IMG/VR virus record: IMGVR_UViG_3300009692_000017
Span: 28,277-92,276 of that record
DNA length: 64,000 bases
Strand: one strand, 5' to 3'
Source: a virus
Taxonomy: Duplodnaviria > Caudoviricetes
Below, piece by piece: positions 1-64,000 of the stretch. Numbering within the stretch: the stretch's first letter is position 1; each line of letters begins with the position of its first letter. The position numbers were made by a program, and so were the translations under genes. The notes beneath the pieces are model-generated. The model was not told the origin of the DNA. It saw nothing but the letters and a program-made list of their open reading frames with translations, and did no database searches.

Positions 1-1
1 T

Positions 2-223
2 CTTAATAATATCAAATAATTCTTCACTAATATAATATGTTTGACCGTTATATTCTAGTGGATGATCATCTTTTTTAAATTTACCATTAGATATTAATGA
101 AAATTCTAATTGATTTAATATAATAAGAGGTTTATATGGTTTTTCTTTATCTATTATCCATATATCATCATTCTTAATATTCCAAAGAACTCCATCCAAA
201 TCAAACATTGCAATATCCCTCAT
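2..223 (-). CDS. HAD-superfamily hydrolase-like protein (partial, runs off window start)
   Basis: Hand translation from ATG at 223: MRDIAMFDLDGVLWNIK...; DxDG(V/T) is HAD motif I; frame stays open to the window edge. Confidence 0.55.
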   Translation of the reverse strand, partial: MRDIAMFDLDGVLWNIKNDDIWIIDKEKPYKPLIILNQLEFSLISNGKFKKDDHPLEYNGQTYYISEELFDIIK

Positions 224-287
224 ACTTCGCTATATATTTTTTTATGTATCTCTTTCATCTATTAAATTTTTAATTTTTTTTTATTAT

Positions 288-341
288 TTACGTCCAATCT
301 TCATCCTCAAAAGGATCAATAATAGTTTTTAGATTTTCCAT
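288..341 (-). CDS. 17-aa micro-ORF MENLKTIIDPFEDEDWT
   Basis: Hand translation; TTAATATATA motif at 359-368 directly upstream; combines the MENLK leader (cf. 53165..53356) with a DPYGEEDW-like motif. Confidence 0.5.
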   Translation of the reverse strand: MENLKTIIDPFEDEDWT

Positions 342-383
342 CCTATGTTTTTTATACATATATATTAAAAAAAAATCTCCATT

Positions 384-707
384 TTAAAATGGAGATTTGA
401 AATTAGGTAATTTATAATTTGATGGGTTAAAGTTTTTGGTCAAATTACCGATATTTCCCATGTTAGGCATCTTTTGATTCTTATCTTGTTCTTCATGATG
501 TTTCTTTTCGTTTTCATTTTTTTCATTCAACAATTTAATATATCTTTCAAATTCATAATAAGGCCATGTATCTACAACAGTAGTTGGCATTCTAAGTTGA
601 TTCATGAATTCAAATTTATTACCTGTCAAATTTTCCCAAGAAACTGTAAAAACAGTAAAAATGTTTTTTTCAATCTCTTGAATTTTATTTCTTTGAGATT
701 CTGTCAA
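384..707 (-). CDS. T4 gp51-like baseplate hub assembly / tail chaperone protein
   Basis: VDTWPYYEFERYIKLLNEKNENE resembles the small gp51-like proteins that follow gp26; TTG start overlaps the upstream gene and is uncertain. Confidence 0.5.
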   Translation of the reverse strand: MTESQRNKIQEIEKNIFTVFTVSWENLTGNKFEFMNQLRMPTTVVDTWPYYEFERYIKLLNEKNENEKKHHEEQDKNQKMPNMGNIGNLTKNFNPSNYKLPNFKSPF

Positions 708-1626
708 GTAAACTAGAACCTGGTTTGAAGATACTTGAGGCCCCCTTGGGAAACGTCATGTCCGTGTGGACCTCCTCACCACACACAGGACAATTAATTT
801 TCAATTCTTTTATGCCATATAACATTTTACCAACAACTTCATCTAAAAACAAGAAAGTATCCATATCTAAATTTTTAAATTCCTCTTCTTTTGCCTTAAT
901 ACCGTCTTCTGAAATAGTTTTTCTATCCCATAATGTAAAAGGAATTATTTTTAAAAATGACACATTCGGTGTTTTTTCAGATTGTACCTTATCCTTTATG
1001 TTCTTAAAGAATATTTCTTGAATACTAATACACGGTGGAGCCAATTTATAAATTTTTTCGTTAATATTGAAGTCAAACGTTCTATCAACTTTATTAAAGA
1101 ATTGTTCCAGATCTTTATCCATTTCATAATTAACAAATGTTTTTGGACAATCCGTACCTACTGTAGCACGAAATTGAATCTTAAATTCATGTTTACAATT
1201 ACTACACGTGGCATCTTTTGCTAAATTACTGTTTTTTTGAAACGTTAATTCACGAATCATAAAAATTAAAAACAATCTATCATTATCTTTTAAATCTTTA
1301 TACGTACCCATCATTCCACCAGGATGCTTGATTTTTACACATCGAGACAACATTTCATTCATTTTTTCAGTTACATCAAGGTAATTGTTATCATCTATCG
1401 ACGAATAAGCTTGCACTTCAGAAACTGAAGCTGCTCTAATCATAACAGTTGTGCCTGGTTTATAGAATATACCAGCAGGTAATACACTTAAATCGACAGT
1501 AATATAATTTATAGTATTACCATATTGATTATCAAATTGTTTTTCTGTAGTGATGTTAACTTGTGGTTTTGTTGATTCGGATATAAATTTCTCTAATGCG
1601 TCCTTTTTATTTTCTTTTTCTTCCAT
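685..1626 (-). CDS. T4 gp26-like baseplate hub subunit
   Basis: LP..G.FY, DRLFLIFMIRELTF, two CxxC pairs (CSNC, CPVC); tail-gene context; late-type motif at 1648-1657. Confidence 0.65.
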   Translation of the reverse strand: MEEKENKKDALEKFISESTKPQVNITTEKQFDNQYGNTINYITVDLSVLPAGIFYKPGTTVMIRAASVSEVQAYSSIDDNNYLDVTEKMNEMLSRCVKIKHPGGMMGTYKDLKDNDRLFLIFMIRELTFQKNSNLAKDATCSNCKHEFKIQFRATVGTDCPKTFVNYEMDKDLEQFFNKVDRTFDFNINEKIYKLAPPCISIQEIFFKNIKDKVQSEKTPNVSFLKIIPFTLWDRKTISEDGIKAKEEEFKNLDMDTFLFLDEVVGKMLYGIKELKINCPVCGEEVHTDMTFPKGASSIFKPGSSLLDRISKK

Positions 1627-1720
1627 AAAATAAGTATTTTTTATTAGTATATATTAAAGAAGGTTTGGCCCGTTAAAAAATATCTATAAACTTGAACTTT
1701 GATTTTCAATATATAATTAT

Positions 1721-3079
1721 GTGATTTTAAGTGAAGAAATAAAAGTAAGATGTAATTCTAAAAATTTTAAACATTTTAATGAATTAGGATATGATGTGAA
1801 AATTAACGAATATTTTCAAGTAAAAATAAAAGATTTATCCAAAAATTCTCATACTAAAATATTTGTAAAATGTGATATTTGTGGTGATATAAAAAATATC
1901 ACTTATTTTTCGTATTGTAGAAACATTAATAATGGGAATTTATACACTTGTTATAAATGCAGTAAAATTAAATCAAAAAAGACTTCTTTAGATAAATATG
2001 GTGTAGAGTATCCAATACAATTAGAAAATATAAAACAAAAGAGAGAAAAAAACAATATTGAAAAATATGGTGTTGACTATCCGTCTAAATTGAAAGAAAA
2101 TATAGATAAATGTAAAAAAACTAAGTTAGAAAAATACGGTAATGAAAATTACGTTAATATAGAAAAAGCTAAAGAAACTAAATTAGAAAAATACGGTAAT
2201 GAAAATTATGTCAATATTGAAAAAATAAAAAAAACTAATTTAGAAAAATATGGATGTGAAAACGTTTTTCAAAACAACGAAATTAAAAATAAAAAAATAA
2301 AAACATTTATTAAGAATTACGGTGTTGATAACTATAGCAAATCAGAAATTTATAAAAATAAAAAAAATAAATTTATTTTAGATAAATATGAAAATATAAA
2401 TATTCTTGAATCCAATAATGATATCATTACTTTCATATGTGATTGTGAAAAAGATCACTTATACGACATAAATATTAATGTTTTGAGAAATAGAATAATA
2501 TACAAAACAATCTTATGTACTGTTTGTAATCCTGTCAATTCATACACCAATAGCGGACACGAAATACAATTACAAAATTTTATAAAAGAAAATTATAAAG
2601 ATGATATAATTTTAAATAACAGAGATTTAATTGGTAAAGAATTAGATATATATTTACCAAAAATAAAAATAGCTTTTGAATTTAATGGTTTATATTGGCA
2701 CTGTGAACTGAATAAAGAAAAAAATTATCATCTAAATAAAACAGAAACATGTGAAAATTTGGGAATAAAATTAATTCATATCTACGAAGATGAATGGGTG
2801 AATGATGAAGATAAAATAAAAACAAAAATATTAAATATATTAAAAAATAATAAACCATCCAGTATAGAAGAATTAGAATTTATCGATATTTACAAAATAA
2901 AAAAATTAAAAAATGAAATTTTATGTGAGGTGGATAGATCATGGTCAAACGGATCAGAATTAGAAGAATTGGATTTTAAATTAATAGAAAAAATAAAACC
3001 AGAATATCGTTTTATAGATAAAGAAAATAAAATTAAAATTTGGAATAGCGGTTATCTGAAATATATTAAATATATTTAA
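1721..3079 (+). CDS. Homing endonuclease-like protein (KTNLEKYG repeats + Vsr/PD-(D/E)xK-like domain, degenerate C-terminal domain)
   Basis: CDIC Zn site, repeated K.T.LEKYG units, ELDIYLPKIKIAFEFNGLYWH; paralog of 5852 and 30543; antisense to tail genes. Confidence 0.7.
   Translation: MILSEEIKVRCNSKNFKHFNELGYDVKINEYFQVKIKDLSKNSHTKIFVKCDICGDIKNITYFSYCRNINNGNLYTCYKCSKIKSKKTSLDKYGVEYPIQLENIKQKREKNNIEKYGVDYPSKLKENIDKCKKTKLEKYGNENYVNIEKAKETKLEKYGNENYVNIEKIKKTNLEKYGCENVFQNNEIKNKKIKTFIKNYGVDNYSKSEIYKNKKNKFILDKYENINILESNNDIITFICDCEKDHLYDININVLRNRIIYKTILCTVCNPVNSYTNSGHEIQLQNFIKENYKDDIILNNRDLIGKELDIYLPKIKIAFEFNGLYWHCELNKEKNYHLNKTETCENLGIKLIHIYEDEWVNDEDKIKTKILNILKNNKPSSIEELEFIDIYKIKKLKNEILCEVDRSWSNGSELEELDFKLIEKIKPEYRFIDKENKIKIWNSGYLKYIKYI
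2117..2252 (+). repeat. 57-bp (19-aa) coding tandem repeat TKLEKYGNENYVNIEK
   Basis: Two near-identical copies plus a partial third visible in DNA and protein. Confidence 0.75.
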
Positions 3080-3314
3080 CGATATTAATTTTTGTAACAT
3101 TTTTTATAAAATCCACTCAATATCTATTCTTTTATGTTTATGCCAACAATAATTATCATTACAAAATCTAATTGACCATTCGTAATGTCCCAACTTAATC
3201 ATCACATTTTTAAAAAAAGATAAAAATTGATAATGACAAGAATATGTAGTTTGTTCATTATTTCTATTAAGTACCGGATATATTTGATAATTTTGTTTCA
3301 TTCTTCTATATGAA

Positions 3315-3938
3315 TTAAAATTCGCTGCTAGCACCAGAACCACCAAATTCTCCTTCGCCTATACTTTTTGGCGCAAAAATATACAAGTCTTTATTCACTT
3401 TGTGACAAACATGAATTCCGATATTTTTATCCGATAATTTATATTCCTTGCCCTTCATATTTTTGGTATCTTTTAAAACCACAACATAGTCAAAATCACT
3501 TAATAAATTACCGGAATATATTATATAAAATTCAGTTTCTTCTCTTTTATTTAAATCACTAATTTTAATCAAATGTGAATCAGGAAAAGGTTTTGATGCT
3601 GCATATGTACTACCAAAAAATCTAGTTTTAAACCATATATATTTTGTTCCGTTTGGAACTATAATATTAGTCAAATGTTTAGTATCGTCCTCATATTCAT
3701 AACTATGTTCAGCAACTATAAATCCTCCATTCAAAATTAAAGTAAAATCTTCACCTTCAGCGTATAAATTATATTCTTTAAATTGTTGATCAGCTATCAC
3801 TTCACTCTTAATATGATCTGCCACACCAGTATTAAAGATAGCATCAGCCGCAATTGCACCACCTAATGCTAGTCCTGTACCTAAAAGAGCACCTTTCCAT
3901 CCCAGTTTTTCATTATATTCTTCAAAATCTGTTATCAT
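3315..3938 (-). CDS. Hypothetical membrane-anchored protein with CTS-like leader and Gly-rich C-terminus
   Basis: MITDFEEYNEK leader, hydrophobic GALLGTGLALGGAIAA, ends GEGEFGGSGASSEF; TTAATATATA at 3969-3978. Confidence 0.6.
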   Translation of the reverse strand: MITDFEEYNEKLGWKGALLGTGLALGGAIAADAIFNTGVADHIKSEVIADQQFKEYNLYAEGEDFTLILNGGFIVAEHSYEYEDDTKHLTNIIVPNGTKYIWFKTRFFGSTYAASKPFPDSHLIKISDLNKREETEFYIIYSGNLLSDFDYVVVLKDTKNMKGKEYKLSDKNIGIHVCHKVNKDLYIFAPKSIGEGEFGGSGASSEF

Positions 3939-3994
3939 ATTCTTATATTAATTTTTTAAATATATTCTTATATATTAATTTTTAATATGAAAAT

Positions 3995-4026
3995 AAAAAA
4001 AAGAGGTGAATTTCTCCGCCTCTTTT
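3995..4026 (-). terminator. Intrinsic terminator after HNH gene
   Basis: aaaagaggtg...cgcctctttt inverted repeat flanked by A/T runs. Confidence 0.6.
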
Positions 4027-4036
4027 GATTGTTATA

Positions 4037-4909
4037 TTAATATTTATTTTTAGATAAATTATCAAATGCCCACAAAGGTTGTAAATTTTCTAAAGCACAC
4101 ACTACCTTTATATCTGTATTATCTGGAAAATTCGCAACAGCTTTTATATGATCTATGTGCCAATCACCATGATTATCCCATGACATACCTTCAGTAAAAA
4201 GAGATTGAATGTGATTTTTTAAATCAAGTGCAGAATACCCCAACATATTTATTGTATGCGCCTCCTTCGGAGTATTAAGCCTTTTAAGTGTCGAATATAA
4301 AACTGAACGCCAAGCTATTACATGTGGATTATCATTACGATATTTGTAATATTTTTCCCTGTTTTCTACTTTATATACTTTTATGTATTCTCTCATCTCT
4401 TCACGATGATCATCTCTATATTTATCAAGGTAATCCTTTATTTTTTCCTTGTTTTTTGGATCATTACGATATTCAGCTTTCTTTTTTAATATTTTTTCTC
4501 TATTTTCAATATGATATTCTTTTTTACGCTCTAATATTTCTTCACGTTTTTCTTCATACCTATTCTTATCATATTCTTTTTGTTTTTCTTTAAAACCAGG
4601 TACTTCTTTATATTTTTTTTGAATATCTTTGACGCATTCTTTACACTCTTTTCTATGTCCATCTGAGGTTCCTCTTTTTATATGAAAATCATTTATATTT
4701 TTTTCAATTCCACAAACACGACAAATTTTAAGACCTTCCGTTTTAATTTCTTTTAGAGAATCTATCTCTTTTCTTTTTTCTTTATCGTTATATAATTTAT
4801 TACAACATTCTTTACATTCATTACGACGACCATCCTTCATTTTGTCATTTTTCGTAAAACACTCCACATTTTTTAGTTTTCCACAAACTCTACATAATTT
4901 ATTTTCCAT
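4037..4909 (-). CDS. HNH homing endonuclease with two N-terminal Zn-ribbon repeats
   Basis: Two CRVCG..K...F......G....CKEC repeats; C-terminal WHIDHI...LENLQPLWAFDNLSKN HNH motif. Confidence 0.85.
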   Translation of the reverse strand: MENKLCRVCGKLKNVECFTKNDKMKDGRRNECKECCNKLYNDKEKRKEIDSLKEIKTEGLKICRVCGIEKNINDFHIKRGTSDGHRKECKECVKDIQKKYKEVPGFKEKQKEYDKNRYEEKREEILERKKEYHIENREKILKKKAEYRNDPKNKEKIKDYLDKYRDDHREEMREYIKVYKVENREKYYKYRNDNPHVIAWRSVLYSTLKRLNTPKEAHTINMLGYSALDLKNHIQSLFTEGMSWDNHGDWHIDHIKAVANFPDNTDIKVVCALENLQPLWAFDNLSKNKY

Positions 4910-5022
4910 AATCTTTTCCTCTCAATAATCCTGGCTATTTTTTAGCAAAAATATAAGACTTATATAGTCTTATATTTTATAAGTTTAAAATAATTTATTA
5001 TTTTTATTTAGTCTAAATAAAA

Positions 5023-5616
5023 TTAGTAATAAAAATCTTCCCAGTAGTCACAAGCGAAGGTTGCGCTTAGGTCGTGAATTTCTGTTACTGATGACCAGTC
5101 GATATCTTCCCAACCAGTGAAGCTTGTTACCATAGCGTTATGCCAAATAACACGTCTTATAACAAGACCTTCTTTATCGTGGACGTCGATTGTAACCATT
5201 CCGACGAGATTCCCTTTATAATTTAGTTGTCCTGTCTCGTTATTCCATAGTAAATCATACCAGTCTTTTATAGCTCTAAAAACAGGAACTCTACCGGCCA
5301 CAACACCACTTGAGTTTTGTGAAACATTAACAGATTCATTTAAATTGAATTTAATAGTTTGGTCTGTTAAATGTGTTTGATTAGGTAATGTTGGATAGAT
5401 TCTTGTTGAATATTTAAATCTTTGTTCCTTGACATCTATTTTCGGATATGTTGGTAACGGAACACTAGTGGCATTTTCAATCAAAATTGATCTAATCCCC
5501 TCTAAATTAGCCAATACCAAAGGCGGAAGATCTATTTGGATTTCGAATAAACTTTTATAAATAGGTTCCCAAATGTTCATTGCTGTTGTTACGTTTGTAA
5601 AATGTGCTAAACCCAT
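5023..5616 (-). CDS. Tail tube protein (T4 gp19-like)
   Basis: Size, WYDLLWNNETG, C-terminal ATFACDYWED pattern, position downstream of the sheath gene. Confidence 0.75.
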   Translation of the reverse strand: MGLAHFTNVTTAMNIWEPIYKSLFEIQIDLPPLVLANLEGIRSILIENATSVPLPTYPKIDVKEQRFKYSTRIYPTLPNQTHLTDQTIKFNLNESVNVSQNSSGVVAGRVPVFRAIKDWYDLLWNNETGQLNYKGNLVGMVTIDVHDKEGLVIRRVIWHNAMVTSFTGWEDIDWSSVTEIHDLSATFACDYWEDFYY

Positions 5617-5660
5617 ATTTTCTGTTATTATTTTTTATTTTTTTATTTTCCCTTTAATAT

Positions 5661-5796
5661 TATATATTAATATTATCTTCGCTCCTCTGATATATATATT
5701 AATATTTTTTTCTATTTTTTCTATTAAATTTATATATTAATCTTTCATTTTCATTTTTTTAAGATTATTCTCTTAACTATTAGGTGTATATATTAA
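5661..5796 (-). promoter_or_regulatory. Four copies of putative late promoter TTAATATATA upstream of tail tube
   Basis: Exact tatatattaa on + strand at 5661, 5693, 5731 and 5787. Confidence 0.6.
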
Positions 5797-5801
5797 AATT
5801 A

Positions 5802-5829
5802 AAACTTTATATTTTTTATATTCTATAAG
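5802..5829 (+). promoter_or_regulatory. Putative bipartite promoter AAACTT-N16-TATAAG
   Basis: Same spacing recurs at 1688, 30154 (+) and 4986, 27363 (-). Confidence 0.5.
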
Positions 5830-5851
5830 AGAGTAAGAAACACTTATATTT

Positions 5852-7390
5852 ATGAATAATAATGTAGAAATTATAATAAAAGAAAATGGACCGTCTGGGA
5901 GAATGTATTTAGAGAAATATGTTATGAAAAATCATATTGATATCTATAACGACATTATATCTTTTTGTAATGATAATGATTTAAAAGAACTGTCATTTAA
6001 AGAAAAAGTATATCATTATGTTAATGATATTAAAGAAATTGTGTTATGTAAAAATCCGAATTGTAATAATAAAACAAGATTTAAAAATTCAACATTAGGA
6101 TATGGTAATTATTGTTCCATTCAATGTATAAGTAGTGATCCCAATATTAAAGCGATTAAAGAAAAGAAATCATATGAAAAATATGGAACTAAGGCACCAG
6201 CGATGAATAAACGGGTTAAAGATAAAATGATTAATACAAATAATAATAGATATGGCGGAAATAGTCCATTAAATAATAAAGATATTATCGAAAAGTCCTT
6301 AAAATCTTTTCGAAAAACAAAAATAAATAAAAATTTAGAAAAATATAAAAACTATAAAAACTTACAAATACTAGGTGTAGATTATGATAACAAAACATTT
6401 AAATTTAAATGTGATAAGAATCATGTATTTGATATAGATATGAATCTATTTAGAAATAGAAATAAAATAGATACAGTAATATGTACAGTTTGCAATCCCG
6501 TAAGTTCTTTTAGTAATAGTGGTCATGAGTTGCAATTTAGAAAATATATTGAAGACACGTATAAAGAAGAAATATTATATAACGATAGAAATATAATAGG
6601 TAAAGAAATAGATATTTACCTACCAAAATTGATGTTGGGTTTTGAATTTAATGAAGTTTATTGGCATAATGAATTACACAAACCAAATAATTTTCATTTA
6701 GATAAAACGGTACTATGTGAGAAAAATAAAATAAAATTAATACATGTATATCAAGACGATTGGTTGTATAAACAAAACATAGTTAAATCCAGAATTCTAA
6801 ATCTTCTTGGTAAATCGGAAAGAATAATGGCTAGGAAATGTATAATAAAAGAAATTGATGATAATGATTTGGTTAGAGAATTCCTAGATCAAAATCACTT
6901 ACAGGGATTTGTTGGTTCTAAAATTAAAATTGGTTTATTTTTCAAAAATGTATTAGTTTCTTTAATGACGTTTGGGGATCTTAGGAAATTAATGGGTCAA
7001 AAATCTTTAGATGGATCATATGAAATGTTACGATTTTGTAATAAATTGAACAATAACGTTATCGGAGGAGCTAGTCGTTTATTCAAATATTTCATCGATC
7101 ACTATGAACCGAAAGAAGTAATAAGTTATGCTGATCGTAGTTGGTCATCTGGTAATTTATATGAAAATCTAGGATTTAAATTAATTCATAAAACACAACC
7201 AAATTATTATTATGTTACAAATGACGGTATAAGAAAACATAGATTTGAATTCAGAAAAGACGTTTTAATTAGACAAGGATTCGATCCAAATAAAACTGAA
7301 CACGAAATAATGTTAGAACGCAAAATTTATAGAATATACGACTCGGGACATTTAAAATATAAATACGAAAACAAAAAAAAGGAGACCTAA
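5852..7390 (+). CDS. Hef-like homing endonuclease (Vsr-like domain + conserved C-terminal domain)
   Basis: EIDIYLPKLMLGFEFNEVYWH; ARKC..NHLQGF..YEMLRFCNK..GGASRLFKYF..SYADRSWSSG; inserted antisense between sheath and tube. Confidence 0.75.
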   Translation: MNNNVEIIIKENGPSGRMYLEKYVMKNHIDIYNDIISFCNDNDLKELSFKEKVYHYVNDIKEIVLCKNPNCNNKTRFKNSTLGYGNYCSIQCISSDPNIKAIKEKKSYEKYGTKAPAMNKRVKDKMINTNNNRYGGNSPLNNKDIIEKSLKSFRKTKINKNLEKYKNYKNLQILGVDYDNKTFKFKCDKNHVFDIDMNLFRNRNKIDTVICTVCNPVSSFSNSGHELQFRKYIEDTYKEEILYNDRNIIGKEIDIYLPKLMLGFEFNEVYWHNELHKPNNFHLDKTVLCEKNKIKLIHVYQDDWLYKQNIVKSRILNLLGKSERIMARKCIIKEIDDNDLVREFLDQNHLQGFVGSKIKIGLFFKNVLVSLMTFGDLRKLMGQKSLDGSYEMLRFCNKLNNNVIGGASRLFKYFIDHYEPKEVISYADRSWSSGNLYENLGFKLIHKTQPNYYYVTNDGIRKHRFEFRKDVLIRQGFDPNKTEHEIMLERKIYRIYDSGHLKYKYENKKKET

Positions 7391-7402
7391 AGTCTCCTTT
7401 TT
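7374..7402. terminator. Bidirectional intrinsic terminator
   Basis: aaaaaaaggagac-ctaaa-gtctcctttttt between convergent genes. Confidence 0.75.
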
Positions 7403-7422
7403 TAATTATATACAACATTCAA

Positions 7423-10400
7423 TTATGCTGGGGAAAATCCTTTTGATGAGATTGTTCCTTTTTTGAGAATTGTAATATTATTTACAATTATACCCATTCC
7501 CTTTATGATTTCCACATACGTATCAAGCACACCCATTTGTAGATCAATTATATAATCGGTGTTATTTGTTTTGTCACATACGTTTTTGAAATCGTAGAGT
7601 GCGTTGGTATCTAGAAGTTCTTTGCAGATTTGATCAGCTCTGAATTTTATTTCAGCTCTAATTTCAGGTGTATTAAATCTCCAATGATAGTTGAGTAACA
7701 TATCATATAGTCTATTTTCGAGTTCAATAAGAACTTCTCTGGAGTGCATATAGCTAAGTGAAGAAATTGGAAATACTTGAGCAGTGCTTTCAGAGTTTAT
7801 ATTATATCCTCTATTAAGAGAATATACAATTGGATTGGCTCCCATAGCATAGAAGTTTTCTAGATCTTCATTAGTAAATCTCATTTCTGTTGCAGAAATG
7901 TCTTTTATTTTTGAAAATTGAGGACCAGCTATAATTTGCCACGGATAAGAACTACCGAGTTCACCTGTGAATTTTGCCATATAGGCTTTAGCTGCCTTGG
8001 CAGCTGGTGGAATGAATTTAGTATTATCGTTAACATCTTTTACATATGGGAAGAAATAACCAACAGTTGACATACCAACACCGTTTCCAAAACTATATAA
8101 GAAGTTAGGGTTGAGATCTGGATTACCACCTTCTTTGATGTATTCAGTATTAATTGTTCTATCATCATTTATAAAACTTGGATTTATTGATGTTTTGAAT
8201 TGTCTGACGCTTGGCATATTAATGAATCCAAGACAGTTCAATTTAGCACCACAGAGATCAACATATTCTTGTTTAGAATTTGAAGTTAAACCCAGTCCAA
8301 ACGAATCCACTAAATATCTCCAAGTGATTCTATTTTTATTAACAAGTCCTTTAGCCAAGTTTGTTGATTTATCAATAACACTCATGATTGAATCTAATCT
8401 AGCGTCTGTTCCATTTGGAATAGAATCTGGATGTATTACGAATGGATCTAATGTTACACCATAATATTCATCAAAGTAATTATCGATTGATTTATATGCA
8501 GTAGTTTGATAATCCGGAGTTAATGTGGAACCAGAATTATTCCAAATTTTAATAGGACCATCTGCATATAAAATTTTCAATGATGTATTTACAGTATCGC
8601 CAACAGTATTTATGATTTTTACCAATTTTCTTGGTTGTTCACCATTTAGATAACCTTGGCCTGGCGCATCATAGTATGATGTATCATAATAACCTTCGAG
8701 GTACCAACCTTTTGTTATTTCACTATATCTTGTTTTATCAACATAAATATAATATGTGTTTGTAAGATCGGTTATGCTGCTATAATTTTCGATTTCTAAA
8801 GTTTGTTTCATATTTTCTTTATCTGAATGTACTGATAATTTATAATCATATAATGGCCAATTTAATGGATTTATTTGCACAGGATCTGATGTTGGATCAT
8901 TTAATAAAAATTGTGTTATTAAATTTTTATTTTCATCAATGTACATTTTCAAATAATAAATATTTGTTGTTTCTCCTGTATCATTATTTTTATAAAACCA
9001 ATCTAGATTGTTTATTTCACCATTATAATAACCCAAATAGAAATTTGAATATTTTGCGGCTACTCCGAAGTCTATTCCTAATCCTGTCATTGGATATACT
9101 GGTTTTTCTGTTGTCATTATTGTTGATATTTTAGCTGATACACCGGTTGGTAGTACGAATTCATTATCAACATAATATATTATGAATTTTCCATTATTAC
9201 AATAATCTGCTGGTATGTAACTCACGCCATCGAAATAAATTACAATTTTTGCATTTTCTGTTGTAGTGCTTTCAAAAATGAAATAATTATCGTCTATATT
9301 ATATTTATAACCATTTTTATAATTAATAATTGCTGATTTTCCTAATAAAATTTTAGATTCCATTTCAGCAAACACCTTTTGAAGTCTTAATTTATCATAA
9401 TCCGAATAAATTGTCGAACCACTAGTTCCTTGGAATGTTAAGATTAAAGACGTGGATGTAGTAGTACATAATATTGTGTAATCATCCATCGATTGATAAT
9501 ATCTATATCCTGATGAAGTCGTAGTTACACCAGTATAATATGATGTTGTTTCGTCATCGTTCCATGTGTGTTTAATACTACATAAAATTATTGTATTTTC
9601 ATTACTTAATAAATAATTTGGAGCACTTGGTGTTGTTCCAACAGATGCAGTACCAGTTAAAACGTGAGATGTAGATGAATCTGTACTTAAATAAACAACA
9701 TCAATTCTACTTTGAGTTGTTCCTGAACTTGTACCTGAACCCAGAACAAAAGGACTAAAGAAGATTTTTTCTGAATTCAATTGGTATTGAGTTTCACCGA
9801 TTTGATACGTATAACCTGATACATCATCGATCAATTTATTTTTAATTGAATAAATAAATGTATTTGTGGTTCCTGATGAAGTTATTCCAGATAATGGATC
9901 ACCATCATGAGATCCAGAAATTGTTATTGATGTATTTCCAGTATTTATGATATAATATGGAGTTAAACTATCAATTATACCAAAAGATCTATTGAAATAA
10001 ATAACATCACCTATTTCTGTTGTACCCGAAACAATACTCGTGTTAGTTGTCAATACCCCAGTTGATGAATCTATTGCATTTATTTTATATGTATAATTAT
10101 AATTTACGCCATTTGCTAATTCTGGATAAATATTAGTATACCAATTTGTATATGCGGCTGTTCTGCCTGATAACCATCCTGGAGTTGAAATCATATTTAC
10201 AGCATAATTACCAAAAACATTTCCGGGACTATCTAAATAAGTTTGTTCGTAATCCAAAATTTCACTAAAGGTTCCTTTATATGACATGAAATTTAAAGAT
10301 TTTTTATCAGTACCGACTAATGTCGAACCAATTAAATCGATAGCACCTTTTGGATAATCAGCATTCAATAGGGCATCTTCATTATAATAACAGAAAATTC

Positions 10401-11289
10401 CAGTTTTTTCAGTAGATGAGTTGATGACGTTTTTAATGTATAGATCTCTACCATTCATATCTTTGAAATTTGGTATTAAACTAACATCGTAATATGCAAC
10501 AACATTGACCAATCTATCATTAACAAAATCTTGAATATTGGATTTTATCAAACCTTTAGTATTAAAATATGTTCCCCAATATGGATCAGTACTGAGTTTA
10601 ACGTAATCTGTCCAATCACCATAAACCGCCAAAACGCTAATCATATAATCAGAAATATAATCTTTAGGATTCATAAATAGAGGAACTTTATCGGCCCCAT
10701 TATACCAACTCTCCGCTGTAACATCAAATCCTGTTATAGCTGACTTAAACATAAAAAGAGTGAACTTTTTATCTCCCATATTTGTTAAATGGAGAATGTC
10801 ATGGGATGGATCTGGTTGATTAATTGGATTATCGGCAAATTCTTCATCAACAATATCCATAAATGATTCTGTATCTCTTTCCCAGAAATCTTGTCTATTG
10901 AAAAATCTTTCGTATGGAGCCGTATTTTTAGGACCGTTATCATATTGTGAAGAAACTGATATAGATTCCCATTGTAATAGGTCTCTATTAGGATCGGTTT
11001 TTAATAAATTTAAAGCCCAAATTGGTCCTTTTTGTAACATGTCTAATACAGTTCTATGAAAGTAAGACCCTTTATTTTCCAAATTTTTATCAACTGGTCC
11101 ATAAGTCGACTCAAAATCCACAGGACTATCTATTCTAACTGGCTTGTTTATAGGTCCTTTTTTTGAGAAACCAGGTACTAAATTAATCAAAACTTCTTGA
11201 ATCGGTAGTTCAATTATTGATTGATCAATTTCATTAATAAAAATGCCTGGTCGTTTGTATTTACCTAAATCTTTGTTACTTACTGGCAT
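7423..11289 (-). CDS. Tail sheath protein (T4 gp18-like) with large central insertion
   Basis: N-terminal RPGIFINEIDQS...GFSKKGPINKP; C-terminal FNTPEIR...VCDKTNNTDYIID sheath motifs; 1288 aa. Confidence 0.9.
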   Translation of the reverse strand: MPVSNKDLGKYKRPGIFINEIDQSIIELPIQEVLINLVPGFSKKGPINKPVRIDSPVDFESTYGPVDKNLENKGSYFHRTVLDMLQKGPIWALNLLKTDPNRDLLQWESISVSSQYDNGPKNTAPYERFFNRQDFWERDTESFMDIVDEEFADNPINQPDPSHDILHLTNMGDKKFTLFMFKSAITGFDVTAESWYNGADKVPLFMNPKDYISDYMISVLAVYGDWTDYVKLSTDPYWGTYFNTKGLIKSNIQDFVNDRLVNVVAYYDVSLIPNFKDMNGRDLYIKNVINSSTEKTGIFCYYNEDALLNADYPKGAIDLIGSTLVGTDKKSLNFMSYKGTFSEILDYEQTYLDSPGNVFGNYAVNMISTPGWLSGRTAAYTNWYTNIYPELANGVNYNYTYKINAIDSSTGVLTTNTSIVSGTTEIGDVIYFNRSFGIIDSLTPYYIINTGNTSITISGSHDGDPLSGITSSGTTNTFIYSIKNKLIDDVSGYTYQIGETQYQLNSEKIFFSPFVLGSGTSSGTTQSRIDVVYLSTDSSTSHVLTGTASVGTTPSAPNYLLSNENTIILCSIKHTWNDDETTSYYTGVTTTSSGYRYYQSMDDYTILCTTTSTSLILTFQGTSGSTIYSDYDKLRLQKVFAEMESKILLGKSAIINYKNGYKYNIDDNYFIFESTTTENAKIVIYFDGVSYIPADYCNNGKFIIYYVDNEFVLPTGVSAKISTIMTTEKPVYPMTGLGIDFGVAAKYSNFYLGYYNGEINNLDWFYKNNDTGETTNIYYLKMYIDENKNLITQFLLNDPTSDPVQINPLNWPLYDYKLSVHSDKENMKQTLEIENYSSITDLTNTYYIYVDKTRYSEITKGWYLEGYYDTSYYDAPGQGYLNGEQPRKLVKIINTVGDTVNTSLKILYADGPIKIWNNSGSTLTPDYQTTAYKSIDNYFDEYYGVTLDPFVIHPDSIPNGTDARLDSIMSVIDKSTNLAKGLVNKNRITWRYLVDSFGLGLTSNSKQEYVDLCGAKLNCLGFINMPSVRQFKTSINPSFINDDRTINTEYIKEGGNPDLNPNFLYSFGNGVGMSTVGYFFPYVKDVNDNTKFIPPAAKAAKAYMAKFTGELGSSYPWQIIAGPQFSKIKDISATEMRFTNEDLENFYAMGANPIVYSLNRGYNINSESTAQVFPISSLSYMHSREVLIELENRLYDMLLNYHWRFNTPEIRAEIKFRADQICKELLDTNALYDFKNVCDKTNNTDYIIDLQMGVLDTYVEIIKGMGIIVNNITILKKGTISSKGFSPA

Positions 11290-11441
11290 ATTTTTTTAAA
11301 TTATTTTTTATACGTCTAATATATTAGACATATTTTTGTTCTTTTTATACTATATATATTATTACAAAACTCATTTTTTATCAATTTTTGAACTGAGAAA
11401 TAAGAAGATCTCCATCTTTTCAGTTAAAAATGAGAAAATAA

Positions 11442-11470
11442 AAAAACCTATCATTTATTTGATAGGTTTT
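11442..11470 (-). terminator. Intrinsic terminator
   Basis: aaaaacctatca...tgataggttttt inverted repeat just after stop at 11477. Confidence 0.65.
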
Positions 11471-11476
11471 TGATTT

Positions 11477-12106
11477 TTATCCTCTATCTGGCGGCAAATT
11501 AATATCTACATCATTGTGTAATGGATCATCATATCGGACGCGTGTAGAATGTCTTCCGCAGGCTTTGTCTGCGGCTATCTCTTCATCTGATTTTAATCCT
11601 ACTGCCATCTGAAAATGACGTGTTATATCTTCTCCAAAAAGTGTGTCCATTTCTTTTCGAAATTCTATTAATATTTTTTTAACGATAATTTTCTCTTCGT
11701 TTTTTAATGTTTTTATCACTTCTCTTATAAATGAATCATAATACAAAGAGACTGCCGTCATGTCTATAAAATTTACATCGCCCTTTTCTTTTAGGTCATA
11801 CAAACATTGTTTTATTTCTGGGTTTCTCTCTAATATATTGGAGTCAATTGCATCTATTTCTTTCTTATATTTTTTAAGTATTTTGCTCATTTTTATATAT
11901 TTAAACAATCCTTTGAATGGATAATTTTGCCAAGATCGAGACCATCCGCCACCACTTTTGTTACCAGTCCCAAATTTTGCATATCTAGTATTTAACCATA
12001 ATAAAAATATTAAAATTGGAATTGTGCCTAAAGAAACAAATCCTATTATTTCTTCGTTTAACAATTCATCCTGATTAAATTTTTCGTAAGTTTTTAAATT
12101 TTTCAT
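11477..12106 (-). CDS. Hypothetical protein with CTS-like leader and one TM helix
   Basis: MKNLKTYEKFNQDELLNEE then hydrophobic stretch; TTAATATATA at 12130-12139. Confidence 0.6.
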   Translation of the reverse strand: MKNLKTYEKFNQDELLNEEIIGFVSLGTIPILIFLLWLNTRYAKFGTGNKSGGGWSRSWQNYPFKGLFKYIKMSKILKKYKKEIDAIDSNILERNPEIKQCLYDLKEKGDVNFIDMTAVSLYYDSFIREVIKTLKNEEKIIVKKILIEFRKEMDTLFGEDITRHFQMAVGLKSDEEIAADKACGRHSTRVRYDDPLHNDVDINLPPDRG

Positions 12107-12168
12107 ATTTCCGTTTTTTTTTTTAAGGATATATATTAATAAAAAAAATCATTTTTATATATACCAAC

Positions 12169-13098
12169 ATGAGTAAATGTCCTTTCTGTAAAAATAGAAT
12201 AAATCGATATGATGGCGGACATATTTATAGGTGTAATAAAAACATGCATATATGGAACAAAAGGGATGTTAAATATGAATATTTGGTTTATAATTTTCCA
12301 ATTATAAGTAAGAAGAATATTTTGTTTGATGAATATGTAGTTAAAAATAAAAGTCTTCCTGATATAAAAAAAGAATATATTATAAGTTATAGAAATATAT
12401 TATTTTTATTGGATTATTTTGGTATAAAAAAAAGAACTCCGAGTGTTAGTTCGAAACAAATATCAATAAAAAAATACAAAAAAACATGTCTCCAAAAATA
12501 TGGAGTTGATAATGTATCAAAACTACAATCTATAAAAGACGAAAAAAAACATAAAAAATCTTATATAGTTAAAGATAAATATAAATTCGAAAAATTGTAT
12601 AATTTCTTTATTTCTAACGAAATAAATACGATAAATCAAACAGATATAAAAATAAAAAAGGATATTAAAAAATTACGCAAAGAATATTATCATTACTGGT
12701 TGAATTTAAACGACGAACAAAAAGATTACATGATAAGTAAAAAATCTTTTTTAGAATCACGATTATCTTCATGTTTAGATAATTTGAACATAACATATAT
12801 TAAAAGATTTATGATCGGTGGAAAATTTTTCGATTTTAAAATTAATAATTCATATTTATTAATAGATGTAAATAGTGATTTCTGGCACGCAAATCCTTCA
12901 ATTTATAAAGAAAATGATAAACTTAATTTTCCATTTGGCAAAATTAAGGCAAAAATAATATGGAATAGAGATAAATATAAACTAGAAATATCTGAAAGTT
13001 ATGGATATAAATTAATATATATATGGGAACAAGATATAAAAGATCTAAACGATTTTGAATTAATTCAATATATAATAGATAAATTGGAAAATCGATAA
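12169..13098 (+). CDS. Homing endonuclease-like protein (Zn finger + KTCLQKYG + Vsr-like domain, possibly degenerate)
   Basis: CPFC..H...C; FFDFKI...IDVNSDFWHANP...YIWEQD, where the usual EvnGdyWH reads DVNSDFWH. Confidence 0.6.
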   Translation: MSKCPFCKNRINRYDGGHIYRCNKNMHIWNKRDVKYEYLVYNFPIISKKNILFDEYVVKNKSLPDIKKEYIISYRNILFLLDYFGIKKRTPSVSSKQISIKKYKKTCLQKYGVDNVSKLQSIKDEKKHKKSYIVKDKYKFEKLYNFFISNEINTINQTDIKIKKDIKKLRKEYYHYWLNLNDEQKDYMISKKSFLESRLSSCLDNLNITYIKRFMIGGKFFDFKINNSYLLIDVNSDFWHANPSIYKENDKLNFPFGKIKAKIIWNRDKYKLEISESYGYKLIYIWEQDIKDLNDFELIQYIIDKLENR

Positions 13099-13106
13099 TA
13101 AATAAA

Positions 13107-13727
13107 ATGAAACGTAAATACCCAAGAACTTGGCATTTGCCAGGATCTCCAGGATGTACATCAGATGATAAAATACATAAAGATATTACTTTTTTTGATG
13201 GAAAAGAGATTGTTATTAGTGAAAAGATGGACGGTGAGTCTTGTACAATGATGTCTGATTGTATATATGCCAGATCACCAGATTCGCAAGATCACCCTTC
13301 GCGTCATTGGGTTAAAGGATTATGGGGGAAAATAAGATATAATATACCACCCGATTGGAAAATTTGTGGAGAAAATTTATATGCCGCACATTCTTTACAT
13401 TATAAAAATCTACCGACGTATTTTATGGTATTTTCAATATGGGATGAAAATGATGTTTGTTTATCATGGGACGATACTGTTACTTTTTGTGATTTTCTTG
13501 AATTAGAACACGTTCCTGTTTTATGGAGAGGAAATTATGATGAAGATTTTATTAAAAATTTTAAAATAAATACTGAAACTCAAGAAGGATTCGTTATCAG
13601 ATTGGCTGATAGTTTTCATTTTAATGATTTTGAAAAATCAGTTGTTAAATGGGTTAGAAAAAATCATGTTATATCAGATGATCATTGGATGTATAAAAAA
13701 ATAATACCCAATGAATTAAAACCATAA
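13107..13727 (+). CDS. RNA ligase family nucleotidyltransferase
   Basis: KYPRTWHLPGSPG, EKMDGE (KxDG motif I), GENLYA, EGFVIR, KWVR. Confidence 0.85.
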   Translation: MKRKYPRTWHLPGSPGCTSDDKIHKDITFFDGKEIVISEKMDGESCTMMSDCIYARSPDSQDHPSRHWVKGLWGKIRYNIPPDWKICGENLYAAHSLHYKNLPTYFMVFSIWDENDVCLSWDDTVTFCDFLELEHVPVLWRGNYDEDFIKNFKINTETQEGFVIRLADSFHFNDFEKSVVKWVRKNHVISDDHWMYKKIIPNELKP

Positions 13728-13784
13728 AAATATCTTGGCATAATAATTGTTGTTAATAATATTAAAAAAAAAAATAAAAAATTT

Positions 13785-14879
13785 ATGAAAAAGTTATTTT
13801 ATTTACTGTGTGCTTTGACTTTAATATCTTGTGCACCTAAACCAAATAAAGCAATAGTTGGAAATTCAGAATATAAACATGTTTATATAGACAGTAAATC
13901 CCATTCATATTTAGTCGATGATAATGAAAACATAGTCGATGTAGATAGTTTTTCATATACAAATAAATCAAATAAAACGTATTATGATGAATATTTATTC
14001 AACCAAAATGATAGTAATGACTGTATAAATAATATAAATATAACTATTTACCCGAGTTATCCTATTGATAATTGGTATACTACACCTTATTATGGATATT
14101 CATATTACTCATATTATGGTTTTAATTTCGGATATTGGCCTTATTATCCATATTCTTCTTTATATTATTATAATTTTGGTTGGCCTTATTATTATCCTTA
14201 TTATTATCCTTATTATTTTTATCCATATCATTACCCATATTATTATGGACATAGATATCCTCATCAATATTTTCCTCACCAAGGATTGAACACATATCAT
14301 GATCGAAGATATTCTAATGACGGATTTCCCATTAAAAATAATAGAAATATTCAAAATAAAACTAAAGATTATATAAAACAAAGAACAAATGCCCCGAAAT
14401 ATAATAGAGAAACAATTCAAAATTATTCTTCACAATCATATAGAAAATCCAAAAGCAGTAAGGAATATCATTCACCGAAGAATTCGATGTATAATCAAAG
14501 AGGGAAAACTATAAATAATGAAAGAATCAATTCTTCAAATTCGGTGCAGAGATCATCAATACAAAGAACCAATGGTCAAAATGGAAATCCAGCATATAGA
14601 TCAAACCCAACGCAAAGAACAACTGGTCAAACTATAAATCCAGCATATAGATCAAACTCAATGCAAAGAACAACTAATAGACAAAATCCAGCATATATTG
14701 AACAAAGAAGTGGTTCTAGTAGATCATATTCAACACCATATTCTACTCCCAGCAGAATTAATTCAGGAGCATCTTATTCGACACCTAGAAATTCACCTAG
14801 TAATTTTGGAGGTGGAGGAATGAGACATAGTAGTGGAATGGGAGGTGGAGGAACAAAAAGTTCTGGAGGTAGAAGATAA
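13785..14879 (+). CDS. Bacteroidota-type lipoprotein with Tyr-rich core and Ser/Arg/Gly-rich tail
   Basis: Signal peptide with lipobox LISC; YYPYYYPYY tract; NPAYRSN repeats; GGGG..SSGGRR end. Confidence 0.65.
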   Translation: MKKLFYLLCALTLISCAPKPNKAIVGNSEYKHVYIDSKSHSYLVDDNENIVDVDSFSYTNKSNKTYYDEYLFNQNDSNDCINNINITIYPSYPIDNWYTTPYYGYSYYSYYGFNFGYWPYYPYSSLYYYNFGWPYYYPYYYPYYFYPYHYPYYYGHRYPHQYFPHQGLNTYHDRRYSNDGFPIKNNRNIQNKTKDYIKQRTNAPKYNRETIQNYSSQSYRKSKSSKEYHSPKNSMYNQRGKTINNERINSSNSVQRSSIQRTNGQNGNPAYRSNPTQRTTGQTINPAYRSNSMQRTTNRQNPAYIEQRSGSSRSYSTPYSTPSRINSGASYSTPRNSPSNFGGGGMRHSSGMGGGGTKSSGGRR

Positions 14880-14887
14880 ATACTATA

Positions 14888-16273
14888 TTAAAATTCAGCA
14901 TTTTTTGGTGTTCTGGGGAATGGTATTACATCCCGGATGTTTGACATTCCAGTAACAAAAAGCATAAGACGTTCCAAACCAAGGCCGAATCCGGAATGAG
15001 GAACAGTTCCAAATTTTCTTGTGTCTATGTACCACCATAGTTCTTTTTCTGATATATTTAATTCTTTAATACGTTCAATTAATAATTCGAGTCTTTCTTC
15101 TCTTTGACTACCACCGATAATTTCTCCAATTTTTGGAAAAAGAATGTCCATTGCCCTGACTGTTTTTCCGTCATCGTTTATTCTCATGTAAAAAGCTTTA
15201 ATATTTTTTGGATATTCCGTTAAAATAACAGGTTTTCCAAAATGATCGACTAGATAACATTCGTGTTCTGATTTTAAATCATCGCCCCATTCTATTGGAA
15301 ATTCCCATTTTTGGTTTGATGATTTAAGAATATTAATAGCATTAGTGTAAGTTAATCTTTGAAAATTTTCTGAAAAAACGTTTTGTAATCTATTAATTAA
15401 TTCTTTATCATACATGTCATTTAGAAATTGAATATCATCATAACAATTGTCGATTATGTATTTTATCAAGAATTTAAGAAAATCTTCGGCTAAATCCATG
15501 TTATCATTTATATCATAAAATGCCATTTCTGGTTCAATCATCCAGAATTCGGCTAGATGTCTATGAGTATTTGAATTTTCAGCTCGAAATGTTGGTCCAA
15601 ATGTATATACTTGTGATAAAGACATCGCTGCTAGTTCAGCTTCAAGTTGTCCACTTACAGTCAATTTTGTTTTTTTTCCAAAAAAATCCTGACTGTAATC
15701 AACATCACCATTTTTCATAAGGGGAATATTTTTTTCATCAAATGTTGTTACACGAAACATTTCACCGGCTCCTTCAGCATCAGAACCTGTTATAATTGGT
15801 GTATGAATGTAAAAGAAACCGTGATCATTAAAATATTTATGTATGGCGTATGATATAGAGTGACGAATTCTTAAAATAGCACCAAATGTATTTGTACGAA
15901 ATCTGAGATGTGAAATTTCACGAAGAAATTCCAAGGAGTGCCCTTTTTTTTGGAGGGGATATGTATTTGGATCAGCAGAACCGTAAATTTCTATTTTATC
16001 TGCTTGTATTTCAACTTTTTGTTTATAACCATCAGATTCGACCAATTTTCCTATTACAGAAATAGAACTGCCTGTTGTAATATTTTTCAAAATATCGTGA
16101 GAAAATTTCGCAATATCAATAACGATTTGTATATTTTTTAATGTTGAACCGTCGTTTAAAGAAATAAAGATAATATTTTTATTTTCTCTTTTTGTGCGAA
16201 CCCAACCTTTAACTATTATTAATTTTTCAAATTCTTTTGATTTTAGTAAATCGACAATTCTTATATATTTCAT
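14888..16273 (-). CDS. asnS: Asparagine--tRNA ligase
   Basis: [71 protein letters not shown]; full length. Confidence 0.97.
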
Positions 16274-16583
16274 TATTTTTTATTAATTTTTTATTATATT
16301 ATATTCTTAATATTTAAGTTTTGTTTAATAAAAAATTGAAATTTAGTTATTGGACTCTAATAAAAGAATATATAATAAAAAAAAACAAATCATGTCCAGT
16401 GCATATACTTATATTTTTGATGATAATGAATGTAACAGAGATTTGATTATAAAACAAATATCAATTTCTAAAATTTGAATGATTAAAAATAACATTTTAT
16501 AAATATAAATTCTTGTCAAATTTGGCTATATGAAAAATAGAATAGATGATTTTTTATATATAAACTAAAAGAAATTATAAAAA

Positions 16584-18776
16584 ATGGCTTCAAAAAAATA
16601 TATTAGTTTAGATAATAATATTTTATTAGAATGGGAATATGATAGCACAAATGTAAGTGAAAATTATCAAATATGGTCTGACTTATCAAAAGGTTCAAGA
16701 AATTTTATTTCTACTACCAATATAAACAATGTTGATCATAGTTTGTTTGTGATTGATACTGCTCAGAAAAAATTTAGCAAAGTTGATCCAACCAAATTTA
16801 ATTTTTTGAAAATTCAAAATTATCACACTGCTCCGATATCGTATGATAAAGTCACATTATATTTCCCTAACGACTATAATTTTGGAGTATATTATGGATT
16901 TCTTTTAAAAATATCATCATATGATATTTTTAATCGTAATAAATATCAATTATCTAATTACTACTACGACAAATCTCAAATACAAACGATAAACAATAAT
17001 ATAGAATATGCCGACTCATTAATTTCTTTGGGTATTCCTTTCATGTACAATCAAAAAGAATGGAGTAAATATATTAGTTTTTATGTGCCCAGTGTCTATA
17101 ATGTTGCTATTGATAGAATAATAAGTGAAAATGTTAATAAGGTCACACCGAACAGTATAAATGATTATTTAACTAATGGAGTTGGATTAAGTTCCACTTC
17201 ACCAATATATTTGGAATTTTCTTTCATAACATCTAAACAAGTAGTTTTTGATATACCGTATTATTATATGGGTGATATTATAAAAACATCAATAACTTCA
17301 CAAACCGAATATCAAGATTTAGGTGTTATTATTCAGGAATCTACTCAAGGAGATTTTTTTGAAATTTATGGATATTATAACAATTCATCTGGAAATATAC
17401 AAAACTTCGTAAAAGAAATCGAAGATAAAGGAGGTAGAGTAAATATTGAATATATAGTAACTTTATACGAAGAAAACATTAGTACTTTCCCTATAACATT
17501 TTTAGTTACTGACAATTTTGATCAAAAAATAGAATATCGTCCAATTATAAAATATTCAAATACAACAGCGGCTATTGATGTTGAAATGAAAATTATTAAT
17601 TTAGTTGATAATGTTAGTTATAGTAGATTCGCTAGTGTAGGATTGACTACAAATTTATTAAAATATGGTAAAAAATTATCAAAACTAGATGTCGGAAATT
17701 TATATAGTCCAAAAATTTATAATTATAAATATGATAAAACTTATGATAATTTAAAAACCAGTTCTAATGTAACTGATGTTAATATAATAAAAGTACCTTT
17801 TCCTATTCTAATAGACCTATACAAAATTTTAGCAAATAATTATAATCCCAATATTTCTAGTGATTATAAAAGTATGGGATTATTGAATATAATATTAACA
17901 CCATTCGATAATATTATAAAATTTCAAATAGCTAAACAAGATACTCCTAACGGACCAATAATTCCTTATAATTTGAGTGAGATATTATTAAATTCAAAAT
18001 TAAATCTATCTTTTGTTTCAGATACAAAGAATATAGAAAAGGACGTTTATTATCAAACAGATGAAAATAAATTCGATAAAGGTATAGTTGTTTTTAAAGT
18101 AAATCAAGAAGACATACCTATATTGAAACAAATGAATAAAGAAAAATCTGATAATTTTTATATAATTCTAACATCTAATAAAACAAAAACTCTTTTATAT
18201 TCCGGAAAATTTAAAATATTTGAAAATTTGAAATTTTTGGCGACTACAAACGTTTTAACTGGAACAACAATAACATCAGCAGATAATACATTAGCTAATT
18301 ACACATCCACTTCAACAACAAATCAAACAAACAATACATCGTCAAATAACGAAATAATAACAGCTATATCTAGTTCTGCAGCTGGGTTGAATGCAATTGT
18401 CCCGCCGCAGTTCGACTCCAATGGGATTCCAATAATACAAAGCGATTCTGTGACTTTTTTGGATTATTATAGAAATTTAATATTATGGTTAAAAGCAGGT
18501 ATTACTGAAGAACAGATTAATGAAGTAATTAACAATTTGAATAATATTGGAGTTAATTTTAATTACGCTTATCAAACCCCAACGTCAACAGGACCGACAA
18601 TAATAGTATTGGAACAAGTAGAAGTAGAGAAAATTCAAAAAATAAATTTAATTCCAAATATTGTTAATATAAAGGAATTAAGATTGGATTTCGGTTGGAA
18701 AAAAACTTCAGATAAAATATACGACTTTAATCAATTCGAAACTCTAATTACTGGTACTACTACAGCAGTCAATTAA
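16584..18776 (+). CDS. Large putative virion structural protein
   Basis: 730 aa, beta-rich composition, TTTATATATA motif upstream; family not recognised. Confidence 0.5.
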   Translation: MASKKYISLDNNILLEWEYDSTNVSENYQIWSDLSKGSRNFISTTNINNVDHSLFVIDTAQKKFSKVDPTKFNFLKIQNYHTAPISYDKVTLYFPNDYNFGVYYGFLLKISSYDIFNRNKYQLSNYYYDKSQIQTINNNIEYADSLISLGIPFMYNQKEWSKYISFYVPSVYNVAIDRIISENVNKVTPNSINDYLTNGVGLSSTSPIYLEFSFITSKQVVFDIPYYYMGDIIKTSITSQTEYQDLGVIIQESTQGDFFEIYGYYNNSSGNIQNFVKEIEDKGGRVNIEYIVTLYEENISTFPITFLVTDNFDQKIEYRPIIKYSNTTAAIDVEMKIINLVDNVSYSRFASVGLTTNLLKYGKKLSKLDVGNLYSPKIYNYKYDKTYDNLKTSSNVTDVNIIKVPFPILIDLYKILANNYNPNISSDYKSMGLLNIILTPFDNIIKFQIAKQDTPNGPIIPYNLSEILLNSKLNLSFVSDTKNIEKDVYYQTDENKFDKGIVVFKVNQEDIPILKQMNKEKSDNFYIILTSNKTKTLLYSGKFKIFENLKFLATTNVLTGTTITSADNTLANYTSTSTTNQTNNTSSNNEIITAISSSAAGLNAIVPPQFDSNGIPIIQSDSVTFLDYYRNLILWLKAGITEEQINEVINNLNNIGVNFNYAYQTPTSTGPTIIVLEQVEVEKIQKINLIPNIVNIKELRLDFGWKKTSDKIYDFNQFETLITGTTTAVN

Positions 18777-18780
18777 AATA

Positions 18781-19725
18781 TTAAGTTTTTCCAATATATA
18801 AACCGTTTCTAAAATATAAAGTCCATGTGCCTCCACCATCTTTAGCTACAACAATATTTTCAGTGATTCCAAAATCTATCATGCTAGAAACAAAGGATAT
18901 TAAATATTCCTTACCGATCGTCATTGCACCATTAGCAGAATATGTTGTGAAACCACTCAATTTATATCCTGTACTACCAATTGTCGTTGTATCTCCAGAA
19001 TGTACTAAATACATTCCAAAAACTGATTGATCGTATCTTTCTTCAATCTTCAAAATTCCAGTTGTAGTCATCCATGAATTTATCCAATTATTTAACAAAG
19101 AACCATCGGCATCATATTTATTTATTGTTATTTGTGTCAATATACCGAAAATTGTATCATTCGAATTTATTTTACCATTCGATGGTATCGGATTCATGCC
19201 ATCATATATCCATCTACGTGTAGCGCATCCATAACCTCCATTTAATCCATCTATTCCTGAAGACCCAGAAGGTCCATTAGTCCCAGATGTGCCATTTATA
19301 CCGGAAGACCCATTCGCACCAGAACTACCAGACGTTCCAGATGATCCAGAACTACCAGAAGAACCAGATTCACCATTAGAACCGCTTTTACCGGAAGAAC
19401 CATTTATACCTGAACTACCAGACATTCCAGATGAACCATCTATTCCCGAAGTCCCATCATTACCAGATGTCCCAGATATACCATTTTTTCCGGAAGTACC
19501 AGATGTTCCTGATCTACCAGAAGAACCGTAAAACCAACCATCAACGCCAGATGAGCCAGATGTTGATCCTGATGTTGAACCAGTATCACTAAATATCAAA
19601 TAATACCATTCACAATCATTTTTCTTCTCCCAATAACCACTTCCATTTCTACCGAAATAAATAAATCCATATTCTGGACAACCAATGTCCCACGGATTTA
19701 TTAATTGTATTTTACTAAAACTCAT
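18781..19725 (-). CDS. Gly-x-Ser triplet repeat fibre-like protein
   Basis: (GTS/GSS)n tract; N-terminus MSFSKIQLINP shared with 19732..21048. Confidence 0.7.
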   Translation of the reverse strand: MSFSKIQLINPWDIGCPEYGFIYFGRNGSGYWEKKNDCEWYYLIFSDTGSTSGSTSGSSGVDGWFYGSSGRSGTSGTSGKNGISGTSGNDGTSGIDGSSGMSGSSGINGSSGKSGSNGESGSSGSSGSSGTSGSSGANGSSGINGTSGTNGPSGSSGIDGLNGGYGCATRRWIYDGMNPIPSNGKINSNDTIFGILTQITINKYDADGSLLNNWINSWMTTTGILKIEERYDQSVFGMYLVHSGDTTTIGSTGYKLSGFTTYSANGAMTIGKEYLISFVSSMIDFGITENIVVAKDGGGTWTLYFRNGLYIGKT

Positions 19726-19731
19726 TAAATT

Positions 19732-21048
19732 TTATATTATTTTTATTGATGTCTTGCAATTCCATAATCCTCCCCCGGACACGTTAAACAAAATTTGAAT
19801 ATTACTACCGTTCATATTAACAATTATTGATGCATTAGTCACGTTTCCTCCCACTTCAACGTATGTATTTCCAGTGTAATTTAAATTTGTACTATTCCAA
19901 ACCGATATTATATTCCCAGCTTTTAATGTTTCACCACTAGATATATAATAATCCAAAAATAGGGAACTACCATTTGATTTAGGAAAAGATGATATAATAA
20001 AATTCCCAAAAGTTGCTCCTGTTATTGAAGATTGATAAATCTCACTGATACCTGAACTTCCATCTTTTCCGCTACTACCGCTAGATCCACTTATTCCACT
20101 AGATCCAGTTATTCCACTAGTACCACTTGTTCCTCCTCTTCCACTAGTACCACCGGTTCCTCCTCTTCCACTGGTACCACTTGTCCCAGAAGATCCATTT
20201 ATACTAATTCCAGAAGAACCTGAAGTACCGTCTATACCTTTTCCACTAGGCACAAAAGAAATTAAATAACTTTTATTTAAAATAGTGTTTCCGCTTGCAC
20301 TATATGAAGTAAAACCACTTATTTGATGTATAAAAATAGCCGGATAATCCGAAGTATTTATTGTTTGTCCTGATATAATATCATACAACCCGAAATAACA
20401 CAAATTATCAAATGATTCTATTTTCAATATACCACTTTTCCAATTCTCTAACCATTCACTAACATAGGTATCATCAGCGTCCCAATCATTCAATCTTAAA
20501 TATGTGATATCTTTTAAATCACCAAATGATGCATTAAAAACCCCCTTTATTGAAGGATCAGTGCCATAAATCCATCTTCTTGCTGATCCACCGTAACCTC
20601 CACTAAAACCGGAAGAACCACTACTACCATAAAAATTGCCATCTTTACCGGATGAACCGGAAGAACCAGCAATTCCTGATGATCCACTACTACCAGAACT
20701 TCCAGTATTCCCGCTAGTTCCATTAGAACCAGATTTTCCACTAGAACCACTTTCACCTGAAGAACCATCTAATCCAGAAGTTCCATCTTCACCAGATGTC
20801 CCTGAAGTGCCTGCTTTTCCAGATGTTCCTGAAGTTCCAGATTTCCCAGATGATCCATAAAAAGAACCGTCAATACCAGATGATCCTGACGTTGATCCAG
20901 ATCCAATTTCGACCCATGTGATGTAACTAATATAGCAATTCGATGTTTTTTCCCAATACCCTAAATTATCTCTTCCGAAATAAATATATCCCGATTCAGG
21001 ACAACCAATATCCATTGGATTTATTAATTGTATTTTACTAAAACTCAC
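19732..21048 (-). CDS. Gly-x-Ser triplet repeat fibre-like protein (paralog, two repeat tracts)
   Basis: Same N-terminal and RRWIY domains as neighbour, plus a second GTS tract and an extra C-terminal domain. Confidence 0.7.
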   Translation of the reverse strand: MSFSKIQLINPMDIGCPESGYIYFGRDNLGYWEKTSNCYISYITWVEIGSGSTSGSSGIDGSFYGSSGKSGTSGTSGKAGTSGTSGEDGTSGLDGSSGESGSSGKSGSNGTSGNTGSSGSSGSSGIAGSSGSSGKDGNFYGSSGSSGFSGGYGGSARRWIYGTDPSIKGVFNASFGDLKDITYLRLNDWDADDTYVSEWLENWKSGILKIESFDNLCYFGLYDIISGQTINTSDYPAIFIHQISGFTSYSASGNTILNKSYLISFVPSGKGIDGTSGSSGISINGSSGTSGTSGRGGTGGTSGRGGTSGTSGITGSSGISGSSGSSGKDGSSGISEIYQSSITGATFGNFIISSFPKSNGSSLFLDYYISSGETLKAGNIISVWNSTNLNYTGNTYVEVGGNVTNASIIVNMNGSNIQILFNVSGGGLWNCKTSIKII

Positions 21049-21168
21049 TTATAAATCATTTTATTCCTATATATAAAAAATAAAATAGTATAAATAGTAT
21101 TAGTCAAATAAATTAAACAAAACATATTTTTTTATAATATAAAATGTGACAAAAAATAATAAAAATGA

Positions 21169-21288
21169 ATGAAAAAACTCTTATCAATGTCCTCATTTAA
21201 GTACCGGAGGAATGTTCCTCTACGTGTCAAATATTCATGCCTCATTGTTTCTTGTAGAAAAGAATTAAGAAAAAATACGATAAATTAA
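21169..21288 (+). pseudogene. Frameshifted remnant of a glycosyltransferase N-terminus
   Basis: MKKLLSM then in +1 frame PHLSTGGM; compare MKKLLSIIPHCSTGGL at the start of 23740..27129. Confidence 0.55.
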
Positions 21289-21370
21289 TGAAAAATTATG
21301 GAATGAATTTATTACAAAATAAAAAGGAATCAATTATATTTACCGGATATTAGAAAGATTTCTTCCTATT

Positions 21371-23539
21371 TTATACTATTAAATTATTTTTCACAATCGC
21401 TTCAATTACCATATCGGGCGTAATCAATTTCGAACACTCGAACATTTTATCTGTTCCTTTTCTTCCCGGACACCATTGCCAATCGCCTTTATTAAATTCG
21501 TATCTAGTGTCATTAAAGCAACCAAAACAAACATTATCTTGTTTATAAAATTCTTTATATCCGCCTAGTCTGATACAATTAGTCTGAAATTCACAAAAAG
21601 GTTTGCTAAATCCTGATATCATAATTACTTTTTTACCCAATGCCCAGGATATCCAACTTAAACCGCTGCCAATTGATATCATAAATTCTGAATGATAAAT
21701 CTGATTCAATCTTTTTTCGAGTGGCTGTTCACCTGTTTCATTTATAATGTTTCTTAATATTGTTCCTTGTTTACTTATAACAACTACTTTTAATCCTTTA
21801 CTATTTAAATAATCAACAATCATCTGCCATCCTTTCGGATAATGCCAATGTTTAGCGTCAGCAGTTGAATGTTCAGCTATAACAACATACTTATTTTCAA
21901 ATTTAAATGGTTTTTCTTTTTTCGGGATTGTAATTCTAGGAACAATTTCTTTGTATTTTAATCCTAATATGTCACTAGCAGTTTGTTGTAATGGAATTGT
22001 TCTGTAATCATTTGGATGCTGATTTCTATCACCACCCCATGGTGGCTCAAACCAACCCAAATCATAAGAAGCGTATACATTATCTACATTAGTACCTGGA
22101 TTGATAAATATAATTTTATCATATTCTTTTTTGAACAGTTCGTATAAATTATTATAGATAGAGCAATAAACTATACAGTCGTGTTTTATTCTAAACTCTT
22201 CGACATATGGTATCCATGCCAATGTGTCTCCTATAGAACTGCTATGGAAAGAAATGAGAACGTTTTTACCGGTAGCATCGAATTCGAATTCTTTATTATC
22301 ATCACCGCTTACTAATATTTTCCAATTTTTGAAATATTTTATATTGGGTCTTGCCCATCTATTAGAAGTCAAATCTATTCCATAAACGCATCTCTCATTA
22401 TCTATAAAATCCACGTGTACTTTTTTTTCTTTCAAACATTTCATCTCAAAAAAAGCACCTCCATTAAAATTCACATTATATGTCATTTTTGGTTCTATAT
22501 GATTTTTTCCAATAACATTACTATTTTCATATGAATTTATGACGTGATTTCTCATATCTTCCCTAGTAAAATTATTTTGAACAGATATGACAAAATTATA
22601 GAAATCTTCTAATTGTTTGACTATAACAGACCAATCATATTTTTTTGATGTGGACAAAGCTAAATTTTTGTAATGATCATAATTATTTATTACTTTTGTT
22701 ATCTTGTTTTTAACATCTACTGAATTTCTCACACATTTCACAAGTCCGTCTAATGGAGTCTTCCCTTCATATGTCCCTACTACAGGTATACCGCAAGATA
22801 AGGATTCCAATAGAGTTAAATTAGGATGTCCAGCTTCTAACTCGGATGGATGTAAGAAAATAGTATGATCATTATAAATATCGACAAGTTCTCTTTCAGT
22901 TGGGTCTTTAATAAATTTCAATTTATCATATTTTAATAGATCGGAGTTAGCGTTAAAGAAATTATTGTTATTTTCTGGTCCAACTATAGTTATTTCTAAT
23001 CCTAATTCCATAGCAGCTTCTATGGAATATTTAAAACCCTTCCTATCACTTCTAGAATCATTTGCATAACCATTATTAGCGACACATAATAATTTGTGTT
23101 TATCGTGATATACATTTTTATTTACATATATGGATGTATCTACACCGTGTGGAAGATGAAATAATTTATCGGTGGTATCAAAAAAATCGACTAGATACTC
23201 AGCATATGTAATAGAAGCGACTGATTTTTTAATCGCCGATAAATTATTTGAAAAGGTTGGTGATTGTTTACCGTATCTGACCACGTGGTGATCATGTATA
23301 GAAAAAATATAAGGAGTTTTAAAATTATTCCAAGATTCTATCGCTTGATTTGCAGCATGAAAATGCACAATATCATATTTTAATCCGTTATTATCAAATA
23401 ATTCCCAAGGAAATACTACGTCTACAGTATGTCCTAATTTTTCTAATTGTAATTTATAATTCCATATAACTTTTTCTATTGCTCCCCATGATTTTGGTGG
23501 TATTTCAATAGCACCTAAATTTATTTGTGCAATCTTCAT
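21371..23539 (-). CDS. GT4 glycosyltransferase fused to TibC/AAH-like autotransporter heptosyltransferase domain
   Basis: N-half IPPKSWGAIE...RKG...EAGHPNLTLLESLSCGIPVV (GT-B/GT4); C-half SIGDTLAW, AKHW...GW, GSGLSWISWALG...ISGFS, CFGCFND..WCP..FECSKLIT. Confidence 0.8.
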   Translation of the reverse strand: MKIAQINLGAIEIPPKSWGAIEKVIWNYKLQLEKLGHTVDVVFPWELFDNNGLKYDIVHFHAANQAIESWNNFKTPYIFSIHDHHVVRYGKQSPTFSNNLSAIKKSVASITYAEYLVDFFDTTDKLFHLPHGVDTSIYVNKNVYHDKHKLLCVANNGYANDSRSDRKGFKYSIEAAMELGLEITIVGPENNNNFFNANSDLLKYDKLKFIKDPTERELVDIYNDHTIFLHPSELEAGHPNLTLLESLSCGIPVVGTYEGKTPLDGLVKCVRNSVDVKNKITKVINNYDHYKNLALSTSKKYDWSVIVKQLEDFYNFVISVQNNFTREDMRNHVINSYENSNVIGKNHIEPKMTYNVNFNGGAFFEMKCLKEKKVHVDFIDNERCVYGIDLTSNRWARPNIKYFKNWKILVSGDDNKEFEFDATGKNVLISFHSSSIGDTLAWIPYVEEFRIKHDCIVYCSIYNNLYELFKKEYDKIIFINPGTNVDNVYASYDLGWFEPPWGGDRNQHPNDYRTIPLQQTASDILGLKYKEIVPRITIPKKEKPFKFENKYVVIAEHSTADAKHWHYPKGWQMIVDYLNSKGLKVVVISKQGTILRNIINETGEQPLEKRLNQIYHSEFMISIGSGLSWISWALGKKVIMISGFSKPFCEFQTNCIRLGGYKEFYKQDNVCFGCFNDTRYEFNKGDWQWCPGRKGTDKMFECSKLITPDMVIEAIVKNNLIV

Positions 23540-23736
23540 TATATATCATATTCTTTTTTATAATCCTCTAAAGTACACCAATGAGGAATAATCATAGTAT
23601 GTTCCAATTTTTTATTTTGTAATTTACATTCATATTCATATATAGGAAAGTCATCGTCTAATGGTTTTCCTTTAATGACGTTTGGACAATTGAAACAATA
23701 TGTGTTAATTATTTTAGAATTTGTTATTTTTATCAT
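23539..23736 (-). CDS. Small Cys-containing hypothetical protein
   Basis: CFNCP..C..IPHWC; tightly packed in the GT operon. Confidence 0.55.
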   Translation of the reverse strand: MIKITNSKIINTYCFNCPNVIKGKPLDDDFPIYEYECKLQNKKLEHTMIIPHWCTLEDYKKEYDI

Positions 23737-23739
23737 ACT

Positions 23740-26700
23740 TTATTTTTCCTTTTCTATAAATTTTCCATTTTCTTTTAAAAATTTAATATTGTTTTGATTA
23801 ACGTTAAATTTCTGAATATTTATAGTTGTATTTGTTTTAGAATCAATAAAATTTGCAGTTATATTATAATTGTCATTATTATTTAATGTTATTTTATTAA
23901 AATAATAACTTCTACTTTTAATAAAATGAGTGCTTTCATTTTTAACTCCGTTATTATCGTATTCAAAAATAATTCTTCTATCATCTTTATCGTTGGACGA
24001 ATTGAACCATATAACAAAACTATTTTCATCATTTTCAACAGGTAATATACTCAAATATTCGACTCCTGAAAATAAATTTATATTTTCATTATTAAATAAT
24101 TTAGTTTCGTCTGTTTTTTCTATTATTAAATCATTTGAATAATTTATTAATTTTTTATAAAAATAATTTTCTAGAAAATTATGAGATCCTATTTTCTGAC
24201 ATTCTTCGTTGAATTTTTCAGGATTTCTTATGTTTTTAAAATGTTTCATGTAAAAATCGGTTTTAACTATGAAAAAAACGCTCTTTAATAACTTCATATC
24301 TCCTTCGTCGTACAACATAAAATAACCATTTTTATTTTCAGAATCTATTCTATTACACAAATCTTGAATTTTTGATAAATTATTTTCGTTAAATATAAAA
24401 TCATAACTCACTGATATTATTTTATCATAACCGATTTGATTGGCGAATCTTATAGAATTCTCTATGTTATTTAAAACTGTTAAAGATTGATTCAGATTTG
24501 ATTTAGTTTGTAACTTATTTAAATTTATTTCTATTCTTCCTTCTGAAATATTTGACCAATAAAAATTATATAAAGAATGTTCTATGAGTGGGTTATATGA
24601 ATCATACATATAATAATCTACTTTATCTTGAAGTTTTTTAGAAACTGGATAATGTGAGCATAATAATATTTTTTTATTTGTTTTTTTAATATTATCTATG
24701 CACTTTTCAGTAATCTCCTCTTTTATTTTTGTATCAGGAAATGTCATTATTAAAAATAAATCATTAGAACTTTCAAAAGTCTTTTGAATTTTATTTCTAA
24801 GTATTAATTCCTTAGTGAAATTAATACTTCCGTTTTGATATTCAACTGAATATCCTTTGAAATTAGGATCTGTTTTATAATGATTGACTCCAAGAGCTAT
24901 CCAATTTATAAAATTATTATTATCAAATATCATATTATCGGTTTTAAATATGATATCTTGAGTTTCTATATTCCTAACAATAATGTCGAACTTTGTACTT
25001 ATTTTTCCATTATATGGTAAATATAGTTTATTTTCATCTATTTTATAATCTATGTTAAATTGATCTTCGATAACATCTACTTCTTGAAAATCAATGTTTT
25101 TTATTTCTTCTACGCTTACATCACCGGTGATTTTGAAATCTTCCTTTATTCCATTAATATCTACCTTTTTAGTGAAAAGAAATTCATCTTTATAAGAAAA
25201 ATCGAAAAATATACTTCCGTGTTTATTATATTCATATATTACTATCCACATTGGATTGCGCGGAGATAATAGTGTTTTAACACTGTAAATAATATTTCGT
25301 TTACTATCATGAACAGTTATTCCTATATCGTTTATATCTTGTTGAAAAAAGTCGCTTAAACAAAAATAAAATTTTTGATCATCTTCGTTGAACTCAACAA
25401 TAATATCTTTTTCGTTTTTATCTTTAACTAAAGATTCATTATTTTTTAATAAAAAATGTTGAACATTTTCTCCCTGTATTGTAGATTGACCTTCAATTTG
25501 GTTTGTCAATCTTGGAGCAATTCCTTTACGTGAAAATTTAAACATATCAATATATAAAAGATCTGTTACATCCCACGGTAAGGTTTCATAGGATCTTAAA
25601 ATAAAATCTTTTACTATTTTTGGAAACATGATGCATTGAATACCTATAATTTTATTTGTTATATACATCCAATCTATATCTAATTTTTCTACTATATCAG
25701 ATACCATTTCGCCTGTTCTTAGATTCCTATTATCACCATATGACATATAATGAATATTTTTACTAATTATATAATCACATGATCCAAATACTTTATCTAC
25801 AAATTCATCAATAGGCACATTAAGAGTACAGTCTGATTCTAATATCATTAGAAAATCTATATCATCAGTGAATTCAGTAAAAATAGCCTTTTTAAATGAT
25901 TCATAATTGCCGTAATGTGGGCCTCTCAGAGAATATGCTCCAATGCGTCCAACGTCCCAAGGTCGAGCACAGAAATCAACAGGTAGTTTTCCGGTAAATC
26001 TTTTGTTTATATGTTGAACATAATCTATTCCGTATTTTGGTAATTGTTCTAATTCTTTAATTGATCTTGATTTTCTATCGTCCTCTTCTAATAATAAATG
26101 TACAGCTCTTATTTTATATTTTTTTTCTATTAGTGGATTACTTTTCCATGGTAATGTTTTTCTTTCAAATAGAAAATTTTTTATCAATCCTGCATCTATA
26201 TCAACATCACCATTAAGATAATGTATCGTTTCCTCAGTATCATATTTTCTATTATATACATCCAGTGGAAATAAAAATTGTGGTATTTGATGTTCTAAAG
26301 CTTCTTTAATAACTAAGGGATTCAGTTCTTTGTTCCATCTAAATCCCATTGATGTGAATAAAAATAGATCACAAGCATCTAAAAACACATCCACGTCATC
26401 TCTCTCATTCCAAAGAATACAGTTTTTTGGTTTATTTTTTAACAAAGGTCTCCAATAATCTTGAAAATTGTCTGCTTGATTTCCTATAAAATGAAATTTT
26501 ACAGGCATATCTGACATTTTTCTAGCTATTTCGAAAGCGTATGCTTGATTTTTTCTTGGAGTAAAAAGACCTACGTTAACAATGTGTTTATATTTTGGAT
26601 CCAGTCCTAAATTCTTCATGGAATCTATTTTCCTAATTGGTTCTATAGGAATTTTTTCTACTGGATATTCAATAACTTCCGATGGTATTCCAAATTTATT

Positions 26701-27129
26701 AAATTTAAAACAATTATATTGAGAAACAAACAAAAATTTATCAGGAAAAAATATTTTTTCATCAACGTTAAAATCAGAAGAATGTGTGGTTTCGAATATT
26801 TTATATGACCTATTAGGATTATATATTTTACTAGCTATTTCAAAACTCATATTAAAAAGTTCTGGAATTTCCTCCAAATGAATGAAATCTGGTTTTATTT
26901 TATCTATTATTTCTAATATTTCTTCTTTATTTGAGCCTAGAGTGAAAAAATGATCTGGTTTAAGTAATTTTTTCAATCTGTTTTTTTGAATAACAAATAT
27001 GTCTGAATAATTATTGTATTCAACTACATAAACATCAAAATCATTTTTTATTAATTCAATTCTCTTAACAAGCACTTGAGGAAGCCCTCCTGTACTACAA
27101 TGTGGAATGATACTTAATAATTTTTTCAT
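23740..27129 (-). CDS. Multidomain glycosyltransferase (GT4-like N-terminus, second GT-A-like domain, C-terminal domain)
   Basis: PHCSTGGLPQ, NVGLFTPRKNQ, DLFLFTS..ELNPLVIKEAL; middle LMILESDC. Confidence 0.75.
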   Translation of the reverse strand: MKKLLSIIPHCSTGGLPQVLVKRIELIKNDFDVYVVEYNNYSDIFVIQKNRLKKLLKPDHFFTLGSNKEEILEIIDKIKPDFIHLEEIPELFNMSFEIASKIYNPNRSYKIFETTHSSDFNVDEKIFFPDKFLFVSQYNCFKFNKFGIPSEVIEYPVEKIPIEPIRKIDSMKNLGLDPKYKHIVNVGLFTPRKNQAYAFEIARKMSDMPVKFHFIGNQADNFQDYWRPLLKNKPKNCILWNERDDVDVFLDACDLFLFTSMGFRWNKELNPLVIKEALEHQIPQFLFPLDVYNRKYDTEETIHYLNGDVDIDAGLIKNFLFERKTLPWKSNPLIEKKYKIRAVHLLLEEDDRKSRSIKELEQLPKYGIDYVQHINKRFTGKLPVDFCARPWDVGRIGAYSLRGPHYGNYESFKKAIFTEFTDDIDFLMILESDCTLNVPIDEFVDKVFGSCDYIISKNIHYMSYGDNRNLRTGEMVSDIVEKLDIDWMYITNKIIGIQCIMFPKIVKDFILRSYETLPWDVTDLLYIDMFKFSRKGIAPRLTNQIEGQSTIQGENVQHFLLKNNESLVKDKNEKDIIVEFNEDDQKFYFCLSDFFQQDINDIGITVHDSKRNIIYSVKTLLSPRNPMWIVIYEYNKHGSIFFDFSYKDEFLFTKKVDINGIKEDFKITGDVSVEEIKNIDFQEVDVIEDQFNIDYKIDENKLYLPYNGKISTKFDIIVRNIETQDIIFKTDNMIFDNNNFINWIALGVNHYKTDPNFKGYSVEYQNGSINFTKELILRNKIQKTFESSNDLFLIMTFPDTKIKEEITEKCIDNIKKTNKKILLCSHYPVSKKLQDKVDYYMYDSYNPLIEHSLYNFYWSNISEGRIEINLNKLQTKSNLNQSLTVLNNIENSIRFANQIGYDKIISVSYDFIFNENNLSKIQDLCNRIDSENKNGYFMLYDEGDMKLLKSVFFIVKTDFYMKHFKNIRNPEKFNEECQKIGSHNFLENYFYKKLINYSNDLIIEKTDETKLFNNENINLFSGVEYLSILPVENDENSFVIWFNSSNDKDDRRIIFEYDNNGVKNESTHFIKSRSYYFNKITLNNNDNYNITANFIDSKTNTTINIQKFNVNQNNIKFLKENGKFIEKEK

Positions 27130-27321
27130 CTATTAATTTTTTCTTTTTTTATCAATTTATAGTTTTTCCATTTTTTATTGCTGAAAAATCCTAAACTACA
27201 CCCTAAAGATTCAATTACAGATTTTCTAGTTTCAAAAATTAATTCTATTCCATTTGGATCTTCAATGTAATATCTCGTAGCGTCTGGATTAGATATACCT
27301 AATTTTTTTCCTTTTCTTCAT
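27126..27321 (-). pseudogene. Frameshifted small ORF, probable homing-endonuclease DNA-binding-domain remnant
   Basis: ATG at 27321 is out of frame by 1 nt (A7 run) with KKLGISNPDATRYYIEDPNG...KKEKINR*, whose TGA overlaps the GT ATG. Confidence 0.4.
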
Positions 27322-27424
27322 ACCTGAATTTTTAAGTTATATATTGATTAATAGGAGATGTTTATTTTTATTCAACTAAAATCAGAGAAGAAAATTAATA
27401 TATAGCATAAAATAATATATTAAA

Positions 27425-28513
27425 TTGATTTTGAAATTTAAACTATTTGAAGGTAAATATGACAGAATTAGTGGAATTTCTGTAGACGAAATATGGAAAA
27501 TAATCAAAATCACGAAAGTTTTATATGATTTAAAAGTACCTTGTTTAAGTTGTGATGAACTGGGTTACATAGAAAAAGAAATCGATTACAGTTTCTCTAG
27601 TCCAGTGGAATATGACTTAATATTAAAGATTAAAAGAGATAAAGTATTTAGAAAAGAAGGATTTTATATTGATGGTTCAAGTGATGATATAGAAGGAATT
27701 ATTTTTATAGAATTGGTAATAGATCCAGATAAAGAACCTAATTGTTATAATGAATTAAATTCATTTCTTCAAGAAACGATTAGACATGAAATAGAACATT
27801 TAACACATGGAGGATATAACAGAATAGAAGATAGACCCGATCCAGATAAAACAATGAAAATTAGAATTGCGTTGAATAAAGCAAATGTAAAAGGAGATTT
27901 TGTTAATTCTTATAAATATTATTTATTAGAAGATGAATTAGGACCTCTAGTTCATGGAATGTATAGAAAAGCCAAAACAGATAAAAAACCAATTACAACT
28001 ATATTTAATCAATTTTTATCAATAATGGAAGAAGAGGGGATAATTAATAAAGAAAAAAGAAAATTAGTTTATAAAGAATGGGTTAAATACGCTAAAAAGG
28101 TTTTACCGCATGCAAAATACGAATCATATGAAGAGAAAGATTTGGATTATAGAGAAATAAAAGAAAATTCTAAATTTAAGCTTCCTATAGGAACACATGT
28201 TATTGTTAAAAATTGGTATGGAATAGAAAGATTTAGAAATAAAATTGGAATAGTCATAGGTTATCATAAATCTTATGATGATTGTTTTCTAGTCAAGTTT
28301 GATGAAATATTTTATCCCAATAGTGTGTTGCGTCTTTATCAACACAGTGGTGGTAATAGTATGGAAGACCCAACAAAAAGATCTCGATATTTTAATAAAG
28401 CCGAAATAGAACCAATTGATAAAGACATGGTGGAAGAAATAAAGAGAAAAATAGAAGAAAGAAGATTGAAAATGTTGGACGTAGATCCATATGGTGAAGA
28501 AAACTGGGAATGA
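27425..28513 (+). CDS. Zincin-like (HExxH) domain + SH3-like domain protein with CTS-like leader and DPYGEENW tail
   Basis: MILKFKLFEG; IRHEIEH; LPIGTHVIV; ends DVDPYGEENWE; TTAATATATA at 27395-27404. Confidence 0.65.
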   Translation: MILKFKLFEGKYDRISGISVDEIWKIIKITKVLYDLKVPCLSCDELGYIEKEIDYSFSSPVEYDLILKIKRDKVFRKEGFYIDGSSDDIEGIIFIELVIDPDKEPNCYNELNSFLQETIRHEIEHLTHGGYNRIEDRPDPDKTMKIRIALNKANVKGDFVNSYKYYLLEDELGPLVHGMYRKAKTDKKPITTIFNQFLSIMEEEGIINKEKRKLVYKEWVKYAKKVLPHAKYESYEEKDLDYREIKENSKFKLPIGTHVIVKNWYGIERFRNKIGIVIGYHKSYDDCFLVKFDEIFYPNSVLRLYQHSGGNSMEDPTKRSRYFNKAEIEPIDKDMVEEIKRKIEERRLKMLDVDPYGEENWE

Positions 28514-28547
28514 TAGTGTTACAAATCCAAATATTGGAAGATTTGAT

Positions 28548-28931
28548 TTATTTTAATAATTTAATAAGATCTTCAGTTAAAATTGATATTAATTTTTTGC
28601 CTCCAATTTCAACATCCGGAATATTTTTTATAACTGAAAAAGTTGCATTACCATCTATCTCTAACTTTTCAATGTGTTCTTTTAACATTTCATCATGGGA
28701 ATAGTGTTGTTTTAAATTATCTAAAAAGGATTTCAAATTAAATCCTTTTTTATTATTATATTTGATCATCTGAAGTTCGTTGCTTTGACGCTCAATAAGT
28801 ATATACCACAACTTCTGTTTAGAAATTTTTATTTTTTCTAAAAAATTATAAGCTGAAGAAGCCTTTGTGTTTTTTGGCATTTTAGCCAAATGACCATGCA
28901 AATGTATTAAATCATCTTTATTATCTTCCAT
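28548..28931 (-). CDS. Hypothetical protein
   Basis: 127-aa ORF with typical composition; TATATA motif upstream. Confidence 0.6.
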   Translation of the reverse strand: MEDNKDDLIHLHGHLAKMPKNTKASSAYNFLEKIKISKQKLWYILIERQSNELQMIKYNNKKGFNLKSFLDNLKQHYSHDEMLKEHIEKLEIDGNATFSVIKNIPDVEIGGKKLISILTEDLIKLLK

Positions 28932-29090
28932 TAAACTATTAAATTTAATTTATTTGTATATATATAAACGATAATGTCATAAATGTCTAAAATAATTTCA
29001 AAATTATTTAAACATATAGTTTAACTGAATTATCAGAAACATTAAAATGAGCCAATATATCTTGGAATATTTTCAAATAGATCTTCCATA

Positions 29091-29348
29091 TTAGTTACTA
29101 TGTTTATTATAATATTTATCTACTGTATAATTATAAAAATTTCTTAATATTAGTTGAGATTCTATTCCCCACACGAGTAAATTTTTAAATAAATTAATGA
29201 AGTCATTTACTGTATCATTCCTCCTTGTGTATTCAGGCATAGTTTTATTAATTAATTCATTTTCATAATCAAAATGAATATTAGGATCATCATCTTTTCT
29301 ATGTTTTAGATCATAAATCTCTTTTATTTGGGATTCTCTTTCTATCAT
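29091..29348 (-). CDS. Hypothetical protein
   Basis: 85-aa ORF co-oriented with neighbours. Confidence 0.55.
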   Translation of the reverse strand: MIERESQIKEIYDLKHRKDDDPNIHFDYENELINKTMPEYTRRNDTVNDFINLFKNLLVWGIESQLILRNFYNYTVDKYYNKHSN

Positions 29349-29385
29349 TTATTATAAATATTTCTTTTTTTTCTATTTACGATTT

Positions 29386-29565
29386 TTAAAATTCATTAAA
29401 GTGTTTGAGAATATTTATTTCTGAATCATCGTCATCTTCTTCTTCTAATTCTAAATCTATATCAGTTATCATAGATGATTTTATTTTAATATGATCTTTT
29501 GTTGGAGGTCCCCCTTCATATTCAAATAAAAAATCTTCATATTTCAATATTTTTTTATGTATCAT
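29386..29565 (-). CDS. 59-aa acidic protein with CTS-like motif at both ends (not in ORF track)
   Basis: Hand translation MIHKKILKYEDFLFEYEGGPP...LEEEDDDDSEINILKHFNEF*. Confidence 0.6.
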   Translation of the reverse strand: MIHKKILKYEDFLFEYEGGPPTKDHIKIKSSMITDIDLELEEEDDDDSEINILKHFNEF

Positions 29566-29605
29566 TTTTCATTTGAAATCCATAGATTTCAGTAATTATT
29601 TATTT

Positions 29606-30079
29606 TTAATCACCGTAATAATGACTGTATTTATCGTCATCATCTTTATTATTTTTACTTATCCATTTACCGTCTTTCCAAACCCTATTACCGTAATCGT
29701 CATATCCACCGCGAGAGTATCCAGTACCATATGTTGTTGTATCTTTTTTTCTATGTTTTCCAAAATTCTGCTTATCTCTGGCTTTATGTTTCACATAACC
29801 AGCATAAGGCCATACTTCCATCCAATTCTTGTCTTCTTTTTTAAATATTGAATAATTTGGATCTTGATAAGTATCCCATGCTTTAAAAATATCCGTTAAT
29901 AATTCTGTAGATATTTCTATTTTGTATTCTTTTAATTTTTTTGAAAGGATATCAAATTTCATTTCATCATTGATTTTTAATTTGATAATTATTTCATGAA
30001 CAGCCCATCTTAATTTATCGTTAGGATCAAAAGATGCCAGTTCTTCATTTAAAACTAAAAATTCTTGATATATTAACAT
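29606..30079 (-). CDS. Hypothetical protein with CTS-like leader (start revised)
   Basis: ATG at 30079 gives MLIYQEFLVLNEE, just downstream of a TTTATATATA motif. Confidence 0.6.
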   Translation of the reverse strand: MLIYQEFLVLNEELASFDPNDKLRWAVHEIIIKLKINDEMKFDILSKKLKEYKIEISTELLTDIFKAWDTYQDPNYSIFKKEDKNWMEVWPYAGYVKHKARDKQNFGKHRKKDTTTYGTGYSRGGYDDYGNRVWKDGKWISKNNKDDDDKYSHYYGD

Positions 30080-30153
30080 GTAACTATATATAAATTTTTT
30101 CTTTTCTTTTTTTATATTAATTATTCTAAATATCATTATAAATCAATAAAATT

Positions 30154-30181
30154 AAACTTTTATCTACAGAATAAATATAAG
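30154..30181 (+). promoter_or_regulatory. Putative bipartite promoter AAACTT-N16-TATAAG
   Basis: Exact match 22 nt before ATG at 30204. Confidence 0.5.
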
Positions 30182-30203
30182 ATAAAAAAAATAATAAATA
30201 CTT

Positions 30204-30395
30204 ATGGAACTAACAGCTTATTGTATGAAAACAAAACAAAAAAATGTACCATTTGTGGGAAAACCAGAATTATCAAAAACAACAAGAGGTGGATACATCT
30301 TAAAGGGAGTGGATAAAGATGGCAATAAAATGAGTGCTATTATATCAAAAGAAAAAGCTGATGAGGCTATCAGATTAAATTTAGTAATAGAATAA
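30204..30395 (+). CDS. DUF5679-like small protein
   Basis: AYCMKTK.K......RG....KG....G.KM..I pattern; own promoter and terminator. Confidence 0.55.
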   Translation: MELTAYCMKTKQKNVPFVGKPELSKTTRGGYILKGVDKDGNKMSAIISKEKADEAIRLNLVIE

Positions 30396-30411
30396 AAAAT
30401 AAAATTTTTTT

Positions 30412-30444
30412 AATCCCATATAAAATATTATATGGGATTTTTTT
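30412..30444 (+). terminator. Intrinsic terminator
   Basis: aatcccatata...tatatgggatt followed by T run. Confidence 0.7.
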
Positions 30445-30542
30445 GTTATAAAAATATGGTGGAGAAAATTCTAATATATAAAAATAAAAAAATATTATGA
30501 TAAATAAAACTAAAGTGTCGAAAAAGAAACATTAAGATAGAA

Positions 30543-32108
30543 ATGATTTTAACAAAAACAGTAACGGTTAGACCTAATTCAAAAACTTTATCTTTTTATA
30601 AAAAATTAGGATATGAGTGTACGATGTACACTAAATTGATTATTCCTGTTGAACATTTAACAAAAGGTTCACATCAAATAATAGATGTGAAATGTGATTA
30701 TTGTGGAACTGAAAAAAAATTAGATTATAATAGTTATTGGAGAAATACAAAACATTTAACTATTCCATATTCGTGTTCTGAAAAATGTGGAATGGAAAAA
30801 AGAAATAAAACTAATTTAAAAAAATATGGTTTTGAAAATGTATTTGAAAATGAAGAAATAAAAAATAAAATCAAACTATCTTATATTAATAATTTAGGAG
30901 TTGAACATCCATCAAAAAGTATTGAGATACAAAATAATATAAAGAATACTAATTTAGAGAAATATGGATATACGTGTTCATTATTAAATGAAGATATAAA
31001 AGAAAAATATGAAAAAACAAATTTAGAAAAATATGGTGTAAAAAATCCTTTTCAAAATGAAAAATCTAAAAATACAAAAAAAAATAATATTATTTATAAA
31101 TACAAAGATAAAGGTTTGATTGATATTCAAAATAAAAAATATATTTTAAAGTGTGATAATGGGCATTTAATATATTTGGATAAAAATATATTTCATAACA
31201 GAATAAAATTAAAAACAATTTTATGTAACATATGTAATCCTATTGGCGATTATCATAGAAGTGGTTTAGAAACTGGATTAAGCGATTTTATTAAAATGAA
31301 TTATGATGGTATAATAAAATTGAATAAAAAATTTAGTTATCAAGAAATTGATATTTTTTTACCAGAAATAAAATTAGGTTTTGAATTTAATGGCGTCTAT
31401 TGGCACAATGAATTGTATAAATCAAATGATTATCATTTGAATAAAACTGAATTTTTTGAAAGTAAAGGAATTAAGTTAATTCATATCTATGAAGATGATT
31501 GGTTATATAAACAAGATATAGTTAAATCTAGAATATTAAATTTTCTCTATAAATCAAATAAAATATTTGCAAGAAAATGCAAAATAAAAGAAATTAATAA
31601 CAATAAATTAATTAAAGATTTTTTAGAAAAAAATCATATTCAAGGATTTGTTGGATCCATGTTTAAAATTGGACTTTTTTATAACAATGAACTAGTTTCT
31701 TTAATGACCTTTGGACAGTTAAGAAAATCAATGGGTCAAAAATCAACAGAAGGATCATACGAAATGTTGCGTTTTTGCAACAAATTAAACACTAACGTCG
31801 TTGGTGGAGCTAGTCGTTTATTTAAGTATTTTATTCGAAAATATAAACCAAAAGAAATTACTAGTTACGCTGATAGGAGTTGGTCATCAGGAGAACTATA
31901 CGAAAAACTCGGTTTTAAATTAGTCCATAAAACAAAACCAAATTATTATTATGTAATAGACCGAACTAGAAAATATAGATATAATTTCAGAAAAGATAAA
32001 CTTATAAAAGAAGGATACGATCCATCTAAAACTGAACACGAAATAATGCTAGAAAAAAGAATTTTTAGAATATATGATAGTGGTAGTTTAAAATACTCTT
32101 TTACTTAA
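30543..32108 (+). CDS. Hef-like homing endonuclease
   Basis: KTNLEKYG repeats, EIDIFLPEIKLGFEFNGVYWH, C-terminal domain highly similar to 5852..7390; convergent with wedge gene. Confidence 0.75.
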   Translation: MILTKTVTVRPNSKTLSFYKKLGYECTMYTKLIIPVEHLTKGSHQIIDVKCDYCGTEKKLDYNSYWRNTKHLTIPYSCSEKCGMEKRNKTNLKKYGFENVFENEEIKNKIKLSYINNLGVEHPSKSIEIQNNIKNTNLEKYGYTCSLLNEDIKEKYEKTNLEKYGVKNPFQNEKSKNTKKNNIIYKYKDKGLIDIQNKKYILKCDNGHLIYLDKNIFHNRIKLKTILCNICNPIGDYHRSGLETGLSDFIKMNYDGIIKLNKKFSYQEIDIFLPEIKLGFEFNGVYWHNELYKSNDYHLNKTEFFESKGIKLIHIYEDDWLYKQDIVKSRILNFLYKSNKIFARKCKIKEINNNKLIKDFLEKNHIQGFVGSMFKIGLFYNNELVSLMTFGQLRKSMGQKSTEGSYEMLRFCNKLNTNVVGGASRLFKYFIRKYKPKEITSYADRSWSSGELYEKLGFKLVHKTKPNYYYVIDRTRKYRYNFRKDKLIKEGYDPSKTEHEIMLEKRIFRIYDSGSLKYSFT

Positions 32109-33936
32109 TACTTACACCGGTCCATATTATATTAATAGTAGAAAGTCCATTTATCGTGGGAATGTCACTATAATATATACCATTTCTATCATACCATCCG
32201 CCTCGTAAAATAGCAAATTCATTTTTATCAGCTACTATATCGCCTTGAACTGGATCTAATCCGAGAGTTTTATTAATGTCGTATCTATCTGGAAATGTCG
32301 TAGTTGGTGGTAATAAAGAAGTATCGTTTGTATTTGGAACATTTGAATTTTCAACTCTTATATTTCTATCTCTATGATAATCTTCATTTTTTTTACACAC
32401 AAAATCTAAATTAATACTATCTACGTCAGATATTCCGTCTTTTATTTTAGTTATCAAATCAGATTTAACTATCCTATCATATCTATTGTTGTTAACAAAA
32501 TAATCAGATACGATGGATATTATTTTATTTCTTATATTGTCTTCAAAATCGGTGTTGAATCTTCTAACATAAATGTTAACTATGTATCTTGATATAATTG
32601 GATCTATTATTTTAACATTTGTTGTCATCGATAGTATTCCCAATAATTTAAGATAGTCTAATACTTTGTTTTTTTCGTTTTCATCTAGATAAAATGCATC
32701 AAACGGTATATTGAAATAATTATAATCATTTATGAAATAATTTTTTACATCGGGTATCAAATACAAATAAATGATATTATTAGTCACTGTTGGAAAGTAT
32801 TGTTTTAAATTTTCTATAATTTTATCTCTATTTTTTACATTTTGACCAAATGTTTCTGTTATAAATTGATTGATATAGAAATTATTATTTAAATTACTAT
32901 CATCCAATGTATTATATGCGTTTATAAGAGAAAAAAGATTCAATTTTTTTAATTGATAGATGAATTGTTCTGGAGTTGCCAAAACAAAATTACGTGAAAC
33001 ATGTGGTATAACATTTCTTGTGAATATTTTATTTTCTTTATTTGAACCAAAAGTTATATCATTTTCGATAAATATGTCAAACAAAGTGTCCATGTCCAAT
33101 AATTCACCATTACCATCGTAAACTGAATCAATAAAAGTAAAATCGTTTGCTTTATTATTTAGTATATTTCCGTTTTTACCATCAGATAATAAATATCTGA
33201 CAGTTATTGTTGATCCTATTTCAGGAACAAATCCAAAATCGCCTGTTCCAAAATAAATATCCAACCCTCCATTAAAACCAGTCCTAGAATAAAAAGCATA
33301 TTCAAAAGGTAACATATCATATAAATGTGCTTTTGAATTTAATAAAATACCGTTGTAGAAAACAGCGAAATTAAAGTTTTCAATGTTATTTAATCCTGTT
33401 ACGTTAACACTATATGATTGATTTTTTACACCTCGTCCGGTAAAACTTGTAATTTCATATTTGCCTTGTATTACATTTAAAGGTATTGTCATATTTGATG
33501 TGATATCATATATCACGTATTCCGAACCAAGGATTATATTATAGTATAAACTGTTTGTCTTATTTTTAATCGCCGTTCTATTATTTATTTTCATTTTACT
33601 CCCGCTGATTTGATTGGCGATATCTATACCAACTTTTAATTTTAAATTAATTGTTCCAGTCGCTGATATGGGTCTTGTTGGATTATGACCACTAATACGG
33701 GCTAAATTGTTTATAATTCTTTCGTCAGTTGCTGAATCTATTGACAATTGATTAACTGAATTTTTGTTATAAATTAAATTATGTAAAAATAATTCCTTAT
33801 CCAACTTAATAATTTGACCATATGGTGAAGCTTCTGAAAACAAAATATCTGATTTAGAATAGGTGTTTTGTAACCACGCTTTTATTTGATTGCTGAGTCT
33901 ATCATATTGCGTTTCTATGAAACTAAAAATTGGCAT
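32101..33936 (-). CDS. Baseplate wedge subunit (T4 gp6-like)
   Basis: SPYGQI, LARISGHNPTR.ISATG, IYFGTGDFGFVP..G..I.V.YL.SDG..GN; TTAATATATA at 33953-33962. Confidence 0.8.
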   Translation of the reverse strand: MPIFSFIETQYDRLSNQIKAWLQNTYSKSDILFSEASPYGQIIKLDKELFLHNLIYNKNSVNQLSIDSATDERIINNLARISGHNPTRPISATGTINLKLKVGIDIANQISGSKMKINNRTAIKNKTNSLYYNIILGSEYVIYDITSNMTIPLNVIQGKYEITSFTGRGVKNQSYSVNVTGLNNIENFNFAVFYNGILLNSKAHLYDMLPFEYAFYSRTGFNGGLDIYFGTGDFGFVPEIGSTITVRYLLSDGKNGNILNNKANDFTFIDSVYDGNGELLDMDTLFDIFIENDITFGSNKENKIFTRNVIPHVSRNFVLATPEQFIYQLKKLNLFSLINAYNTLDDSNLNNNFYINQFITETFGQNVKNRDKIIENLKQYFPTVTNNIIYLYLIPDVKNYFINDYNYFNIPFDAFYLDENEKNKVLDYLKLLGILSMTTNVKIIDPIISRYIVNIYVRRFNTDFEDNIRNKIISIVSDYFVNNNRYDRIVKSDLITKIKDGISDVDSINLDFVCKKNEDYHRDRNIRVENSNVPNTNDTSLLPPTTTFPDRYDINKTLGLDPVQGDIVADKNEFAILRGGWYDRNGIYYSDIPTINGLSTINIIWTGVSIK

Positions 33937-33986
33937 GATATTTTTTTATTTTTATATATTAAATTTCACACATTGTAATCAATGAT

Positions 33987-34655
33987 TCATTTTAAAATAT
34001 TATCTTTCAATGTTTCACCAATTGTTTGAACCAATGTATCTAATCCGGATTTTTCTATATCTATATTTTTACCGTTTATATTAAAGGTTAAAATGAAGTC
34101 ATTTTTTCCTTCTTTTTTTATGAATAATTCTACTTCTTCTGATGTGTTCACATTTAATACAAAATGAAATGATAAACTTTTACACGGCATCACTTTCATT
34201 TTTGGTTCGTATTTAAATCCAGTTAAAGATATGTCCTTAACGTTTTCTTTATTAAACCAATCATTGACAACAAAAGATGGATGTTTTATGAACTCAGATA
34301 ATATTTTTATATTATTACCAAATTCATTATTTTTAATGACATTTTCCCATTGATTTTTAAAATCGTTTATATTATCAATGATTTTCATTTTATATTGACA
34401 ATTAATATCAAATAAATATTTGAAGAAATTTTGTCCCTCTTTATTAGGTACAATATATTCTTTTTCTTTATCTACTACAAATAATAATTTTGTATATAAT
34501 ATCACATTTGATTCAGTGAATAATCTATTGAAAAATATTATAAGTCTGAGGACACCGTCCTTTTCTTCATAAACCGAATCTGAGAATTGAATTTCACTTC
34601 CTCTCATAACATCTTTTATTGCTGTTTCTATTTCTCTTATTGAAATTTTGGTCAT
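33987..34655 (-). CDS. Hypothetical protein
   Basis: 222-aa ORF in the late-strand cluster. Confidence 0.6.
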   Translation of the reverse strand: MTKISIREIETAIKDVMRGSEIQFSDSVYEEKDGVLRLIIFFNRLFTESNVILYTKLLFVVDKEKEYIVPNKEGQNFFKYLFDINCQYKMKIIDNINDFKNQWENVIKNNEFGNNIKILSEFIKHPSFVVNDWFNKENVKDISLTGFKYEPKMKVMPCKSLSFHFVLNVNTSEEVELFIKKEGKNDFILTFNINGKNIDIEKSGLDTLVQTIGETLKDNILK

Positions 34656-34670
34656 TTTATTTATTTTTTT

Positions 34671-35504
34671 TTAATCTCCCCCATCTAGTTGATTTAGACG
34701 TTGCAAAGAATAATTGTAATTGTCAATATCTTTTTTCTTATTTTTTTTAGAATTTTTAGGTGAAAATAAAAATAGATGATGACTAGTCATAAAGGTGTCA
34801 TAAATACCAGTATAATCTATTATTCTTCTTAACCTTATATTATAAATGTTTTCTAATTTATTAGATGTTGCGAATCTATGAAGGGATTTATAATTTCTTA
34901 TTTCATCTCTTTCGTATCCGGGTTGTTCATCTTCCCATGTCTCTTCCCCATATGGATCTATATTCACGTAAGTATTTAAAATTTCTTTTGTTTTTTTATC
35001 CTTTATGGTACCTGAAAAATCTATTAATGTTATATCTTGATAATCTAATATGTTTAAATCTGTTATAATCCCGTCATTTTTAATTTTATCTATAAATGAT
35101 TTTATATTTCTTCTATCTCCGATAATAGCATATATGTGTTGTCTAAAGTTATCATTTCTAAAATCTTCAGATAATTCTCTCATTTTTTTTCTGATTAATT
35201 TTCTTCTCGCGATTGGAAAAAATATTGTAATAAGTAAATTCATCACACTAAAAGAATTTATTATATAACCGGCTGATGACAAATATTTTTTCCAATCGGG
35301 TCCTAAAATTTGAATTAATAATATTGAAAAAGCAATAAACATCATTGCGAAAGAACCGTTACACGCCAAAAGATACATTTTTCTTAAAAATTGTTCTTTT
35401 TTTTGAAAACTCAAATTTTTCAAATATAATTTTATTTTATCTCCAACATCAGAAATTATTCCTTCGTTTAAGAAATCATCATATTTTAATAAATGTTCAT
35501 CCAT
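34671..35504 (-). CDS. Two-TM protein with CTS-like leader and internal DPYGEETW motif
   Basis: MDEHLLKYDDFLNEG; paralog of the next gene (YAIIGD, YNIRLR). Confidence 0.65.
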   Translation of the reverse strand: MDEHLLKYDDFLNEGIISDVGDKIKLYLKNLSFQKKEQFLRKMYLLACNGSFAMMFIAFSILLIQILGPDWKKYLSSAGYIINSFSVMNLLITIFFPIARRKLIRKKMRELSEDFRNDNFRQHIYAIIGDRRNIKSFIDKIKNDGIITDLNILDYQDITLIDFSGTIKDKKTKEILNTYVNIDPYGEETWEDEQPGYERDEIRNYKSLHRFATSNKLENIYNIRLRRIIDYTGIYDTFMTSHHLFLFSPKNSKKNKKKDIDNYNYSLQRLNQLDGGD

Positions 35505-35506
35505 TT

Positions 35507-36400
35507 TTATCTTTTATTTTTTAATCCATATTTTCTGTAATTGTCATTATAGTCATTCAGTCCATAATCATATTCACTTTTAATTATCCTTTTTTCTTTA
35601 TTTTTAATCCCTATAACTATTGAATTGTCCAGGAAATCTTTAATATAGTTTATTTTTCTCAATCTAATATTATAATATCTCGATATATTATTTCCCAATC
35701 TATCAATTTTCAACACATTCACATTCATCATATATTGTTTATATATATCTTCTCTATTCATTTTTTTGTTTATTTCTTCATCGTCTTCCCAATCTTCTTC
35801 ACCGTAAGGATCTTCCATTGAATGTATTTTTATAATTTTTTCTATTTCTTCTTTACTTTTTACACTATTTTTTACTGATCCTCCAAAATCAATGACATCA
35901 ACATCGTCTATTTTAGCTAAATGTCCGTCATCTATTAAACCATCATCTTTTAATATTTTGATAAATGCTTCTTTATTTTTTTTATCACCTATTATAGCAT
36001 ATACATAGTCACTAAATTCATACTTATTAATTCTATTTCTAATGTCGGTCATTTTTCTTCTTATCATATTTTTTCTTTCAGATTTTAATGTCGTACTCCA
36101 TCCAAAAATGAACCACATACACATTAAAACGATTTTAACAGATGAATATTCTTTTAAAAATTCTTTTATATTTGTCACTTTCAATATTTCACACAGTGCT
36201 GACGCGACAAGTAAAATTGATAAAGATATTGATCCATATACGAGATATTTATAAATTTTTCTCAAATAGAATTCCCTCTTTTGAAAGTCCAATTTATCCC
36301 AAGCATTTCTTATTTTTATCTTAATTTTATTAAATTCTTCTTTTACATTAGAAATAATTCCTTCATTTATGAAATCGTCATATGCTAATAGATTATTCAT
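35507..36400 (-). CDS. Two-TM protein with CTS-like leader and internal DPYGEEDW motif (start revised)
   Basis: ATG at 36400 gives MNNLLAYDDFINEG; TTAATATATA at 36424-36433. Confidence 0.65.
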   Translation of the reverse strand: MNNLLAYDDFINEGIISNVKEEFNKIKIKIRNAWDKLDFQKREFYLRKIYKYLVYGSISLSILLVASALCEILKVTNIKEFLKEYSSVKIVLMCMWFIFGWSTTLKSERKNMIRRKMTDIRNRINKYEFSDYVYAIIGDKKNKEAFIKILKDDGLIDDGHLAKIDDVDVIDFGGSVKNSVKSKEEIEKIIKIHSMEDPYGEEDWEDDEEINKKMNREDIYKQYMMNVNVLKIDRLGNNISRYYNIRLRKINYIKDFLDNSIVIGIKNKEKRIIKSEYDYGLNDYNDNYRKYGLKNKR

Positions 36401-36443
36401 TATTTTGTTTGTTTTTTTTATTCTATATATTAAAATATAAAAC

Positions 36444-36473
36444 AAAAAAAGATCTCGAATAGAGATCTTTTTT
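36444..36473 (-). terminator. Intrinsic terminator
   Basis: aaaaaagatctc-gaata-gagatctttttt. Confidence 0.7.
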
Positions 36474-36496
36474 CAATAAAAATTAAATATGAAAAA

Positions 36497-39208
36497 TTAA
36501 TCATGAGCTATTGATTGAATGCTTTGAATCTGTGATGTTAAAAATTCTTTCGTTATTAAATATCTATGATCTATATCACTAGTATCACTTTCATCAATTC
36601 TTAAAATATTTACTTTTATTCCTTTATAATAATGTACTTTTGGAGTACCTGCTTTAATTAAATCCATGCCATACGTATCCCAATTTAAACCCAATTGAGC
36701 TCCTTGTTTACTGACTATTTTATACATTCCAGAATAATCAGTATATCCAGTACCTGTCATCAATAAAAAGTCCTCAATAAAAATCCAGTCATCAACATAA
36801 AATAAATTTCCATCGTTTATTGTTATTGAAGTTCCGGTTGTTGTTGTCGAACCACGAGTATAACCAGTATTAAATTGGGTTACAAAAGTGGTCAAATTCA
36901 TATAATATGCGGTATTAAATGTGGAACCGGTTGGATTTGTGGGATCATATTCTGATATATCTATTGGAGTATATAAAGAATCTATTAAATTTTTCTCGGT
37001 TCTAACATTCGGAGTTCCATCATAAAACATCAAATTTATGTTTAAAACATTATAATATAATCCGATGTCGGGTCTTATAATAAAATCAACTGATTGTTTA
37101 TATTGCAAATCTTTGTCGAGAGCGACATTAAGAATCGTATCTGAATTATCTATAACCATATTATTATAAATGTTAACCAAAAATTTACCATCATTTGGTA
37201 CAGATATTATTTGAGATGATGTTGATGATAATGTGGTTCCGGTATTGTTTGTTCTAGCCATATTATAATCTACAATGTCAGTTGTATAAAGATTATAAAT
37301 TTCGTTGTAATCCACGTTAATAACATTGAAACTAAGTGCTGGATAATTTTTCGTATAATCAATGTTTATTTTAACAGTATCAGAATTGACAAATTGATTT
37401 GTTTGATACATTTTTAACAGATCTTCCATATTTCTCAATCTGTTTTTTATATCATTTATGTCCGTTTGAGAATATAATAAACTTTTCAATTTATTAATAT
37501 CTTCATTCATTGTCATAAATTCCCCTATAATCACTTTAAATTGATCTGTCAATAATACGTAGTTACTCATAACTTTGTTGTATAAATCAAAACCAAATAT
37601 ATCGTATATTGATGTTGGATCATATCTCAAAGGCAACATATCGTTATCAACGGCATAATTTAAATTTAAATTATAAATATATGAATATCCGTCTTGTGTA
37701 GAATTAGTTACTAATTTTTTTGTCAATGATATTTGTCTATCATTTGCTGTTCCATAATCGTTATCTGGATTATCCAAAAATTCGATACCATATAAATTCA
37801 CATAATCTTTATTTGTGGTATAATCATGAATATTATAGTACCAAAGAATAGCGTTAAATTCGAAATCTGAAGGTGGATTTCCGTTTATTGATATTGTATT
37901 AAACTCATCAAAATTATTTACTTTTGATGATGCCTGTTGTGCTCTATAATAATGATTTAAATTGAAATCTAAACACAAACCATCAATATTATCAGAATTA
38001 AAATCTGTTAGATTTTCAAAGGCATCGTCGACAGCCAATCCGACATTATTAAGTTTTAAATTACCATAATATTCACCACTATAACGCATAGAATCCCCGG
38101 GACTTAAAACATAAGTTTTATCAAAAGTATCATAATAACCAAAATAAGATCCAGGATAATCAGTTGGATTTGTTCTAATAGGTGATGATAATATTTCTGA
38201 ACCTATAATTTCATCTTGTATTTGTTCATCCAATATGGGTATTTCTAATCCAGGATAATAATTAGTATTTTGATTTATTTCAAAAAGAATTGTTGGAGTC
38301 ATTCCCGCGTGAGATGGAATCATAGCTGTAAACTCTGTAAATGTTTGTTGAGAAGATTTTACTTGACTTGTCGCTTGTATTTCACCGATATACTGAATTA
38401 ATTTATGATAATGTAAATAACATGTTCCAGTATAAGAATTACCGTCACTATATGAATAATTGAGCGTTATTGTAGTGTCATTTGTGCCAAATTCTATATT
38501 ACTTATAGTGTGTGTAGAACCAGTGAGAACAGGATTTATAGTTGCACCAGATAACCAAATATCATCACCCACTTTAAATTTAGCTAAACTGTCAATAGTT
38601 ATTATTGGATTATCACTTTCTGAAGTTATAGTACAAGTATAATATCTAATTTCTCTTTCTTTCCATAAATATTTTCTAAAATAATCATTATTTACTATAG
38701 TTGACGCGTTTGGATTATCAAAATCAGATAAATTTTTGTCCCAATCGATTTTATGTTCGGCTGGTTCTAAATCTATTATATTATGTAATCTACACCATTT
38801 CCAAAATATTTCTTCAGTTGGCGTTCTTTTTTCTAATGGATTATAAAAATCCGAATTCATTGTTAAACGTGTCTCTCTAAAACAAGCGTCTTGATTTGCT
38901 ATATAATTCCTAATTGATTCCACTAGTTGATCTGCATATTGATTATTTGTTGGATATCCACTATTAGGATCGAAATTATAAGTATTGATACCGTATTCTG
39001 GATCAATAACATTGGTTTTTGTGAAATTTAAAACTTTTCCACCAGAACTTTTATCTATACCGTCACTTCTAGGAATATTTAGTAAAACGAATTTTGTTAC
39101 TTGTAAATTATCTTGTGATGAAGAATTCACATCATTTGCAGCCGAAGGAAATGAAATAAATGTGGTACCCTTCTCTCTTAATCTTTTATATAGGGGACAA
39201 CTTGCCAT
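36497..39208 (-). CDS. Large putative virion structural (baseplate/tail) protein
   Basis: 903 aa, short coiled coil, beta-rich ends, TTAATATATA at 39228-39237. Confidence 0.55.
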   Translation of the reverse strand: MASCPLYKRLREKGTTFISFPSAANDVNSSSQDNLQVTKFVLLNIPRSDGIDKSSGGKVLNFTKTNVIDPEYGINTYNFDPNSGYPTNNQYADQLVESIRNYIANQDACFRETRLTMNSDFYNPLEKRTPTEEIFWKWCRLHNIIDLEPAEHKIDWDKNLSDFDNPNASTIVNNDYFRKYLWKEREIRYYTCTITSESDNPIITIDSLAKFKVGDDIWLSGATINPVLTGSTHTISNIEFGTNDTTITLNYSYSDGNSYTGTCYLHYHKLIQYIGEIQATSQVKSSQQTFTEFTAMIPSHAGMTPTILFEINQNTNYYPGLEIPILDEQIQDEIIGSEILSSPIRTNPTDYPGSYFGYYDTFDKTYVLSPGDSMRYSGEYYGNLKLNNVGLAVDDAFENLTDFNSDNIDGLCLDFNLNHYYRAQQASSKVNNFDEFNTISINGNPPSDFEFNAILWYYNIHDYTTNKDYVNLYGIEFLDNPDNDYGTANDRQISLTKKLVTNSTQDGYSYIYNLNLNYAVDNDMLPLRYDPTSIYDIFGFDLYNKVMSNYVLLTDQFKVIIGEFMTMNEDINKLKSLLYSQTDINDIKNRLRNMEDLLKMYQTNQFVNSDTVKINIDYTKNYPALSFNVINVDYNEIYNLYTTDIVDYNMARTNNTGTTLSSTSSQIISVPNDGKFLVNIYNNMVIDNSDTILNVALDKDLQYKQSVDFIIRPDIGLYYNVLNINLMFYDGTPNVRTEKNLIDSLYTPIDISEYDPTNPTGSTFNTAYYMNLTTFVTQFNTGYTRGSTTTTGTSITINDGNLFYVDDWIFIEDFLLMTGTGYTDYSGMYKIVSKQGAQLGLNWDTYGMDLIKAGTPKVHYYKGIKVNILRIDESDTSDIDHRYLITKEFLTSQIQSIQSIAHD

Positions 39209-39379
39209 TTAAATTTTATTTTTCTTTTATATATTAAATTTCAAAGTGCATAAAAAAATCTTTTTTAAGGATACTTTTTGACTGTTTTTTATTTAAATAA
39301 TTTTTTTATTCAGTAAAAAATTATTATTTTTGTATTAAACTTTTGATAATTCATATTGTTCTGGAAATATTTATAAAAT

Positions 39380-39592
39380 ATGAAAAATTTCATTATTGTT
39401 TTAATCGGATTAAGTATATTATTTGGTACTATTTTTAGTATCGCATTAATAGTTGTCACCTTTAAGGGTTGGAAATTAAATAAAATAAGCAAGAAAGAAG
39501 ATTGGAAATCATATATTATAGCAATTGAATATTGGATTTTATTAATGATATTTTGGATTATTTATTTATATTTATTTGAATTTAAACAATAA
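39380..39592 (+). CDS. Small two-TM membrane protein
   Basis: Two hydrophobic segments; followed by terminator. Confidence 0.5.
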   Translation: MKNFIIVLIGLSILFGTIFSIALIVVTFKGWKLNKISKKEDWKSYIIAIEYWILLMIFWIIYLYLFEFKQ

Positions 39593-39646
39593 AAATTATT
39601 CACATTTTTAAAAATAATGACATTTACTATTTTCTCTGATTAAATT

Positions 39647-39681
39647 AAAAAAAAAGAGGGCAAAATGCCCTCTTTTTTTTT
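39647..39681. terminator. Bidirectional intrinsic terminator
   Basis: aaaaagagggca-aaa-tgccctctttttttt. Confidence 0.75.
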
Positions 39682-39714
39682 GAAATTGCGGTGATGCAGC
39701 GTCACATTACACAA

Positions 39715-40368
39715 TTAAATTTCATTTATATTATCTTCTTCATCTTCTTTTTCTTCATCATCTTCTTTATCTTCTTCATCATCTTCTTTATCTTCTTTTT
39801 TATCTTTTTCTTCTTCATCATCTTCTTTTTCTTCTTCATCATCTTTTTTAATTTCAAAATCGATATCTTTAATACCAAGTGATTCAAATTCATCATTTTC
39901 ATCTTTCCCCAAATCTTCGAATTCTATATCTACTTTCAAAAAGTCCTTTAGTTGTTCGCTCAAATTTGAATTTTCTATATCTTCTTCTATTTCTTCGATT
40001 ATATCGTCATCTGGGTCTAACGAATAGTCAATGTCGGAATTATACATTTTTTCTTCAAAATCATCATCATCTTCATCATAATCTGAATCTGTTTCCAAGT
40101 ATTCATCAAACGAAGAAATCATTTCTTCTATTTCGTCAAAATTATCTTTTATTGCAAGATTTTTTAATTTTTTCATAAAAAAATCTTGTGATGATTCGTC
40201 CTCATAATCACTATCATCGTCATCATAATTGATTATATAATCTTTTAATTCATCAAAATAATTATCTTTACTCATTATGTATTCCATTACATAGATATAA
40301 GACGGTTTTTTAATGTTTGAAGATTCTCTTGATCCTCCGCCAATGAAATCGTTAAAATTATTTATCAT
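39715..40368 (-). CDS. Highly acidic low-complexity protein
   Basis: D/E-rich throughout; MINNFNDFI leader. Confidence 0.65.
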   Translation of the reverse strand: MINNFNDFIGGGSRESSNIKKPSYIYVMEYIMSKDNYFDELKDYIINYDDDDSDYEDESSQDFFMKKLKNLAIKDNFDEIEEMISSFDEYLETDSDYDEDDDDFEEKMYNSDIDYSLDPDDDIIEEIEEDIENSNLSEQLKDFLKVDIEFEDLGKDENDEFESLGIKDIDFEIKKDDEEEKEDDEEEKDKKEDKEDDEEDKEDDEEKEDEEDNINEI

Positions 40369-40501
40369 ATTATGGTTTATTTTTTATGTGAACTTATATA
40401 TATTATTTATATAATTAAAATCGAAAAGTTTTCAAAAAAATCATTAGTATTAAAATATAGTTGTAGTTTTTCAATGCATCTCAATTCGACGAGATTATCT
40501 G

Positions 40502-41131
40502 TTAAAAATCGGCATTTTTATAGTGGCATACAATATATTCTGGCATTTTATCCAATTTTTTGAACTTATATCCAAGAGAAGACAATTTCATAAAATATAT
40601 AAAATCGTGCCCATATCCTGTAGAAAATTTAAGATATTCTCCATTTTTCAGTGTCTTTGGAGACTTGTGACTTATACTAGATGTACCTATTGACGCCCAT
40701 CTTGGTTCGACTACTCTAACGTGTAATTTTGAAAATTCTTTATTTAATGTCATATAATCATTATAATATACGAAATCGTATTTATTTATATCGAATTGTT
40801 CTTGTATTATTTTTAAATGGTTTTTGCCTATTACATCATCAGCATCCAAGTAAGTAACAATATCACCGTTGATCACTTCAAATGCTATATTTCTCATTAT
40901 ACCAGAATATAATGGTTGTTTTGGTATAGGGATGAGTTTTACATTTGGTTTATTTGAAAAATTTTCATTAAATAATCTATTAGTTATTTCACAGCCATCA
41001 GAAACTATTATGAGTTCTTTATCTTCATATGTCTGATTCAAAAACGAATTAACGGCTCTTTTGAATTTTAGATCTAAATTTTGTCTTCCAGGCATACTAA
41101 GAAAACTAGCCATTATAACGGATATTTTCAT
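40502..41131 (-). CDS. Glycosyltransferase family 2
   Basis: KISVIM, NQTYEDKELIIVSDG, RN, YLDADD (DxD). Confidence 0.85.
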   Translation of the reverse strand: MKISVIMASFLSMPGRQNLDLKFKRAVNSFLNQTYEDKELIIVSDGCEITNRLFNENFSNKPNVKLIPIPKQPLYSGIMRNIAFEVINGDIVTYLDADDVIGKNHLKIIQEQFDINKYDFVYYNDYMTLNKEFSKLHVRVVEPRWASIGTSSISHKSPKTLKNGEYLKFSTGYGHDFIYFMKLSSLGYKFKKLDKMPEYIVCHYKNADF

Positions 41132-41249
41132 AACAAACTTATTTTTTCCTTATATAAATATAAATCAACAATAAGTTTTATTTCCTATTGAAAATTTTTT
41201 ATTTTAAGAATTAATATTTATCTTTGTAAAAAGAATTATTATTATTAAT

Positions 41250-41588
41250 ATGGTCTATACTAGTAATTTCGCGAATTTGAAGAAATTAGACAAAGACAAA
41301 TGTGTGTCTATTGCTAGGGGTACACCAAAATTTTTTAATGGTGAAATTTTTTATCCTCTTATTCCTACTTGGGATATGATAATGAATCACAAAAATAATA
41401 AAATAACAGATGGACAATATACTTTACTTTATTATGAAATATTAGAAAAAATTAATCCAAGAGAAATAATTGAAGATTATAATGAAAAAATATTTTTATG
41501 TTGGTGTGCTAAAAACAAATTTTGTCATAGACATATTTTTGCAGAATGGCTTAATAAATATAAAAATGAATCTTGTAAAGAAATTTAA
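41250..41588 (+). CDS. DUF488-like protein
   Basis: YTSNFA, VSIARGTP, LCWC....FCHRHIFAEWL. Confidence 0.7.
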   Translation: MVYTSNFANLKKLDKDKCVSIARGTPKFFNGEIFYPLIPTWDMIMNHKNNKITDGQYTLLYYEILEKINPREIIEDYNEKIFLCWCAKNKFCHRHIFAEWLNKYKNESCKEI

Positions 41589-41590
41589 TC

Positions 41591-41887
41591 ATGTATTATA
41601 AATTCACATCAGATATTACTAGATTTGGACCAATTCTTTGTCCTTACGTATTAGAAATAGACGAAAATAACATCAGATATAGCAAAAGAAATAAAAGTTT
41701 ATTAAATAAAAACACAATGACGATAGGCATTAATAATGTTGCTGCAGTAAAAGTGGAAGCATCATTAATTGGTACTATTTTAACTATTTCCAGTTTTGGC
41801 GGAGAAGATATTGTTATTAAAAAAATGAATATCCAGGACGCTTATAGAGCCGAAGAAATAATCAATAATATGAAAAAAAAAATTTAA
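41591..41887 (+). CDS. Hypothetical protein (possible bacterial PH-like fold)
   Basis: 98 aa, beta-rich with C-terminal helix. Confidence 0.5.
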   Translation: MYYKFTSDITRFGPILCPYVLEIDENNIRYSKRNKSLLNKNTMTIGINNVAAVKVEASLIGTILTISSFGGEDIVIKKMNIQDAYRAEEIINNMKKKI

Positions 41888-41912
41888 AAAAATCTTGTAA
41901 AATAAAAAAAAT

Positions 41913-42428
41913 ATGAATACATTATTAAAATACGGTAAAAAATCATCAAATCAAGATGTCGAAAATTTTAAAAATGAAAATCAAAATACCGATGAAGACG
42001 TGGTAAGAGAAATAGAGAAAGAAAATGATGATATTATTAAATATCGGGATGAAGATTTTATAGAAAAAATAAAATTAAAAGCGTTGGAATCATATGGAAA
42101 TTGGGGAAAACATTGGTATTCTTTGCAATACGATAATTATTGTGACAATAATTATCAACCATACTGCTGGAAGCGAAGCGAACCACAGGAAAAAAAGACA
42201 TCGAATAATGATTCTTTAATTGACACAATTAAAGCTCTTATAAAAGAAAATGATGAATTAAAAACCGAAAAGAAAAAAATCGAAAGAGATCTAAATTCTG
42301 AAATTATTAAAATGAAAAAAATCATTATTGATTTACAGGAAAAACTTAAATTCATTGATAGTGATATAGATAGATATAAAAAATATAAAGAAATAGATCC
42401 TTACGATGAGGAAAATTGGTGTGATTAA
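41913..42428 (+). CDS. Coiled-coil protein with DPYDEENW tail
   Basis: Ends KYKEIDPYDEENWCD. Confidence 0.6.
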   Translation: MNTLLKYGKKSSNQDVENFKNENQNTDEDVVREIEKENDDIIKYRDEDFIEKIKLKALESYGNWGKHWYSLQYDNYCDNNYQPYCWKRSEPQEKKTSNNDSLIDTIKALIKENDELKTEKKKIERDLNSEIIKMKKIIIDLQEKLKFIDSDIDRYKKYKEIDPYDEENWCD

Positions 42429-42446
42429 TAAAAATAAAAAAAAAGA

Positions 42447-42653
42447 ATGACAGGAATATTTAAAAATAATAAAATCAAGTATAGTACACCATTTATCAAT
42501 TATTTAACGGGAGGTAATTGGGAAAATGGGTTTTCACGTGTTCAAACAGATTATCCCCAGGATTATGAATATGATTATGTTTCTGAAAAGAATCTCATTG
42601 ATGGAGAAACATATGAGTTTGAATTAAAGGATAATATAGCTCACATAAAATAA
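42447..42653 (+). CDS. Hypothetical protein
   Basis: 68-aa ORF, A-rich leader. Confidence 0.5.
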   Translation: MTGIFKNNKIKYSTPFINYLTGGNWENGFSRVQTDYPQDYEYDYVSEKNLIDGETYEFELKDNIAHIK

Positions 42654-42813
42654 AAAAAATAAAAAGTATAATTACGACGTGAAACCAAGTGAATATAGAA
42701 TTGTTGAATTTTATTGCTAGTAGATAATTTAAAAAATGCGATTAATAAAAACAAATTATAAAACTAATAATATAATCTTATCGAAATGAACATAAAAATA
42801 AACGAAAGAAAAA

Positions 42814-43056
42814 ATGAGATTAAAGAGAAAGAAAAAAGATGATATCGAAAAAATTTTAAACAGGATAAATGAAATAAATAAAATAAAAAACGATCTCAAC
42901 AAAGAAATTGAAGAATTGAGAGATAAATGTCCACATAATAATAAGAAAATTGGATATTTATTAAATTCATTTGATTCTTACAATATAACTGAGATTTGTA
43001 CAGATTGTGGAAAAATATTAGGACCTATAACAGAATTAAACATAAGAAACATATGA
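42814..43056 (+). CDS. Small coiled-coil + Zn-ribbon protein
   Basis: CPH...CTDCGK. Confidence 0.55.
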   Translation: MRLKRKKKDDIEKILNRINEINKIKNDLNKEIEELRDKCPHNNKKIGYLLNSFDSYNITEICTDCGKILGPITELNIRNI

Positions 43057-43247
43057 ATATAATAATTTTAATATTAGCAATTATATTTTTAATTCTTTCT
43101 ATAAATGCATCTTATATTTTTATAAAAAATATAGAAAGCAAAAGACCAAAATGGATGTCATATAATTGGATATTCGTATTTCTTTTATATGGAACAATAG
43201 TCTGTCTTGGATATTTCTTGAAATTCATTCTACATCTTTTAAAATAA
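43053..43247 (+). CDS. Small two-TM membrane protein (start revised)
   Basis: ATGA overlap with previous stop; MNIIILILAII... Confidence 0.5.
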   Translation: MNIIILILAIIFLILSINASYIFIKNIESKRPKWMSYNWIFVFLLYGTIVCLGYFLKFILHLLK

Positions 43248-43257
43248 AAAATCAATC

Positions 43258-43506
43258 ATGAAAAAAATATTTTTAACTTTAACAACTATCTTTATTTTGT
43301 CATGTTCTACGAACAATAGACAAATTAAACAAGTTATCGATTACGATAATATTAATAATACATATAGTATAACAACAAGTTTTGAATATCCGGAATCTTA
43401 TTGGTCACACGTTTATTGTAAATACGGCGCCGATTCTATAATGAAAGTGGAATACTCTAAAGCTGATTCTATTCAAAAATTAATGGACAAAAAAACAAAT
43501 AAATAA
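43258..43506 (+). CDS. Small putative lipoprotein
   Basis: MKKIFLTLTTIFILSC lipobox. Confidence 0.55.
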   Translation: MKKIFLTLTTIFILSCSTNNRQIKQVIDYDNINNTYSITTSFEYPESYWSHVYCKYGADSIMKVEYSKADSIQKLMDKKTNK

Positions 43507-43563
43507 AAATTATATGAAAAAATTAATAGATAACTTAAAGATAAATAAAATTCCAATTATACT

Positions 43564-44010
43564 ATGGTCATTCATAGTATTATATCTGACGATATTATTA
43601 ATCATTTTAAAATAGATTTTCTTAAAAATTATTTTATGAAATTAAATTTAGAACAAAGAAGTAAACTATTTGAAATAGTTAAAAAACACATCACAAATAA
43701 TAAAGATAAAGTAAATATAATTTCATCGGATCATCCAAATATGTCATTTGTATATAATGACGATGACTATAAAATTACTTATTTTTATAATCAATTCGCC
43801 CTCGGAATAACAACTGGAGATGTTGTTCAAATCACTCTATACGATAAAAAATATAAAAATATTGTCAAATTTGATAGTGGTGATTATATTTTTATGAAAA
43901 ATAGAAAAGACATGCTTGAACTTGTTGAATATATTCATATCAACATTTTCAAATATGATAAAACAGATAATGATAATCAAATTATAATTAATAAAATTTT
44001 AGGATTATGA
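43564..44010 (+). CDS. Hypothetical protein (true start possibly at MKLNL)
   Basis: ORF track; co-oriented cluster. Confidence 0.5.
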   Translation: MVIHSIISDDIINHFKIDFLKNYFMKLNLEQRSKLFEIVKKHITNNKDKVNIISSDHPNMSFVYNDDDYKITYFYNQFALGITTGDVVQITLYDKKYKNIVKFDSGDYIFMKNRKDMLELVEYIHINIFKYDKTDNDNQIIINKILGL

Positions 44011-44122
44011 TAAAAATATTGATGATTATATTCGGTTCTTATATATTATCTATTTTCGTTACTAGATATTTAAATCGTGTAGAAGATTGGTCCAAATAAT
44101 TAATATATAATAATAAAAACAT

Positions 44123-44788
44123 ATGGGTTATACTACAGAATTTCAAGGTACTTTAAATTTTAGCCGACCAGCAACCGCAGAAGAAAAAAATTATATTAAC
44201 TTGATATCACGTACACGTAGAATGAAACGCGATGTCGTCAAATTAATGGAATTATATAATGGAAAAGGCGGAAATCCCTTTGCCGATGGATATACACCGG
44301 AAGAAATATATGGTGTCGATGGTGAATATTTTGCTGTAGATGATGGTCTTAATGGTCAAAAATATGACGACTCTATCGTTGATTATAATGTCCCACCTGG
44401 TCAAATGTCCTACGTTTCTATTAGAAAAGATGAAAGACCAGCGTTAGAAATGGCGAGGATTTTTAATGAAAATAGAAGAAGAATTAACGATGGAGATTGT
44501 CAACCGAGTTTGTGGTGTCAGTGGGTTATTACTGAAGACGGAACCGGGCTGGAATGGAACGGTTATGAAAAATTTTATGAATATGAACATTGGCTAAAAT
44601 ATCTCATAAAACATTTTTTTAAAAAATGGGATATTAAATTGAATGGTGAAATTTTTTATTATGGAGAAGAACCTGATGACAAAGGAATCATATCAGTAAA
44701 AGATAATATCGTTGAGTTAAAAGAAATAGAAATAAAAAGAATATTTACACCAGAAGATCCTTATGGTGAAGAAGATTGGAACGAATAA
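44123..44788 (+). CDS. Phage hypothetical protein with appended DPYGEEDW tail
   Basis: MGYTTEFQG...QPSLWCQW...WNGYEKFY...LNGEI...GEE; ends RIFTPEDPYGEEDWNE; TTAATATATA at 44100-44109. Confidence 0.7.
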   Translation: MGYTTEFQGTLNFSRPATAEEKNYINLISRTRRMKRDVVKLMELYNGKGGNPFADGYTPEEIYGVDGEYFAVDDGLNGQKYDDSIVDYNVPPGQMSYVSIRKDERPALEMARIFNENRRRINDGDCQPSLWCQWVITEDGTGLEWNGYEKFYEYEHWLKYLIKHFFKKWDIKLNGEIFYYGEEPDDKGIISVKDNIVELKEIEIKRIFTPEDPYGEEDWNE

Positions 44789-44798
44789 AAAATAAAAA

Positions 44799-44978
44799 AT
44801 GAAAAAGAGAGAAAATCAAATTTGCATGTCTTGTCTTGGTGAGTTTCCAGATAAAGATATTTATTGGATTAATAGAATCAATTGTCAAGTTTTACATTGT
44901 TTAGATTGTATAGAAAAAAAAGGAATTGAAAAATATATTCCTTACTCAAAACCAAGAAAAAGAAAAACAAAAGATTAA
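44799..44978 (+). CDS. 59-aa Zn-finger-like protein (not in ORF track)
   Basis: Hand translation: CMSC...CLDC, basic tail. Confidence 0.5.
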   Translation: MKKRENQICMSCLGEFPDKDIYWINRINCQVLHCLDCIEKKGIEKYIPYSKPRKRKTKD

Positions 44979-44996
44979 TTTTTTAATATAAATCTC

Positions 44997-45488
44997 ATGA
45001 TACAAATTGTCGAATCGCCAAAAGAATTGTTGATCAAATCTCCAATTGAATTATTTTTAGCTGGTGGTATTACAAACGTGAGAGATTGGCAATCAGATTT
45101 GATAGAAAGATTGTTAATAGATAGTGAAAATAAAATACACGATTATCTTTCTAACGTAGTAGTATATAATCCTAGAAGACAATATTTCCACAATGAAGTG
45201 GATGAAATTATCAAACAAATTAATTGGGAACATTGCAAATTGAAAAAATCAGATATAATTAGTTACTGGTTTGCTAAAGGTTCTCTTAATCCAATTGTTT
45301 TATTGGAATATGGTAAATTTGGATTATCGAGTAATAAACCGATTGTTGTTGGTATAGACGAAGGATATGAAAGAAAAATGGATATTGAAATTCAAACAAA
45401 ATTGTCAAGACCTGAAATTAATATAAATTATAATTTTAAAGATTTTTATTATAATGTATTAGCTGAAATTAAAAAATTATGCAAATAA
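44997..45488 (+). CDS. Nucleoside 2-deoxyribosyltransferase-like protein
   Basis: LFLAGGI...DWQ, NPRR, QINWE, YWF...PIVLLEYG. Confidence 0.75.
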   Translation: MIQIVESPKELLIKSPIELFLAGGITNVRDWQSDLIERLLIDSENKIHDYLSNVVVYNPRRQYFHNEVDEIIKQINWEHCKLKKSDIISYWFAKGSLNPIVLLEYGKFGLSSNKPIVVGIDEGYERKMDIEIQTKLSRPEININYNFKDFYYNVLAEIKKLCK

Positions 45489-45712
45489 GAAAAAAAATTA
45501 TTCAAATAAGAAGATTATTTGGATTTCAATGGTTTGATAAATGGTGGTGGAAATATTTATTAGAAAAACCAGATTGGTATTCTAAGGGTTATGCATCAGG
45601 ATGGACAAGATTCTGGTGTAGAGCAAATGGTCATCGAAGTGGAGTCTGGTGGAATAATCCCGGTAGTGAACCAAATATGAGATGTAAAAATTGCGGTGAC
45701 GATTTAGGTTAA
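45479..45712 (+). CDS. Small Trp/Cys-rich hypothetical protein
   Basis: WCRANGH...CKNCG. Confidence 0.55.
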   Translation: MQIRKKIIQIRRLFGFQWFDKWWWKYLLEKPDWYSKGYASGWTRFWCRANGHRSGVWWNNPGSEPNMRCKNCGDDLG

Positions 45713-45719
45713 AAGAAAT

Positions 45720-45887
45720 ATGAAAAGTGATTGGAATGTTTTTATTATAAATACATTATTGGCTTTTGTAGTGACATTAATTTTTTATTTCACAAATGTT
45801 GTCGGTAATAATGAGTTTGAGAGAATTGTCATTTTTCTCTTAACAATTATTTGGTTTTATCAAATGGACATTTATAGAAAAAAATAA
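45720..45887 (+). CDS. 55-aa membrane protein (not in ORF track)
   Basis: Hand translation MKSDWNVFIINTLLAFVV..., two hydrophobic segments. Confidence 0.45.
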   Translation: MKSDWNVFIINTLLAFVVTLIFYFTNVVGNNEFERIVIFLLTIIWFYQMDIYRKK

Positions 45888-45901
45888 CAAAGGAGGTATA
45901 T

Positions 45902-46045
45902 ATGATAGTTTTTATTTTAGTAATTGGATTAATATTGTTCTTATTATTATTGACGTATTTTCATCAAAGAGAACAAAGAAATAATATGGAAGAAGATGAA
46001 AATTATGTTGAACCAAAAATAGAAAGGGAGGAGGATGAATCATGA
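45902..46045 (+). CDS. 47-aa single-TM protein (not in ORF track)
   Basis: AGGAGG at 45891; MIVFILVIGLILFLLLL...; ATGA overlap with next gene. Confidence 0.5.
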   Translation: MIVFILVIGLILFLLLLTYFHQREQRNNMEEDENYVEPKIEREEDES

Positions 46046-46332
46046 ATTATACAATCACGTATGATAATATTACTTGGACTAATGATTCAACAGATGTTTT
46101 CAAAACATATGAACAACCAGTTGAACAATCTGTTGAATCATATTATTTAGATTACAACACTATAATTGATATTAATAATATGAGATCAGAAATCTATAAC
46201 CTTAAAAAAGAATTAGAAGATTCTAAAAAAATCATAAATAAATTAGAAAAATTAATATTTGAATTTATTGATAATCCAGATAAAATAAAAAGTATAAGAA
46301 AAATAGATCCTTATGGTGAAGAAGAATGGTGA
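46042..46332 (+). CDS. Small coiled-coil protein ending in DPYGEEEW
   Basis: Stop codon immediately follows the motif Trp. Confidence 0.65.
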   Translation: MNYTITYDNITWTNDSTDVFKTYEQPVEQSVESYYLDYNTIIDINNMRSEIYNLKKELEDSKKIINKLEKLIFEFIDNPDKIKSIRKIDPYGEEEW

Positions 46333-46372
46333 AAATAAAAAACGAGAATCAAATTTAATAGAGAAATATAAA

Positions 46373-46747
46373 ATGTCATCTGATTTAGCATATTCAATGA
46401 TGAATAACACTATATCAGAATATTTGATGTTGTATAATCATCGATTTAACACATCACGAACCAGAAAAGAAATTGTTGATGGGATATCAATGAAAATTGA
46501 AGAACAAAAAAGACAATTTCTTGACGATGATATAAACTATGAAGTAATATGTAATGAAACAAATAATCCTGATATTATTGTCGATATTCAACATTTAATA
46601 GTCGATGTGGATATAATAATAAATCATTTTCATTATATTTTACATTATCATTTAGGAGGAGAAGAAGTAAAAAAACCAACCAAAATAATGAATCAAATTT
46701 TTACAGACGAAGATCCTTATGGTGAAGAAGATTGGGGGGAATATTAA
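46373..46747 (+). CDS. Stand-alone tail-sheath C-terminal-domain paralog with DPYGEEDW tail (start revised)
   Basis: LYNHRFNTSRTRKEI / ICNETNNPDIIVDIQ align with sheath NYHWRFNTPEIRAEI / VCDKTNNTDYIIDLQ. Confidence 0.65.
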   Translation: MSSDLAYSMMNNTISEYLMLYNHRFNTSRTRKEIVDGISMKIEEQKRQFLDDDINYEVICNETNNPDIIVDIQHLIVDVDIIINHFHYILHYHLGGEEVKKPTKIMNQIFTDEDPYGEEDWGEY

Positions 46748-46781
46748 TAGATGAAAAATTAATTTTAATATATAAATAAAC

Positions 46782-46982
46782 ATGAAAATAAATTTCAATC
46801 ACACAGAATGTTGTTTAATGATTATCATTGTTATGATTTTATCATGCTGTTGTAGTACATCGATCAATATGGTAAGAGAAAAGGAATATTCATTAAGAGA
46901 TGATATAAACAAAGATATTATTGAAGTGTTTTACAATAATGATACTGTTGGTAAAACTAATATGATATATTTACCTAAATAA
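46782..46982 (+). CDS. Small putative lipoprotein, possibly truncated
   Basis: Hydrophobic N-terminus ending ILSC; TTAATATATA at 46765-46774. Confidence 0.45.
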   Translation: MKINFNHTECCLMIIIVMILSCCCSTSINMVREKEYSLRDDINKDIIEVFYNNDTVGKTNMIYLPK

Positions 46983-47012
46983 TACATGTATAAAAATTTT
47001 TACAGATGAAGA

Positions 47013-47579
47013 TTATTTATCTTCCCATTTTTCTTCATCGTATGGATCTACTATTTTTCTTTTGATCTTGGTTTTTTTTATAATTTCTTTTTCTTCATCT
47101 GTCAAATTAAAAACATTTGATAATTTTTCTCTTTTTTTCAAATTTTTAGATAATATATAAATATCATTTATACAAGAGGATATTTGCTCATTGTTATTTT
47201 TTTTAATTGATTCAATCAATTGCAATTTAATATTTCTTAATTCTTCCTCGATATCTGGATATTTTTCTATTAAACCCTCGATAACTTTAAATCTTTTATT
47301 AGTAATACCTAATAAACCAATTGATCTTAAATTATTATATAATTTCTTTAATGATACTTTAAAAATTAAATTTAATGATAATGGAACATAAGAAACTAAA
47401 GCGATCGCTCTAAAAAGATCTTTCACAATAACATTATCTAATAATAATCCAAACCAACAAAAACTTCCAAATATACTTGTTATGAATAATGATGCCCAAT
47501 CATTTATATTCATTTTTTTATTTACGAAATCATACAACCCTTCGTTTACAAACTCTTCATATCTTTTTATATTATTCAT
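47013..47579 (-). CDS. Two-TM protein with CTS-like leader and DPYDEEKW tail
   Basis: MNNIKRYEEFVNEG; ends IVDPYDEEKWEDK; TTAATATATA at 47598-47607. Confidence 0.65.
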   Translation of the reverse strand: MNNIKRYEEFVNEGLYDFVNKKMNINDWASLFITSIFGSFCWFGLLLDNVIVKDLFRAIALVSYVPLSLNLIFKVSLKKLYNNLRSIGLLGITNKRFKVIEGLIEKYPDIEEELRNIKLQLIESIKKNNNEQISSCINDIYILSKNLKKREKLSNVFNLTDEEKEIIKKTKIKRKIVDPYDEEKWEDK

Positions 47580-47613
47580 GAAAACAATTATTTTCTTTAT
47601 ATATTAATTTTTT

Positions 47614-48027
47614 TTATTTTTTTTTGTTTTTATATCTTGAAATTAATTTTCTTTTAGATTTTTCTTGATTTTTAATAATTTCCATTTTTCGTTTTTTAAT
47701 GATTTCTTGTTCAACTTTATTTGGTGAAGGATTACATCTACAATATAAATTATAGAATGGTTGTGTATTTTTAATATTTATTATATTTTGATCGACTACA
47801 TATTTATTACCGAATTTATATTCTGGTGTATCTTCACCCAACCAATAAACATCGTCATCTATTTCAAAATTTTTATCAAAAGCAAATCTTTCAGACCCAT
47901 TTGGATCCAAATAATTGATTCTATATCCTCTTGATTCCATGTCAGAACAATAAGGGGATTTATCCTTACTCAGAGGCATTCTGGTATTAAATGCGTATAA
48001 TTCATTGAATTTTTTAATATGTATCAT
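47614..48027 (-). CDS. Hypothetical protein with CTS-like leader
   Basis: MIHIKKFNELY. Confidence 0.6.
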   Translation of the reverse strand: MIHIKKFNELYAFNTRMPLSKDKSPYCSDMESRGYRINYLDPNGSERFAFDKNFEIDDDVYWLGEDTPEYKFGNKYVVDQNIINIKNTQPFYNLYCRCNPSPNKVEQEIIKKRKMEIIKNQEKSKRKLISRYKNKKK

Positions 48028-48038
48028 TATGTCTGGAT

Positions 48039-48417
48039 TTAAATCTGAAATAAGTCTCGTGGATTTACCCTCCTTATACGTTTAGGTTTAAATGTATCAT
48101 CTTCATTATAAGAAACAAACCAAAGTCTTATCACGTCTTTTTTGGGCATCAAAACGAAACTATCGTCTTCTGGATCTTCACGATAAATATCAATTAAATC
48201 TTCACTCGAAGAGTTATCAATTGACCAATATTTTCCTCTGGAAAATTCTGGTATGGTTTCTAGCGGATTTTCATTTTCTCTTCCGTGATAAAATCTCATA
48301 TCTTCAACAATTTGTCTGCATATGCCATATTCCTTCACTATTTAATCCTTCTTTTAATCCATCAAAAGATTTCTTCTTTTCATGATAGAAATGATCAAAA
48401 TTCATAATATTATCCAT
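48039..48417 (-). pseudogene. Hypothetical gene with apparent 1-nt frameshift near 48343
   Basis: ATG 48417 gives MDNIMNFDHFYHE...KEGL; removing one base joins it to IVKEYGIC... of ORF 48039..48338; promoter motif lies upstream of 48417. Confidence 0.45.
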
Positions 48418-48524
48418 GTTGTTTTTATTATTATATATAAAATAAAAAAATCTTTTATTGGAAAAAATCATTGAATTTAAATATATAATTTTTTATTTTA
48501 TAAAAAAATCATTAATTTTGTATT

Positions 48525-49052
48525 ATGATATATTTTACATCTGATCTGCACATATCGCACACCAACATTATTCGTTTTTGTAATAGACCTTTCAGCGATG
48601 TTCATTCTATGAACAAACACATGACAGAAACATGGAATAAAATAGTTAAACCAGAAGACGAAATTTACATATTGGGTGATTTTTCTTTTAAAAATACTAA
48701 GAGAAGAATAAGGGATGCTATGTCCAGATTGAACGGTAAAAAATATATGATTAAAGGTAATCATGATCGTTCAGACGAACTAAATAATCTATTAAACTCC
48801 AAATTAATTGAGTGGTGGAAATATAATTATGAATTTACTTATGAATATAAAGGAAAAAACTATACAATTCTTTTAAGTCATTATCCGCATTATCCAACAT
48901 CAGATAATGTTATTTGTTTATATGGTCACATTCACGAAAGAATATTATCTGACGTTATTAACGGAGCTTTTAACGTCGGAGTAGATTGTGTTGGTTATGA
49001 ACCAATTTCAATTGAAAAATTAATTGAACAATATGATATAAACAGAAAATGA
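48525..49052 (+). CDS. Calcineurin-like metallophosphoesterase
   Basis: SDLH..H, LGDF, GNHD, SHYP, GHIH motifs. Confidence 0.9.
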   Translation: MIYFTSDLHISHTNIIRFCNRPFSDVHSMNKHMTETWNKIVKPEDEIYILGDFSFKNTKRRIRDAMSRLNGKKYMIKGNHDRSDELNNLLNSKLIEWWKYNYEFTYEYKGKNYTILLSHYPHYPTSDNVICLYGHIHERILSDVINGAFNVGVDCVGYEPISIEKLIEQYDINRK

Positions 49053-49091
49053 AAAATGTTTTTTAATATATAATTAAAAAACAACACAATA

Positions 49092-49430
49092 ATGAATAAT
49101 ATAATGGATTTTAAGTCATATGAAGCCAAACAAATTGGTTCGATTAATTCAACCACAATGGAAACCCTAACATCATATTATATATGTAATAAATGCAATA
49201 ATACATTTACATCTTTTAATGAACTACCAGCTAATTGTCGTAAATGTGGAAACAATGACATGAAAGAAATATCTGTATTTGATTATTTTACTAATTTGAA
49301 AAAAAATGCTCCCCCAGAAGAATATAAAAAGGAATTTAAAAAGAAAAAAGAACGTGAAAATACAATGATCGATTTAGTTGGTCTTGGGAAATTTCAAAAA
49401 ATGAGAAAATTTAAAAAGGGGATTAATTAA
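49092..49430 (+). CDS. Zn-ribbon protein with CTS-like leader
   Basis: CNKC...CRKC; MNNIMDFKSYEA; TTAATATATA at 49063-49072. Confidence 0.6.
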   Translation: MNNIMDFKSYEAKQIGSINSTTMETLTSYYICNKCNNTFTSFNELPANCRKCGNNDMKEISVFDYFTNLKKNAPPEEYKKEFKKKKERENTMIDLVGLGKFQKMRKFKKGIN

Positions 49431-50281
49431 ATAAAAAATCTTCCGACATTATATAATTCAATAAATTTTGTTATTAATTGTTCTTGAACATACACTCTTT
49501 TATTTATATCGTCTGTCGCTGGAGTTTCTATCGTTATTGATCTATGTACATTACCTATAGTAAAAAGATAATCATCAATAGTACCATCCCTTTCATTTAA
49601 TATTACTCCATCTTTAGTTTTGCCTTGATATGTTTTACCATCAGGTTTTTTTCCAAAATATCGATTTCCTATTTCTTGTAGTTCTTGACAAAAAAAATCA
49701 GGTTTTGCATCATTTATTAATTCGTAAATAAAAAAATGTTTTTCATTTACATCTTCATGACAAGACAGAAATCCGTTTTTAGCTAATTCGCTAATTCTAA
49801 TAAAATTTTTATTTAATATTTTTCCTTCTTCTGTAATTTCTGGTTTTCCTGATTTTGTTCTAAAATATCCCGAATTAATACTTTTTAAATCAGCATTAAA
49901 TCTTATTCCTTTACTAAAACCAAAAGGATTCATAATTGGAATGAAAGATATGTTAACATGAATTTTCATCAATTTTAATTTCATAATAACATTAAGTATT
50001 CCCCAGGGTCCACCGGATTCTTCGCCGTGAACTCCGCCCATGATTAATATATTTGGTCTGCCTTTTTCGTGATCATTTTGAACATGAAAAATAGAAAGAT
50101 CTTCTATTTTACCAAGTTCTTCTATTTTTAGACCTGATTCGAACATACGACTATAATAGTAATCTATGTCATTTGTTTTATGACCGTTGTACAAATTCCA
50201 TATGTATGGTTTAAGTTCTCTACCGTTTATAAAAATCGACTTACTCATTCTTATTAAATTTCGGAAATTATATTTTCCCAT
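49427..50281 (-). CDS. M14-type Zn carboxypeptidase / succinylglutamate desuccinylase-like protein
   Basis: GGVHGEE..GP, NPFGF...RFN, SCHED, TIETP. Confidence 0.8.
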   Translation of the reverse strand: MGKYNFRNLIRMSKSIFINGRELKPYIWNLYNGHKTNDIDYYYSRMFESGLKIEELGKIEDLSIFHVQNDHEKGRPNILIMGGVHGEESGGPWGILNVIMKLKLMKIHVNISFIPIMNPFGFSKGIRFNADLKSINSGYFRTKSGKPEITEEGKILNKNFIRISELAKNGFLSCHEDVNEKHFFIYELINDAKPDFFCQELQEIGNRYFGKKPDGKTYQGKTKDGVILNERDGTIDDYLFTIGNVHRSITIETPATDDINKRVYVQEQLITKFIELYNVGRFFI

Positions 50282-50454
50282 TTATTATTTATCCAACCTT
50301 TAATATTATAAGGGGATTTTATATTTTTTTCTTTAATAAAATTTACAATTGTTGTAAAATTCAGTGCAATAAATGTATTATACCCCTTACCAGGTTCTCC
50401 CCATTCCAATTTAAATTCTTCATAATAAGGATTAAAACTTTCATTTACTCTCAT
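50254..50454 (-). CDS. Small hypothetical protein
   Basis: MRVNES leader; operon context. Confidence 0.5.
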   Translation of the reverse strand: MRVNESFNPYYEEFKLEWGEPGKGYNTFIALNFTTIVNFIKEKNIKSPYNIKGWINNKWENIISEI

Positions 50455-50473
50455 ATTTGATATTTTTTATTTT

Positions 50474-50815
50474 TTATATTTCTTCAATTTTCCATCCCCA
50501 ATCTTCTTCGCCATATGGATCTATTTCAGGATTTTCTATTTTTTTAAAATCTTTAATTTTTCTCATATTATGTGGGCTCACCCACCAATTGATTTCTTCT
50601 ATATAATATAATTTACCAAAATATCTATAAAATGCTACTATTTCACCATTAAAAATATTAGTATGAACATCAGAGTCATAAGTTATATTGTCTATAGTTC
50701 CAATTAATCCATCTAATTCACGTTCATCAGCGTTTCCTCTTAAAACGACTTTATCACCAATTTTAAAATCATCATCGATATTTTCTTTTATATACGTTGA
50801 AAAATTACTTATCAT
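50474..50815 (-). CDS. SH3-like domain protein with CTS-like leader and DPYGEEDW tail (start revised)
   Basis: MISNFSTYIKEN, FKIGDKVVL, EIDPYGEEDWGW. Confidence 0.65.
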   Translation of the reverse strand: MISNFSTYIKENIDDDFKIGDKVVLRGNADERELDGLIGTIDNITYDSDVHTNIFNGEIVAFYRYFGKLYYIEEINWWVSPHNMRKIKDFKKIENPEIDPYGEEDWGWKIEEI

Positions 50816-52418
50816 TTTTTTTAAATAGATTTTTAATATGATATTCATCATCGATTTCGTGATCTTCAAGATCTTCAATTTTTTTTTCGATATCCTTATA
50901 GATTCCTTTAATATTATCTATATTTATCCACAAAAAATTGCCATCGCTCCCTCCTTTGTCTCCATGCAACTTAAAATTGAATTCCACTAAATAACTATAG
51001 GAATCGCCCATTGACTTTTTAACCTTATGTCTTATTGTTGCTATCTTATTATCGATATCTAGCATATTAGAATATCCTTTACAAACTATAACATCTCCGA
51101 TAAAATAATTCAATTTTGGTTCTAGTCCTATAATTTGACTTTTCTGAGGTTTTTTATAATTTGAATCAAGATAAGATTTAATTTTGTGATAGTCTGTATC
51201 GTTAAAATAAAACATGAAACCATAAACACCTACAATGTTAGAATATTTTATAAGTTTTTCATTTTTTAATTTTTCTATTTGATCTTTTTTTAAAAAAATA
51301 ACTTCGCCGCTTGGAAATCCAACAACATAAATATCATTATCTTTTTTTGATAAGTTGATAATTTCAACTTTCATTTCTTTATCTACTGAATGCCCATTAA
51401 GATAAACTTGATATACATTATTTACTTCAACACTATTAACCATCATGTTTTTAATAACGTTGGCTTTAGTGTACCAAATACAAGTTTCTCCAAGTAAAAG
51501 ATCTTTTATGTTTTTTTCGGCCAAAGTTGCATCGCCTTTACAATCTGCAATTATAGTATTTAAATTGACATATTTAGGTTTGAAATTTTCATATAATTTA
51601 TTTTCACTTGTGAATTCTTCATCAATCCATTCTTCTTCACCGTATGGATCGTCTATTACATGTTTTAATTTCATTTTTTCTTTTTTTTGTTTTATTCTTT
51701 CTTGTTCTTCTTTCCATTTTTTAATATCATCTTCACTCGCTTTTTTTAAACGATTAAGGTATATATAATATGAAGATCTAGTATAATCATCATTATTGCT
51801 GCCATCGTGTAAACAATCATCGAATCTTACATTAAATTTGACAGTTGCGACAGCAAGTGTAATACATGTTATAATACCAATTTCACCTTTAAATAAAATG
51901 TCGTCCATTCTTCCGTTACATACTACCACATCTCCAACATTAAAATCGTCTTTACTTTCGTAAATTTTGTTTTCGTTTTCCCATTCTTCTTCACCATAAG
52001 GATCAACATCACGATATTTCAATCTCAATCTTTCTTTTTCTTTTTCTTTTTTATCGTAAAACGCTTTACATTTTTCTTTTCTTTTATTATATTCATTTTC
52101 GTCCAAATAACAAGATATTTTCCTATTGTAAATTGGTTCATATTCGTATCCGTTTTCGTCTATAAATGTATAATTGTGGTTATCTGGTTTAATGACATCC
52201 ATCACATAAATCGAATATTTTTGTTGAAGGGAACAATTTTTAGATGTTGTTCTATAGACATCAATAATAACTCTATTATTTTTTAAAATATCCATTAAAT
52301 ATGCACAAACAGGACCATAGTATCGATTATTTTCAAATGTTTGAAATTTGTTTTGAATTTGTTCTATTGTAAATTGATATTTAATAGATTCGTTTATATA
52401 AGTTAAATAATTTTTCAT
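50805..52418 (-). CDS. Modular protein with CTS-like leader, two internal DPYGEEEW motifs and two SH3-like domains
   Basis: MKNYLTYINES; motifs at 51981-52004 and 51627-51650; FNVGDVVVC and YFIGDVIVC domains. Confidence 0.7.
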   Translation of the reverse strand: MKNYLTYINESIKYQFTIEQIQNKFQTFENNRYYGPVCAYLMDILKNNRVIIDVYRTTSKNCSLQQKYSIYVMDVIKPDNHNYTFIDENGYEYEPIYNRKISCYLDENEYNKRKEKCKAFYDKKEKEKERLRLKYRDVDPYGEEEWENENKIYESKDDFNVGDVVVCNGRMDDILFKGEIGIITCITLAVATVKFNVRFDDCLHDGSNNDDYTRSSYYIYLNRLKKASEDDIKKWKEEQERIKQKKEKMKLKHVIDDPYGEEEWIDEEFTSENKLYENFKPKYVNLNTIIADCKGDATLAEKNIKDLLLGETCIWYTKANVIKNMMVNSVEVNNVYQVYLNGHSVDKEMKVEIINLSKKDNDIYVVGFPSGEVIFLKKDQIEKLKNEKLIKYSNIVGVYGFMFYFNDTDYHKIKSYLDSNYKKPQKSQIIGLEPKLNYFIGDVIVCKGYSNMLDIDNKIATIRHKVKKSMGDSYSYLVEFNFKLHGDKGGSDGNFLWINIDNIKGIYKDIEKKIEDLEDHEIDDEYHIKNLFKKNDK

Positions 52419-52985
52419 TTATCCTATTTTAATTATTTCATTTTTATTGTATTTTGGGGGTTTTCCATATACGGCAATACCAAATCTAATATAATCTCTC
52501 ACGTCATCTCTATCATGCCATCTTTTCATAAAATCAGAATATGTTAAATATCCCAAATTATATAGAGAAGGTTCACTGAATATTAATCTATTTTTACTAT
52601 ATCCGATTGCAACCGTATAATGCCCACATTGCCATTCCTCAGTATAATCTGTCTTATTACCCCATGCCTGTATAGAAACCAATACCGGAATATCCCTATT
52701 TATATAATAAATTAAATCATTAATTGTCATATTTTCTCTACAATTAGTTTGAAGTCCGTTCATATTTAGATATTTAATAACTTTATTCATGTCAGTGCCT
52801 TTTTGTTCGTTTGAACCTAAAAAGTTGGCTACTTCCATTTCTCTAGTGTCAATGCCATAATATGCTAATATTGTATCAATTGCAGCTATTGCACATGTAT
52901 AATCTGTAGATTGACGATTATCAGGAAAATTTATTAATTTTATTATATCATTTTGAGATTCAAATAATTGAGTCAATTTTTCCAT
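52419..52985 (-). CDS. Peptidase C39-like cysteine protease
   Basis: RQSTDYTCAIAA (Q...C), PVLV, GHYTVAIGY (H), FSEP; MEKLTQLFES leader. Confidence 0.8.
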   Translation of the reverse strand: MEKLTQLFESQNDIIKLINFPDNRQSTDYTCAIAAIDTILAYYGIDTREMEVANFLGSNEQKGTDMNKVIKYLNMNGLQTNCRENMTINDLIYYINRDIPVLVSIQAWGNKTDYTEEWQCGHYTVAIGYSKNRLIFSEPSLYNLGYLTYSDFMKRWHDRDDVRDYIRFGIAVYGKPPKYNKNEIIKIG

Positions 52986-53163
52986 ATCTTTTCTTATTTT
53001 TTACTTCTTTCAATTGAACTAATTTTTTATCTTTAATAATTTTAATCAATTCTTTTATTGTCATGTTTTTTAATTTATCTGTTTTTTCGCCAAATTCTAC
53101 TAATTTATTGATATAATAATCTTTCAATTTATCATATTCTTTGAATTTTTTCAATTTTTCCAT
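52960..53163 (-). CDS. Small basic protein with CTS-like leader
   Basis: MEKLKKFKEY; paralog of next gene (I.KLV..GE....L.NM.I..L). Confidence 0.6.
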   Translation of the reverse strand: MEKLKKFKEYDKLKDYYINKLVEFGEKTDKLKNMTIKELIKIIKDKKLVQLKEVKNKKRYGKIDSII

Positions 53164-53164
53164 A

Positions 53165-53356
53165 TCAATATTTTTTATTTTTTGACGCGTATAATCTTCC
53201 TAATTTTTCAATTGGCATATTTTGTAATCTTTTTTTATCTTCTCCCAATTTAACTAATTTCAAAATAAACCATTCTCTTGATCTATCAGATCTTTCTTTT
53301 TTAGTTTTTGGATCCATTCTATACATATATTCTTCAAAACTTTTTAAATTTTCCAT
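53165..53356 (-). CDS. Small basic protein with CTS-like leader
   Basis: MENLKSFEEY; tandem paralog. Confidence 0.6.
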   Translation of the reverse strand: MENLKSFEEYMYRMDPKTKKERSDRSREWFILKLVKLGEDKKRLQNMPIEKLGRLYASKNKKY

Positions 53357-53380
53357 ATTGATTTGTTATTATTTTTTTTA

Positions 53381-53938
53381 TCAATTTATCCTTATTTCCT
53401 TTATTTTTAATGATTTTAAATAATTTTTATATTCTTGGGTGAATCTATTATTAGAACATTTTAAATATCTTAAATTCGTTAAACTTTCAATCCCTTCTAA
53501 ACTAGTTAATTGATTATAAGAACAATCCAATTCTCTTAAATTAGTTAAATGTTCAATGCCTTCTAAACTAGTCAATTTATTATTAGAACAATATAATTCT
53601 CTTAAATTCGTTAAATGTTCAATGCCTTCTAAACTAGTTAATCGATTAGTATTACAAAATAATATTTTTAAATTCGTTAATTGTTCAATACCTTCTAAAC
53701 TGGTTAATTCATTATTATAACAATATAATATCTCTAAATTCGTTAAATATTCAATTCCTTCTAAACTAGTTAATTCATTATTATAACAATATAAACTCCT
53801 TATTTGATCTAATAGCATATTTTGTTTTTTGGCTAACGTTATTATAGGTGTATCGTTATCGTCGTTCCAATCTTCCTCACCATAAGGGTCAATGTCTTGT
53901 CTACTTAATTGTTCAAATGTTCTAAAATTTTTTATCAT
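53381..53938 (-). CDS. Leucine-rich repeat protein (22-aa internalin-like repeats) with N-terminal DPYGEEDW
   Basis: LTSLEGIE.LTNL..L.C..N. repeated five times (66-bp period); MIKNFRTFEQLSRQDIDPYGEEDW. Confidence 0.85.
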   Translation of the reverse strand: MIKNFRTFEQLSRQDIDPYGEEDWNDDNDTPIITLAKKQNMLLDQIRSLYCYNNELTSLEGIEYLTNLEILYCYNNELTSLEGIEQLTNLKILFCNTNRLTSLEGIEHLTNLRELYCSNNKLTSLEGIEHLTNLRELDCSYNQLTSLEGIESLTNLRYLKCSNNRFTQEYKNYLKSLKIKEIRIN

Positions 53939-54037
53939 TTTATATTTTTAAATCTTTTATAATCTTTTATTTTTCACTCACGAATTGTTCGTATTTTATG
54001 ATACTATATATAAAAAAGAAAAAACAGAAAATAAAAA

Positions 54038-54060
54038 AACCACATCAAAAAGATGTGGTT
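54038..54060 (-). terminator. Intrinsic terminator after thyA
   Basis: aaccacatc-aaaaa-gatgtggtt with adjacent T run on minus strand. Confidence 0.65.
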
Positions 54061-54083
54061 AAAAAGTCATTGATAAACTAAAA

Positions 54084-55157
54084 TTAAACCGATACTTCCA
54101 TTTTTAAATTAGCATGTGATTTATAATTTTCAATAATTATATCATCATATCTAAAGTCATAAATATTTTTAATATTTTGATTTAGGATTAATTTAGGAAG
54201 ATCATAACCTGTGCGTTCTAAAAGTTTTTTCATTTGTTCTATGTGATTATTGTAAATATGCACATCCCCAAAATTAATTATTAATTCACTCGGGAACATG
54301 TTAACCACTTTAGCTATCATGTGTAATAATAACGCGTATTCGGCAACGTTAAATGGACTTCCTAAGGCAAAATCGCAGCTCCTTTGATACATTTGCATAG
54401 ATAATTTTCTATTCGGAAAATCAGAGTGTTCTGACATTGGTTTCAACGGTAGTTTATTATCAACTAACCATTTTGAATAAGAATGTAATCTTTCTTCGTT
54501 GTTCATTTTACGAGAATATAATTGAAACATTAAATGGCATGGTGGTAATAACATATCATTAATCTCATCAGCTTTCCATGCGTCTAAAATTAATCTTCTC
54601 GAGTCTGGATTTTTTTTCAATTCTTCTATGAGATAATTTATTTGGTTCACTCCTTCGTGAACAATCAAATCCAATTGATCACCCGTTCTTTTTTTCTCAA
54701 TATATCCACCATAATTCGTCCATTGTTTACCATAACCAGGACCAATTGAACCGAATTCTCTGGCAAAATCATCATCTAAAATAATTTTTGATTCGAATTC
54801 TTTCATAGTGAAATCTGGTAGTTCTGGACGATATTCTCTGCTTTTCATGTATTTTTTATAAGGCCAATCACTCCAAAATGTCACGCCATTATCTAATAAG
54901 TATCTTATATTTGTATTACCGAATGATCCATATTTATCTTGATCATAAGAGCCAAGAAACCATAAGAGTTCGTGTATGACGGACTTAATATGAATTTTTC
55001 TAAGAGTCAGCAAAGGAAAACCTTCATCCATGTTAAAACGCATTTGATGCCCAAACAATGATATTGTTCCGGTTTTCGTTCTATCCATTTTATGGATTCC
55101 ACATTTTAATATTTTTTTAATGGTATCTTTATGTTGTTGATCTACTTTATTTGGCAT
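54084..55157 (-). CDS. thyA: Thymidylate synthase
   Basis: DRTKTGT, FPLLT, ELLWFL, SRR, LPPCH, YQRSCDFALGSPFN, GDVHIYNNH. Confidence 0.97.
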   Translation of the reverse strand: MPNKVDQQHKDTIKKILKCGIHKMDRTKTGTISLFGHQMRFNMDEGFPLLTLRKIHIKSVIHELLWFLGSYDQDKYGSFGNTNIRYLLDNGVTFWSDWPYKKYMKSREYRPELPDFTMKEFESKIILDDDFAREFGSIGPGYGKQWTNYGGYIEKKRTGDQLDLIVHEGVNQINYLIEELKKNPDSRRLILDAWKADEINDMLLPPCHLMFQLYSRKMNNEERLHSYSKWLVDNKLPLKPMSEHSDFPNRKLSMQMYQRSCDFALGSPFNVAEYALLLHMIAKVVNMFPSELIINFGDVHIYNNHIEQMKKLLERTGYDLPKLILNQNIKNIYDFRYDDIIIENYKSHANLKMEVSV

Positions 55158-55279
55158 ATTAATGTTTTTTTTATATTTCTTTTATTTTATTGAATCGTGA
55201 TGAATTAAATATCCTTTTTTCTTTTCGTAAAAATATGTCTAAAAACACTCTTTTTGTTATAGGATTCAATTTAAATTTA

Positions 55280-55480
55280 TTAATCATTATTTTCCTCTTC
55301 TTGTTTTAATTTCTGAATATAAATTGCTTTTTTTATTTGATTCCTGCGTTCAGCTGATGGTTTTACGTACTCTTGTCTATCTTTTAATTCTTTCATTTGT
55401 TTGGTTTTAGCTACTTTTCCTTTAAGTATTTTAAGAGCCCTATCTATTGTCAAACCATTTTTTAACGTCACTATTAACAT
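55280..55480 (-). CDS. rpsU: 30S ribosomal protein bS21 (Bacteroidota type)
   Basis: MLIV....IDRALK..K.K..KT....EL..RQEYVKPS..RR...KAIYIQ. Confidence 0.9.
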   Translation of the reverse strand: MLIVTLKNGLTIDRALKILKGKVAKTKQMKELKDRQEYVKPSAERRNQIKKAIYIQKLKQEEENND

Positions 55481-55486
55481 TATTTT

Positions 55487-55493
55487 CCTCCTT
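55487..55493 (-). promoter_or_regulatory. Strong Shine-Dalgarno AAGGAGG of rpsU
   Basis: cctcctt on + strand, 6 nt from the ATG at 55480. Confidence 0.75.
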
Positions 55494-55645
55494 TTTTACT
55501 TTTATATATTAACATATGAAGTGTGATTTTTCATATTCTTTTGATCGTTATCATTGTATAATAAAATCAAATAATAGTTTTAAAAAATTAAAAATCAACT
55601 TCTCAGTTTGAATATATAATTTTAAATATATCTATTTAAAATTAT

Positions 55646-56545
55646 ATGGTAAGAAAAACTAAAGAAGAATGTATTGAAAAGTTTATGAAAAAACACGGAT
55701 CAGTTTATGATTATTCTTTAGTGGAATATGTGAATAACATTACAAAAATAAAAATATTATGTCCCATTCACGGAATTTTTGAACAAACACCATCGGTTCA
55801 CTACGTGAGCGGATGTCCTAAATGTTTTAAGATACAATTAAAAGATTTTATTGAAAAATCATCTACATTACACGATAACTATTACGACTATAGTTTAATC
55901 GATTTCATAAAGAATAATAAACAAAAAGTAAAGATAATATGTCCAAGACACGGAATTTTTGAACAAAGGATAGATGGGCATCTTACCGGTAAAGGATGTG
56001 TTAAATGTGGGTTTGATAAACTAATCATAGGTGCAGATAGATTTATTGAAAATTCAAAAATGAAACATGGTGACATATATGACTATTCTAAAGTAAAAGA
56101 AACTTATGTGAATCAAAGATCGATAGTGGAAATAAAATGCAAAAAACACGGATTTTTCAAGCAAATAGCATACAATCACTCACACGGAAATGGTTGTCCT
56201 ACTTGTAAACACGACAGTAAAGGCCAAAAAGCAATAAGAAAATATCTTATAGAAAAAAATATTAAATTTAAAGAACAAAAATCTTTCAATGAGTGTAAAT
56301 ATAGAAAATGTTTATATTTTGATTTTTATTTACCATCTTATAACGCTTGTATAGAGTACGACGGCGAACAACATTTCATACCAGTAAAAAAATTTGGAGG
56401 TGAAAAATTATTGAAAGAAAATAAATTAAGAGATTCTATAAAAAATAATTTTTGTGAAAATAATAAAATCAATATTCTGAGAATTAGATTCAATGAAAAT
56501 ATAATTGAAAAATTAAATAATTATTTTTCAACTAAACTTTTGTAA
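55646..56545 (+). CDS. Homing endonuclease-like protein (three CPxHG repeats + Vsr-like domain)
   Basis: YDYS...I.CP.HG.F.Q....H..G.GC..C x3; FDFYLP...IEYDGEQHF...LRI. Confidence 0.8.
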   Translation: MVRKTKEECIEKFMKKHGSVYDYSLVEYVNNITKIKILCPIHGIFEQTPSVHYVSGCPKCFKIQLKDFIEKSSTLHDNYYDYSLIDFIKNNKQKVKIICPRHGIFEQRIDGHLTGKGCVKCGFDKLIIGADRFIENSKMKHGDIYDYSKVKETYVNQRSIVEIKCKKHGFFKQIAYNHSHGNGCPTCKHDSKGQKAIRKYLIEKNIKFKEQKSFNECKYRKCLYFDFYLPSYNACIEYDGEQHFIPVKKFGGEKLLKENKLRDSIKNNFCENNKINILRIRFNENIIEKLNNYFSTKLL

Positions 56546-57723
56546 AGTTTTTTCCTCTTTTCTCCAACAATATTAATACATAGATTTTCTTTTACATATT
56601 CATATAAATTTTCGCCGTGCTCTCTGGCAACATCAGGATTATCAGAATAAAACTTCATCTTCTCATACCACATCTTTGGTTTATCTTCATCGATTAAAAA
56701 TCCTTTTTGCTTACCGTCTTTCTTTCCTTCAATATCATCGATAGTATAAGGTCCATAGTTTGACGCAATTATAGGACAATGATGTGCACCGGATTCTATA
56801 ATCTTTAAATTCGATTTATAATAATTAAACATATTATTATTTTTTAAGGGAGCTAAGCAAACATCGGCTTCATTGTACATATGTCCGTAAGTCAATATGG
56901 GTCGTGTCCAGCGTCTTTGATAAAATTCGTTTATGAATTCTTCGTTTATTCCATAATTAGTATCATCAAAAGTATTTAGATATGTTCTATGATTATTATT
57001 TGTTATATATTTACCCTTAAAAGAAAAAATATCTTCAAAAAATGTCCATTGATTTGTTCTAGGATCACTTCTCATAATCATCCCCTTAGGAGTTCTGATC
57101 CTTAGATCATAACCACATACAAAAACTTGCGACTTTTTAAGGAATTCTTTATCAAACATTTCAAAGCTTTGTTTCAATAATCTCAAATCTGGCATGTGAC
57201 TTATTCCTCCTCCCCATAAAAATCTAATTTTATCAGATGGTCTTCTATTAAAGATCCATTGTTGTTCTTCTAGATTAACAGCGTTTTCCAGTACCGCCAC
57301 ATTTGGATTTTCTTCTTTAATCCTATTTGAAAATAAAGATGTTGTAGTAGTAACACAATCTGCTTCTTTTATGCTTTTAATAATACTTTCATATGCCTTT
57401 GATTTCTTCCATATATCATAATTTAAGTGGGAAGAGTTTAAAATCCAATAATCATCTATATCAAAAATTATTTTTATATTATTTCTTTTAATAATATCCA
57501 TAAAAGCCAAAAAATATTCTGGTTTTGCAAATGGAATTGATTTATTATAAAATAATATATTGAATTGTCTCATATAATTTTCATCCAATAAATTTAATGT
57601 AGAATCCATTAAAAGACGAATTTCAATATCGAAATCTGGATCGTTTATTGATAGATGTGGCATATAGTTTCTATAATACCCCACGCCATCATTATCACTC
57701 GACAAAACTAAAACTTTTATCAT
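56521..57723 (-). CDS. Glycosyltransferase (GT-B, GT4-like)
   Basis: GVGYYR..PH, FDIDDYW, WGGGISH..DL, LAPL....FN..KSNLKIIE. Confidence 0.8.
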   Translation of the reverse strand: MIKVLVLSSDNDGVGYYRNYMPHLSINDPDFDIEIRLLMDSTLNLLDENYMRQFNILFYNKSIPFAKPEYFLAFMDIIKRNNIKIIFDIDDYWILNSSHLNYDIWKKSKAYESIIKSIKEADCVTTTTSLFSNRIKEENPNVAVLENAVNLEEQQWIFNRRPSDKIRFLWGGGISHMPDLRLLKQSFEMFDKEFLKKSQVFVCGYDLRIRTPKGMIMRSDPRTNQWTFFEDIFSFKGKYITNNNHRTYLNTFDDTNYGINEEFINEFYQRRWTRPILTYGHMYNEADVCLAPLKNNNMFNYYKSNLKIIESGAHHCPIIASNYGPYTIDDIEGKKDGKQKGFLIDEDKPKMWYEKMKFYSDNPDVAREHGENLYEYVKENLCINIVGEKRKKLYKSLVEK

Positions 57724-57836
57724 GTAAAATTTTTTATTTATTTTATGTCTAATTCTTTATAAAGTTTTATTTTATGATAATAATTATCACTTTTAAAAAT
57801 TAATATATAAAAAAAATTGAAAAACTATTATAATAA

Positions 57837-58907
57837 ATGATATTATCATATAAAATTTTTGAATCCGAAATGAAACCAAAACCTGGTGATACTGTTGTGT
57901 GTGTTGGCAATATTGATGATTTAAAAACTCACAATCACGTTGGTATATTAAGAAATAACGGAATTGAATTTTTAAATAGATTCAGTGACAAATTGCACGA
58001 CTTGAGAGGTGAAATAAAAACTAAAAATGGTTGGTTTTTAATTGATCCTTCTTGGGTAAAACCGTTTTTTGATAATGAATCATCGAAAAATCTTCCAGTT
58101 TTTTATTCAAATAATTTTAAAAATATATTATCGTATAATTTAAAATTTCTTTTAGATTATGAAAGAATATATTATACTGATGTTTCTTTCATCGATAAAA
58201 CCAATAGAAACGATACTATTTCTTGTTTGAGTAGAAGAAATTTTGATAAATTGGAAAACAAAAATGATGTTTGGATAACACAAATGCGTCAAAATATGAG
58301 AATTGGTGGATTTATTAAAAAAATTGTACCTGAGGAAAATCAAAGAATGATTCAAGACTATACAAACGAATATAAATTTTCTTATAATCTAAGTGAAAAT
58401 TATTTATGCGATTTTAAAATATACAAAGGAATTGATATGGCTAAATGGTTTTGGGAAGTTAATTATGCTTATGGTGGCGGATCTCTACATGGGTCTTGTA
58501 TGAAACATGTTAAATCTCAAAGGCGTTTACCTATATACACAGATAATCCAGATAAAATAAAAATGTTAGTTATTAAAAACAAAGAAAATAAATTACTCGG
58601 TAGAGCCTTATTATGGAAATTAGATGTACCAAAAGGAAAAATTTATATGGATAGAGTATATAGTGCTGAAGATTATATAGATAAATTATTCATTGACTAC
58701 GCAAAAAAGAAAGGGTATTTAACTAGATTTGATGTTGATAAAAATAATATAACAATGATAGTTAATATTGAGAGAGACTTCGGTCCTCCTCAATATAATC
58801 CATATATGGATACTTTTAAATTTTTTATTAAAGATAAGAATTATTTGACAAATAGATTTAAAAATTTTGGACCTGGCGATTATTATGAATATGTCGATCA
58901 TGATTAA
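57837..58907 (+). CDS. SH3-like domain + phage domain protein with CTS-like leader
   Basis: MILSYKIFES, KPGDTVVC, GSLHGSCM...GRALLW...YMDRVY...PYMDTF; TTAATATATA at 57800-57809. Confidence 0.65.
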   Translation: MILSYKIFESEMKPKPGDTVVCVGNIDDLKTHNHVGILRNNGIEFLNRFSDKLHDLRGEIKTKNGWFLIDPSWVKPFFDNESSKNLPVFYSNNFKNILSYNLKFLLDYERIYYTDVSFIDKTNRNDTISCLSRRNFDKLENKNDVWITQMRQNMRIGGFIKKIVPEENQRMIQDYTNEYKFSYNLSENYLCDFKIYKGIDMAKWFWEVNYAYGGGSLHGSCMKHVKSQRRLPIYTDNPDKIKMLVIKNKENKLLGRALLWKLDVPKGKIYMDRVYSAEDYIDKLFIDYAKKKGYLTRFDVDKNNITMIVNIERDFGPPQYNPYMDTFKFFIKDKNYLTNRFKNFGPGDYYEYVDHD

Positions 58908-58939
58908 AATTATAAAAAAAAATATTAATATATATCATC

Positions 58940-59581
58940 ATGTTGAAAAAATATTTCAAATATATAAAAGAATCAAATGATTCTACCAGTATGGTTAAAC
59001 CAGATCCATCGGGATTAAATGAAGTTTTAAATAGCAGAATAAGTTACAAATCAAAATATATATCCAAACTAAACGAAGGCATCATGAAGGTCAAAAAAGA
59101 TGTTTGTGAATCTATGATAGAAACTCTGAAAAAAGATTTGATCGGAAGATTAGTTCTCACGAAAAATGAAAAAGGAGATTTGAAGATATTGGATGTCAAA
59201 AATGTAATAGTTGAAAAACATGGTGATGATTTCTATCCAATTATAATAGAAAATAAAGATAAAAAAAGCATATATATATATGATAGTAATGAAAAATCAA
59301 GAATATTTTTTCTAGACGATTTTATGACTTTTTTTGAAGATAATTTCTTAAATAAATTATTATGTTTCAACGGTAAATCAATAAATGGGAGAAAAGAAAT
59401 GAGATTTACTAAATACATCACTGGAATAGGATTCAATCAAATGAAAAATGGTAGCGATCAATTATTGATAGAAGATGATAATGGAAATAAATATATACTA
59501 TATCATACCGAACCAATTAAAATATTAGATATGAGAGTTAAGGAACTCGATCCATACGGTGAAGAAAATTGGGAAAATTAA
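58940..59581 (+). CDS. Hypothetical protein with CTS-like leader and DPYGEENW tail
   Basis: MLKKYFKYIKES; ends ELDPYGEENWEN; TTAATATATA at 58925-58934. Confidence 0.65.
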   Translation: MLKKYFKYIKESNDSTSMVKPDPSGLNEVLNSRISYKSKYISKLNEGIMKVKKDVCESMIETLKKDLIGRLVLTKNEKGDLKILDVKNVIVEKHGDDFYPIIIENKDKKSIYIYDSNEKSRIFFLDDFMTFFEDNFLNKLLCFNGKSINGRKEMRFTKYITGIGFNQMKNGSDQLLIEDDNGNKYILYHTEPIKILDMRVKELDPYGEENWEN

Positions 59582-59594
59582 TTTTATAAAACTT

Positions 59595-61316
59595 TCATTC
59601 CTGACATTCTAGTGAAATAGAATTAGTACTAAAATTAAGTGTACCTACAATCTCAATCTCACCTGTAGATTTTCTAAAAACAAAACATGCAGCGTCTGTA
59701 TGTTGTTTCCAACAATTGTATGATGGAATACAATTACCTGACGTTCCATAACCGCCTGGATTTCCATACATATCACAAGGATCAATTTGTATTTTTACAC
59801 TATTTCCTATACTATTAATTTCATCTTGTGTTATTTTATGAAACCAGTATCTTGATTGATCTCCGGTTAAATTATGGATATTAGAATAATCAGAACATTG
59901 TGGAAAATCATTCCAATTTTCAATTGTAGTTAAAGTAACTCCTGTTCCTTCCTGAACGTATCTGTAACAATTTGTCCATCCTGTTGGAGGACCATATTCA
60001 GAATTACACAATTGATTTGGATATATACCAGTACATGGTTCAATATTATTCATATTAGCATAACCAATAATAATTGATTTATTAGAATTATATTTATTAA
60101 CTAAAGAAACTTTCCAAAGAGATCGAGCACAACTATGAGTACCTTGGAGTTCCCATGAATACCCATTTGGGTATGTTATTCCACCCAATGATGGATAAAA
60201 AATTTCAAGATAACCATCTTTAACGCAGGGTTTAAGTATCTCTAAAGTATTTGATCTCACATTACAACCATCAATACAGTTAAATGTACACACAAATTTT
60301 TGATGTTCGTTAACTTGGATTTCTATACGATCTATCTCATGCGTGTTTGATATAAAAACTAATGTTTCACCTATAAGTTCATACCATATATAATCTCCAG
60401 TCATATCTGGCGGAATTAATTCACTCTTATACAATTGAACGAATTGTCCATCAATAGAAAATTCCGTATGAAGTATAGTTAATGACCTTGTGTCACACTC
60501 TAAGACTGTCACTTCTATTTCATTCGATGGTACTATATTAGGACCTATTAAACAAGAGTAATCGGTAATCATACTACATCTTACAACATCGTTATTATTT
60601 AAATCACAGTGTTCAAAATTAATTCCATAATGTACTTCCGACCCGGTACAACCCGTTATCGCCCATACATGATTCCCATTCACATACCATTTAAATATAG
60701 TACCAATGGTTGTTCCACTAGCTTGTGTATAAGAAACATGCATGTACACCGGTGAACCCATAGGCACTGGAAAATTAGTATCACTTACTATTGCTATATC
60801 TGCTGAAAGTGATGGAGTTATGTTGATTACCATTATTTCACTACCTACTGTATCGTATATAGGACATTCCACATTAGATGTCATTATTACGTCTATAGTA
60901 TCACCATTACTAATATTTCCTTCAGGCCAATAAGTTTGACCATAACCCACCACTGAAAAATTTTTACGCCACGTATAAGTTGGAGAACTTCCACCAAAAG
61001 AGGGATTTGCTATGAAATAAACATCGTATGAATTTTCTGAACACATGTATATTTGATTCCCGATTATAGACACATTTTCATCACTAGCAGTTATAGATAC
61101 AGACGGAAGAACTTTCTGGACCACGGATATATAGATAGTATTTGAAGTGAGTGTTGGATGTCCACCTTCGGTTATTTTACATAAAATATTGTTAGTTCCA
61201 ATTAACCATTCATCATAATTCAATTCGTTCGAATTAGTACCGACTACAGTTCCATTTACTTTCCATTCATATGTCGGTGTTGTATAACCTGTTTGACTTG
61301 ACCAAAAATGACCCAT
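59595..61316 (-). CDS. Ig-like repeat protein with Cys-rich C-terminal domain (putative fibre/adhesin)
   Basis: PSVSI.A...PTY.W..NG..VG...SN.I.I repeats as in the upstream gene. Confidence 0.7.
   Translation of the reverse strand: MGHFWSSQTGYTTPTYEWKVNGTVVGTNSNELNYDEWLIGTNNILCKITEGGHPTLTSNTIYISVVQKVLPSVSITASDENVSIIGNQIYMCSENSYDVYFIANPSFGGSSPTYTWRKNFSVVGYGQTYWPEGNISNGDTIDVIMTSNVECPIYDTVGSEIMVINITPSLSADIAIVSDTNFPVPMGSPVYMHVSYTQASGTTIGTIFKWYVNGNHVWAITGCTGSEVHYGINFEHCDLNNNDVVRCSMITDYSCLIGPNIVPSNEIEVTVLECDTRSLTILHTEFSIDGQFVQLYKSELIPPDMTGDYIWYELIGETLVFISNTHEIDRIEIQVNEHQKFVCTFNCIDGCNVRSNTLEILKPCVKDGYLEIFYPSLGGITYPNGYSWELQGTHSCARSLWKVSLVNKYNSNKSIIIGYANMNNIEPCTGIYPNQLCNSEYGPPTGWTNCYRYVQEGTGVTLTTIENWNDFPQCSDYSNIHNLTGDQSRYWFHKITQDEINSIGNSVKIQIDPCDMYGNPGGYGTSGNCIPSYNCWKQHTDAACFVFRKSTGEIEIVGTLNFSTNSISLECQE

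Positions 61317-64000
<2,684 letters not shown>

Follow-up and report, generated by a model that had tools for sequence, protein, structure and literature searches.

A recurrent DPYGEExW module on unrelated proteins of one Mahaphage megaphage sub-clade: a possible docking label

A stretch of phage DNA of 64,000 nucleotides (hereafter, the window) raises the question of why the same eight-residue peptide, D-P-Y-[GD]-E-E-x-W, recurs on proteins that are otherwise mostly unrelated. The 92,276-bp contig to which the window belongs is a fragment of a 'Mahaphage' megaphage, and phages of this clade are uncultured. A first, sequence-only reading of the window knew of no description of the motif, and our literature search likewise found no paper that mentions DPYGEExW.

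Distribution of the motif in the window and in related genomes

A pattern search returned 13 matches in the window, at exactly the coordinates from which 13 copies in 12 open reading frames (ORFs) had been reported earlier, and an ORF scan of the window placed all 13 in frame with stop-to-stop ORFs of 97–537 codons. The copies outnumber the carrier ORFs by one because ORF 50805–52418(−) has two. Distances to the stop codon were recounted, and eight copies do lie 0–7 residues from it. On the plus strand, DPYGEEEW at 46306..46329 forms the final residues of ORF 46042–46332, and DPYGEENW at 28484..28507 ends 1 residue before the stop of ORF 27425–28513. Three plus-strand copies end 2 residues before the stop, namely DPYGEEDW at 44756..44779, which follows KRIFTPE in ORF 44123–44788, DPYGEENW at 59549..59572 in ORF 58940–59581, and the Asp variant DPYDEENW at 42396..42419 in ORF 41913–42428. 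Three residues separate the tag from the stop both for DPYGEEDW at 46712..46735(+) in ORF 46313–46747 and for DPYDEEKW at 47025..47048(−) in ORF 47013–47579, and 7 residues follow DPYGEEDW at 50498..50521(−) in ORF 50474–50878. The TAT-GGT codon pair of the tag at 46306..46329 creates the ATG at 46313 with which the next ORF starts.

The other copies lie on the minus strand. DPYGEETW at 34935..34958 is internal (residue 183 of 277) in ORF 34671–35504, as is DPYGEEDW at 35789..35812 in the paralogous ORF 35507–36445 (ATG form 35507–36400). The 537-aa ORF 50805–52418 carries DPYGEEEW first at 51981..52004 (residue 139, followed by an FNVGDVVV signature) and again at 51627..51650 (residue 257). 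In the LRR protein encoded at 53381–53938, DPYGEEDW at 53867..53890 occupies residues 17–24, right behind MIKNFRTFEQ, a start similar to the N-terminal tag described below. The variant DPFEDEDW noted earlier is present at 294..317(−), but its stop-to-stop frame (MENLKTII-DPFEDEDW-T) has only 31 codons; because of this length we regard it as a mini-ORF or remnant rather than a normal carrier, and it was left out of the carrier count. The remainder of the contig holds 2 further strict copies and one DPYSEEDW.

These counts are far above background. The contig has 15 strict copies, and not one of 200 mononucleotide shuffles of its 92,276 bp contained even a single copy. The sequence-only reading had proposed a comparison with composition-shuffled proteomes together with a scan of related giant phages, and in a complete 735-kb relative, LR756501, the motif is indeed found genome-wide, with 103 copies as compared with 0 for a reversed-pattern control. 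The tag is present on 86 of 1,025 crude ORF calls in that genome (~8%, or about one in twelve), and DPYGEE is its most over-represented hexamer (91 proteins vs 0.01 expected). A loose pattern recovered just 2 near-variants alongside 100 exact copies. The tag is restricted to one sub-clade of 'Mahaphage' megaphages, the motif being limited to phages with a capsid protein at least 77% identical to that of LR756501. In 596 Gb of cellular genomes, 72 single-copy matches were seen, against ~69 expected from an arithmetic estimate, and this chance-level occurrence marks the motif as phage-specific and argues that the tag does not copy a host ligand.

Selection on the peptide and portability of the module

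A DNA or RNA element (a recombination site, promoter or mobile mini-element) that is translated by accident could also give rise to a repeated peptide. Codon use in the motif does depart from the bulk average, with CCT, TAC and GGT over-used, and carriers cluster on the genome (24 adjacent pairs vs 7.1 expected), both of which would suit such an element. However, all window copies are read in frame within long ORFs, and the reversed pattern has 0 copies. All synonymous codons are used in the tag, third codon positions vary freely, and conservation at the residue level reaches conservative substitutions upstream of the motif. The TAC skew follows a genome-wide codon-context rule, since Tyr before a G-initial codon is encoded by TAC in 65% of cases genome-wide vs 23% elsewhere, close to the 75% seen in tags (p=0.054). 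The frame-independent nucleotide conservation expected of a translated DNA repeat or mobile element was not found, so that this explanation is largely refuted and we consider it extremely improbable. The earlier claim that selection acts on the peptide rather than on a DNA site, made from synonymous codon variation and constant frame, is thus upheld. Across 5 syntenic carrier pairs, the median identity is 33.9%, compared with 64.7% for 37 neighbours (p=3e-4), and the tag is unchanged; the LR756501 syntenic orthologue of ORF 58940–59581 retains the tag at 34% identity. The tag is under strong purifying selection at the peptide level.

The typical module reads [KR][KR][IV][FY][ST]x[EL]-DPYGEExW-[DEN][DEN] and spans about 16–25 residues, of which DPYGEExW is the invariant core. 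A basic, helix-like linker had been described ahead of the core; this holds in part, but many copies are instead preceded by [KR][KR][IV][FY][ST]x[EL], and N-terminal copies directly follow a tag of the MIKK[YF]K[IL]FE type. Of 225 pooled copies, 77 sit at a C-terminus, 55 at an N-terminus and 93 at internal positions, and 40 of 100 LR756501 copies are found no more than 10 residues from the C-terminus. The SSB-like C-terminal tail first envisaged is therefore not the main form. Several proteins have 2–4 tags, a few of them merely 14–26 residues apart, and a 1,179-aa carrier has four, placed outside and between its deaminase and CCA-adding domains. The tag's independence of position and its multivalency are what a linear motif located in linkers would be expected to show.

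Portability was also borne out. When the tag was masked, 98 carriers fell into 91 BLAST clusters, 86 of them singletons, in agreement with the view that the carriers are mostly unrelated. Homologues of the 44123–44788 protein, which matches phrog_38666, had been proposed as a test of whether the tail is dispensable, and among the 120 best homologues only 5 have the tag, while the other 115 end in the native strand; the database copy of this window protein, in which C replaces the final W, is counted among the 115. The module shows three features of a short linear motif (SLiM), as it is short, lies in termini and linkers outside folded domains, and has been gained independently by unrelated proteins; the defined binding domain that would make up the fourth is putative here.

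The carriers are mostly small, fast-evolving orphans, plus scattered enzymes (a CCA-adding enzyme, a deaminase, a methyltransferase and a PRTase) and partial paralogues of head and tail proteins. Of the folds suggested earlier for the window, the LRR protein at 53381–53938 (LRR_4, E 1.2e-44) was recovered clearly, and the tail sheath was matched weakly, by ORF 46313–46747 (phrog_23, E 6e-5), which is paralogous to the C-terminal region of the tail sheath. Apart from the phrog_38666 match of ORF 44123–44788, the remaining window carriers gave no significant hit to a Pfam or PHROG family, so that the earlier labels 'zincin+SH3-like' and 'TM proteins' are tentative. The tag is C-terminal in a 178-aa protein paralogous to the S77 prohead protease, and other carriers are paralogues of portions of the portal, the protease-scaffold protein and the major capsid protein (MCP). 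Only 12 of 98 carriers have a homologue in a second genome, LR756502 (vs 247 of 1,034), and in the reverse direction this is true of 6 of 107 genes with the N-terminal tag (vs 190 of 868). The turnover of tagged genes is rapid in both genomes.

A companion N-terminal tag

DPYGEExW is one half of a two-tag system, the other half being an older N-terminal tag (N-tag). Its forms are MIKK[YF]K[IL]FE and MK[HY]LKxYK[IL]FES, of about 10–12 residues and ending in [FIL]-x-E. In LR756502, 107 of 975 ORF calls score at least 8 for the N-tag at the N-terminus, compared with 1 for an internal-window control. The two tags are associated in LR756501, where the N-tag is found on 15 of 86 DPYGEExW carriers vs 33 of 939 other genes (odds ratio 5.8, p=2.5e-6); together they mark about 119 of 1,025 ORF calls (about 12%). 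In the window, ORF 47013–47579 has an N-tag at its start (MNNIKRYEEFVNEG, score 18.6) in addition to its DPYDEEKW, and N-tag-like starts are seen in ORF 34671–35504 (MDEHLLKYDDFLNEG) and, from a TTG start, in ORF 27425–28513, which opens (M)ILKFKLFEG. The N-tag occurs alone at 47614..48027(−) (MIHIKKFNELY, score 15.6; no DPYGEExW), 57837..58907(+) (MILSYKIFESE, score 11.7) and 11477..12106(−) (MKNLKTYEKFNQ, score 17.5). In a weak test for exchange of one tag for the other, 1 match among the 12 carriers with an LR756502 homologue passed the strict N-tag pattern, and three LR756502 enzyme orthologues have starts that are N-tag-like by eye only (HMM scores −1.2 to 2.1).

Promoter classes, as assigned with crude regular expressions, were late for 27 and early for 2 N-tag genes, vs 416 and 242 for other genes (p=5e-4), the late class being the one that precedes portal, protease and MCP. 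The capsid-targeting sequence (CTS) of T4 is, in the passages cited, a ~10-residue N-terminal peptide on diverse internal proteins that is removed by a protease cutting after Glu (PMC8442874, PMC7411985, PMC3012670, PMC5694885). At the level of sequence the N-tag resembles it in position, length, aromatic spacing and the terminal hydrophobic-x-Glu, as far as these sources describe the CTS (PMC8442874, PMC7411985, PMC3012670), and it too is found on diverse proteins and is late-biased. DPYGEExW shares with the CTS that it is a short peptide common to diverse, fast-evolving accessory proteins (the 91 clusters above) in a phage whose head module is of the T4 type, with the portal, an S77-like protease and the MCP identified. 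It differs in that it is also found at C-termini and in linkers, is often multi-copy, is far more rigid in sequence and is carried by about 86 proteins per genome rather than a handful; packaging and cleavage are putative here. As a CTS propeptide in its own right, N-terminal and about 10–20 residues long, DPYGEExW does not fit, since 8 of the 13 window copies are C-terminal.

A broader proposal, which we think rather doubtful at present, is that an ancestral CTS-type N-tag and a younger, position-independent and near-invariant DPYGEExW together mark proteins for one structure. That structure could be the inside of the giant capsid, or else a different compartment or assembly platform that the phage builds. 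Such a two-signal sorting system would have no described counterpart in phages.

Possible receptors and alternative functions

We infer, as did the sequence-only reading when it spoke of an addressing system, that the module serves for docking; the docking target and any cleavage are deduced in the same way. The reading we prefer, tentatively and at somewhat less than even confidence, is that the module is an address label by which accessory proteins dock to one receptor, preferably the prohead core. The sub-clade has added the module to the C-terminus, N-terminus or inter-domain linkers of ~8% of its proteins, where it would act as a short linear docking motif that brings a changing accessory set to a common receptor. 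The assembling prohead core, with the protease-scaffold protein and its surroundings, would be this receptor, and the very large capsid would take up the tagged proteins and deliver them along with the DNA. The Y-G-E within the tag might then be a Glu-specific prohead-protease site that frees the cargo.

Several observations point to the head, including the carriers that are paralogous to portal, protease-scaffold and MCP, the linkage to the N-tag and the late bias of the N-tag. Encapsulin cargo-loading peptides and the HK97 protease tail are known to bring cargo or protease into a shell. Together with the tail of the SPN3US protease, these are similar to the module as short terminal peptides for taking cargo into an HK97-fold shell. 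The SPN3US protease is thought, according to the passage cited, to be targeted to the prohead via a C-terminal propeptide (PMC7411985), to which the C-terminal tag on the small S77 protease paralogue can be likened. The peptides of the encapsulin, HK97 and SPN3US systems are, however, terminal, loosely conserved and limited to one or few cargos, and any binding site on MCP or scaffold is putative here. The fast turnover of tagged genes also matches what is described, in the part cited, for T-even internal proteins (PMC3012670).

Other observations speak against the prohead. Packed proteins are expected to be late, but DPYGEExW carriers show no late-like bias under the same crude promoter classes (34 late vs 23 early; other genes 409 vs 221). 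It is not obvious why the nucleotide and tRNA enzymes among the carriers should be found in a capsid. Nor are carriers more basic than the rest of the proteins (median pI 6.5 vs 6.1), unlike the internal proteins of T4, which the cited text describes as highly basic (PMC8442874). Clade-specific substitutions in the motif-bearing clade are limited to 3 of 808 positions in the protease-scaffold protein and 3 of 585 in MCP, and because there are almost none, neither protein shows visible co-evolution with the tag.

A rival reading places the hub outside the capsid, be it a host protein or an unrecognised cytoplasmic phage protein, such as a tRNA/RNA-processing platform, a chaperone or a protease adaptor. 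All support for a portable motif at the peptide level applies equally to this alternative, the carriers are distributed over both promoter classes like average genes, and those that could be annotated lean to tRNA and nucleotide enzymes; we consider it possible, if on the unlikely side. Known hub-binding SLiMs, such as the sliding-clamp motif and the SSB tail, are likewise short peptides in disordered termini or linkers that connect many partners to one hub, and the tag recalls the acidic-aromatic chemistry of the SSB tail. In the case of SSB, one hub has the peptide and many clients read it, whereas here the peptide is on the many clients, as in clamp-binding motifs. The seven invariant positions of the tag are also much stricter, and its carriers are not replication proteins.

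A concrete lead for such a hub is that the tag could mimic the archaeal Nop10 linker, which docks on the TruB-family protein Cbf5, with host TruB as the partner. The only PDB sequences that matched the tag profile were 4 Nop10 chains, via RFSPE-DPYGE, which is similar to window tags of the KRIFTPE-DPYGEE kind, and TruB was present in 14 of 14 control genomes. In the passage cited, the Nop10 linker is an extended docking segment that binds Cbf5 directly through a 'proline spine' (PMC3443816). However, the profile match is not significant (E about 1.4), only a minority of tags have Pro at the position in question (8% in the pooled logo), and nothing in the aligned stretch corresponds to the Trp and acidic tail of the tag. 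TruB_N, Nop10p and PseudoU_synth_2 matched in 0 of 5 phage records, while controls were detected, so that these records have no Cbf5/TruB gene. The tag is not itself Nop10, since PF04135 and PF01509 are in 0 of the 5 records and the match is local, covering just 10 residues. It is also implausible that ~90 unrelated proteins, among them capsid, portal and sheath pieces, are pseudouridine synthase binders, and the chance-level occurrence of the motif in cellular genomes weighs against the copying of a host ligand.

Alternatively, the motif could be mainly a protease recognition or cleavage site, with multi-tag proteins as polyproteins that are cut into domains. Seven invariant residues are typical of an enzyme recognition site, and tags do lie outside and between the domains of multi-domain carriers. 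The aromatic-small-Glu stretch Y-G-E of the tag (Y-G-E-E with the next residue), a putative cleavage site, can be compared with the invariant S-E-Y-A-E at the MCP N-terminus and with E-Y-I-A-E, which is repeated in the scaffold region. Related prohead proteases all cut after Glu, and T4 Alt is processed at both ends, in the passages cited (PMC5694885). Nevertheless, a cut at Y-G-E would take only 2–6 residues off many C-terminal copies, which also speaks against cleavage as part of the docking reading. The 40 of 100 LR756501 copies close to the C-terminus would release few residues, and tandem copies 14–26 residues apart have no domain in between. Cleavage as the main role is thus improbable in our estimate.

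Slightly less probable still is a post-translational modification site, for example on Tyr, or an autonomous structural or stability cap, in either case with no common partner. The strict invariance would fit an enzyme substrate, and the acidic context of the Tyr resembles kinase and sulfation sites. A cap could be suggested by the same local sequence inside a conserved ~439-aa Lactobacillaceae protein, which we take to be enolase and in which the stretch presumably runs from a strand via a turn into a helix cap. For a stability cap, however, seven fixed residues would be unnecessary, and at internal positions it would not function.

For most huge-phage genes, no function is known. By a label on ~8% of proteins (~12% with the N-tag), roughly a hundred orphans per genome would be assigned at once to a single functional class that is directly testable in experiment. 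As the tag is invariant while the divergence rate of its cargo is about double that of nearby genes, it would offer a route for new genes into an existing machine. For nucleus-forming jumbo phages, the passage cited reports that bioinformatic searches gave no conserved signal sequence (PMC11087766). A strict linear signal in a different lineage of giant phages would therefore be the first clear sequence-encoded protein addressing at this scale in a phage. If the module is a capsid-loading signal, it would be usable as a position-independent protein-packaging tag. If two-signal sorting holds true, new genes would be recruited into the structure by the addition of an eight-residue label, which would be the equivalent, in a bacterial virus, of organelle targeting signals and a ready means of loading foreign proteins.

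Occurrence, distribution and portability of the tag

The tag D-P-Y-[GD]-E-E-x-W was confirmed at 13 of the 13 positions at which the sequence-only reading had reported it in the window, every copy in frame of a long ORF, and 0–7 residues do separate the tag from the stop codon in 8 of them. The reported variant DPFEDEDW (294-317) is present, but its frame comprises 31 codons only, and it is not a normal carrier. The tag exceeds a shuffled background, with 15 strict copies in the whole contig and 0 in 200 shuffles. In LR756501, a complete 735 kb relative, the back-translated pattern has 103 matches (reversed control, 0), and 100 copies fall on 86 of 1,025 genes by crude ORF calling, to which a loose pattern adds just two near-variants. 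DPYGEE is the most over-represented hexamer of the LR756501 proteome (91 proteins versus 0.01 expected). Scanning of IMG/VR identified at least 98 stretches with the tag, many of them multi-copy.

The window comes from a viral contig of 92,276 bp (G+C 26%; completeness 13% according to CheckV), of which it makes up the final 64 kb. A 730-aa protein encoded at 16584-18776 has matches in six uncultured-phage records (462-735 kb), the top match being LR756501/LR756503 (735 kb; 64.5% identity, full length), and the window is syntenic with about 538-613 kb of LR756501 in reverse orientation. The 634, 636, 642 and 735 kb genomes belong to the 'Mahaphage' clade and were the largest phage genomes then known, and Bacteroidetes are the predicted hosts of these 634-735 kb genomes (PMC7162821). 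The window encodes a baseplate wedge protein. Its tail sheath protein is unusually long (1,288 aa; 7423-11289, minus strand), and the C-terminal ~350 residues alone match sheath families; a tagged 144-aa paralogue of this C-terminal region lies at 46313-46747. Two plus-strand homing/HNH endonuclease-like genes of ~515 aa, at 5852-7390 (phrog_3339, E 1e-105) and 30543-32108 (phrog_3339, E 1e-119), are paralogues that sit amid tail and baseplate genes.

No copies are found in four other megaphage records (462-642 kb). In 67 IMG/VR loci around the gene for the major capsid protein (MCP), all tag copies fall where MCP identity to LR756501 is 77% or higher (9 copies, spread over 5 of these 12 loci); the 55 loci with 72% identity or lower have 0. 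Across 596 Gb of bacterial and archaeal genomes, 72 single-copy matches were observed, against a computed chance expectation of about 69. About 20 of the 72 represent one conserved ~439-aa Lactobacillaceae protein (loci L244, L257-L259, L263 and ~15 more) that holds ...EIISIE-DPYGEEDW-GHF... inside its fold and is probably enolase; evidently, the tag sequence is able to form part of a folded protein. A few short, low-GC GTDB MAG contigs (L245, L301, L309 and L269), binned as Bacteroidetes, Bacteroidales and Hyphomicrobiales, end in typical C-terminal tags such as KRIFSEI-DPYGEEDW-EN. These are probably mis-binned phage fragments.

Every synonymous codon occurs in tag copies, in agreement with the earlier proposal that selection acts on the peptide and not on a DNA site. 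The tag Tyr is encoded by TAC in 75% of cases, which is not significantly different (p=0.054) from the 65% seen before G-initial codons throughout LR756501, where the rate elsewhere is 23%. Since the genome-wide Tyr-before-G context shows the same skew, TAC over-use is not tag-specific. The TAT-GGN pair creates an out-of-frame ATG, and the Tyr codon skew looks as if TATG were avoided; in the window, the ATG at 46313, from TAT-GGT within the upstream gene's tag (46306-46332), is the predicted start of ORF 46313-46747.

The tag had been described as portable between unrelated proteins, and this is borne out by clustering. Masking the tag leaves 98 carriers (86 in LR756501, 12 in this contig) in 91 BLAST clusters, of which 86 are singletons. 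The family of 44123-44788 has 1,143 detectable homologues; among the 120 best, in which the tail was compared, the tag is found in 5, namely the closest relatives, and the other 115 finish in a native ...KITYE... strand. Counted in the untagged set of 115 is P0001, the database representative of 44123-44788, which is listed at 100% identity and ends DPYGEEDCNE versus DPYGEEDWNE in the window; this change of the final tag Trp to Cys may be natural variation or stem from a sequencing error. A profile search found no solved structure for the family. In five syntenic carrier pairs between the contig and LR756501, median identity is 33.9%, whilst the 37 untagged neighbours reach 64.7% (p=3e-4); the tag is identical in 5 of 5.

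Placement of the tag and properties of its carriers

The location of the tag is not strictly C-terminal. Among 225 pooled copies for which both ORF ends are known, 77 are C-terminal (≤10 residues from the stop), 55 are N-terminal (≤30 residues from the first Met) and 93 are internal. Taken together, the results show the tag to be a clade-specific, position-independent and strongly selected module on about 90 unrelated proteins. Multi-copy carriers have two to four tags, with spacing down to 14-26 residues. In a 1,179-aa LR756501 protein, four tags (at residues 40, 430, 508 and 583) flank or separate a deaminase domain (61-173) and a CCA-adding enzyme (736-1090); three tandem tag-plus-domain units can be seen in this protein.

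Most C-terminal and many internal copies are preceded by [KR][KR][IV][FY][ST]x[EL], and one to three acidic or Asn residues follow on the C-terminal side. In 8 cases, including LR756501 carriers m0134, m0172, m0381, m0404 and m0450 and window ORF 50805-52418, the SH3-like signature [FY]x[VI]GDx[VI] is found within about 30 residues after the tag, and its sequence suggests a small beta domain. As it follows the tag in these 8 cases only, an SH3-like domain was rejected as the general tag partner. A hairpin in the MCP, IYV-DPY[MQ]RW-DDN (for example at residues 502-515 of L177:10001-11755), resembles the tag in its strand, DPY...W and acidic residues; it is nearly invariant in 56 aligned relatives (alignment A3) and is kept in tagged and untagged lineages alike.

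Most carriers have no Pfam or PHROG family. Those annotated in LR756501 include the CCA-adding enzyme with deaminase, a GNAT acetyltransferase, a methyltransferase, a phosphoribosyltransferase-like protein and a nucleotidyltransferase, and the annotated window carrier is a leucine-rich repeat (LRR) protein. Virion-protein paralogues are also present, as fragments like the portal, the protease-scaffold (a prohead protease fused to a scaffold-like region), the MCP and the sheath C-terminal region. One further paralogue of this kind is a C-terminally tagged S77-like protease domain of 178 aa, in which two near-invariant residues of the large protease are changed (DHPD to GYPD and SSRAAG to RPRAAG); judging from these substitutions, it may be inactive. 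A diverged protease paralogue also exists in SPN3US and related giant phages (PMC5694885). Carrier genes are clustered on the genome, with 24 adjacent pairs versus 7.1 expected (maximum 17 in 2,000 permutations).

Carriers and other proteins do not differ in pI or predicted TM content, and the idea that carriers are basic, DNA-associated proteins was therefore dropped. That carriers are not basic, and that some of them are metabolic enzymes, speaks against a reading in which the tag docks to the prohead core.

The companion N-terminal tag and the head module

A second, older tag (N-tag) is found at protein N-termini. The sister megaphage LR756502 has no DPYGEExW, and the N-tag opens about 11-16% of its ORF calls (loci L143-L175): 107 of 975 start with a MK[HY]L[KR]x[YF][KN][IL]FE[SN]-like sequence (HMM score ≥8), versus 1 in an internal-window control. 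N-tag DNA patterns occur in 4 of 5 megaphage records (reversed control, 0). The LR756501 form is MI[KR]K[YF]K[IL]FE, and in this phage N-terminal DPYGEExW copies directly follow the N-tag, as in MIKKYKIFETKDNL-DPYGEE; the window LRR protein likewise opens with MIKNFRTFEQLSRQDI-DPYGEEDW. The tags are associated with each other: an N-tag score ≥8 is reached by 15 of the 86 carriers, as compared with 33 of the 939 remaining genes (odds ratio 5.8, p=2.5e-6). The window also has N-tag genes without DPYGEExW, at 11477-12106 and 47614-48027 on the minus strand and 57837-58907 on the plus strand.

N-tagged proteins turn over fast: an LR756501 homologue exists for 6 of 107 in LR756502, versus 190 of 868 untagged proteins. 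Among the 100 longest of 148, the annotated minority is mixed (lysozyme, T4-type RNA ligase 1, NUDIX, methyltransferase, SET and HNH). When LR756501 and LR756502 were compared for tag swaps, 12 of 98 carriers were conserved and 1 had a homologue passing the strict N-tag pattern, the pairs being few. In a k-mer search for alternative tags in the head-module flanks of other lineages, the signal was dominated by orthologous scaffold repeats.

The internal proteins of T4, and Alt, have a short capsid targeting sequence (CTS) at the N-terminus; it binds to the prohead core, and gp21 cleaves it off (PMC7411985, PMC5694885). The CTS measures about 10 residues, and its fusion to foreign proteins leads to their encapsidation (PMC8442874); T-even internal proteins are highly diverse, the CTS being their sole common part (PMC3012670). 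The N-tag is like the T4 CTS in position, length and terminal [FIL]-x-E. The head module is of T4 type, with portal, protease fused to a scaffold-like region, and MCP. In the protease-scaffold (L107:13913-16333 in LR756501; L177:7496-9919), about 13 tandem repeats with core E-Y-I-A-E precede a Q/A-rich linker, after which comes a small C-terminal domain. By their sequence, these repeats resemble protease cleavage sites in series, and cleavage after Glu is common to the T4, phiKZ and SPN3US prohead proteases (PMC5694885).

The element TAATATATA / TTAATATATA(G/A) is strongly enriched in LR756501 (loci L104-L140) upstream of virion genes. TAATATATA lies 28-33 nt 5' of the start codons of the portal, protease, MCP, baseplate wedge and three other large virion-module genes, and is thus present at 7 of 10 structural genes checked; the TTAATATATA(G/A) element looks like a phage late promoter. 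A TAnnTTTG element is likewise enriched 5' of other LR756501 genes. When genes were assigned by the nearest co-directional upstream element to classes that are crude regular expressions with the putative names 'late' and 'host-type', N-tagged genes comprised 27 late-like versus 2 TAnnTTTG-type, and other genes 416 versus 242 (odds ratio 7.9, p=5e-4). DPYGEExW carriers exhibit no late-promoter bias (34 versus 23, against 409 versus 221 for other genes), which again speaks against the prohead core. Clade-specific substitutions are few in both protease-scaffold (3/808) and MCP (3/585), with no co-evolution signal; that these two proteins are nearly without such changes is a further point against the prohead core. 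Co-folding of the 40-residue tag region of 44123-44788 with a full-length protease-scaffold from an IMG/VR relative gave 0.00 and 0.00 (mark 0.32) with the controls unfolded, and weighs neither way.

Candidate receptors of the tag

The tag pattern, together with its link to a CTS-like N-tag, is as would be expected for an address label with one receptor. We favour the prohead core, which would read the tag on the carriers, on three grounds: one carrier is a protease paralogue, others are paralogues of head proteins, and the tag is associated with the N-tag. Y-G-E within the tag might then serve as a protease site. A cytoplasmic or host hub is a serious rival to the prohead core, given the absence of late bias, the enzyme carriers, the non-basic carriers and the scarcity of clade-specific substitutions in MCP and protease-scaffold. 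A lead for the hub comes from the PDB, where only four chains, all of archaeal Nop10, match the tag profile, via RFSPE-DPYGE and at a non-significant E of about 1.4. The Nop10 linker docks onto Cbf5 (PMC3443816). Family searches found no TruB, Nop10 or RluA-type proteins in the phage genomes, leaving host TruB as the sole candidate for a Cbf5-like part.

The supplementary tables of PMC7162821 aside, no description of a shared peptide tag in huge phages was found in the literature: full-text searches with DPYGEE and N-tag strings returned unrelated matches only, and the main text of PMC7162821 uses 'motif' solely for Shine-Dalgarno sites. For nucleus-forming jumbo phages, PMC11087766 describes no conserved signal sequence as having been found for protein import. 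We group the tag with phage protein-targeting peptides and linear docking motifs, as a putative member.
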